Assembly (NCBI RefSeq): GCF_009914755.1
Contig: NC_060933.1
Source: the human T2T-CHM13v2.0 reference genome, Homo sapiens
Reading direction: 5' to 3' (one strand)
DNA length: 64,000 nt
The position numbers and the translations under genes were made by a program. Below the pieces are notes generated by a model. It did no database searches and was not told the DNA's origin. It saw only the letters and a list, made by a program, of their open reading frames with translations. This document shows positions 1 to 64,000 of the stretch, piece after piece. The number at the start of each line of letters is the position of its first letter. Positions within the stretch are counted from its first letter, which is position 1.

Positions 1-345
1 GTCTACTTCCCTATTTCTTGAATCACGGCTGGCCTATGACTTGTCTAAGTGGCAGAAGAGTCTGTGCTCTTTCCCTAAGCCAAAGGCCTCAAAGCCCTTG
101 CCCAGTTTACTCTCCCTTGCTCCTCTGCCTGCACCACAGGACAACGTAGCAAAGCCATTCTTCCCAGCTGAGGCTGTCTTCATCAACCAAAGGTCAGTCA
201 ACCACCAACAGGTGAGTCCCAGCTATGACAGAACCACTGACAAGATCAGCAGAATCCACAGACTTGAAATAAATGGTTGTTTTGAGCCACTGAGTTTGGG
301 AATGGTTTGTTATACAGCACTATTGTGGCAAGAGATAAGTGCTCC
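1..345 (+). mobile_element. Old MaLR LTR fragment (MLT1 family)
   Basis: 3' motif aataaatggttgttttgagccactgagtttgggaatggtttgttatacagca resembles the MLT1 terminus. Confidence 0.65.
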
Positions 346-1377
346 AACTGTGAACTCTCAGTTTCTTAAAAGGTTCCTGGTTTGGGGACTGTATCTGTTT
401 TTAAAGCTCACCTACATCAGTACTCTGGCACAAATCCCTTAAAAGACAGAGTTGAGAGATAAGAACACCCCACCTTAGGGCAGGGGTATAGGAACCTAGG
501 AACTACTTTTGTGCTGTGAGCGGAGAGCAAAGACTCAACTTACCCATTTCAAATATTGCAAAACATTGTCAGCCTTTCCTTAAAGCCTTGGGACCATAAC
601 AGTTCACTTCTGTTCTTTTCTCTTTGGTCTGAGACAAGTAAAGAGGTATTGCTTGGTTTCACCAGAAATACCAACGTGGGCACTGGAATCCCAGACCCTA
701 GTTTGAATATGACTGTTAAAATCATCTACTGTTGTTTCTCTTTCCGCAGTAGACCAGCCACTCTTCAAGGACCAAGACCATTCATCTGTGTCCTCAGAAC
801 CCAGAAAAATGCCTGGTACAGATAAAATATTCAGTATATGAATTAAATAATAAATAGATCAGGAGTGTCAAGACATTCAAATCTGAGAAATGGTAGGTAG
901 ACGAGAGTGTGGCAATCAGAGACTGCAAATGTTAAGACTGGCTCACAAAGGAAACTGGGATTTCTAGCGGGGAGGAGAAACTGGTAAGGCAGGATGTGGT
1001 CAAGAATAGTCAATAGGGCCTGGCTAATGGTGTCAGATGCAGATGCTATGAAAGATGTGGAACTGGTAATTGCTTAATCAGAGAGTACTGGTTAAAATAC
1101 AGGAAATCTGGGGTAATGAGGCAGAGAACCAGGATACTTTGAGGTCAGGGATGAAAACTAGAATTTTTTTCTTTTTTTTTTGCCTGAGAAACTTGCTGCT
1201 TTCAAGAGGCCCATGTATTAATTGCTTTGATCTTCCTTTTCTTACAGCTCTTTCAAGGGCAGAGCCCTCCTTATCCTGAAGGAATCTTATCCTTAGCTAT
1301 AGTATGTACTCTCTGCTACAAAAAAGGAAGAAATCTTGAGGCCTATTGGCATTCTCCCTGAACATCATGAAGGTCCT

Positions 1378-1420
1378 CTGTGTGTGTGTGTGCGTGTGTG
1401 TGTGTGTGCATGCACGTGTG
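1378..1420. repeat. (TG)n microsatellite in the position of the adjacent Alu tail
   Basis: Interrupted TG run directly abutting the 3' end of a minus-strand Alu. Confidence 0.9.
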
Positions 1421-1701
1421 ACGGGGTCTTGCTCTATCTCCCATGCTGTAGTGCAGTGGCACAATCATGGCTCACTGCAGCCTTGACCTCCTTGAGCTCA
1501 GGTGATCCTCCTACCTCAGACTCCAGAGTATCCGGGACGACAGGCATGCACCACCATGCCGGGCTAATTTTTAGGTTTTTTTGTAGAGGCAGGGTTTCGC
1601 TGTATTGCCCAGGCTGGTCTCGAACTCCTTGGCTCAAGTGATCTGCCCACCTCCACCTCCCAAGGTGCTGGGATCACAGGCATGAGCCACCATGCCCAGC
1701 C
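1420..1701 (-). mobile_element. Alu (AluJ-like)
   Basis: Dimeric Alu reverse complement with J-type positions (gctcactgcagccttgacc, ggctcaagtgatc). Confidence 0.9.
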
Positions 1702-3002
1702 AAATGTTCTCATTAATATGGTAAACAAAAATTGCTAATGGCCCCTTGAATAACTGAGATATAATTTTGTTAATTAAGGTTAATTTTTGTCGCCATATTT
1801 CTGGATTTCACAGAACTATAATTTGTTGTTACTGTAGTTGGGTTTGGAGGACTGACATAGGGTTGCAAACATCTCTTTTAACAATCAAGTAGGAATGGAA
1901 TAATGTCATAATAAACATCAGTATTTACCAAAAGGGAATAGTTGGCCACCTTTCACTCATACATGTATATTGCATTGTCCTCATTTTTCTCATTTTTGTC
2001 CTAGCCCAGTGAGAGCATTGTCTTGGGTCCATACCAGTCTATTGGTCTAAAACTGCTAGAATGAAGAATAGAAAATTGTTTAGTAGGCAGCAATAACAAA
2101 TCTTGCACTTTAATGGACTATAACAATGAATCACCAGAGAAATATGACATTAATGGCCTGGAGTTAACCACTCCCCCCAAAATTTATTGCTTCTATAGAA
2201 AATGCAGTGTCTTTTCTGTTGTCCTGGAGCTATCGAACCACACCTAAAGTATTTTGATAAAGAATTCTTTGCCAAACCTGAGTGTGCCCCAAAATTAACC
2301 CTCAAGGTGATGGGAGGATTTGCAACCATATTATACAATGAGCTAAGACTTATGAGCTGAGAGAACGTGTGGGTATATTTGCAGGAATGAAGGGAATAGT
2401 GATTAAAGGGTATAACTTTTGAATGGTCTGCCCAGTGTACAAGCCAATGACTTACCCAGGAACCTTCCTCAGAGGGCCTCAGAGGCCCACCTTTTCCCCA
2501 GCAACCAAACTATGACCTTGCTCCTCGAGCCATGGTTGACCAAACCTAGGCCAGCTGATTGTCTCCCAGAGTTTGGAATTGGGACTTAGATAGTTTGAGT
2601 TGGTGTTTGGCTAAGGGAGTGTCAAGAAGAACTTATAGAAAGAGGTCTTCAAAATCAAAAAGCCTTCTCAGAGAGCAAGTATGTGTCCCTTACCTGAATC
2701 AAATCTCTCCTCTCCCTCTCCTCCTCCTAAGTAGAGAAAGCTGGCAGCCATTTGCCAAGGTTCTTGGTCTGAGGGATTCACATATCAGAAAATTATTTCA
2801 ATCACATAAAACCGTTAAAGAACCTACAAACTCTGAGAGGCTGTAGTACAAGATGATGTCAGGTGATTCCATGGATGGATTCTTTTACTTTAATGCTTAT
2901 GTTGATTAGTTTATTTTCATGTATTTCAGTAAAAGAAAAAAAAATACTTCTAGGACATCAAGCTCATGAATTAATGAATATTGTTTAGAAAAAGGGCTAA
3001 TT

Positions 3003-3904
3003 GGAGGAGCCAAGATGGCCGAATAGGAACAGCTCCGGTCTACAGCTCCCAGCGTGAGCGACGCAGAAGACGGTGATTTCTGCATTTCCATCTGAGGTAG
3101 CGGGTTCATCTCACTAGGGAGTGCCAGACAGTGGGCGCAGGTCAGTGGGTGCGCGCACCGTGCGCCAGATGAAGCAGGGCGAGGCATTGCCTCACTTGGG
3201 AAGCGCAAGGGGTCAGGGAGTTCCCTTTCCGAGTCAAAGAAAGGGGTGACGGACGCACCTGGAAAATCGGGTCACTCCCACCCAAATACTGCGCTTTTCC
3301 GACAGGCTTAAAAAACCGCGAACCACGAGATTATATCCTGCACCTGGCTCGGAGGGTCCTACGCCCACGGAGTCTCGCTGATTGCTAGCACAGCAGTCTG
3401 AGATCAAACTGCAAGGCGGCAACGAGGCTGGGGGAGGGGCGCCCGCCATTGCCCAGGCTTGCTGAGGTAAACAAAGCAGCCAGGAAGCTCCAACTGGGCG
3501 GAGCCCACCACAGCTCAAGGAGGCCTGCCTACCTCTGTAGGCTCCACCTCTGGGGGCAGGGCACAGACAAACAAAAAGACAGCAGTAACCTCTGCAGACT
3601 TAAGTGTCCCTGTCTGACAGCTTTGAAGAGAGCAGTGGTTCTCCCAGCACGCAGCTGGAGATCTGAGAAGGGGCAGACTGCCTCCTCAAGTGGGTCCCTG
3701 ACCCCTGACCCCTGAGCAGCCTAACTGGGAGGCACCCCGTAGCAGGGGCAGACTGACACCTCACACGGCAGGGTACTCCAACAGACCTGCAGCTGAGGGT
3801 CCTGTCTGTTAGAAGGAAAACTAACAAACAGAAAGGACATCCACACCAAAAACCCATCTGTACATCACCATCATCAAAGACCAAAAGTAGATAAAACCAC
3901 AAAG
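3003..3904 (+). promoter_or_regulatory. L1 5'UTR with internal sense and antisense promoter
   Basis: YY1 site caagatggccg at the 5' end; CpG-rich; ~900 bp, matching the short form that lacks the 129-bp ZNF93-bound segment. Confidence 0.8.
3234..3449 (-). CDS. ORF0: L1 ORF0, intact 71-aa antisense ORF
   Basis: MAGAPPPASLPPCSLISDCC...RFSRCVRHPFL, 71 codons from the ATG at 3449; expression unknown. Confidence 0.75.
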   Translation of the reverse strand: MAGAPPPASLPPCSLISDCCASNQRDSVGVGPSEPGAGYNLVVRGFLSLSEKRSIWVGVTRFSRCVRHPFL

Positions 3905-4920
3905 ATGGGGAAAATACAGAACAGAAAAACTGGAAACTGTAAAAAGCAGAGCGCCTCTCCTCCTCCAAAAGAAGGGAGTTCCTCACCAGCAAGGGAACAA
4001 AGCTGGATGGAGAATGACTTTGACGAGCTGAGAGAAGAAGGCTTCAGACGATCAAATTACTCTGAGCTACGGGAGGACAGTCAAACCAAAGGCAAAGAAG
4101 TTGAAAACTTTGAAAAAAATTTAGAAGAATGTATAACTAGAATAACCAATACAGAGAAGTGCTTAAAGGAGCTGATGGAGCTGAAAACCAAAGCTCGAGA
4201 ACTACGTGAAGAATGCAGAAGCCTCAGGAGCCAATGCAATCAACTGGAAGAAAGGGTATCAGCGATGGAAGATGAAATGAATGAAATGAAGCGAGAAGGG
4301 AAGTTTAGAGAAAAAAGAATAAAAAGAAATGAGCAAAGCCTCCAAGAAATATGGGACTATGTGAAAAGACCAAATCTACGTCTGATTGGTGTACCTGAAA
4401 GTGATGGGGAGAATGGAACCAAGTTGGAAAACACTCTGCAGGATATTATCTAGGAGAACTTCCCCAGTCTAGCAAGGCAGGCCAATGTTCAGATTCAGGA
4501 AATACAGAGAACGCCACAAAGATACTCCTCGAGAAGAGCAACTCCAAGACACATAATTGTCAGATTCACCAAAGTTGAAATGAAGGAAAAAATGTTAAGG
4601 GCAGCCAGAGAGAAAGGTCGGGTTACCCTCAAAGGGAAGCCCATCAGACTAACAGCAGATCTCTCGGCAGAAACCCTACAAGCCAGAAGAGAGTGGGGGC
4701 CAATATTCAACATTCTTAAAGACAAGAATTTTCAACCAGAATTTCATATCCAGCCAAACTAAGCTTCATAAGCGAAGGCGAAATAAAATACTTTACAGAC
4801 AAGCAAATGCTGAGAGATTTTGTCACCACCAGGCCTGCCCTAAAAGAGCTCCTGAAGGAAGCGCTAAACATGGAAAGGAACAACCGGTACCAGCCGCTGC
4901 AAAATCATGCCAAAATGTAA
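3905..4920 (+). pseudogene. L1 ORF1, disrupted
   Basis: MGKIQNRK... ORF1p; premature TAG at 4451-4453 and a 1-bp deletion near 4737. Confidence 0.95.
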
Positions 4921-4983
4921 ACACCATCGAGACTAGGAAGAAACTGCATCAACTAATGAGCAAAATAACCAGCTAACATCATA

Positions 4984-8783
<3,800 letters not shown>

Positions 8784-9269
8784 ACGATGAGATCACATGG
8801 ACACAGGAGGGGGAATATCACACTCTGGGGACTGTTGTGGGGTGGGGGAGGGGAGAGGGATAGCATTGGGAGATATACCTAATGCTAGATGACGAGTTAG
8901 TGGGTGCAGTGCACCAGCATGGCACATGTTTACATATGTAACTAACCTGCACAATGTGCACATGTACCCTAAAACTTAAAGTATAATAAAAAAATTAAAA
9001 AAAAAGAAAATGGGCTAATCTCTTTAAGTAAGAAAAAGATGAGTTTAAAGAGAACTATTACATAAATAATAGTATATAAGAAAAACATAATGAGAATGAG
9101 TCACAAAGGAGGCTCAAGTACCCCCAAAATGTTTTCAACAAAAGCAACTGAAATGTTAATGCCCATTGATCTTATTAGTAATACAAATTGACACATAATA
9201 AACCAAACAGTGAAACCCATTGAGGCACTGGGCTTTAAGAAACTGGCTTGGATGATTCAGAGAGTGGGT

Positions 9270-9510
9270 AATAACTAACATCTTTTGGGTGGATAAGACC
9301 TGTCAGGCATCATTTAAATGCTCTGCAAGCATTAATTTAAACTCATTTGATTTCTAGAACACCTTTACGTGGTAGGTGATTATTGTTATGCCCATTTTCT
9401 AGATGGGTTAACTGAAGGACAGAGAGGTTAGTAACTTGCCCAATTATCTGCCATTTGTAAGTCACAGAGAACCTGCTTTTCCTTAAGTCTGACAACCCAG
9501 TCTGCTTATT
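9270..9510 (-). mobile_element. MIR SINE
   Basis: Core cccattttctagatgggttaactgaaggacagagaggttagtaacttgccc. Confidence 0.75.
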
Positions 9511-10810
9511 TTGAATGTGAACTGGATTTTGGTTTCTTGGTGCTATATATTAGTCATTTATAACTCCCCAGTGTTAGCACAATGCCCTGTACTTTGTAAG
9601 AAAAATGAAATAAAAAATAAATGAATGAGTAAAGGAATACGTGTGATGATGGTAGCAGTTTGAAATGACCCTAAAATTTTCTCCACATTTATTTTCCACT
9701 TAAAACAATAAGAGGCAAACCAATCAAAGTACCGAATGGAAGTGCCAGGTCAAAGGATTCCCTTCTCTCACACACTGGGCTGTGGCCACAGCTAGGACTT
9801 GGCAAACCCTCAACTCAGCTTCTTAGAAGCATGATGAGGTAAACCGAGGGCTTACTTGACTCTGATGCCTTAAAAAGTCCACTTTGCCTACTGTTGCCCC
9901 ATGGCCCTTTCAATTTGACTACTCCATTGCTGTCATAGTTCTCTTTCCTCCATTAAGAATGTTCATAAGACCTGGAAGAAATTCTTCCAATTGGTCAGTT
10001 ATCCTGCCAAGTGCAAGTATCTCAATTATTATTTCAGTGCTGCCTGGGAGACTTGGAAGAGGGTGTGGGAAGGGGAGAAGGGACAGTGACACTTTAGGCA
10101 TGTCTTGTGCAAGCCAGGCATAGCTGCCATGACTTCAGGGAACAGGGATTTCAAGCTGGGGCTCTTTGCTGGACTGTGAATGGAGTGTTTCCTCCTTTCT
10201 AAGTTGTCTACTGTCCTTGGCAGTTAATCCATTGGTATATGTTTCAGGAACAAATATGAAACTTTAATCCTTTTAACAAGTGAATTTAAACCTTTTGTAT
10301 TATGGTCATATCTAGGGCAGGGGAAATCCTTCATTCCATAGCTTCCTCCACTCACTTCTCCACCCTGCCTAAATTATGTACAAATTGTGTGCTCTATGGA
10401 AGGCAAGGCATTTTCTGCTTTCACAACTTGTGGCTATACTTGGCAATTATTAAATCAATATGTGATTCAGGAACAAATATGAACTTTAATCCCTTTGGCA
10501 GGTAAAGAAGACAAGTCTTTTCATATTCAGCTCAAGAATTTGGTCATGTTAAAGCCATACTAATCCATAGAAAAAAATAAAGTTTATAATTCATCATATT
10601 GTTTTCCCACTATTCCCAAATGCTCACTCATGGACAGAGAGAAGGAAAACAGATACAGGTCCAGAATCTTCTTTTGACTTTTCTAATCTCTCTAATTAAT
10701 TTTTTCACTCATTCATTTATTCATTCAACAGACATGAACCATCTTCTATGCTTTATACTTAGCTGGGCCTTGCTGGGCTTGATTCCAAGCTGCAGGTTGG
10801 TCCAATAGGC

Positions 10811-11158
10811 CAGCGGTCTCCAATAGGCCAGCGGTCTCCTTTTTGGCATCAGGGACCAGTTTCATGGAAGACAATTTTTCCACAGACCGGTTGGGGAGTG
10901 GGAGATGATTTGGGGATAAAACTGTTCCACCTCATAAGAATCATCAGGCATTAGCTTCTCATAAGAAGCATGCAACCTAGATCCCTCGCATGCGCAGTTC
11001 ACAATAGGGTTCACACTCTTATGAGAATCTAATGCTGCCACTGCTCTGATGGGAGGCAGAGCTCAGGCGGTAACGCTCACTAACCCACTGCTCACCTACT
11101 GCTGTGCGGCCTTATCCTAACAGGCCATGGACTGGGTACTGGGATTTGGGAACCTCTG
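10811..11158. mobile_element. MER1B-like hAT-Charlie MITE
   Basis: cagcggtctcc...ttttggcatcagggaccagtttcatggaagacaatttttcc; 8-bp TSD caataggc / cagtaggc. Confidence 0.85.
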
Positions 11159-11289
11159 CAGTAGGCTATACAGGACATTTCTTTTTCCCTCACGGCAATG
11201 GCAGAAATGCAAAAGGGCAAGCCCAGTTTCAAATCTGCTAACATCCCATTGGCCAAAGCAAGTCACATAGCCAAGCTCTAAAAATTCTA

Positions 11290-11773
11290 TGTTCAGAGAA
11301 CACAGCCTTCCAAAAGGAAGGCCAAATAAACATTTTCAGACAAATAAAAACTGTGAGAATTTGTCACTGCCAAAGAAAATAATAGAATTCTTCAGACAGA
11401 AAAAAATGAATACAGATGGATGCAGACACATGAAAAAGAATAAAAAACAACTTAGAAGGTAAATAAATTAATCTAAATGAATTTTGACTGTATAAAACAG
11501 CCCCAGTAAAGTTTTAGGGCATACACACTGTGTAAATGTAAACAGAGAATTTAATATATAAAAAATTTATATGTGTCAGCAATTGTCATAAATGGTAGAA
11601 GGGCAAGTGGATTTAAATATTCTAAGGTCATTACTTTCTCCCAAAATTGACCCGTACAATAAATACAATCCTGATTTTAAAAATCAATAATATTTTTTGT
11701 GGGGGTGGACAATGAGAATGTAATAACTAATTCTAAAATGTATATAAGGATACAAAGGGTCAAGAATAGCAAA
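11290..11773 (+). mobile_element. Old L1M fragments
   Basis: Degenerate ORF1-end and ORF2 motifs (agacaaataaaaactgtgagaatttgtcac; ctaattctaaaatgtatata). Confidence 0.6.
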
Positions 11774-12041
11774 CATGCACAGCTCAGTTATTAGGCTTTC
11801 ATTGTCTAGTCTTTCAATACACGCATATCTTTACTATTTGAAAGGTGTTACAGCTGTCGAAGAATCGTTGTGGACCTGAGGATAATTTCTTGCAAAGCTG
11901 AATGCAAGGGTACTGTCATTCATAGTGTTGATATAAAAATACCAGAAATCTTCACTTTTGCTACGTAGATATAGCATTGGGCTATTATGTTACAACACTG
12001 AAATATATTGATTTATTTTTAAAATACTTTTATAAGAAAAA
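11774..12041 (+). other. Orphan retroposed fragment of non-repeat sequence (possible mRNA 3' end)
   Basis: Flanked by 12-bp direct repeat aagaatagcaaa (11762-11773, 12042-12053); short A-rich 3' end; AATATA about 30 nt upstream. Confidence 0.6.
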
Positions 12042-13662
12042 AAGAATAGCAAAGATAATTTTATCTTTCTTAACCTCTTATGAAAAGTGTCAAACATATA
12101 CAAAAGCAGACAGAAAAATATAATGAACCTATTACCCATCTTCAATAGTTTTCAGTTCATGGTCAGTATTGTTTTATCTATACCCCCATGCCCACTTCTT
12201 CATGTAATTTACTTGTGCTTTCAGGGCCTACTCAGGTCCAGTCATGTATATACCACTTCCACTTGATAATGAAGTGTTGCTGTGCATGCCATGCCCAACT
12301 TTATGTCTCGGTGAATCAGATAATACCCAGTTATGATGAACCACTATAGTCACATGGTAACTTGGTAGTCTGTGGTCAAGTGTTGATTTTTACTAAGGCC
12401 CAGCAGCAGGCAAAGAGCTGCCTCTCTCATTATCTGTGGTGATGGCAGGGCCCTGTCTCAAAAATCCTAAAGGCTTGTGCTGTCATTCACTTATAGGTGC
12501 CTGGCAAAGACTCCAAACAGCATCCCTATCTGCCACCAACACTTCAAGCACCATTAGATCTGCTGGATCATATGTCCCAAGTGGCAGAGCAGCCTGTACA
12601 GCAGCCTGGACCTGTTGTGGAGCCTTCTCTTGTTCTGGGCCCTAATCAAACTAGTAGCTTTTTGGTCACTTGAAAAAGAGGCTGGGTAACACACCCAAAA
12701 GAGGAATATATTGCCTCCAAGATCCAGATAGATCCACGAGGCATTGTGCCTTTTTCTTGGCTGTACGAAGGACCATATGCAACAACATTTTCTTCACCTT
12801 AAAAGGGCTATCTAAACATGTCCCATACCACAGGACCCCTAGAAATTTCACTAAAGAAGGCCCCTGAGTTCTAGTTGGATTTATTTCCCACTCTTTGGCA
12901 TACACATGTCTTACTAGTCTAGAGTAGTTGCTATATTTGCTAACTGGGGCCAATCAGCATAATGTCATCAATGGAATGCACCAGTATTAACCCTCGTAGA
13001 AGGGAAAGGTGATCAAGTTCCCTGAGAACTAAATTATGACATAGAGCTGGAGAGTTGATATTCCCCTGAGATAGCACACTGAAGGCACATCGCTGGCCTT
13101 GCCAGCTGAGGGCAAATTGCTCTAGTAGGCCTTATGGACAGGTATGAAGAAAAAGCTGTCTGCAAGATCAATAACTATATATGAAGAAGCAGGAGATGCG
13201 TTAATTTGCTGAAGCAATGAAACCACATCTGGTACAGCAGCTGCAATTGGAGTCATCACCTGGCTGAGATTACGATATCCATTGACATTCTTCAAGATCT
13301 CTCTGTCTTCTGCACAGGCCAAATAGGAGAGGTGAATGGGGATGTGGTTGGAATTACTATCTGTCCATGCTTCAAGGCTTCACACTAATCTCTGCAATTT
13401 ATCCAGGATGAAATATTGCTTTTGGTTTACTATTTTCCTAAGTAGAGCTCTCATGGCCTCCAATTGGCCTTTCCACCAAAATAGCTCTCACTCTGTAGGT
13501 CATGGAACCAATATGAGGATTCTTCCAGCTGCTAAATATGTCTATTCCAATTATGCATCTAGAACTGGGGAAATAACCTGGATGGTCTCAGGGACCCACT
13601 GAACCCACTGTGAAATGAACCTGAGCTAAAATTCCATTAATCACCTTACCTCCAAAGACCTC

Positions 13663-14749
13663 TGTTAGGAAATAAAAAATAAAAAACCCACAAACTGTTT
13701 TTTCCTCTGCTCTCACATCGCAGCAACAATCACCACAGAAGATCCGTGACTAAATGTGTGGGGATTTCTCCCCACCAAAAAGCAAGCAAGCAATTCTGTA
13801 CCAACTAGGTGTCCTCCAATTCAATTAATTTTGATGCTTTCTACCTAGAGATAACCTCAGAAACCACAAGTTGAGGGCTCAGTCTCTAAGACTGTTCTTC
13901 CTTCAGACACCAGTTATAAGCCCAGGCCTCTGGAACTTCTGATCAACTGGCTTCAAGTTGGAGTTCCCACAACCTCTTTTTGGGGTTTGATTATTTTGCT
14001 AGAGGAGCTCACAGAACTCAAGGAAATACTTGAGTTCTGAAGCACTGAAACCACAGGACCCCTAGAAATTTCCTCAAGGAAACACTTGAGTTCAGTAAGC
14101 TGCTCAGAGGCAAGGTGTTGGGGAAGGGGCATACAGCTTCCATGCACTCGTTTGGTGTGCCACCCTCCAGGAACCTCCAGGTGTTCAGCTATCTGGAAGC
14201 TCCCCAAACTCAGTCTTCTTTGTCCTTTTATGGAGACTTCATTGGATAGACATGATTGAAGCATGAAAAACCATGTAGAAATGTGATTGGACAAAAAGGA
14301 TATGATCTAATAGTAACAGTCTGAGTGGGAAAACCCAGAAAGACCTCTATATTTAGATTCTTGGCCTCTATGTGTAGCATTTCTTCCTCCAGGGTATGGG
14401 ACAGGACCCTCTCTAGAATGCAGGCCTTATGACTTACTATCAAACAAGGTAGTTCAGATAATTTCTTTATGGACAGAAAGGTGGGGGCTTATGGCTGGCT
14501 TTCAGGAAACAGAGTTCTGGTTTCTATGATTCAATCTGGGGAAGAAAGACTCTAGTTTCTAGGGATGGCCTTGAGGGAGAATGAGAGTCAGAAATAGGGC
14601 CAGAGAAGGTCAGAGAGAAACTTTTGCTTCTGAGGCCTAAAACACCCTAACATTATAACAGAAGACTGTAACAAGGACTATGGGAGTTATGAGCCAGAAA
14701 CTGTGAATGAAAAGATATGCATATTTACACATCTGTGCATAACATTACA
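13663..14749. mobile_element. Solo LTR, MER21/MER34-group, nested in ERV-L
   Basis: TG...CA bounded; caattcaatt...ctacctagagata and gactatgggagttatgagccag motifs; ERV-L resumes on both sides. Confidence 0.7.
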
Positions 14750-15513
14750 ACCTTCTGGACTGAATGGAAGGCCACAATGATGTTTTGGATCACCTGGAAT
14801 CAGTCAGTTCAGAGCCAGTGTCTAAGTAGTTCTCAAAAGCTCTGATTATTTTCTTTTCCCCAACGCACAGTTACCCTGGTGAAAGGCAGTAGGTACCTTT
14901 GGGGAAAGCTGGGATAAAGATTAGCAGTATACATTTTTGGTAATTTACTTGGGTTCTTCCTAAAGGGAATCCAGCCTCTACTTCATTCGAGGGGTTCTGA
15001 GCCTATAAACTGACTTAAGTCTGGAAATCGATCAAAGGGCCATGTTTTTATGATTGGGGTTAGATGTTTGTTCACTTGACATAGTTTTTTGCTTGTATAG
15101 ATAAAGTGAGAATTTAGTAGGCATCCTATTTCACTTCTAGGAACACCATGATCAAGTAACCAATGTTATAGGCCTGCATGAGTCAGACTATTACGATTGT
15201 TGCTTTGACTCTGCTGTCCATTGTGGTAATTACACCCGCCTTGCTTTTGGCAGCTGAGTGCCACAATTTGGCCCCTGTCATCCTGGAATCCAATCACTCC
15301 TAATTCATTTAGGTTTTCTTATTGAATGGCTACGGTTACCACTCTGAAGTCTGGCCTACAAAGGAGAGCTATCACAAAGCCCTTCACAGATGCTGGGGCT
15401 ACCCTCGCAAATGTATTTCTCACATTCATGGTGAAAGATAGGTCTTCTGTATCCTCCCAGTGTGAGTGAGTAGGTCTTAAATACAAATCTACTCTAACAT
15501 TTCAATATTCCCA

Positions 15514-15898
15514 TGCTGTGGTTTGAATGCATCCCTCAAATTTCATGTGTTGGAAACTCAATCCCCAAATTCATATATTGATGACTTTTGGAGGTGGGGC
15601 CTGTAGGATTAGTTAAGGTCATTAATTAGGATTAGTTAAGATCTTTAGAGTGGAACTTCCATGACAAGACTGGTGGCTTTATACAAGAGAAAGAAAGACC
15701 TGACCTGGCACGTTCTTGCCCTTTTGCCATGTGATGCCCTCCACCATGTTATGATACAGCAAGAAAACCCCCAACAGATGCTAGAGCCATGCTGTTGAAC
15801 TTCCTGCCTCCAGAACTTTGAGCTAAATAAACTTAGTTTCTTTATAAATTACCTAGTCTGTGGCATTCTGTTATAGCAACAGAAAACAGACTAAGACA
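15514..15898 (+). mobile_element. MST-family MaLR solo LTR nested in ERV-L
   Basis: tgctgtggtttgaatg...ttctgttatagcaacagaaaacagactaagaca. Confidence 0.85.
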
Positions 15899-16527
15899 CC
15901 CTAAGCCATTGAATCCTTCCTCTACATTAAAACAAGTGGGGGTCAGGCATTTCCAATTTGCCCATGGTTTAGCCAACCACGTAACCAAACAATTAGAGCC
16001 CTTTCTGACTCCCCAAACTGCAACATTACATGAAAAATCTCTACTTAATGAGTTCATATCAATAAATTCTGCATGATCCAAGTTTACGTTCCTTTCACCA
16101 TTACCCCACACTGTTAATATCCACTCCTGCATATGTTGCCAAGATTTCTGCTTGTATAAATTAGAAAACTCAAGTATTAATACCTTTTTTTTTTTTTTGG
16201 AGTGTAGTACAACTCCTCATGGGTCACACTTTCTACTTCACCCTTAGGGGCCTGCTGAGACTTGAGTCTAATTACAGTTCTAGAAGCAAAGAGGGATGAT
16301 GGGGTGGATTCTGAGGAGAAACAGTGTTGTCTTGCATGGCAACTGCCTCAGGACAGGCCATTACTATTTTCTCAGGAAATGCTGGGTTAATGCCCTTAGA
16401 TGGAGGTGGAAAAATTGGTGGAAAGGCAGATACTACTGGAGTTGGAGAGGCCACGTCTTCTGGGGGTGAGGAGGCCTCTTTCATTGGCAAAAAAGACTCA
16501 TCACAATTTAGGAGTCTAAGTTCCCAG

Positions 16528-16915
16528 TGAAAAATTCTCCCTGGGACCTGAAAGCTTAAGGAAATGAATAACTCCTTCCTCCTCAGGCTCAGTGCCAAGG
16601 CGCAAGGCCACTTGCACCAGCAGTGTGCGTGAGCGGGATAGCAGAAGCAGGAAGAGAGCTGGCCGGAAGACACGTACTCCCTGAAGACTGAGAGAGAGGT
16701 GGTCTGGGTACTATGTAGCAGTCACATTGGACTGGGGCACTTCCTGTTTACAGGAGACTATAAAACCCCTGCCCCATCCTCATTTGGTGCTGACGCCATT
16801 TTAGGCCTCTGCCCGCCTGCACCCAGGAGCTCATTAAAACAGCGTGTTGCTCCATGCCACCTCGTGTTGTCTGCTGGCACGCTCTTGGGGTTCGAACCAA
16901 TACAGGAGCCTCGCA
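16528..16915 (+). mobile_element. Solo LTR (LTR18A-like, class III ERV) nested in ERV-L gag
   Basis: TG...CA, perfect 5-bp TSD cccag (16523-27, 16916-20), TATAAAA near 16758, ATTAAA near 16833; family name from memory. Confidence 0.75.
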
Positions 16916-17532
16916 CCCAGCTTCATCAAGATCTTCCAGTATGTCCCCATCCCAACTTATAGGATGCTATTCTTTCCCAATCAATGCCCTTACTTTAATA
17001 GTAGATACCCTGTGAGGATGGGAGTTCAACTTGCATTGTAATTCAGCCAATCATAGGATAAGGTTCTGCATTTGATTTTTCAGCAATTTCAGCCCTGTGG
17101 CTATAGGAGATGAGGCTGTCTTTGAGGGTATATCTATAGATTCTTAGGTCATTTGTTCAGTGCTTAAACTAGGAATTCAAATATCTGAGCTCATCCTTTT
17201 CTTTCACTACTTTATCCAGCAACATTAGGAGCAATAAACAAATGTCATTATGTTCCCTAATTTAAAAAAAAAAAAGTCTAAAAGTATATAACATATAAAG
17301 TTACTTAGCCCATTACATTCTATAAGTTGTTGATTAGGTATATCCAATGTAGATATTTTGTGTATCTCTATAAGCAGGTTATGTCATGAACTTTCTTTAC
17401 TACTGGAAATAGAGTCACTAATGTCTTTAAATCTAATCAAATTAGGGACCCAATTCCAGAAATCATAGAGCCAATTCAGAAAATTCATCTGTAAAATTCT
17501 ATTCCTCTAGAACCACTCTTGATGCCAAAATC

Positions 17533-18004
17533 TATAGAAGTTAGGGTTTTCCAGAGAGACAGAAACAATAGGAGATATATATATATAAAATAAAATATAA
17601 TTAAACAATAATAAGAATAATTTATTATAGAAATTGGATTTATGGAGATCAATACATCCCACGATTTTATATCTGCAAGCTGGAGAACCAGGGAAGCTGA
17701 TGGTGTAATTCAGTCTGTCTAACAGTCCAAGAACCAGGATTGCTAATGTTGGCAGGAGGAGAAAGGTGTCCCATTTCAAACAGAAACAAAACAAATTTGC
17801 CCTTCATCTGCCTTTTTGTTCTATGTGGGCCCTCAATGAGTGGATGATGTCTGCCTACATTGAAGAGGGTGATCTTGTTTACTCAACCGATTCAACTGCT
17901 AATCTCTTCTGGGAATATTCTGACAGGCACACACAAAAATAATGTTTTGCCAGCTATCTGGGCAACACTTAGCCTGGTCAAGGTGATGCATAAAATTAAC
18001 CACA
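17533..18004 (-). mobile_element. MLT2 LTR (5' LTR of the ERV-L)
   Basis: gttagggttttccagagagacagaaacaatagg...taaaattaaccaca, abutting the ERV-L leader. Confidence 0.85.
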
Positions 18005-20409
18005 ACTCAAATGTCCACCAACTGATAAATGGATAAATGAAATGTAGCCTATCCATACAATGGAATGTTATTCAGCTATTAAAAGGAATAGAGTACTGAT
18101 ATATGCTACAACATGAACAAACCTTGAAACAATGCTAAGTGAAAGAAGCCAGTCACAATCTCTATCTTTCTCTATCATCCGTGGCAATCATTCACTAAGT
18201 CTTCTCAATTCAACCTGTTTTAACATTTCCAAAAAATAACACTTCATATTCAAAATTCATTTGGTTGTGAGCAAAGGAAATTTACTCAGACCAACTTACA
18301 CAGATATCCTTTTAGTAACAACTCCTGAGGTGTGTCTCTTCCTAAATTCCAAGGGTAAGAGAGTGCAGCCGAGTCTCATGAAAGACTGACCTGCTCTTAC
18401 TATGATCATCAATGAACTTCCTATAGTCAAAACTAAAGGACTCTTTTCCATTCTTATCCTACTTGACCACCCCACAGAATTTGATACACTTTATTCTTTC
18501 TTGAATCATGCACACATGCTCTCTCTCTCTCTCTCAGAATGGGAAAAGTTGTTTTACACAAGAAGTTCCAATATAGGGTTTCTCCATGTATACATAATTC
18601 ATTGGTTTAATAATGTCATCCATATTCCTTCCATGTTTTTATTCTACCATCCTCCTTTGGTCAGCTTTGTCCCTCAAAGTATCTCCCTTCACAGTCTCCA
18701 ATAGCTCTGTTTTCTTTTAAATCTTAGGTCTTGCTTCTGGGGTCATTTTTGGGAGTTCCTGTAGCAGCTTGAAGCAGCCAGAATGAACAAAAAGGATCCT
18801 GTCCTCCAAATATTGGGGATCTGTATTTGGATTGCCAATCACTGCTTCTGATCACAGTGGTACAGACAAAGAAGTGAACAGCTATTGTTTCACCTCTACC
18901 CTTTTTGCAAGCCCCTCCCATCCATCTGAGATGACTTCCAGGGGATTCAAAGGACCAGGGCCATTTTTCCCCCTTAATATTTTTGATTCCCTTTTGGGAA
19001 CCAGACGTTAAAGACTAGGACTTTCAGAAACAACTTCATAGAGGGGGAAATTAGAAAGTGACCATGCATACCCAGGGAAAGGCTCAGGCTCAGAAAAGAC
19101 CTGAAAGGACCTTAAGTTTATATATATCAGACATACAACAATAAAAAAGAGTAAACAAAAACAATGACTAAATCTAGCAAACTCTGGAAAAGGAGAAGAA
19201 CTTGATTTCCAGATTTACCACATTTTTAGATTCAAATGTCCAGTTTTCAATGTCAACCAAAAAAAAATCACAAGACATACAAAAAAAAAAAACAAAAACC
19301 AGGAAAGTATGGTCTATTCAAAGAAAAAAATAAATCAACAGAAACCATCCCTGAAAAAGATATGATGTCAGATATACTAGATGAAGACTTTTAAACAGAT
19401 GTCTTAAAGATGCTCAATATTCTAAAGAAAGATGTGAAGAAAGACCAGAAAAAATATATGATACATGAACAAAATGGAAAAATCAATGATGATACAGAAA
19501 AACCTAAAAATAAACCAAAAAGAAAGCAAGGAGTGGAAAAATAAAACCAAGATAAAAAATTCACTACAAGGACTAAAAGACATACTTGAGCATCCAGAAG
19601 ATAAAAATAGTGAAAGGTGAAGATAGAACAATGGAAATCACTGAGTCTGAGGAATAGAAAAAAGGCCGAAGAAAAATAAATAAAACCTAGATAAGCTGTA
19701 GGACACCATCATATACATTTTGGGAGTCTCTGAAGATTAGAGAGAGAGGCGGGTAGAGAGAATATTTTAAGAAATAATGGCTGAAAGCTTCACAAATGTG
19801 ATGACAGACTTGAACATAAACATACAAGAACTCAACAAACTCCAAATAAGAAGAATTTAAAGAGACTCACCCAAAAACACATTATAATCAAACTTTTGAA
19901 AACCAAAGACAAAAACAGAATCTTGAAAGTGGCAAGAGAGAAGCAATTTGTCACTTACAAGAGATCCTCAATTAGAATATCATCAGATTTCTCATCAGAA
20001 ACTTTGGAAAACAGAAGCCAGTGGGTTAATAAATTCAAAGTGCGAAAAGAAAAAGAAACCTGTCAATCAAGAATCTTTTATCTTGCAAAACTCTCCTTCA
20101 AAAGCGAGGAAGCAATTAAAATATTCCCAGATAAACAAAAGCTGAGTGAGTTCACTACTAAACCTGCCGTGCAAGAAATGCTTACGTCTTGCAAGGTGAA
20201 ATGTAAGAACACTAGACAGTAACTCAAAGCTATATGAAGAAATAAAAATCTCAATGAAGGTAAATACATGGACAATTATAGAAGCTAGTATTATTGTAAC
20301 AATGGTTTGTAACTCCATTTTTTGTTTTTTGCATGGTTTGAGATTCATACGTTAAAAACTATTAGTCTAAAAGCTAGTATTATTGTTAACTTTGGCTTGT
20401 AACTCCTAT

Positions 20410-21256
<847 letters not shown>

Positions 21257-21874
21257 TAGATAATTTAAGAGACTAATGTATGTAAATAAATTATTACTTT
21301 ATGTTTTGGGGCATGAAATATAAAAAGATGTAATTTTATGACATTAACAACGGAAAGAGGTGGGGACAGAATTGTAAAGAAACAGAGTTTTGTATGTTAT
21401 TGAAGTTAAACTGGTATAAATTCAAATTAGAGTATTATAACTTTAGGATGTTAAGTGCAATCCCCATTAAACCATAAAGGAAATAGCTAAAGAATGTACA
21501 CAAAAGGAAATGGAAAGAAATTTTAAAATTTCACTGCAAAAAATCAACTAAACATGAAAGAAGACAGTCAATAAATGCAGGAAATGAGAGGCAAATAAGC
21601 TATAAGCCATAAAAAACAAATAGCAAAATGAAAAAAATTAAGTTTCTCCTTATCAGTATATACTTTAAATGCAAATGGATTAAACTCTACCATCAAAAGA
21701 CAGGGATTAGCAGAATGGATACATACATGGTCTGACTATTTACTGTTTACAAAAGACTTACTTTAGATCCAAAGATATAAACAGATTAAAAGTGGAAGCA
21801 TGGAAAAAATATTCCATGCCAATAGTAACCAAAACACAGTAGGAGTGGGTATAATAATATCAGACAAAATAGAC

Positions 21875-22165
<291 letters not shown>

Positions 22166-22862
22166 GAAATAAACTTACAGGGCTATAGTGGACAAAGAAG
22201 GACATTATATATTAATAAAAGACCCAACACAGCAAGAAGATATTCAATTATAAACATTTACCCATCTAAGGACAGACCATCAAAACACATAAAGCAAAAG
22301 CTTACAGAATGAAAGGGAAAAAGAGATAGTTCTATAACAATAGTTGGAGACTTCAATACCCAACTCGCAATAATGGTGAGAACAACCAGACAGAAAATAA
22401 GCAAGGAAACAGAAGACTTAAACAATGCAATAAACCAACCAGACTAACAGGTATATACACAATCCTCTCTCCAACAACTACAGTATACAAACTTTCTCAA
22501 GTGCACATGGGACATTTTGCAGGATACATCATATGTTAGGCCACAAATTAAGTCTCAATAGATTTTTAAAAGATGGATATCATACAAAGTATCTTCTCTG
22601 ACCAAATGACATAAAGTTAGAAATCAATAACCGAAGTGAAATGGAGAATGTATAAATTTGTGGAAATTAAACAACAAACTCTTAAACAACCAAAGTAAAA
22701 ATCACAGGGGAAATTAGAAAATACTTATAGACAAATAAAAATGAAAACACAACATGCTAAATCTTATGGGACAAAGCAAAAGTAGTCTGTGGGTGGAAAT
22801 TTATAGCTATACCTGTTTACATTAAAAAACAAGAAAAATGTCAAATCAACATCCTAACTTTA

Positions 22863-23215
<353 letters not shown>

Positions 23216-25511
23216 CTAAACTCAAAGGTAGCAGAAAGAAGGAAATAATAAATATTAGAGCAGAGGTAACAAAATAAAGAATAGAAATAAAGAGAAAAAT
23301 CAACAAAACCAAGAGTTAGTTCTGTGACGAGATTAAGAAAATTGACAAATGTTTAGTTAGTTGTATTAAGAAAAAAAGAGAGAACACTCAAATTACTAAA
23401 ATCAGAAACAAAAGTGGGGATATTACTGCTAATTCTACAGAAATAGGAAGGATTATAAGAGAGTACTATGAACAATTGGGTATTGACAAATTGGATAACC
23501 TAGATGAAATGGACAAATTCCTTGAAACAGAAAGCCTACCAAGACTAAATCAAGGAGAAATAAATAATCTGAATAGACCTATGACTAGTAAAAAGATTTA
23601 ATTAGTAATGAAAAATCTTCTGACAAGGAAAAGCCCTGAACCTGATGACTTTGCTGATGAATTCCACCAAACATTTAGAGAAGAATACCAATCCTTCTCA
23701 AACTATCCCCCAAAAATTGTGGAGGGAACCCTTCCTAACTCATTCTATAAGGCCAGCATTACTCTGATACCAAAGCCAGTCAAAGACACTACAAGAAAAG
23801 AACATTATGTCATAAAATTCATTTTGCTGATATTTTGTCAAGGATTTAAAAAACCCTTTTAATATTTTGACTATTTAATGTCAATGTTAACCCTTTTAAC
23901 ATTATGACTATTAATGGAAAAATCCTTGACAAAATATTAACAAAACTGATTCAGCACCATATTAACAGGACTAAATACCATATACACCATTACCAAGTGG
24001 TATTTATTCCTGTAATGCAAGGATGATTCAACATATGAAAACGGATTAACAAAATATACCACATTACACAGTGAATAGAAACAACCACGTGATCATCTCA
24101 ATTGATACAGAAAAAGCATATGATAAAATTCTATACCCTTTTATGATAAAAACACTCAACAAACTAGGAATAGAAGGGAAGTTCCTCAACATGATAAAGG
24201 GCATTTATAAAATTTTCATGGCAGCTTTCCACTCAATGGTGAAAGACTGAAAGCTTTTCTTCCAAGATCAGGAACAAGGAAAGATGTCTGCTTTGTCTGC
24301 TTCTATTCAACATAGTACTAGAAGTTCTAGCCAGAGAAATAAGGAAAGTAGAAGAGATAAAAGGTATCCAAATCGGAAAGAAAGAAGTAAAATTCTCTCT
24401 GTTTGTAGATGATATAATTTTATATGTAGAAAACCCTAAAGATTCTACAAAAAACTGTTGGAACTAATAAATAAATTCAACGAAGTAGCAGGATACAAAA
24501 TCGACACACAAAAATTAGTTTTATTTCTATACACTAAAAATGAACAATATGAAAAAGAAATTATTAAAATTCTGTTTGTAATAGCATCAAAATGAATAAA
24601 ATACTTAGGAATTAACTAAATAAGTAAAAGACTTGAACAATAAAACCGACAAAACATTGCTGAAAGAAATTAAGACATAAAGAAATTGAAACAAATTTCA
24701 TGTTTGTGCATTAGAAGAAAATATTGTTAAAATGTCAATACTACAGAAAGAGATCTTCAGATTCAGTGCAACCCCTAGCAAAATCTCAATGATTTTTATT
24801 TTTTATTTTGCAGAAAAACCCATCCTAAAATTCATATGAAATTTCAAGGGATCCTGAATAACCAAAAACAATCTCAAGAAAGAAGAAAGCTAGAAGACTC
24901 ACACTTCCTAATTTCAAAATTTACTACAAAGTGACAGTCATTGAAACAGTATGGTACTGGCATAAAGGCAGTGCCATAAAGGCATAAAGTCAGACATACA
25001 AATCAAATAAATAGGATTGGGAGCCCAAAAATAAACCCTCGCATGTATGGTCAAATAATTTTTGAAAAGGAAGCCAAGACCATTCAATGGGGGAAAGAAC
25101 AGCCTTTTCAACAAATGGTGGTGGAAAAACTAGATATCCACATATCAAAGAATAAAGTTGAAACCTTACCTAATTATATACAAAAATTAACTCAAAATGG
25201 ATTAAAGACCTAAATGTAAAACTTAAAACAATAAAACCCTTAGAAGAAAACATAGGGAAAAATTTCACAACATTGGACTTGGCAATGATTTCTTGGCTAT
25301 GACAGCAAAAACACAGGCAATAACAACAAAAAAATAGATTGGTCTTCATAAAAATTTGTGCTTGAAAAACTACTATCACCATCTGCTGCATAATCCACCT
25401 CTAATTGGCTTGTGAGTTTCTTTTCTTACACATGAAATTCTTGCATTATTTGAAATGGTTTCAGAGCAATTTATTCAGCACGTATCCCACCCTCCTGCCC
25501 CCCGCCCTTTC

Positions 25512-25833
25512 CTTAGAGACAGGGTCTCACTCTGTCCCTCAGGCTGGAGTGCAGTGGTACAATCATGGCTTGCTACAGCCTAAAATTCTTGGGCTCAAGT
25601 GATCCTCCTGCCTCAGCCTCCTGAGTAGCTAAGACGACAGGCTCATACTTCCATGCACAGCTAGCTTCCTTCCTTCCTTCCTTCCTTCCTTTTTTTTATT
25701 TTTTAATTTTTTTTGTAGAGACAGTTTCTCGCTCTGTTGCCCAGACTGGTCTCAAATTCCTGGTCTCAAGCAATCCTCCCGCCTTGGCCTCCCAAAGTGC
25801 TGAGATTACAGGCATGAGGCACCGTATTTGGCC
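25512..25833 (-). mobile_element. Alu (AluJ-like) with (TTCC)n in the linker
   Basis: Dimeric Alu reverse complement. Confidence 0.88.
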
Positions 25834-27264
25834 TTTTTTTTTCTCATTAATTTGTTCATTGATTCTTGTTCATACAGTCTTTTTACTTCCTTAGGTTACA
25901 ATCCATTTATACCCAGCTGAGAAAGTGTCTGTTTCTCATCTTATTTTTTCCAAATATTTTATAGTAATCTTACTTGTTAATTTCCCAGGTGAAATATAAC
26001 CAGGAAAATTTTGTCCATTTCTAAATTCTGATTGTGTTAAATTCTTCTAGAATTTCATCTGGAAGTGGGGTAAACTATGAATTACTCAATTACTCAGAGA
26101 GGAATTGAAGTTTTTAAAAAGAGCTTCAAGAACACATATTTTTATATATTTACTCAAATCTTCTTTTATATTTTGTATACATCTCACACATTTATTTTTA
26201 GGGGTATTCGGTGTGTTTTTTAATTGCTATTGTGGCTGGAATATTTTTTTGCCATCACACCTTTTAACAGGTTGTATAGAAACAAGTTAAACAGTAAGTA
26301 AAAAAAAAAAAAAAAAAAAGGCAACAGCATGAGAGAAAATAACCTGCAAATTATATATCTGATAAGAGATTAATATCCAGAATACATGGCAAACTCCTAA
26401 AACTCAAAAACAAACAAATGAATAAAAAACACAATTCAAAAATGGGCAAAGGAGTTCAATAGACATTTTCCCAAAAGAAATATAAATGAAAAGGTGCTAA
26501 ACATAACTAATCATTAGAAAAATGCACATCAAAACTCCAATGAAATACCACTTTACACTCATTAGGATGGTTACTATCTAAAACAAAACTAAACAAAAGT
26601 AAAGGTTAGCAAAGGTGTGCAGAAATTGGAACACTTGTACACTGTTGGTGGAAATGTAAAATTATACAACCACTGTGGAAAACAGCATGCAGTTTTTCAA
26701 AGTTAAAAATAGAATAAAAAATAGAATTACCATATGAACCATCAATTTCACTTTTGGGTTTACACCCAAATGAATTGAAAGTTGTATCTCGAAGATTTAT
26801 TTGTACACTTGTGTTCATAGAAGCATTATTTACAATAGCTAAAACACAGAAGCAATCCAATATCCATCGACAAATGACTGGATAAGTAAAATGTGGCATA
26901 TCCATACAACAGAATATTATTTCAGCCTTAAAAAAGAAGGAAATTCTGCAATATGCAACAACATGGATGAACTTTAAGGACATTATACTAAGTGAAACAA
27001 GCCAGTCACAAAAAAAGACAAACACTGAATGATTCCACTTATATGAGGTACTTAAGAGCAGTCAAAATCATAGAAACAAAGCAGAATAGTGGTTTCCAGG
27101 AGCTGGGGGCAAGAGAAAATAGGGAGTTATTGTTTGTTTAATGGGTATAGAGTTTTTATTTTACAAGATGAAAAGAGTTATGGAGATGGATGGTGGTGAT
27201 CACTGCACAAAATTATGAATGTATTTAATACCACTGAACTGTATACTTAAAAATGGTAAGATGA

Positions 27265-27565
<301 letters not shown>

Positions 27566-29239
27566 CAAAGGGTAAGGTGATAAATGTTATGTATATTTTA
27601 TCATCATAAAAAACTGGAAAAAATACATAATCTGCCTTATTTCATTTATTTCTATGTAATCTCTCTTTTCATTATCAATGCTTTAAATATATCTTTATCT
27701 TTGGTATTATGCAGTGTCTAGTCATGAATCGCTTTATTCTGATGTATCTAATCATGAGTTGCTTTTTAAAAAAAAAAACCCTAAATGGTATACAATATGC
27801 TTCCTCAGCATGTGGACTCATGTATTTCATCAATTCTAAAAGTTCTCAGCCATTATCTCATTAAATTTGTCCCTCCTTCATTTTCTTTAGTCCTTTCTTC
27901 TAGGGCTCCAATTATACATATATTAGCTCTTCTCATACTATCTTCTAAATTATAAACTTCTTTTTCATATTTTTATCTCTTCTCTTCTCCTCTCCTCTCT
28001 TTTCCTCCACTTGCCCTTTCCTGAATTCTAGGCATTTTATCCTGTTCTGCTTCCAGTTAATCAGTTCTCTAATCACCTAAACCACTGTTAACTTGTCCAT
28101 TAATTTAAGAAATTTCTACAATTATACTTTCATTTCTAGAAGTTTTCATTGTTTGTATTAAAAATAGTCATTTATTATAGTCTACATACTCATCTTTTGT
28201 GAAGTATGCTTTATTTCTTTAAATATTTATACATAACTTTCTTACATTATGTATTTGAAAATGCCCATATCTGTAGTTCTTAAAGCTCTAAATCTATCAT
28301 TTGTTGCTGCTGCTGACTCTTCCTCATGGTGGCTTACCTCCATGCATGCCTAGTGACCTTTGATTCTCTTGACCATCTCTTTCCCATTAACTTATAAGAA
28401 GAAACAAAGCCCTGGGAGAATATTTGGAAATTAAAGGAGTGCTCCCATTCTATTTCTGTCTTTGTTTCTGTATCTGTCTCTCTGTCTTCCTGTCTGTCTT
28501 TTTCTCTCCCCTCGACCTCTTCTCAGTTCACAGGTTCTTTCATCTCTGTTTCTCTCTCTATGTCATTTACATTCTCTTTCCTTTTTCTGAGGCCATGCAG
28601 TTCTCTACTTCTTTTTACGTTTTATAGAAGATGGCTGTCCCACAGTTTATATAATCCTCAGTTTCAGTCACACACGGGGACTAACTGACTGAGAAATAGA
28701 ACCTGACTGATCCATCTCAGGCAAATGTACCCCCTGATCCAATCAGCTGTAACTACAGGTCAGGAACACATAGCACAAAGATGGCTGTGGACTTCCCAGC
28801 CCTGAGGAAGAGAGGACCAATTCTCAGACAGGAATAACTGAGCAAAAATATGTCTTCCAAACACCCTGTCCTCTCAATCCCTGTTGTTGTTTCTGCCTTC
28901 ATTCATCATTTCACTATGAATGGCTGCAAACATTTCCTGACAACTTGCCTTTCTTCCAGCCTTTTCTTCTCAATCCACTCTCTACCAGAGTGATCTTTGT
29001 ACAATGAAAATCGCATCATGTTACTTTCCTAATGAAAACCCTTCAAGAATTCTCTATAACCTCTATGACAAATTCCAGACTTCTTAGGTTGGCTGGAAGA
29101 AGTAATTTACTAATTTGAGTCCTAACGCCTAATCTTTTTCTTTACCATAATCCTTCCACCCTAACTCCAGACATTCCAAAGAATATTTTGCTTCCCAAAA
29201 TTTCCTGAGTCTCTCATTCCTCTCTGCTTTCACTCATGA

Positions 29240-29698
<459 letters not shown>

Positions 29699-30312
29699 AT
29701 CATCCCCATTCTTATAAGCCATACAGTACCTTTCACACTCTAACCCAGTGATTTGTTTGCCTGCCTGCTCCAGTCGTCATTGAACTATTAGCATTTTTAA
29801 GGTAGGAACTGTGTCTTATTATCTTCATATTTCCATTTCCTAACACAGAACCTGGTACATACAGTGTTCAAAGAAATGCTTGTTGAATAGATGAATAATT
29901 CCTTCTTCCTGTGCTTCTGTGGATGTTTCAAATCAAAGGATCTCATAGCCCTTGGACTCATATTCTGAAAGAAAGAGCTAACATAGAATGCCACCTCTAA
30001 ATTTTTTCTAGAAATATACATATTGTATCTTTTTCAAATTGCCAATGTTAATTCCCTCTGACCATGGAGGATATCTGTGAGTGGACTAGAAATTAAGTTT
30101 TCTAAAGCTCTCAATGAAAGACCCCAAGCCAAATAGAGAACCAGTGGCATTTTCAATCTAAAATAATTTAAAACCTTCAACATAGGTGTCACTGAACTAA
30201 AGCTAAGTGAGGAGAGCTTAAATTCCAGCCCACTAGGTAAAATGGCATTTGAATAATCAAATTCCAGGAAGGGCGCCAGTTCAGGGCTCAGCACACATCT
30301 GAGGGCCTCAAC

Positions 30313-30347
30313 TGTGTGTGTGTGTGTGCACACGCGCGTGTGTGTGT
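30313..30347. repeat. (TG)n/(CG)n microsatellite
   Basis: Alternating purine-pyrimidine run. Confidence 0.85.
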
Positions 30348-30629
30348 AATCTCCACATTTCCTAATAAGATCTTTTAAGTGAAAATTACTGACTGTAATT
30401 TTTTCAAAATACAGAAGTAATTTTTAATAAAATAAACAAAAAAACAAAGTTAACTTTATGTGTACTCAGCACACACATACACAAACACAGCTTTATTCAA
30501 CATCTTATTCAATTGTGTAAGCTGCATTCCTCACTCAACATATTTCTGTGTTAATCAAGTTTTTATGACTCCATTATATTCCACATTATGGATGTATCAT
30601 AATTCATTTATCCAATTCTCTATTAATAG

Positions 30630-31090
30630 AGAATAGTGCTTACTATGAGTCCTAGACATCTTATATATACAAACCTGCTTATTATTCACAACAATCCTAT
30701 GAAGTAGGTACTATTATTATCCACATTTTGTATATAGGAAAATTAAGGCACAGAGAACTTAAGTAACTTGCCCAAGGTCAGATACTTTATACATGGTAGA
30801 GGTAGGCTCCAGAGTCTGCTTTTGATGATTATGCAATATTATTTCTCTGAAACTGGGGTTAAATTGATTAGTAGCTGGTTGTGAGCAAGGATAAGTAGGA
30901 AGGTTACATTTTGCTGAGACTTTGTGTTAAATATGGCTAAGAGCACATGTTCTAAGTCAGGCTGTCTGGCTTCAGATCCCACCTTTGCTACTTATCAGCC
31001 CTGTAGCTTTGGGTTATTTGATTCACTTCCTATATCTCACTTTTCTCATCTGTGAAACAGGGTTAATAACAGTGCCTACTTCAGATAATG
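30630..31090. mobile_element. Two MIR remnants in opposite orientation
   Basis: MIR cores near 30700-30780 (-) and 31020-31080 (+). Confidence 0.7.
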
Positions 31091-31199
31091 CTATTAGCGC
31101 CAACTATTAAATACTTAAGCCTTCAGATAGATGATAACTTTTATTAGAACACCTTGATTCACCATGGGGCAATTTTCCTGAATTGTAGAATGACTCCCA

Positions 31200-31200
<1 letters not shown>

Positions 31201-31233
<33 letters not shown>

Positions 31234-31242
31234 AGAAAAAAA
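31201..31242. repeat. Poly(A) tract (A32 plus A-rich extension)
   Basis: Seen directly. Confidence 0.95.
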
Positions 31243-31804
31243 CTGCCTTTTTAAAACTCACTTAGCCTTCCAAGTCCAATCTTAGGAGATAAGAGAACTA
31301 GCCCTAACTAGAAATAATGGAAAACAGAAAGAAACATATCTGCAAATCAGTGGTGCTATATTACATATAGTGGGGAGGAAATGGTTCCATAATGCCCAAA
31401 AAGGTACCTGAACTGAAGTCACTATCCTTAAAGTTGAGTCTTTGACATTGTGCATTTTCTCCTGATGTCAAGAGGGCTGGCTCAGGTTCCAGAGAAATCT
31501 AGACAATGGTGGAGTGGAAATGACAAGGCAGCTTTCCCAAGACAGAAAAGCATGTGAAAAAGTGAGCATTAACCCTTTTTCCCCACTAGCTTTTAAATTT
31601 GTTAATTTTTGGCATCCTTAAAGTCTCACTTCCCTAAAGCACAGCCTTAATTACCCTGCCTTAGCTGTGATTCAATAATAAAGAAGAGTTATTGAGTGCA
31701 TGAAATAAGCTAGCACCTACACTTGACATTTATTATCTCATTAACTTACCGCAACCCAGTGAGGTGGAAGGAGCCAATGTATGCCAGAGGTTTTGTGTGT
31801 GCGG

Positions 31805-31925
31805 TTTTTTGTTTTGTTTTGTTTTGTTTTTAAGAGACAGGTCTCTCTATGTTGACCATGCTGGCACTCCTCCTACCTTAGCCTCCCAAGTAGCTAGAAC
31901 TACAGGTGCATGCCACTACCCCCCA
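31805..31925 (-). mobile_element. Deleted Alu monomer (FLAM-like) with (TTTTG)n tail
   Basis: gagacaggtctctctatgttg...gcctcccaagtagctagaactacagg. Confidence 0.75.
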
Positions 31926-32502
31926 CAGAAAAAGTTTTAAATGGCATGCCCAAGTTGACTTAGGTAACAAATGACAGAGCCAGAATGAATCCAGGAAGCC
32001 CACACACTTAATGGCACAGTTTTACATGGCACAGCTTCTCCGTGTGGTAATGGTCAACCAGTTAGAAATGTTAAAGATGGAAGGAGCCTTAGGAATTCCC
32101 TAATCCAAAGTTTCCCAAAGTGCAATATATATCCCTATCTAGTATAAGAGGTGACTTTAAGGGGTGTAGAGATAAACATTTTAAAAGTAATATGTATGTT
32201 TTTATATTAACATATAGTAGAAAATATAGCTAACATATCAAAACTGTGATTTCAGTCACAATGTATTAATATGTGTAAAGTGTTGGTATATCATAAGTGT
32301 TGTGTAAGTGTTTGCTATGATGACCTAGATCATTATGATGAGACTAATTTTTTAAGAGTCAATCTTGAAAATAATAATAGTAAAAGCAGTACACAGAAAT
32401 AGCAAAAGTCATAAAATTGATTCTTAAGTTACTAAAGTTTGAAAATACTAAACTCTTCCAACTTCTTTGTAACAGCACAAGCTTTGAATTACTGTTCGGA
32501 AT

Positions 32503-32586
32503 TATTAGGTTGAGCCATATTAAATTGCCATTTGTATAGCATCAGTATGGTCAAGTACTGGAAATGCCGTTTGGCTCAACCTAATA
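32503..32586. mobile_element. MADE2-like mariner MITE
   Basis: Terminal inverted repeats tattaggttgagcca / tggctcaacctaata, ~84 bp. Confidence 0.8.
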
Positions 32587-33990
32587 TTCAAGGCTCTTCC
32601 TATACTTATTAACTGTGAGAATGTGGGTAAGTTATTTAACCAGGCAATGAAGAGGGTCCAGCTCTTTGTCTATATTGGTAATTTTTGCTCCTTTTGCTTC
32701 TCTTGCTAAATGTCTCTGCTCTCAGGCCTGGTCCTGCACTACGTATAATCTCCTGCTCTGGGTGGGCCCAGAGAATGCCCCATTGTGGCATTCTTTCCAC
32801 TGACCACAGGCATGGCCATGGAGGCTTTCACTGCCTTTCTCAAGACCAGAATAATTAGTGGTTGCCTCTTCAGGTGTCTCCTAGCCACCCCACGCTGAGG
32901 GTGCTATGAGCAACTTGGGAATAATCTTTATCATTCATGAAAACCTTGATTCAGTGCTGGGAAAGCTAACCTTTCCACTCCCTGATCAGGTTTGTTTTCC
33001 CTTTATCAACTCACAGTATAAGCTTCCATCCCCATCTGCTGTACTCTCATTAGGCTGAGATTACCTTATAAAAACATAGGTGGAAGCCGTCATCCTATCA
33101 TATGACAATTTCTGCCCTGAAACACACAGAAAATTAACCATCTGCTCTGATTTAAAACAAAACAGCTCCAAACTCAGACTACTAAAGCTGGTGTATTCTA
33201 CCTATAAGGAGATGCAGAAAGTAAAAGGTATTTTTCATTGTTGTGTGACCTTCTTATATTGGTAAGGACTTGACTGAAATTGATATCTGGAAGTATCCTG
33301 CCACTTGGACCTTTCTCTATTAGTCTTGGAGTGATATGAAAAGAATATTATTTCAAGTATTGCCGGGGTAGGATTCAGTGAGGCAATAAATCACATGCAC
33401 AAAAGGTATTTTTCTTTGTGAAGAATAAGAATGTGAGCTACCAGATCAAAACTGACTTGGAAGGCAGAATTTTAACACTTTTTTTTTTTTTTTTTGCAAA
33501 CTAAGTGAAAAAGACACATTTGGAAAGTGATCACATGCTGTTAGTGAGCAACTTAATCAGTTTTGTTCTGAGTTTGAGGGTAATTAACTAATAAGAAATC
33601 ATGGTTCAAAACAATAAAACTTTAACACACAACATGAACATGTTCAAAGATGGTCATGAATGTCCATATTTGTGAACATAGAAATGTTTAGGCAGGTACC
33701 TGACCTTCCCTCAAATCATAGATCCCACTGAGAGTCTCCTGTTTTCTGTGCATATTCTCAAGCCACAGGTGTTAACTCCCTTTCAACTTCTACTAAAGTT
33801 TTCCCGTCCTCTGATAGCCATTTTTCACATGTGAAAACTCGTTTCCATCTTTCACAAATGTAATATGCTACAGTGAGTGAAATTCAGCAAAGGCAAGACG
33901 AGACACAGCTGAGCGGTCAGAGAGGCATGCTCTTTGTCAAAGTAACTCCAGCTTTAAAATAACTCTCATTCAGGATCACTTGAGCCCAGG

Positions 33991-34207
33991 AGTGAGCTAA
34001 AGTGATTCAAGTGGCCTCACAATCTGTTCAACAAATATTTTGGCATTACAAAAAGAACCTTTTCAAATTTATTTTTTAGTTTCCTTGGCAAACGGGTTAA
34101 CCAAAAGGATCTTCTGTAAGTGGACAAGGATTGAGAAAACTAAGGAATTTGATCCATTGAACCTATTGTCACGGAAATGCAGTGGTTTTGTATGGACCTA
34201 AATAATT
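33991..34207 (-). repeat. Inverted copy of 35893-36109
   Basis: Ungapped hand alignment, about 21 mismatches in 217 bp. Confidence 0.95.
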
Positions 34208-34250
34208 TGGGCAACATAGCGAGACCTTGTCTCCACAAAAGAAAAATTGA

Positions 34251-34625
<375 letters not shown>

Positions 34626-34925
34626 TCAAGCCCAGGAAGTTGAGCCTGCAGTGAGCCATGATTGCACCACTGCACTCCAGCTTGGGCAACAGAGTGAGAG
34701 CCTGACTCCAAAAAATTAAAGAAAATATATGTAAATAAGTGAAACAATAAATAAAAAATACTCAAACACACATGATGGGAAGGTATGATCTCGAATACAC
34801 ATGATGGGAAGGTGTGATCACTTGCAAAGAGTTATCATTGAAAAAGTTAAATTCATAAAAGCTAAGTGTCTACTGCAGCAAAAATTACATATCAAGTGAG
34901 AACATAATTGTTTAAAAGTGCCTGA

Positions 34926-35050
34926 GACAGGTGCAGTGGCACATGTCTGTATTACCAGCTACTTGGAGAGCTGAGATGGGAAGATTGCTTGGGCCCAGAA
35001 GGTGGAGACTACCCTGGGCAAGATAGTAAGATCCTGTCTCTAAAAGGAAA
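34926..35050 (+). mobile_element. FLAM Alu monomer
   Basis: Single monomer; TSD taaaagtg(c/g)ctga. Confidence 0.8.
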
Positions 35051-35892
35051 TAAAAGTGGCTGAAAGAAAAAAAAACTTGCTGAACATTCTTGTGAACATC
35101 CTTGTGTTCCAGTGCCCCAACTGCAGTCCATACTATAGAACTGTTCAGAGCCTAGAAGCTGCTGGAGCCAGAGGGTGGAGATGAGCCATAGGAGAAAACT
35201 GACCAGAGCTGCTAGAAGAAATAAACAACAATTTGACCTAATAACAAGAGCACTTAAAGAGATATAAATATAGCAAAATCAAAATATACTGGGGGGCTAA
35301 CAAGCCATTATTTATGAACCTCCCTTCCCACCCAAGTCACCTCCTTTATGTGTGGTAGGATGTCCCCAGTCTAAGATTTAATCTATGTTCAACGTTCCAG
35401 GTTCTGTTTTGGGATTTCCGTAAAAACTAACCCTTTTCTCACCATGGACTTTCAAAAGCCTGGTTTTAAACTCAGAGCTGAGCAATTTCTTTCTGCCTAG
35501 ACAGTATCTGCCTTTCCTTCTCTAGGGCAATAAACCTCAGCCTCAGAGGCTAATCTTCCTGTCAGAGGGGTTATGAGAAGAATCCATTATCAAGAAAAGA
35601 AAATACTTCAAGTGGTATTTTGACATGATACCAGGACACAAGAAATGATTATACCCAATTCCCAGATAAAATTATATTATGAGCACCTCCTCAAATTTGC
35701 ATTCTCTGGGACCTAGGGATACGTCCTTTAAAGGTGCATCAGGAGGGAACATGTCAGAGCTCAATGCTCTTCCTTTCCTAAGTCAAGTGCATGAGACCCC
35801 ACACTCCTTCTGATTGTATGGCCTTGAACTCAGGAACTGTGCATCATTTTTCTTTGTATCCTCTGTGCTTTAAGCAGCACAGTGCACATTGC

Positions 35893-36109
35893 AGTTGTTT
35901 AGGTCCATATAGAACCACTGCATTTCTGCCACAATAGGTTCAATGGATCTAATTATTTAGTTTTCTCAATCCTTGTCCACCCACAGAAGATCCTTTTGGT
36001 TAACCACTTTGTCAAGAAAACTAAAAAATAAACTTGAAAAAGTTCTTTTTGTAATGCCAAAATATTTGTTGAACATATTGTAAGGCCACTTGAATCACAT
36101 TAGCTCACT
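35893..36109 (+). repeat. Probable donor of the inverted 217-bp duplicate; includes part of an old dispersed repeat
   Basis: Reverse complement matches 33991-34207; a more diverged relative lies at about 62080-62930. Confidence 0.9.
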
Positions 36110-37263
36110 AAAACGTCTATCGCAAAGTCACAGTCTTATGTTACTGAATTCTTAGAATTCTTATTCTCCTCTAATCCCACAGAAACAAAAATTGCTTAAA
36201 GTTCAATCTATCTTTAAAGAAAAATATTAAAATTTGTAATGTCTGTGGATAACTAGGAGGCAAGAAAGTTGAAAACTGAAATCCTGCGTCATATATCACT
36301 AGTAGGTCTTACCTCTCATTGTTTTTTGACATAAAGCAATTATTGGATAATTCAGCTTGGTAGAGAGGCTGAATTGTGATATTTGGGGTGTCATAAAAGG
36401 CAGTATTTGCAAGATCAAGTGGGAGACATAATACACAGAGTAAAAAATATACAGGGATAGGAACTGTAAGGGAAAAAAACCCAAGAGACTACAGGCTAAA
36501 TAAACCTAACCCATGGATAACTGAAGTTCTAGAACGAGAAATAAAAACAGATAGAGACAAGGTAATAATACTAAACTATTAGAAGAAAATTTTCCTGAAA
36601 TTAAGAAAATTTTAAATCTGCAGTTTGAAGTATTCAAGTTATGTATAGGAATGCTGGAAAAATAAAAAGCCTGATAAAATTTCTAAACTTTTAGGATAAA
36701 TTTTAAAACTTCCAGACAGAAAGAATCTATGCTATTATATTAATAAAGATGCTTTCTGGTGGTGAGTATCAGAAACATCAAAGTGACTTTAAAAATAAGG
36801 AAACTGTATATATACATATCTCATATACACACACGTGCACACGTACACACACAAAGCCCAGGGGTAAAACCACTCTAGAGTTAGTTAATTCAGTGGCCTA
36901 ACTGCACCAGTAAAGACAGACCAGGTTTTTTTCAAACTAATAATTCTGCTTTATCCTCAGACTACCTTCTTTCATGGCAAAAATTACAGCATCACAATGT
37001 CCAAAAGCAGCAAACGAATTGTCTCTCCTCTTGTCTTAGTGGCAGTAGCTGTTGATTACCTATCCAAGATCCACCATCTTAGTGGCAGTAGCTTAGTGGC
37101 AGTAGTTGTTGATTACCTATCCAAGATCCACCATCCTCTTCTTCTTCACTAAAAGAACCTTGATTTTGTGCCCAGCTAAACACACTTTCTAAGACTTCTT
37201 TTTGGTCAAGGGTGACCATGTGATATAATTTTGGACTATAAGATGTAAGCAGAAAGAAGTTTG

Positions 37264-37747
37264 TGTGATGGTTAGTTTTATGTGTCAACTTGACTGGACC
37301 ATGGGGTCCCCAGATGTTTGTTTAAACATTATTCTGAGTGTATCTTCAAGGGTGTTTATGGATGAGATTAACATTTTAATCTGTAAAGCAAATTGCTTGC
37401 CATAATGTGGCTGGGCCTTATTCTATCAGGCCTAAATAGAACAAAAAGTCTGACTCTTCCCTGAGTAAGAGAGAATTTTCCAGCAGATGGCCTTTGGACT
37501 TCATCAGAAATATCAGCTCTTCCTGACTGATGACCTTTAAAGTGGGACATCAGCTATCCTTGAGTCCCCAGTCTGCCAACCCATTCTGCAGATTGGACTT
37601 GCCAGCTTTCATAATACTGTGAACCATTCCTTATTTATATTTATTCATCATATATATGTACACACACATATATGTAAATATATATATTTACATTATATTC
37701 CATATATATATTCTGTTTCTCTGAAGAACCCTGACCAATCTAATATA
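37264..37747 (+). mobile_element. MLT2 solo LTR nested in an older MLT1-type LTR
   Basis: tgtgatggttagttttatgtgtcaacttgactgg...ctgtttctctgaagaaccctgac. Confidence 0.85.
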
Positions 37748-39464
37748 TTTTGCTAAATGGTTTCTGGGAAACCATAAGCTTTCTTGATATGAAAGGACAG
37801 TAGCATGTGGTACAGACATTATCCTACCTATTTTTCCTTCTTCTTGCTTTGAAGTGATGACTGGAGCTAGAACTGCAGCAGCCATCTTGCAACTATGAGG
37901 GAAAGGTCAAAGAAACTAGAGATGTATATGCCCTGATATCAGAAATGCAACATCAGCAACTGCCTGCCTCTGGGCTTTTTGCTATCTGAGAAAACTATCC
38001 CCCAATTTTTAAAGGTCATTTTTGTTTTATGTTATTTTGAATTGAAAACTTTCCTAATTGATAGAGTAGTGATCTCAAATGCTAGAAAACTTTTCTAAAA
38101 AATATTTCTTACTAGACTTTCCTTGATGTATCATTGACTAGAGCAGAGTCACATGCTCACTCCTAAGCTAATTAGAAGTAAATGACCTTTTCATGATTGA
38201 CTTAAACAAATCAAAATCTACAATTCCAGAACAAGAAATGGGATAAATACCATGGAGAATAGGATAATACCTGAGAAAATCAGTGCTGATGTTAGGAAGC
38301 CAGTAGATGTTGAGTGGGTAACCAAGTGTGTCTGCCACACTTACAAAGGAAAAAGAATCAGATAGGCATCAAACTTCCTGAATACATACTAAAATCTAAA
38401 AATGAATTACGTTATTTCTATAGGCTACCTCCAAAAGTGAGCTGAAACCCAAAAATTCACTGTCTAGCCCTGTCAGGATAAAAATATATATTTGCAGAAA
38501 CTCAGGAATTCAGAGAACATTAATCACATACTTCATGTGAGAAAAACACTGCTAAACTACAAATGTTAGGACAGAGATTTCAAAATGAGGGGAGAGGAGA
38601 AGTAATAAGCAATACATCTGGCTCTATATGTAGAAAAATATAAGTGAATAGTGGCAGAGTGACCAAGAAATTATAATTTTAATTCTAAATAAGGATTTTT
38701 AAAACAAAAACTACATATTGCAAGGAAAAATATAAGAATCTTTGGGTCTTAGAGTACTAAATATTTCAATACTTGGATCTTAAAATATGATTTTAAAAAC
38801 TCTAGGATTTGATAGTAGTGGGTGGAAAACAGATTATGGGAAATGAAAGCATTCTAACAACAAATTAATTAGTTACAGTTTGTTTTCTTTTCTGTGTGGC
38901 TTGTTTTCTTTTCTTTACAGCTGGTTTTCATTTCCTTTCAAATTTAAAAGAGTGTATTTAACATTCCATCTTAAGGCAATGTGATAACCATGAATTCTTT
39001 GTGTGAGAAAGGAAAGAGGGAGGTTAATTTTTAATGAAAGTCGATAGTGTAGAGGAAAGAGGGTCTTCCCTGGCATCCTTCAGCCATTTACAACATTTTA
39101 CAAAACAATGCAGGTAAGGGAAAAGCTTTCACCCATAACTAGAGGAAAAAAGGTTCTAGCTGCCTAGGTTACAGCAGCCTGTGATGTGACTCAAGCCTCA
39201 TAATTCACATTTTTTAAGGCTCACAATAATTTAGAGTTCCAACAGCTTTGACTTTGAATTACTTATTTTCACAATAACACAAACAAAACTTGATATAATA
39301 AATGCATATATCCTTAGAATTGACAATATATATTTTATATGACCATGATTTGTACAAAAATTGTATTTGCTGCAAAAAACATTAAAATATAAAACAGTAA
39401 AGATTTTTAAAACCACAAACTCTGATCCTCATCCAATAAAATCAGAAAAATATCATATAAAAAT

Positions 39465-42400
39465 GAAGTGACAAGAGGGCAGAATAGAAGGTAACCCGCT
39501 CATATCTCCCTATAAGAATTCTGCATCCATCCATGGTAAAAAGTCACTCTGCAGGAGCCTCAGGATTGAGGTAGGAGTTTGTGAAACCCTAGTGAAGTCC
39601 AAGACATCAGAGGATCATTTGCAGAGGGAAGACCTACACATAGGTGGCTGATCCACCAAGCTTGTTCCTGGGTTCAAGCCAGAAAATGACCCAGTCTCCC
39701 AAGGGGTTTGGATACAACCCCACTTGGCCTTGATCCTGCAACCAAAGCCATCTGCCGAGGAGTCAAGAAGGAATTGTGCACACTAATAGAAAGGCTCATC
39801 TACCCACTGACAGTCGTGTTGGCAGTCAATCTGAACGTTGCTCTCTGGTTCTGCTCCAGCCCCCTCAGGTGAGGTCCCAGCTCAGAGCTGCTTACATAAG
39901 GATCCAGAGGGAGACTTGCCCATAACTTGCAGCCCAGTAGTCTGAGCCTCTCAGACAGGCTAGAGCTTGTAAACCTCTGTTCCACAACAGATACCAAGGA
40001 GGCCCAGTCTCAGCTCTGGCCTCTCACACTGCAACCAAGGAACTATTCCATCTTTACAGAAACTTGCTGGGAGAATGTGTCTCTCTGAGCCAATGAGACA
40101 GGGCTCTCCAGGTTCTGCCCCACAGCAGATGTCAAGGGGGCCCCATCTCAGCAACACTCCATCCTGCTGCAGTTGGGGAACTATCCCATCTATGCTGATA
40201 CCTGCTTGGAGATGTATACCTGTTTAAGCCAATGAGAAGGGCTCTTCAGCTTGTCCCACAGCAGATCCTGAGGGGCCCTAGTAACCGCTCTGACTCCCCC
40301 TGCTGCACAGAACTATCCCATCTATCCAGAGACCTACTAGAAGATGCGTACCCATATAAACCACTGGGATAAGCATGCCAGTGTCTGTCTCACAGCAGGT
40401 CCCTTGGAGGTCCAGCCTCAGCTTTGGTCTTTCCTGCTGCAGTCGAAGAACTACCCTGCTTGTGCAGGGTACTGCTGGGTGACATATATCTGTCTGAGCC
40501 AACAAAATAGGCCCATCAGCTTCCTTCCCATAACAGATCCTGAGAGGGACCAATTTCAACTCCAGCCTCCCTTGCTGCAGGTGGGGACCCATCCCACATG
40601 TGCAGAAACCTGCTGAGAGGCATGCACAGGTGGGATGGGTCCCCAACTGGGGATAGCCATCCATCTTGGCCACCAGGACAGTCTTCTGGATTCAGGTCCC
40701 TGTCCAGCATTCCCACACAGCCCAAGTACCCTCCTTGAGTCTTCCCCTGATCCTTCTGGGCTGGAAAGCTGTGCCAATCTCATAGTCCTCATGAGACTTG
40801 CAGCAAGCCTGTACTTAGAGCATCTTCTACTGCTGAGATGGCTGCAGAGGTCAGAGGCTCAGAGAAAACAATAGTCAGACTGTATAGAATCCCTACAAGG
40901 ATAAGCACAAAGAAAGCTAGACTACAAAGACTAAAATATTAAATAAATACCTAACCTATCAATACGCAGACATCATTTCATGTTCACAGCATTAAAAACA
41001 CACACGGAAATATGACTCTTCATATGGAAAAACTAAGGTGCCAGAGGCTGACCCTAAAGGGATAGAGATATGCACTTTCTTAGACAAATAATACAAAATA
41101 GCTGTTTTAAGAAGCTTGATTGACTTCTACAAAATACACATAATCAATTCAGAAATGTATCAGAGAAATTTAACAGAGATTAAAATAATTAAAAAAAAAA
41201 AAAACCCAGAAATCCTGGAGCTGAAAAATACAATGAATGAAAGGAAAAATGCAATAGATCAGCAGAACTGATCAAGCTGAACAATCAGTGAGCTTGAAAA
41301 CAGAATATTTGAAAATATACAGTCAGAGGAGAAAAAAGAATGAAAAGTATAAAGAAAGCTTACAGGAATGACAGGACAACAATAAAAGAGCAATCATTCA
41401 TGTTACTTAGTTAAAGAGGGAAATGAGAAAGACAAGAAGGTAGAAAGCTTTTTCAAAGAAATAATAACACAAACCTTCCAAACCTGGAGAAAGATATAAA
41501 TATCCAGGTACAGGAAGGTCAAGGGTCACCAATCACTTTCAACCCATATAAGAATACCCTTAGGTATTACAATCAAACTCTCAAAGATCAAAGACAAAGA
41601 AGCGATTATGAAAGCAATGAGAAAAAAGAAGCAAATAACAGATAAGGTAGATCTGAAATGCCTGGCAGCAGACTTCTCAGTAGAAACTGTACAGGCCAGG
41701 AGAGGTGAGATGATATATTCAGAGTGCTGAAAGAAGTAAACTGCAAAGCAAGAATACTGTTTCCAGTAAAGCTATTCTTCAGAAACGAAGGAGAGATAAA
41801 GGCTTTCCTAGACAAACAAAAGCTGAGGGAATTTGTTGCTACCAGACCTGTCCTACAAGAAATGCTAACGAGAGTTCTTTAGGCCAAAAGAAAAGGATAC
41901 CAATGTGATTGTTACACTAATATTGTAATTGTGGTGTGTAAATCAATTAAATCTTTACTAAGAAGACTAAAAGATAAAACTACTAAAAACAATAACTACA
42001 ACAATTTATTAAGAGATTAGCAATATAAAAATGTAAATTGCAGTATCAAAAATTCAAAATGTGTGAGGAGAGGGGAATTAATATGTATAAGGTTTTATTT
42101 TGTTAGTTTGTTTCTTTTTGTTTTTTTGTGATCAAAGCTAAGTTGGAATCAGTTTTAAGTAACTTGTTATAACTATAGAATTTTTTGTAATCTTCATATT
42201 AACCACCAAACAAAAACTTATGATAGATATACTGAAAATAAAAAGCAATGAATTAAAACATACTACCAGAGAAAATCACTTAACCACAAAGGAAGACAGT
42301 GAGAAAGGACGGAACTGGAGGCCTTTGGTAAGCCAGGCACAGAAAGACAAATATCGCATGTTCTCATTCATATGTGGGAGCTGAAAAAGTGGATCTCATG

Positions 42401-42730
42401 GAGATAGAGATTAAAATGGTGCTTACCAGAGGATGTAAAAGAAAGGCGAGGGAGGTAGGGATGAAGAGAAGTTGGTTAAAGGATACAAAAACATAGAAGG
42501 AATAGGTTCTAGTATTTGATGTATAGTAGGGAAATTATAGTTAACAATAACTTATTGTATATTTCAAAGTAGCTGGAAGAGAAGATTTGTAATGCTCCCA
42601 ACAGAAAGAAAAGATACATGTTTGAAGTGATGGCCATCCTGATTACCCTGATTTTCTCATTACACATTATATGCAGGTATCAAAATATTGCATGTACAAC
42701 TATTAAATATCAATTTTTTAAAAATTTAAA
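39465..42730 (+). mobile_element. L1MA-type LINE-1: long 5'UTR + ORF1 + 3'UTR, ORF2 missing
   Basis: ORF1 remnants about 40950-41900; junction near 42310 straight into an L1MA4-like 3'UTR (aagccaggcacagaaagacaaatatcgcatgttctc). Confidence 0.75.
39960..40630 (+). repeat. Five degenerate ~137-bp tandem monomers in the L1 5'UTR
   Basis: Anchor ca(c/t)a(a/g)cag(a/g)t at 39983, 40121, 40257, 40391, 40529. Confidence 0.85.
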
Positions 42731-43156
42731 AATCAAAAACACTTTTCAAAAAGAAACCTGTAAGTCCTAATGATGGTGGAGTAACCATAACACTCCTATA
42801 CTGCCTATAGGAGTATAGAAAGAAAGAAAAATGAAAGTACACATGAAAGAAAAATAAATTTCTATTTGGATAAAAGAAATAGATAATATAAATAAATACG
42901 ATCTTAAAAATTAGAAAAAGCAATCAAAAACCCAAACTAAGAAAATAAAAGCTAAAATTGATGAAATAGAAATTTTTTTACATGGAAGAAGAATGCATCA
43001 ACTGAAAAACTATTCCTTTGAGAGGACCAATAAAAACAACAAGCTTCATGAGCCTGATTATGGCAAAAATAAAATATGCCCACAAGAAAAAATATACATG
43101 ATTAGGAATGAAAAATGATAACTATCAAAGAAAGAGATTTTTTAAAAAATTGTAAG

Positions 43157-43480
43157 AGCCAGGTATGATGGCTCATGCCTGTAATCCCAGCACTTTGGGA
43201 GGCCAAGGCAGGAGGATGGCTTGGGGCCAGGAGTTCAAATAGCCTGTGCACCATGGTGAGACCCTGTCTCCCACAAAAAAACTAAAAAACTAGCCAGGCA
43301 TGGTGGCTCATACCTGTAGACCTAGCTACTCAGGAGCCTGAGGCAGGATAATTGCTTGAGCCCAGGAGGTTGAAGATGCAGTGAGCTATAATTGTGCCAC
43401 TGTACTCTAGCCTGGGTAGTAGAGTGAGACCCTGTCACAGAAAAAAAAAAAAAATATATATATATATATATATGTATATG
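43157..43480 (+). mobile_element. Alu (AluJ-like) with A/(TA)n tail
   Basis: Full dimer. Confidence 0.9.
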
Positions 43481-43624
43481 AATATTATATGCACATCTGT
43501 CAAAACAAATTTGAGAACCAGGAGGAAATTGCTGATTTCCTAGCAAAATACAAATGTCTAAAATTGACCTAAGAAATAGAAAACATTAAAAGGCCAATTT
43601 CCATAGAATAGATTTGAAAGGTGA

Positions 43625-44326
43625 TAAACCATAGCTGTCCAAAGATGTCTGTGTTCTAACCCCTGAATATGTGAATAAAGTATGTTATTTTATATGGCAA
43701 AAGGAACTTTACAGTTGTGATTATGTTAAGGATCTAGACATAGAGAAAGTACCTTGCATTAATTCCAGGTGGCCCCAATGATGTAATTGCAAGGGTCTTT
43801 ATAAGAGGGAGTGTGGTAGGCTGAATAATGGCCCCCAAATATATCGAAGTCTTGATCCCTGGATCCTATGAATATTACCTTATATGGCAAAGGGATTTTG
43901 CAGGTGTGATTAAATTAGGAATTTTTTTTAGATGAAGAGATTATCCTGTATTAGCTGGGTGGGCCCTAAATATAATCACAAGTGTGCTTGTAAGAAGGAG
44001 AAAGAGGGAGATTTGACCACAGTAGAGGGTGATGCCATCATGGAAGCAGAGAGAGATTTGAAGACGTTATACTGCTACCTTTGAAAATGAAGGAAAGTGC
44101 AATGAGACATGTAATGCAAATGGCCCCTAAAAGCTGGAAAAGGCAAGGAAACGGATTCTCCTCCAGAGCCTTCAGAGGGAGTGCAGTCCTGCTGACACCT
44201 TGACTTTAGCCCAGTGAAGCTGATTTTGTACTTATGACCTCTATAACTATAAGAGAATAAATTTGTGTTGTCTTAAGCCCCTAAATTTGTGGTAATTTGC
44301 TACAGTAGAAATAGGAAACTAACACA
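43625..44326 (+). mobile_element. MLT1 (MLT1D-like) LTRs: partial copy followed by a complete copy from about 43812
   Basis: tgtggtaggctgaataatggccccc...gctacagtagaaataggaaactaacaca. Confidence 0.85.
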
Positions 44327-44572
44327 GGTGAATTTTTCTTTAATTTTTTAATTTTTTATTTTTTATTATTATACTTTAAGTTTTAGGGTACATGTGCACA
44401 ATGTGCAGGTTAGTTACATATGTATACATGTGCCATGTTTGTGCGCTGCACCCACTAACTCCTCATCTAGCATTAGGTATATCTCCCAATGCTAACCCTC
44501 CCCCCTCCCCCCAACCCACAACAGTCCCCAGAGTGTGATATTCCCCTTCCTGTGTCCATGTGTTCTCATTGT

Positions 44573-48416
<3,844 letters not shown>

Positions 48417-48464
48417 TTATTTTGCTCGTTAGTTGATGCAGTTTCTTCCTAGTCTCGATGGTCT

Positions 48465-49481
48465 TTACAATTTGGCATGATTTTGCAGCGGCTGGTACTG
48501 GTTGTTCCTTTCTATGTTTAGCACTTCCTTCAGGAGCTCTTTTAGGGCAGGCCTGGTGGTGACAAAATTTCTCAGCATTTGCTTGTCTGTAAAGTATTTT
48601 ATTTCTCCTTCACTTATAAAGCTTAGTTTGGCTGGATATGAAATTCTGGGTTGAAAATTCTTTTCTTTAAGAACGTTGAATATTGGCCCCCACTCTCTTC
48701 TGGCTTGTAGAGTTTCTGCCGAGAGATCCGCTGTTAGTCTGATGGGCTTCCCTTTGAGGGTAACCCGACCTTTCTCTCTGGCTGCCCTTAACATTTTTTC
48801 CTTCATTTCAACTTTGGTGAATCTGACAATTATGTGTCTTGGAGTTGCTCTTCTCGAGGAGTATCTTTGTGGCGTTCTCTGTATTTCCTGAATCTGAATG
48901 TTGGCCTGCTTTGCTAGATTGGGCAAGTTCTCCTGGACAATATCCTGCAGAGTGTTTTCCAACTTGGTTCCATTCTCCCCGTCACTTTCAGGTACAACAA
49001 TCAGACGTAGATTTGGTCTTTTCACATAGTCCCATATTTCTTGGAGGCTTTGCTCGTTTCTTTTGATTCTTTTTTCTCTAAACTTCCCTTCTCACTTCAT
49101 TTCATTCATTTCATCTTCCATCACTGATACCCTTTCTTCCAGTTGATCGCATCGGCTCCTGAGGCTTCTGCATTCTTCACGTAGTTCTCGAGCTTTGGTT
49201 TTCAGCTCCATCAGCTCCTTTAAGCACTTCTCTGTATTGATTATTCTAGTTATACATTCTTCTAAATTTTTTTCAAAGTTTTCAACTTCTTTGCCTTTGG
49301 TTTGAATGTCGTCCCATAGCTCAGAGTAATTTGATCATCTGAAGCCTTCTTCTCTCAGCTCGTCAAAGTCATTCTCCATCCAGGTTTGTTCCGTTGCTGG
49401 TGAGGAACTGTGTTCCTTTGGAGGAGGAGAGGCGCTCTGCTTTTTACAGTTTCCAGTTTTTCTGCTCTGTTTTTTCCCCAT
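48465..49481 (-). pseudogene. L1 ORF1, disrupted
   Basis: ATG at 49481; CGA>TGA stop near 49336; C-terminal 186 aa open. Confidence 0.92.
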
Positions 49482-49936
49482 CTTTGTGGTTTTATCTACT
49501 TTTGGTCTTTAATGATGGTGATGTGCAGATGGGTTTTTGGTGTGGATGTCCTTTCTGTTTGTTAGTTTTCCTTCTAACAGACAGGACCCTCAGCTGCAGG
49601 TCTGTTGGAATACCCTGCCGTGTGAGGTGTCAGTGTGCCCCTGCTTGGGGGTGCCTCCCAGTTAGGCTGCTCGGGGGTCAGGGGTCAGGGACCCACTTGA
49701 GGAGGCAGTCTGCCCGTTCTCAGATCTCCAGCTGCGTGCTGGGAGAACCACTGCTCTCTTCAAAGCTGTCAGACAGGGACACTTAAGTCTGCAGAGGTTA
49801 CTGCTGTCTTTTTGTTTGTCTGTGCCCTGCCCCCAGAGGTGGAGCCTACAGAGGCAGGCAGGCCTCCTTGAGCTGTGGTGGGCTCCACCCAGTTCGAGCT
49901 TCCCTGCTGCTTTGTTTACCTAAGCAAGCCTGGGCA

Positions 49937-50104
49937 ATGGCGGGCGCCCCTCCCCCAGCCTCGTTGCCGCCTTGCAGTTTGATCTCAGACTGCTGTGCTA
50001 GCAATCAGCGAGGCTCCGTGGGCGTAGGACCCTCCGAGCCAGGTGTGGGACACAATCTCCTGGTGCGCTGTTTTTTAAGCCCGTCAGTATTCGGGTGCGA
50101 GTGA
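49937..50104 (+). pseudogene. ORF0: L1 ORF0, truncated to 55 aa
   Basis: MAGAPPPASL...; frameshifted by a ~10-bp 5'UTR deletion near 50084. Confidence 0.7.
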
Positions 50105-50859
50105 CCTGATCTTCCAGGTGCCGTCTGTCACCCCTTTCTCTGACTAGGAAAGGGAACTCCCTGATCCTCTGCGCTTCCGAGTGAGGCAATGCCTCGCCCT
50201 GCTTCCGCTGGCGCACGGTGCGCGCACCCACTGACCTGCGCCCACTGTCTGGCACTCCCTAGTGAGATGAACCCGCTACCTCAGATGGAAATGCAGAAAT
50301 CACCCGTCTTCTGCGTTGCTCACGCTGGGAGCTGGAGACCGGAGCTGTTCCTATTCGGCCATCTTGGCTCCTCTCAGGTGAATTTTGATCTACCATTAAA
50401 ACAAGGTGCCAGGACCGGATGTTTCGTAACAGTGCTCTCTCTAACTCTTAAATAACAGATAGTTCTAATCCTATTTAAGCTCCTTCATTTATTTTATGAA
50501 GTCAGCATAATCCTAATTCCAAAGCCAGATGGAGAATATAAAAATGTAAAACTCTTACAAATGAATCTAGATACAAAAATTCTAAATAAATTATTAGTAA
50601 ACAAAATCTAGCCTCTAATAAAATGAATATTACCAAGTTGTGTATATTTTAGGAATGCAAATGTATGATCTAAAATCAATCACTTATCACTCATTACAAC
50701 AGCAAATTAAGGAAGATAAACTACATAATCATATCAACACTTGCTGAAAAGGTGTTGATAAAATTCATCCATCTCCCCTAATAAAACCTCAACATAACAT
50801 AGAAATAGAAGGAAATCGATGAAAAAAAATGAATGGCAAGTACATGAAATATAATAAGC

Positions 50860-52900
50860 TCTCATTCATTTAATATATACTTAAGTAGTTCCTAGTACCA
50901 GGCACACTCTGGTGATACAACAGTGAACATGATAGATACAATCTGTGCTCTGCAAGGCTTACAGTACAGTGGGAGTGACTGGAAATTTATTGGAGGCTTT
51001 GATGTGGAAGAAGGATATGGAAATCCATGAGAAAACACTATGCTTAGTCAGGGCCATGTGACAATAGAATTTCTGCAGACAGTGACAATTAAATTGAGAT
51101 CTGAAAAGTGAGAAAGATGTATACAGATTAAAGAGAGGTTGGTTGGAGAAAATATTTCTGGGATAGAGAATAACCCTTACAAAGGCCTGGATAGGAGAGA
51201 ACGAAAGTAAGTTGAGTATGGCGAAAGTACAGAGCAAGAGCTCAGGATGAAGTGTGTAATACAAACTGCGAAGAAAGGCTCAGCCCAGATCAGGAAGGCT
51301 TTGGAAGCCAAATCTAGGAGCTTGGACTTTACCCTACATGCAATGTGAAGACATGGCTGGGTGTTAAGTAGAAGAGTTGCACTGGTTCTTTTGTTTCCCA
51401 TACCTCCAGATCCATTCTCTGCCCTGGAAATCAGATCCCCATAGGGTCTGTCACCCACTCTCCCTTGCCTACTGGCTTCCAGATGGGTTCAGCCAATGCG
51501 GTGCCTTTTCCCTGGGTCCCCTTGCTTCAGTGCTACACCCGATAGTAAATGTATCCCTCCTTGAACACAGGTCCTGCCAGGCAGCCCTTTTGTGGCTCCA
51601 GCTTTCACTGAGTAACTATTTCTTGTCTCTTCAGACCTACAGATAAATATGGCTTCCCCTGTTTCTAGTCTCTTTCATTCTGCCCACACCTCTGTAAGTA
51701 GCCCTTTCATCAAAGCTTTTCATTTGAACCATCTGAATTAAAGTCTATTTCCTTTTGGGACCCTGACTGATACAGGCATGATTAGGTCAGATTTGTGTTT
51801 TATAACAATCCCTCTGGCTGCTTTATGGAAAACAGATTGGAAGATGGCAAAGACCGGCTCCAAGGAGACCATTAAGGAGGCTGCTGTAATTCTGGAGGTA
51901 AGAGAGGATGGTGGCCTGGGCTCAGGTAGCAGAACTGGGGTTCAGGAGTGAGGAGTTTAACTCCTGGCCAAAACCGTATGTGTGATATTTCAGGCCCAGC
52001 CACAGGCAATTGCAAAGGCTTTGCCTGGAAGGCCTCATAGGAAAAGCTGCCCTTCCCACACCAGACTTGGTACAGAGCCAATGCATTGCAGTGTCTGAGG
52101 AGAGTTGCAGTCAAAGATTCAGGCCTCCTGGCCAGCTATGCTCTTATACATATCTGCATTCATGGCCCAGGCACCTCCATTTGGAAGTCTTCTTCTTTTC
52201 AGGGAAGCTTGAAGACACTTTACCCACTCTGACTCAGTACTCGATATTTTCTACTTGCAGCCCTCCCATTCTTCCTCACTTCTGGCTCCAGGGTCCATAA
52301 AACTGCAGGTGCCTTTTGGTTGGAGATCCCTAAACAGTGAGTTGACTCCACCAACACACTGTTCCACTGGGGGAAATGAAACAAAGGGGAGTCAAGGTTT
52401 GACTGTTACTTTCATTTTGGCTATTTTTAATCAGCTACTCTAACGCCTGAAAGCTTAGCTGAGTGGCTGATGGAAAGAAGCATGTAGATTCCAGAGATAT
52501 TTGGACGACAGAGTTGACAGGATTTGGCCATTTATTAGATTGGGGGATGGGGTAGGATAGAGAACAGTGAGGGAAAATAAAAAGCCAAGGAAACTGCATA
52601 GGTGATTTGGGCAATAGAGTGGATGGTGGTGCCATTCACTGGACCATGAAACAAGGAACAGGAGCTGAGTGGCAGGAAAATACTTTCATCTGGGGCATGA
52701 CACTTCAGAGAAGCCTGTGGGTCATCCAAGGCAGATATTCAGAAAACAGCTGGATATGTAAAAAGGAATTTAGCGGAGAGGTCTGAATTGTTATGTAGAT
52801 TTGAGAATCATTCATTAATAAATGGTAAGTATAGATATTGGCATGAATAAAATGAAGCTGGGAGAATACATAGAATGAGAAGAAAAGATGGCCTGAAACT
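50860..52900 (-). mobile_element. L2 remnants interrupted by an old LTR (about 51378-51774)
   Basis: L2-like purine-rich motifs (gagttgacaggatttgg, ggatggtggtgccattcactg); LTR end gggaccctgactgataca. Confidence 0.6.
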
Positions 52901-53442
52901 GAGGCTCACCATGGTCTCTTTTTAGACTTGTCCTCTTTTGGTTCTCTAGATAATTCTCCAATGATATGTTTTTCTATGACCCTCTCAAAACCTTTCTTAA
53001 ACTTACTAAATAAAATAGAGACAGCAGGTTATAATGACAGAGCTTGGAACATTATAGATACTCAGTAAATGTGCACAACCTTCCTTTCTAACTCTGTATT
53101 TCTCAGGATTGTGTTAAGAATCCTGAGTTAATTAAGGTTCCTGGCTAAAGACAAAGCTATGTCTAAATGAAGGCAGCTGTTATCATACTTGCAGGTGCTA
53201 TATTTCTTTAAATAATGAGTTTTATATATTTACTGTAAAGGATTCTTTTAGTTCACATATTATTTCTCCTAAACAGCAAAGGATACCACCTTTAAACCAA
53301 ACCAAACCAAGTCATGCCTCTGAGTGAAGTTGTAGAATAATTTTTTTGAAACTTTAACATTTTAATTTTCTATTAGCAAGCTAAAACAAAGCAGAGGCTA
53401 AATTCCATAGTCTCCAGAAATATGGGGATCGCTATATGTAAG

Positions 53443-54061
<619 letters not shown>

Positions 54062-55254
54062 GTAAGTTCATCCTGAAAGGCTGAGAGTAAAGCTATCATA
54101 AAGATGGGGATTTCCTGCTTTTCTCATTCTGTTTATATTTTTACATCCTGTTTTGTCTAAAGTGTTCTTTTGAAACAAAGACCTGGAAAGAAGTCCAAGT
54201 AGACTCTGACCTCTCTTGCATCTCCTGTACCCATATTGGAGGTAATACATATCCCATACTTCTATGAAAAGAATGCAGGTCTTGGAATCAGGCTGACTTG
54301 GGCTCAAATATGAACTTCATCACTAACTAGATATGTGAGCCTTAATTCTTCTGTCTTTGTAATGAGAACTTCTTTGGGGTTCTGATCTGGGTTAAACAAA
54401 ACATTGTGTATAAAGCCCCAGGCACATAGTAGGTGCTCAACATAGTAAGTGCTCAATAAGTGGTAGCCACAGTGATATTTATTATGAAGTGGGCCAGACT
54501 TTGGGAGGAAGAAAGAAGGTAAAGAAAGATATAGACCAAATGGTAAGATAATGTCATGGCTTTAATTCACTTTTCATGGAAATTAGAAGAGATTGTGAGT
54601 AACAGAAGGTCACTTGGGGAGCTGTCCAGGGTGCAGAGGATGCCAAGAAATATTTATCTGATTGAAGAAGAGAGTTGAAAGTTCATTAAAACTTCTGTTT
54701 ACATTTGAGCAAAACCTGCTCTTAATAATTACTCTCAAAAGTTGCAAGCTAAAGTAACTAGATAATTCAATAAATATATAGATACCAGGTCTGAGGCTCA
54801 GAAGGACTGTCCAGGGTGGGTCACCAAGCTCCAGGCCACCAGACTAGCGACAAGAGTTAGGCTGCAATTCCCAGGAAGGAAGAATGGAAGCCATTATCCC
54901 AGAGGAATATAGAATAGGCTATATTCTATAGGGTGGAGGGAGGAAAGTAGAGAACAGTACCTGGTAACAGGGACTGCAGGGGTAGCTGGTTTTGTTTGTG
55001 TGTTTTCTGCCCAGGAACAATTTCCATATCTTTGGGTGACAGATCCCTATTTTACTTTGCCAAAATTACCTCTCCTAGTGAAGGTGCAGGCCTTCCCAAG
55101 GTTACCAATTCATTTTCTTCCTTTGAATGTTGAATCTTCAGTAGATATTTAAAAATGAAAAATGGTTAGTATGAATTCCTCTGAGCTTTGCAGCACTCAT
55201 CCCGGGGACACTGACTCACAACACAGTTTATATGAAAAGAGGGGATGCTCATCA

Positions 55255-55515
<261 letters not shown>

Positions 55516-56089
55516 CAACTCCCTGGGAAAGCTGACTTTTAGCTTAATTCCTGCCCTTCAATATTCTCTATATTGTAAGGTGCTAAAAATTTACAAACTA
55601 GATTCCCAAGTTTCCTAACTAGGTAGTTTCCAGTTAGATTTTCCCAAAGGCAGGTCTCAGAGAAAGACCAGAAGGCAAAAGGGAGAAGCTATTTTATCCT
55701 CCATTTTCTGTTTCTGGATCTGGCAGTAGCCACAGGCAGCCACAGGATCCAGACGTCTTGGCAGTGAGTCCAGTAACATCAAGGGGACTATGGGCTCCCA
55801 AGTTCTTGCAGCTTCTGTAAATGTGCAAATTCTCAGCCTCTTGAAAGGTAACAGCAGCAGTGGTTTCAATAGCAGCAGCAGCAGCATTAACAAAAGGATG
55901 CTGGCAACCTCAGCAACATAGCTCTTTTGAATTCTGGGTACCATCACTGGCCCTTTTTGCCCCTCCTTGGATTTTATTCTCTCTGTTTGAATGCCTAGAG
56001 AAATTCTGCCTTTCTAATTGAACACCAATTAATAACTGAGAGTGATTTACTATTACACTTTTGGTGGGAATGTTAACACATGAGTACAA

Positions 56090-56320
56090 TCAGTAAGATG
56101 CAGTACAATTGAACAGACTTGTGTTTAAACCAGGCTCCCCCACCTATTAGCAGTGTTATCTTAGGCAAATAACTTAACCAAACCTCAGTTTTCCTTATCT
56201 GTAAAATAGGGATGATAGAATCCCTCATAGGAATGTTACATAAATTATGACGTAACGTTTTATATGTAATGATATAATGTATGTAAAAAGTACCTGGCAC
56301 AAAGGCGTTCAACAAATTTT
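56090..56320 (+). mobile_element. MIR SINE
   Basis: ttaggcaaataacttaacc...cctcagttttccttatctgtaaaataggg. Confidence 0.8.
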
Positions 56321-56712
56321 GGTTTCCTACATCTCTTTCACCCAGCACTTGCTTGGTTATGGCTTAGGTGCATGAACACAGACACATTCCAGAGATGTTT
56401 GACTCAGTCAAGCTTCTATCAGGAACTAGGGTACAATAGAAATGGATTACATGAGGAAGTCAGATATGGAGGAAAAATGAAGTAGTTGCTGACAGGGAGT
56501 GTTAAATGGGATTTCTAGAAAGGACACTTCTCAGAAGAGAAACATGATGCACAACAAATTTTAAACCCTTACTTAGTGACAGCCTAATTCAAATCACAAA
56601 CATAGGTCTATACTCAGAAAAATTATGTTCGTACACACTCTTTGGAAGAGAGAAACCCTGGCTGCTGGTCTTATTGTGGATACCTTCATAATTCACTTGG
56701 AAGATGGAACAG

Positions 56713-57032
56713 ATTATTATTATTATTATTATTTGAGACAGGGTCTTACTCTGTCACCCAGGCTGGAGTGCAGTGGCACAACCTAGGCTCACTGCAACCT
56801 CCACCTCCCAGACTCAAGTGATCCTCCCATCTCAGCCTTCCAAGTAGCTGGGACTACAGGCACGTCACCACACCCAGCTAATTTTTTGTTTTTTGTTTTT
56901 TGTATTTTTGATACAGACAGCATTTCACCATGTTGCCCAGGCTTGTCTTAAAACTCCTGAGCTCAAGCAGTCTGCCTGCCTTGCCCTCTCATAGTGCTGG
57001 GATTACAGGCATTGAGCCACCGGACCCTGGCC
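56713..57032 (-). mobile_element. Alu (AluJ-like) with (ATT)n tail
   Basis: Full dimer. Confidence 0.9.
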
Positions 57033-58249
57033 AGAAGATACAAAATTATTTTGTATCTGTCCGTGGAGACATTTCACACTTATTATAATTTAGTATAAGT
57101 CATGGTGAATGTAAAGAGACAAATATGGCTTTTCACAAGGTGCCCCTTTGACCCTTCAGAGCACTAGATCTCTAAAATGAAGTATTTGGAGTCCAAAAGA
57201 TATAAATAAGAATAAGAGGTCATGATGGTGTCTTCATGAGAAAAGATTGGGAATTAAAGATGTTTATGCTGAAATAGAATTATAAGATACTAGTAGTGGA
57301 TGATGCTTTAAAGACTCTCACCTCTCATATTTTAGATCAGAGAACCTAAGCTCAGAGGAGGAAACTGTTCTTAAATTACACAAAAATTTGGAGGCAGAAA
57401 TGTCACCAGGTTTCTTATATCTGGGAAAGAGACCAAAAAAAAGGTATTATCCTTCTGGAACAGTCTTGGCCAGAGCCTTTCTCCTCTAAGAGTGGGACTG
57501 GACAATGGAGCCAGGTCAGTGGTGGGTCTGTGCCATTGACTAGTGGAGAGCTCCCACATAAAAATATGCCACCCTTTGAGTGCAGCCACGGATGTTACAA
57601 TCTAGTATTGAGTAAATGGACACTTGATTTTACATATCTCCTTCAATATATTTCATCATAAAATTAACTGTCATAACTACAAATTATCAAAAATTCCCTA
57701 CTTTTGAAAAATGTACATAAAATGAAGAATGATGGCTCTCCTCTGTCCTAGCAAGGGACAAAGATTGGCCTAGAAAGCAGGTCTCTTGATATCCAGTCCG
57801 ATGTCCTTTCCAGTTTCCCCAAAATAATAGTAGCATTCAAAGGTATTAAAATATAGTGCCTTACATGGGTCCAAAAGGCAGATTTTGTTCTTGCTTGAAA
57901 AGAGAGCTGTAATAAATAGTCTAAATTTCTAGCAGGCATAGTAGAAGAACCTAAGGTAAATGTTTTAATTTTATGCTAATGGTTACTAAGGATTATCATA
58001 GAATTACCATTTTTGGGGAACTTGAAAAATAGGTGTGACAATTTGAGGGATGAAAAGATAACCAAAAAATAAATTTAGCTCCTGCTGTTGCCACTGAATG
58101 TGATGACAAATGATACAGAGAGGTCATTCTCACAAGACCTAGGCTAGGCCAAGGAGAATGAAGAGGAGACATCACACCAGCATTTAACTTAAGAAATCAG
58201 CTGTGTGGGTGGCTGTTGTGGTTGCTTTTAACGACTAGTTAAAAAAAAA

Positions 58250-59460
58250 ACAGCTTTACTGAAATAATTAATAATTCACATACACACAATTCACCCACTT
58301 AAAAGTGAACAGATCGATGGTGTTTATACTATATTCACAGTTGTGTAACTTCAGCCAGAATATTGGAATATTTTCATGACCTCAGATGAAACCCCATACC
58401 CATTAGCAGTTCCTCCCTTTCTCTCCCTTCTTCCCACCCCAGACCCTGGCAACCACTAATCTACTTTCTATCTCTTTGGATTTGCCTATTCTGGACCTTG
58501 CATATAAATGGACTCACACAAAAAACTCACTGATACGTAGTCTTTCGTACCTTGCTTCTTTCACTTAACATAATGTATTACAGGCTCCTTCATGTTGCAG
58601 TATGTACCAGTACTTCATTGCTTTATACTGTCGAATAATATTCCATTGTGTAGAGCGTATACTGAGGAGTGAATAACTGGGTCATATAAGAACTCTACGT
58701 TTAATCTTTTGAGGAACTTCCAGATTATTTTCCAAAGTGGCTGCACCATTTCACATCCCTACCAGCAAGATCTGAAGGTTCCAACTCTCCACATCTTTTT
58801 CAATACTTGTTATTATGTCTCTTTTATATTTTAACCATCCTATCATGTATGAAGTGATATCTCACTGTGGTTTTGATTTGCATTTCCTGATAGATAATGA
58901 TATTGACTCTTTTCATTTATTGTTGGCTATTTGCATATTTTCTTTGAGAAATTGCCTTTTTTTGAAAGATAGTTTTGCTGGACATAAACTTGTTGATTGA
59001 CAACTTTTTGTCTTTCAGTACCTTCAAAATGTTACCTTCTTGCCTTCTGGCATCCATTGGTTCTGATGAGAATTCAGCTGTAAGCATCATTGGCATTCCA
59101 CTATACATGATCAGTCCTTTTTCTCTTACGCTTTCAATATTTTTGCTTTGGCTTTGGCTTTGAACATTTTTACAGTAATGTGTTGTGTGTGGATTTCTTT
59201 GCATCTATCTCACTTAGAATTCATTGAGTTTCTTAGATATGTAGAGTAATAATTTGTATGAAATCTGGGGACTCTTCGACCATGAATTCTTTGAATACTT
59301 TCTGCTCTATTTTCTGTCTCCTCTCCTTATAGTACACCAATTACACTTATGTCTGCACGGTTAATGGTGCTCTGACACTTTTTTCCCATTATTTTTCTCT
59401 CTGTTCTTGAGATAGCTTAATCTCTCTCAGTCTCTCTTCAAGTTTACCCATGTTTTTCTT
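58250..59460 (-). mobile_element. Old L1M(B) fragments (3'UTR joined to ORF1 region)
   Basis: ccctggcaaccactaatctactttc; ORF1-like peptide at 58917-59204. Confidence 0.7.
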
Positions 59461-59999
59461 CCTCCAAAACCAACAACTGAAGGTACCAAATAGAGAATAA
59501 AAACAGATAGATACTGAGGGAAGTCAATGCTGGGCAGAAAAGAACAGACATCAACTCCCATTTTGCGTATGTGTGTTTTCACCATGTGGGGTGGCTAAAA
59601 CTCTTATAGAAAATCCTAGTTTTACTGGCTTAAGAATCAGAGAAAAGGACTTGTGTTTGGGGAACTAGATCCACTGGAAAGTGAAGAAGAAACTCCCAGA
59701 AAGGAGAGAGCCAAACAATGGGTCTCATATTCTAGGTACAAAATTTTCCCAAATCTCTGAGTGATCCTTGAACATGACTATTGGGGAAAGACTCAAAGCA
59801 AATTAGTTAAAGTTAAAGGAATTGAAGTAAAATTTCAGCTACACTCATCACAGTGGAAATACAGTGTTACAGTTTCATTCTATAAAAGTTAAATATATGC
59901 TTAAAATCAGTACTATTCAGAGGAACATTCAGATTCCGGAATTTCTACAACACATCATTCACAATATTGAGGATGCAATCCAAAATTATGCAACATTCA

Positions 60000-60342
<343 letters not shown>

Positions 60343-60959
60343 TTAATAGAAAACAAGCTAGGATGACCCAGATGTTGGCCAACAATTATTTAAAACTGTA
60401 TATTAAAATGATGCTCAGTAGTAAAAAGGAAAATATGCTCACAGCTAATAAAAAGTGGGAAATTTCAGCAGAAGAAAAGAGATTATTTTTTTAAAGCCCA
60501 AATAGAAATTCTAGAACTGAAAAACAAAACAGCTGAAATATAAAATTAACTGGGTAAGCTTAAGAACCAAATGGAATGATGGAGGAAAGAAACAATGGAC
60601 TTAAAAGTCAATAGAAATTATCTGATTTGAAGAAGGCAGAGAAATAAATTTTAATTAACAGAGCCTATGGATCTGTGAGACAATTCAAAACTGAAGACCT
60701 GAAAGAAGACGAGAGAGAGAATTGAGAGGAAAATCATGGCCCAAATTCCCTAAACGTGGCATAAAACATATAGTTACAAATTTATGAAGCTTAGACAGAA
60801 TTAGTAGAAAAAACACTCCTATTTACATCATAATCAAACTATGGAAGAAAAATATTTGAAGACAAAGAAAAATGACACATTGAATACAGGGAAACAATTA
60901 AAATGATGGCTGCTTTCTCATAAGAAGCAATAGAAGGGGAGTCACAAGACAGTGAAACA

Positions 60960-61300
60960 GAGTTCATGTCCTTTGTAGGGACATGGATGAAATTGGAAAT
61001 CATCATTCTCAGTAAACTATCGCAAGAACAAAAAAACCAAACACCGCATATTCTCACTCATAGGTGGGAATTGAACAATGAGAACACATGGACACAGGAA
61101 GGGGAACATCACACTCTGGGGACTGTTGTGGGGTGGTGGGGGGGAGGGATAGCATTGGGAGATATACCTAATGCTAGATGACGAGTTAGTGGGTGCAGCG
61201 CACCAGCATGGCACATGTATACATATGTAACTAACCTGCACATTGTGCACATGTACCCTAAAACTTAAAGTATAAATAATGAAAAAAAAGAAAAGAAAAA
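60960..61300 (+). mobile_element. 5'-truncated L1PA3-like 3' fragment inserted in an old L1M ORF1
   Basis: End of ORF2 ([11 protein letters not shown]...), 3'UTR (gagaacacatgg, gaacatcacac, cacattg) and poly(A). Confidence 0.92.
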
Positions 61301-62106
61301 ATGTACACCAATAAATTAAATAACCTAGAAAAAATATTAAAAAGCATAATCAAACTAAAAAAATAAATAAATAAATAAAGTACAAGGGAAAAGCTTGTCC
61401 ACTTGGAATTCTGCATTCAGCAAAAATGTCTTTCATTATTGAAGGTGAAATAAGAGTATCAGGGAAAGAAAAATAAGAGAATTTATAACCACCATATCGG
61501 TGGTGAAACCAAACAAACAAACAAACAACAAAACTGAAATAAATTCTTCTAGTCTAAAAGGAAATAAACCTTCCTATGTGCCAGGGCCCACCTTAGGCAC
61601 GGAAATACAAGTTTGAGTATAATGAGGTTCACCATGGAGTTTATAGCTTATAGATGAAATGGAAACCAAACATTGTACTTCATGGCAGTACCAATGGGAG
61701 CAGGAATGCCTGGCCTCAATAACAATAGGAGCCAGAAACCACACATGTATTTACTAAAATGTCTTTCAAGAGGGCACACCTGTAAGTCTCTGCATTTTGC
61801 CACTTATACAACTTCATCTTTGAGCGCTTACATAGGGTCAGATTACCTAACAATAGCTGTAAGCCAAGACAAAATTGGAGGAGGAGAGAATTAGTAGATA
61901 CCTGATACAGGATATAAGGGCTAAGCTTTAGATTTTTCTATCCTGACTCGATCCAGGGTATTTGGTTTCTATTGTTTTTCACTAAATAAAGATAGGTCTT
62001 TCAACAATCCCAGCTTCTGTGGAATTAGCTGAAAATAAACCAAGAGCTAGAGACTCAAAGTATTTACAGTAGATACATTTGAGTAGGTATATTGCTCAAG
62101 TCACAC

Positions 62107-62812
62107 TGTAACTGCCCAGTGGGTTCATTTTGCCTGCTGCCCAGATAAACTCAATTTATTAAGACAGAGGAATTGTAATAGACAAAGAGTTTAATTCATG
62201 CACAGCCAGCTAAACAGAAGACAGAAAATTCAGAGATTGGAGTTTTTTAAGGGCAATTTGGCCGGTAGGGGGCCAGAGAATGAGGAGTGCTGAGAAGTTG
62301 GGTTGGAGATGAAATCACAGGGGGTCAAAGTGGGTTCTTCTTGCTGTCTTTGGTTTTTGGACAGGATTGCAGAACTGGTTTAGCCAGATTACTGGCCTGG
62401 ATGGTGCTAGCTGGTGCATCAGAATTTTAGGGTCTGAAAAACATTTCAAGCACTAATCTTGGGTTTTACAATAGCGATGTTATCCCTAGGAGCGACTGGG
62501 GAGGTTTGGAATCATGTGGCCCCTGGCTGAGTGACTCCTAAACCAAAATTTCTAATCTTGTTGCCAATTTGTTCGTCTTACAAAGGCAATCTGGTCCCCA
62601 GGCAAGAAGGACATTCATTTCTGGAAAGGGCTGTTATCATCTTTGTTTCAAAGTTAAACTACAAACTGAAGTCCTCCCAAAAGTTAGTTTGGCCTTTGCC
62701 CAGGAATGAACAAGGGCAGTTTGGAGGTTGGAAATAAGATGGAGTCAGTTAGGTGAGATCTCTTTCACATCATAATTTTCTCACTGTTACAATTTTTGCA
62801 AAGGCAGTTTCA
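62107..62812 (-). mobile_element. LTR8-family (LTR8A-like) ERV1 solo LTR
   Basis: Minus strand begins tgaaactgcctttgcaaaaatt; TG...CA; 4-bp TSD-like acac / atac. Confidence 0.8.
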
Positions 62813-62999
62813 ATACCACAGTTAGATCAACAAATATTTTGAAAATGGGAAAAAGGGCCTTTTCAAATTAATTTTTTAAAGAGATAACCCCAGAAGGTCT
62901 TGTATGGGGTGGAAAAGCAATAGGAAAATTATATAATATGATGATTCTGTGAAACTAGTGGGTCAGAAATAAGTGTTTACAGGCCAGGGCCTGGTGGCA

Positions 63000-64000
63000 C
63001 CAGAATGAGCTCTTGGAAGTAGCTGGCTTTGTGTGTTGGGTCCATATGCTGGTGCACCCATGTGGCTGCATACCTGATCTGGGTGGGTGCCGAGGCATTG
63101 TCACCCCTGAGCATTGCCTAGGCATTTCTCGTGGCCCGCTAGAGACCAGTCCCACTCCCTTGTCCCCTCCTTCCCCTGCACTCTCTAAGAAGTTCATCTG
63201 CTCCTTCCAGGACTGTATGTAGCACCAATTACAATAAGGTCCAGATGCTTGAAGAGCACCTATGCAAGCACACGAGGAAGAGACCATTCATTTGTGACTA
63301 TGAAGGGTGTGGCAAGATTTTCCTCAGGGTCTACCACCTGAGTCACAACATCCTGATTCATATGGGAGAAAAGCTGTTTATGCACTAGTGGCTGTGACAG
63401 AAAATTCAACACAAAATCAAACTTGAAGAAATATTTTGAACACAAAGATGAGATTCAGCAAACAACATATATGCAATTTTGAAGGCTGTAAAAAGATCTT
63501 TAAGGATCAGTAGCTGAAAATCCATCAGTGCCAGCATACCAATGAACCCAGAAAGGATGTGGGAAATACTGCCTGACCCAGCAGGCTGAAACGACACACG
63601 GAGGTTCAGGAGGGCTAGATGTCAAAAGAGATGTTCCTTTGTGGCAAAAACATGGGTTGAACTTCTGAAATATGTGAGGAAAAAAAACCCATATAGAGGA
63701 AATAACATGTGAATATGGCAGAAAATTTTTAAACACAAAGATTATCTTAAGCAATATATGAAAACTCTTGCTCCAGAGAGAAATATTTGCCAATGTTCAA
63801 GAGAAGGCTGTGGTAGAACCCACATGACTGTATTTAATCTACAGAGCTGTATCCTCTCTTTTCATGAGGAAAGGCACCTATTTGTGTGTGACCATCCTGG
63901 CTGTGGCAAAAGGTCTGCAATGAAAGTCTCACATAGACATACCATTGCAACAAGAAGAAAATTAAACTCAGAGTAAAACCAACTCATGAAAAACGGAGTT
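63000..64000 (+). pseudogene. GTF3A: Processed pseudogene of GTF3A (TFIIIA, C2H2 zinc-finger factor for 5S rRNA genes); runs off the window
   Basis: Intronless, collinear decayed peptides [32 protein letters not shown] and [38 protein letters not shown] match TFIIIA; many stops, frameshifts and deletions; 5' boundary approximate. Confidence 0.93.

What the first reader, a model, noticed from the sequence alone, without database searches (positions are those of the whole stretch)
3003..50373. Two independently inserted, inverted full-length L1s share about 17 non-consensus variants, including the same ORF2 stop codon
Seen: L1a (+) and L1b (-) have different TSDs, so they are separate retrotransposition events. 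Both carry TCA>TAA at the same ORF2 site (codon 498 in L1b; LLKLFQ*; 6448-50 and 46908-10). Both also carry the same departures from the consensus as I recall it: KIDRIL, RTKII, QKIHES, ARAMRQ, LYTSNR, LPMPFF, IWKQKR, LIQLKS, WETIF, LQQIY, plus nucleotide variants gaggtagcggg, aactgtaaaa, accaaagctc, gatacacagg, aaagcactc, gttcgacc. They still differ at interspersed sites I recall as PA2 versus PA3 diagnostics (gacggtg/gacgggtg, accctac/actctac, NRAKD/NRTKD, gagatcac/gagaacac, cacaatg/cacattg). Established: L1 mobilises mainly in cis, so a master element with this stop is unlikely, and nearby inverted repeats undergo gene conversion. Inference: repeated short-tract conversion has partly homogenised two L1s 35 kb apart. 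Alternative: both come from a trans-mobilised, stop-carrying L1 lineage, which would itself be notable.
Basis: partly seen in the sequence, partly recalled or inferred. Interest (0 to 1): 0.8.

Follow-up and report, generated by a model that had tools for sequence, protein, structure and literature searches.

The report
Two neighbouring L1s exchanged sequence patches
Two separately inserted, oppositely oriented full-length L1 retrotransposons 35 kb apart on human chromosome 9 come from different L1 lineages yet share a set of rare mutations, including the same stop codon, most likely because old, patchy gene conversion copied short stretches from one to the other.

Summary
L1a (3003-9004, +) and L1b (44337-50374, -) have different target-site duplications. 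They are 96.0% identical.

The stop does not mark a dispersed lineage. The TAA 30-mer occurs at 44 places, on several L1 backgrounds. That is about as often as TGA (67) and TTA (58) at the same site. Four of four unbiased members of L1a's own sub-lineage read TCA.

The two elements belong to different sub-lineages:
- L1a carries 12 of 16 alleles diagnostic of an abundant sub-lineage. Its nearest relatives are dispersed copies (2.9-3.0% versus 3.27% to L1b).
- L1b lacks 8 of these alleles and keeps older alleles at seven or more other sites.

Even so, the pair shares 6 alleles absent from 52 other aligned copies, plus 9 rare ones. Each is rare genome-wide, and none of 89 dispersed carriers showed a second one.

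This conflict needs sequence exchange between the two loci. Shared and unshared sites interleave finely, there are no long identical tracts, and divergence around shared sites is not reduced. So the exchange was old and in short patches.

This is a new instance of a known process and of moderate interest.

The parts
3002..9004 (+). L1a: full-length L1 of primate-specific (L1PA) grade, with a 5' UTR, broken ORF1 and ORF2, a 3' UTR and an A-rich tail. It belongs to the 'TA' sub-lineage (4723C, 6501T, 6516A, 6531A, 6603A, 6721G, 6765A, 8710A).
   Evidence: Searches give the anatomy. Searches give the sub-lineage alleles. In one search its nearest relatives are L056, L054 and L055 (2.91-3.04%).
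2987..3001 (+). L1a target-site duplication, 5' copy (15 nt). Its partner lies at 9005-9019, with 1 mismatch.
   Evidence: read directly.
9005..9019 (+). L1a target-site duplication, 3' copy.
44337..50374 (-). L1b: full-length L1. ORF2 is open for 497 codons up to the TAA, then the same frame is open for a further 686 codons. Its native lineage differs from L1a's: it has the 6501C-6531C haplotype, 4723A, and older alleles 4405C, 4915T, 5154G, 6003G, 7569G, 8793A and 8917A (L1a coordinates).
   Evidence: L059 on another chromosome shares 3231T, 3251A, 7569G, 7864C, 8128C and the 6501C-6531C haplotype with it.
50375..50386 (-). L1b target-site duplication, 5' copy (12 nt). Its partner lies at 44325-44336.
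44325..44336 (-). L1b target-site duplication, 3' copy.
6448..6450 (+). TAA stop in L1a ORF2, where other copies read TCA. It lies between two sites at which the copies differ (6409 and 6501).
46908..46910 (-). The same TAA stop in L1b ORF2, codon 498.
3100..8245 (+). Span holding the pair-shared rare alleles, in L1a coordinates. Absent from the 52 other aligned copies: 3100G, 3939G, 5452A, 5618A, 7506A, 8069C. Rare: 3166C, 3604G, 5574G, 6034C, 6993G, 7190G, 7864C, 7999C, 8128C. One search also lists 3422A and 8245C as rare.
6501..6765 (+). Clearest unconverted island. L1a has T, A, A, A, G, A and L1b has C, G, C, C, A, G at 6501, 6516, 6531, 6603, 6721 and 6765. Both haplotypes are common in dispersed copies.

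Best explanation
L1a and L1b are two independent retrotransposition insertions from different L1 sub-lineages. L1b comes from an older line and L1a from the abundant 'TA' line. They lie 35 kb apart in opposite orientation.

After both were in place, non-allelic (interlocus) gene conversion copied short stretches from one element into the other. This took either many short tracts or one or a few events with patchy mismatch repair.

Each tract carried whatever the donor had at that spot. That included private mutations such as the TCA>TAA change in ORF2, and the donor's lineage alleles.

Most transfers seem to have gone from L1b into L1a. Against its own sub-lineage, L1a carries older or L1b-lineage alleles (5593A, 6033C, 7860T, 7864C, 8128C, 3462C, 8453A). 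A few may have gone the other way (7190G, perhaps 3939G).

The exchange is old, because divergence around the shared sites equals that elsewhere.

Shown: separate insertion, different lineage backgrounds, pair-specific sharing, and the absence of a dispersed lineage combining the alleles. Inferred: that conversion caused the sharing, its direction, and its age.
For: 1. Separate insertions. The target-site duplications and tails differ and the flanks show no homology.

2. Different backgrounds.
- Of 16 alleles diagnostic of the 'TA' sub-lineage, L1a has 12 and L1b has 6.
- By the stricter classes, 8 sites have L1a matching TA and L1b matching non-TA. Five of these are non-CpG: 3491, 4723, 6531, 6603, 8710. 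No site shows the reverse.
- 6501 and 6721 also differ.
- The TA haplotype and 4723C are abundant: 710 places within 2 mismatches and 96 exact places. They co-occur in at least 8 dispersed copies, by my coordinate comparison of the two listings.
- L1b alone keeps older alleles: 5-13 sites shared with each of 9 older copies, against 1-4 for L1a.

3. Distances. L1a is nearest to dispersed TA copies (2.91, 2.98, 3.04%) and is 3.27% from L1b. L1b's nearest copy is L1a (3.27%), followed by 3.49%.

4. Pair-specific sharing.
- 6 alleles are absent from 52 other aligned copies, and 9 occur in 3 or fewer.
- 9 non-CpG doubletons, the top value among young pairs.

5. Genome-wide exact counts, including the pair:
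- 5574G+5593A 41-mer: 2
- 5618A: 8
- 8069C+8077A: 8
- 3939G: 9
- 3100G: 9
- 7506A: 11
- 5452A: 14
- 7864C: 15
- 6034C: 31
These listings are complete. By my coordinate comparison, 0 of the 89 dispersed carriers appear in a second list.

6. The stop is not a lineage marker.
- TAA 44, TGA 67, TTA 58, against at least 6000 TCA.
- The first 20 TAA copies range from 86% to 96% identity to L1a.
- 4 of 4 unbiased TA copies read TCA.

7. Direction. TA copies (7 of 7) have 5593T, 6033T and 7860C, while both L1a and L1b have the older A, C and T. L059 shares 7864C, 8128C and the 6501C-6531C haplotype with L1b.

8. Neighbours share this rare allele elsewhere too. There are 4 pairs within 125 kb among 47 TAA carriers, against 0.113 expected. 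One such pair, L039/L040, has non-homologous flanks.

9. Published precedent.
- Non-allelic conversion between dispersed repeats is established and depends on distance for Alu (passages read in PMC8230782 and PMC6598467).
- Repair of a break in a chromosomal LINE by conversion from other LINEs, with tracts down to 13 bp, is cited in PMC1920257 (passage read). The cited paper itself is not held.
Against: - No tract structure was demonstrated. Runs tests on the order of shared versus unshared informative sites give P = 0.126, 0.099 and 0.113.
- The longest identical run is 178 nt, with a mean gap of 25.6 nt over 226 differing positions. By my own arithmetic this is within chance.
- Differences within 150 nt of the shared rare sites are not reduced: 11.2 against a null of 10.2. 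Run length around them is 83 against 69 (P = 0.10). Only the nearest-difference distance is nominally larger (25.4 against 17.8, P = 0.043).
- A one-way model leaves conflicts. These are 7190G and perhaps 3939G for L1b-to-L1a. For L1a-to-L1b they are 5593A, 6033C, 3462C and 8453A.
- The reference panel is small and biased. Thirty loci were picked by the search tool through rare words, 20 were picked for TAA, and 6 were picked as carriers of one shared allele. Only 4 copies are unbiased members of L1a's sub-lineage.
- Exact k-mer lists miss carriers that have a nearby private mutation.
- Some shared alleles are common in lineages my panel barely samples (7999C 239 places, 8128C 476 places).
- 35 kb is further than the range under 10 kb reported for Alu conversion.
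Confidence: 0.62

Rival explanations
1. Common source. L1a and L1b are siblings, or parent and daughter, copied from one progenitor that already carried the rare alleles and the ORF2 stop. At least one copy was therefore mobilised in trans. Later, one copy was overwritten at many sites by conversion from other, third-party L1s.
For: - The shared rare alleles run almost the whole length, from 3100 to 8245.
- Divergence is uniform along the element.
- Non-CpG singleton counts are similar: L1a 25, L1b 32.
- Shared and unshared sites are interleaved without clear blocks.
Against: - One copy would have to be overwritten at 14 or more lineage-informative sites. These are 7 non-CpG TA-type sites plus 7 older-type sites, in roughly 8 or more separate patches. 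Meanwhile the other copy shows none (0 sites in the reverse class).
- The overwritten alleles form one coherent lineage type, which is also seen in L059.
- Two offspring of a source with no other surviving copy would have to land within 41 kb. By my arithmetic on a uniform genome, the chance is about 3e-5.
- The L1b-specific branch is longer than L1a's. Distances to TA copies are 3.5-3.7% for L1b against 2.9-3.0% for L1a.
Confidence: 0.15
2. Regional exchange among several L1s. Both elements are fine-scale mosaics built by conversion from various L1s in the neighbourhood. Part of what the pair shares then comes from common third-party donors rather than from direct exchange between them.
For: - L058, an older L1 118 kb from L1b, carries 6033C+6034C, 5593A and 3422A.
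- L060, about 175 kb upstream of L1a, carries 7999C, 8245C and 6322G.
- 15 of the 18 listed chr9 carriers of 7999C lie between 0.2 and 12.3 Mb.
- In the pair, 7999C sits between 7864C and 8128C. Yet 7999C and 8128C never coincide in dispersed copies on chromosomes 1 to 3, by my coordinate comparison.
- Neighbour pairs are in excess among carriers of rare alleles.
Against: - Six shared alleles are absent from all 52 other copies, including L058 and L060.
- Their dispersed carriers lie on other chromosomes or megabases away.
- Direct exchange, or a single private donor, is therefore still needed for the core of the signal.
Confidence: 0.12
3. No exchange. The shared alleles reflect sub-family ancestry or recurrent mutation at hot spots, and the shared stop is a coincidence.
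For: - Several shared alleles are common elsewhere: 8128C at 476 places, 7999C at 239, and 5593A, the older allele, in 12 of 52 panel copies (a 41-mer holding it lists 146 places within 1 mismatch).
- TAA recurs on many backgrounds.
- 12 of the 17 shared rare alleles are transversions, several of them A>C in A-rich context (my tally). This could hint at hot spots.
Against: - Nine k-mers holding shared alleles have only 2 to 31 exact places each, and no dispersed carrier has two of them.
- Most other young pairs share 0-2 doubletons (the next highest share 6 and 4), against 9 for this pair.
- Unbiased members of L1a's sub-lineage lack the shared rare alleles, except 3166C in L054, and all read TCA at the stop codon.
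Confidence: 0.05
4. Assembly artefact. Reads from one copy were used to polish the other, which planted single shared alleles.
For: The shared alleles are single sites interleaved with retained differences and show no tract structure. Cross-polishing would look like this.
Against: - The copies differ at 226 positions in 6 kb and have unique flanks.
- From my own knowledge, not tested here: long accurate reads span such a repeat and place it uniquely.
Confidence: 0.03

Closest known systems
Non-allelic (interlocus) gene conversion between dispersed transposable elements, best documented for Alu (Aleshin and Zhi 2010 and Kass et al. 1995, as cited in PMC8230782 and PMC6598467; passages read)
   Same: Independent insertions end up sharing non-diagnostic mutations or switch sub-family alleles. 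The effect is strongest between neighbours. It distorts sub-family assignment and age estimates.
   Different: - Here the partners are 6-kb L1s rather than 300-nt Alus.
- They lie 35 kb apart, beyond the range of under 10 kb quoted for Alu.
- They are inverted.
- The result is a fine mosaic over about 5 kb, including a transferred stop codon.
Repair of a break in a chromosomal LINE by conversion from other genomic LINEs (Tremblay, Jasin and Chartrand 2000, as cited in PMC1920257; passage read, the paper itself not held), and the intrachromosomal L1 conversion proposed for one locus in PMC1920257
   Same: L1 copies serve as conversion donors for one another. Tracts can be very short (13 bp is quoted). 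A donor on the same chromosome was proposed.
   Different: - Those are cell-culture events, or a single inserted segment.
- Here the evidence is an old germline mosaic inferred from allele patterns.
- The break and the tracts were not observed.
Concerted evolution of inverted repeats and palindromes in segmental duplications (my own knowledge)
   Same: Inverted orientation on one chromosome favours intrachromatid conversion without rearrangement.
   Different: - Palindrome arms are kept above 99.9% identical by continuing conversion.
- Here the copies are only 96% identical and the exchange stopped long ago.
- The partners are not duplicates of each other.
Trans-complemented, non-autonomous L1 lineages
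   Same: Both copies carry a stop codon in ORF2 and have insertion hallmarks.
   Different: No dispersed family shares the stop together with linked variants. The stop sits on unrelated backgrounds, at the same frequency as the other two alleles of that base.

Membership tests
LINE-1 insertion by target-primed reverse transcription (each element) | Flanking target-site duplication and a 3' A-rich tail | tested here: met
   L1a has a 15-nt duplication (1 mismatch) and L1b a 12-nt one. Both have A-rich tails.
LINE-1 insertion by target-primed reverse transcription (each element) | Full-length body with 5' UTR, ORF1, ORF2 and 3' UTR, colinear with other L1 copies | tested here: met
   Both align end to end, at 95-97% identity, with full-length copies from other chromosomes. 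The ORFs are broken.
I show only that the two copies fall in different allele-defined groups.
Non-allelic gene conversion between the two loci | The two copies arose independently | tested here: met
   Different target-site duplications and no flank homology.
Non-allelic gene conversion between the two loci | Incompatible site patterns: some sites group a copy with its own lineage, others group it with its neighbour | tested here: met
   - 8 sites group L1a with the TA sub-lineage against L1b. None shows the reverse.
- 15 sites group L1a with L1b against 52 other copies.
- L1b alone holds older alleles at 7 or more sites.
Non-allelic gene conversion between the two loci | The shared alleles are specific to the two loci, not to a dispersed lineage | tested here: met
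   Nine k-mers have 2 to 31 exact places each. None of the 89 dispersed carriers appears in a second list (coordinates compared by eye).
Non-allelic gene conversion between the two loci | Contiguous tracts, with lower divergence inside than outside | tested here: inconclusive
   - Runs tests give P = 0.10-0.13.
- The longest identical run is 178 nt.
- Local divergence is not reduced; one of three measures reaches P = 0.043.
Non-allelic gene conversion between the two loci | A change of state at an orthologous locus along the species tree | not testable with these tools
   No ape genomes are held.
Dispersed stop-carrying L1 lineage mobilised in trans | Several dispersed copies sharing the stop together with linked variants | tested here: not met
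   - 44 TAA places against 67 TGA and 58 TTA.
- The first 20 TAA copies span 86-96% identity to L1a and scatter among TCA copies in the tree.
- 4 of 4 unbiased copies of L1a's sub-lineage read TCA.

The most novel reading that the evidence does not exclude
Exchange between L1 copies may not be a rare accident. It may be a regular, distance-dependent process that reaches tens to hundreds of kilobases. If so, neighbouring L1s of different ages routinely swap short patches, and rare alleles spread within a chromosomal neighbourhood.

Hints:
- Carriers of the rare TAA allele form 4 pairs within 125 kb among 47, where 0.113 are expected.
- Similar pairs appear in the lists for 5618A, 4723C, TGA and TTA (hand counts).
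- 15 of the 18 listed chr9 carriers of 7999C lie in the first 12.3 Mb.

Segmental duplications, and insertion preferences specific to one period, were not excluded for most of these pairs.
Probability: 0.3. Interest if true: 0.7.

Novelty: new member of a known kind. Interest (0 to 1): 0.45.

Why it matters
L1 copies are dated, assigned to sub-families and traced to source elements on one assumption: that after insertion each copy changes only by its own mutations. This pair breaks that assumption.

Two elements from different lineages acquired one another's mutations, including a stop codon that looks like an inherited defect. Read naively, the pair would suggest a defective lineage mobilised in trans. 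Alternatively it would place the copies in the wrong sub-family or give them the wrong age.

If such exchange is common between neighbours up to about 100 kb apart, as the excess of neighbour pairs hints, several methods need a correction for it:
- L1 phylogenies
- molecular-clock ages
- mutation-rate estimates taken from repeat copies

Tried and rejected
1. A stop-carrying lineage.
- 14 of the 30 loci nearest to L1a carry TAA, which at first looked like a lineage.
- I rejected this. The genome search skips common words, so it picks candidates through rare words that include the TAA itself.
- The raw counts of the three rare alleles are alike.

2. Sibling or parent-daughter copies.
- A tree of the central 3.3 kb, with the stop masked, puts L1a and L1b together.
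- I set this aside after unbiased copies of L1a's sub-lineage showed that L1a shares diagnostic alleles with them that L1b lacks.

3. A single foreign 'patch' at 6409-6765 in one copy. I rejected this as the whole story. Diagnostic differences also lie at 3491, 4723 and 8710, and older alleles lie at 4405-8917.

4. A special TAA sub-lineage of L044, L046, L049 and L1a. I rejected it. Their shared alleles (4723C, 6516A, 6531A) belong to an abundant TCA-bearing sub-lineage.

5. Recent conversion. There are no long identical tracts.

6. L051, L052 and L053, fetched as possible third members, share only 1 to 6 of the 31 shared sites.

7. Searching the genome with the whole of L1b. Only 25 of 23,978 candidates were scored and L1a was not among them. 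The result shows only that many dispersed copies score as high as L1a does.

8. The earlier-findings tool was not open.

9. The Tremblay et al. 2000 paper is not held.

10. Twenty-two of the 42 other TAA copies, and further controls, could not be fetched.


Full report
**What is there**

The window holds two full-length L1 elements.
- L1a lies at about 3002-9004 on the + strand. L1b lies at about 44337-50374 on the - strand.
- They align over 6042 columns at 96.03% identity, with 195 mismatches and 11 gap openings. Homology stops at the element ends.
- L1a is flanked by a 15-nt target-site duplication (2987-3001 and 9005-9019, one mismatch). L1b is flanked by an unrelated 12-nt duplication (50386-50375 and 44336-44325). 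Both have A-rich tails.
- Both carry TAA where other copies read TCA, at 6448-6450 and 46908-46910. In L1b the stop ends a 497-codon frame.
- Every shared motif and peptide in the finding, and every differing motif pair, sits at aligned positions.

**Is the stop a lineage marker?**

The window's own genome can be searched. Exact 30-mers around the codon give these counts:

| Allele | Places |
|---|---|
| TAA | 44 |
| TCA | 6000 (3002 + 2998, possibly a cap) |
| TGA | 67 |
| TTA | 58 |

TAA is thus no commoner than the other two changes of that base.
- The first 20 TAA copies by chromosome (L031-L050) range from 86% to 96% identity to L1a. In a tree of the central 3.3 kb they scatter among TCA copies.
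- 14 of the 30 loci returned for a 301-nt query carry TAA. This is a search bias: the tool skips common words and nominates candidates through rare ones.
- Four copies chosen only for alleles of L1a's sub-lineage (L054-L057) all read TCA.
- There is therefore no dispersed stop-carrying lineage.

**The pair does share something special**

I aligned the two elements with 52 other copies. They comprise 24 of the 30 loci, the 20 TAA copies, and L051-L060.
- I dropped L001 and L011, which are the window's own copies.
- I dropped L002, L012, L017, L018 and L028, which are the same places as L044, L034, L049, L042 and L045.
- L005, the same place as L046, was aligned but left out of every count.
- L003 and L004 are near-duplicates of each other.

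In this alignment:
- L1a and L1b agree on 6 alleles found in none of the 52: 3100G, 3939G, 5452A, 5618A, 7506A, 8069C.
- They agree on 9 more found in at most three: 3166C, 3604G, 5574G, 6034C, 6993G, 7190G, 7864C, 7999C, 8128C.
- An earlier count on 50 copies also lists 3422A and 8245C.
- In the tally, made when 45 sequences were aligned, alleles carried by exactly two sequences number 9 for this pair, all non-CpG. Most young pairs have 0-2, and the next highest young pairs have 6 (L013/L022) and 4.

Genome-wide exact counts, including the pair:

| Allele(s) in the k-mer | Places |
|---|---|
| 5574G+5593A (41-mer) | 2 |
| 5618A | 8 |
| 8069C+8077A | 8 |
| 3939G | 9 |
| 3100G | 9 |
| 7506A | 11 |
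| 5452A | 14 |
| 7860T+7864C | 15 |
| 6033C+6034C | 31 |
| 7999C | 239 |
| 8128C | 476 |

I compared the coordinates of the complete lists by eye. None of the 89 dispersed carriers of the eight single-allele k-mers (all rows except the 41-mer, 7999C and 8128C) appears in a second list.

Exact matching misses carriers that have a nearby private change. A real lineage should still have produced overlaps.

**The two elements are not the same kind of L1**

- L1a carries 6501T, 6516A, 6531A, 6603A, 6721G and 6765A. This 'TA' haplotype occurs at 710 places within two mismatches of L1a's 46-mer.
- L1a also carries 4723C, found at 96 exact places. In at least eight dispersed copies the two marks lie about 1820 nt apart, that is, in one element (my comparison of the two listings).
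- Of 16 alleles diagnostic of this sub-lineage, L1a has 12 and L1b has 6.
- Under the stricter classes, eight sites have L1a with the sub-lineage and L1b with the rest: 3491, 3499*, 4723, 6516*, 6531, 6603, 8710, 8910* (* marks CpG sites). No site shows the reverse. Five sites have both copies with the sub-lineage, and two have both against it.
- L1b alone keeps alleles typical of older copies: 4405C, 4915T, 5154G, 6003G, 7569G, 8793A and 8917A. It shares four 5' UTR alleles with the older L058.
- Against each of nine older copies, L1b alone shares 5-13 alleles that are rare in young copies. L1a alone shares 1-4.
- L059, from chromosome 1, shares 3231T, 3251A, 7569G, 7864C, 8128C and the 6501C-6531C haplotype with L1b. 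It is the best sample I have of L1b's native line.
- In substitutions per site, L1a is closest to dispersed copies (L056 2.91%, L054 2.98%, L055 3.04%) and is 3.27% from L1b. L1b's closest copy is L1a (3.27%), then L034 (3.49%).

**What this implies**

- A tree cannot hold both sets of sites. If L1a groups with its sub-lineage, the 15 pair-specific alleles must have arisen twice. If L1a groups with L1b, L1b must have reverted at 14 or more diagnostic sites to exactly the alleles of another lineage.
- Sequence must therefore have moved between lineages. The combination exists only at these two loci, 35 kb apart and inverted. The simplest reading is non-allelic gene conversion between them.
- Direction. 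All seven sampled members of L1a's sub-lineage have 5593T, 6033T and 7860C, while both L1a and L1b have the older A, C and T. L1a also has 7864C and 8128C, which L1b shares with L059, and the non-sub-lineage alleles 3462C and 8453A. Most transfers therefore ran from L1b into L1a.
- 7190G is carried by three of the sub-lineage copies and no other panel copy. 3939G occurs in one dispersed copy that also has 4723C. Both suggest some flow the other way.
- The stop lies between two differing sites, 6409 and 6501. If it came by conversion, that tract was under about 90 nt. Alternatively, 6409C is a later change in L1a.

**What I could not show**

- The informative sites do not fall into clear blocks. 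Runs tests give P = 0.126, 0.099 and 0.113 for three site sets.
- The longest identical run is 178 nt, with 226 differing positions and a mean gap of 25.6 nt. By my own arithmetic this is within chance.
- Around the 16 shared rare sites, differences within 150 nt are 11.2 against a null of 10.2. Run length is 83 against 69 ± 11 (P = 0.10). The nearest difference lies 25.4 nt away against 17.8 (P = 0.043).
- The exchange was therefore old and in short patches, or a single event with patchy repair. The effect is small. By my arithmetic, the L1a-L1b distance is about 0.35% (some 20 sites) lower than L1b's distance to other copies of L1a's sub-lineage.
- Sub-family names (L1PA2, L1PA3) could not be checked because no repeat library is held.
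- Ages and order of insertion need ape orthologues, which are not held.

**Rivals**

- Common source plus later overwriting. This fits the even spread of shared sites and the similar singleton counts (25 and 32). But it needs many third-party conversions into one copy only, and a very unlikely co-location.
- Wider regional exchange. It has some support: L058, 118 kb away, has 6033C+6034C; L060, about 175 kb away, has 7999C and 8245C; 7999C carriers cluster on distal 9p. It cannot supply the six alleles that only the pair has.
- Chance or hot spots. This is excluded for the core alleles by their rarity and lack of co-occurrence.
- Assembly cross-polishing. It could mimic single-site sharing and was not tested. 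It is unlikely for 6-kb repeats that differ at 226 positions.

**Comparison with what is known**

- Conversion between dispersed repeats is established, mostly for Alu. The effect there is quoted as strongest within about 10 kb (passages read in PMC8230782 and PMC6598467).
- Repair of a broken chromosomal LINE from other LINEs, with tracts down to 13 bp, and one proposed intrachromosomal L1 conversion, are mentioned in PMC1920257 (passages read).
- Six literature searches turned up no description of this locus. Nor did they find a distance-resolved survey for L1. The held library lacks most subscription journals, so this is not proof of absence.
- I file the finding as a new, well-resolved instance of a known process.

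**A wider hint**

- Among 47 carriers of the TAA allele there are 4 pairs within 125 kb. About 0.113 are expected if the allele were spread at random over L1 copies, using the neighbour density of the first 100 TCA copies on chromosome 1. This gives P = 6e-6, or 2e-4 without the window's own pair.
- One such pair, L039/L040, has non-homologous flanks.
- Other allele lists show similar pairs (hand counts). Several lie in duplicated pericentromeric or Y regions.
- This may mean that exchange between neighbouring L1s is common. I did not exclude duplications or insertion biases.

Noticed in passing
Genome-wide (lists); window pair at 6435-6464 and 46894-46923: Carriers of rare L1 alleles form neighbour pairs far more often than expected.
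- TAA: 4 pairs within 125 kb among 47 carriers, against 0.113 expected.
- 5618A: C14:80297374 and C14:80328347.
- 4723C: about 12 pairs within 125 kb among 96 carriers (hand count).
- TGA: 8 pairs. TTA: 3 pairs. Several of these lie in pericentromeric or Y duplications.
   Followed up: partly
G000:C9, 0.2-12.3 Mb (listing): Of the 18 listed chr9 places carrying the 7999C (LIQLKS) 37-mer, 15 lie in the first 12.3 Mb. Similar clusters appear on chr6 at 73-82 Mb and chr8 at 68-79 Mb. The cause is unknown.
   Followed up: no
L058 = G000:C9:6300400-6306800 (outside the window, 118 kb from L1b): An older L1, 93% identical to the pair and with a different 5' UTR type. It carries 6033C+6034C (QKIHES), 5593A and 3422A, so it is a possible third-party donor for those alleles.
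   Followed up: partly
L021/L027 = G000:C5:83.355 and 83.421 Mb: Another inverted pair, 66 kb apart and 96.8% identical over 3.3 kb. The two share TAA, a further change 5 nt downstream, and 4 doubletons. Their flanks were not fetched.
   Followed up: partly
L003/L004 = G000:C12:97.70 and 97.68 Mb: An inverted L1 pair 20 kb apart and 99.5% identical over 3.3 kb. This is probably a young inverted duplication or a recent conversion.
   Followed up: no
window 3003-9030 (L1a): Against the panel majority, L1a lacks 36 bases, mostly single A or T. L1b lacks 10. This accounts for L1a's many broken frames.
   Followed up: no
window 6449 and its genome-wide homologues: At this TCA site the two transversions (A 44, G 67) are as common as the transition (T 58). 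This is unexplained. Some TGA places lie in duplicated regions.
   Followed up: no
window 3100-8245: By my tally, 12 of the 17 pair-shared rare alleles (the stop included) are transversions. Six are A>C in A-rich context (6034, 7459, 7864, 7999, 8069, 8128). This is at least partly ascertainment, because recurrent transitions do not count as rare.
   Followed up: no
window 60960-61299: A third L1 piece, a 3' end of about 340 nt, 94.2% identical to L1a.
   Followed up: no
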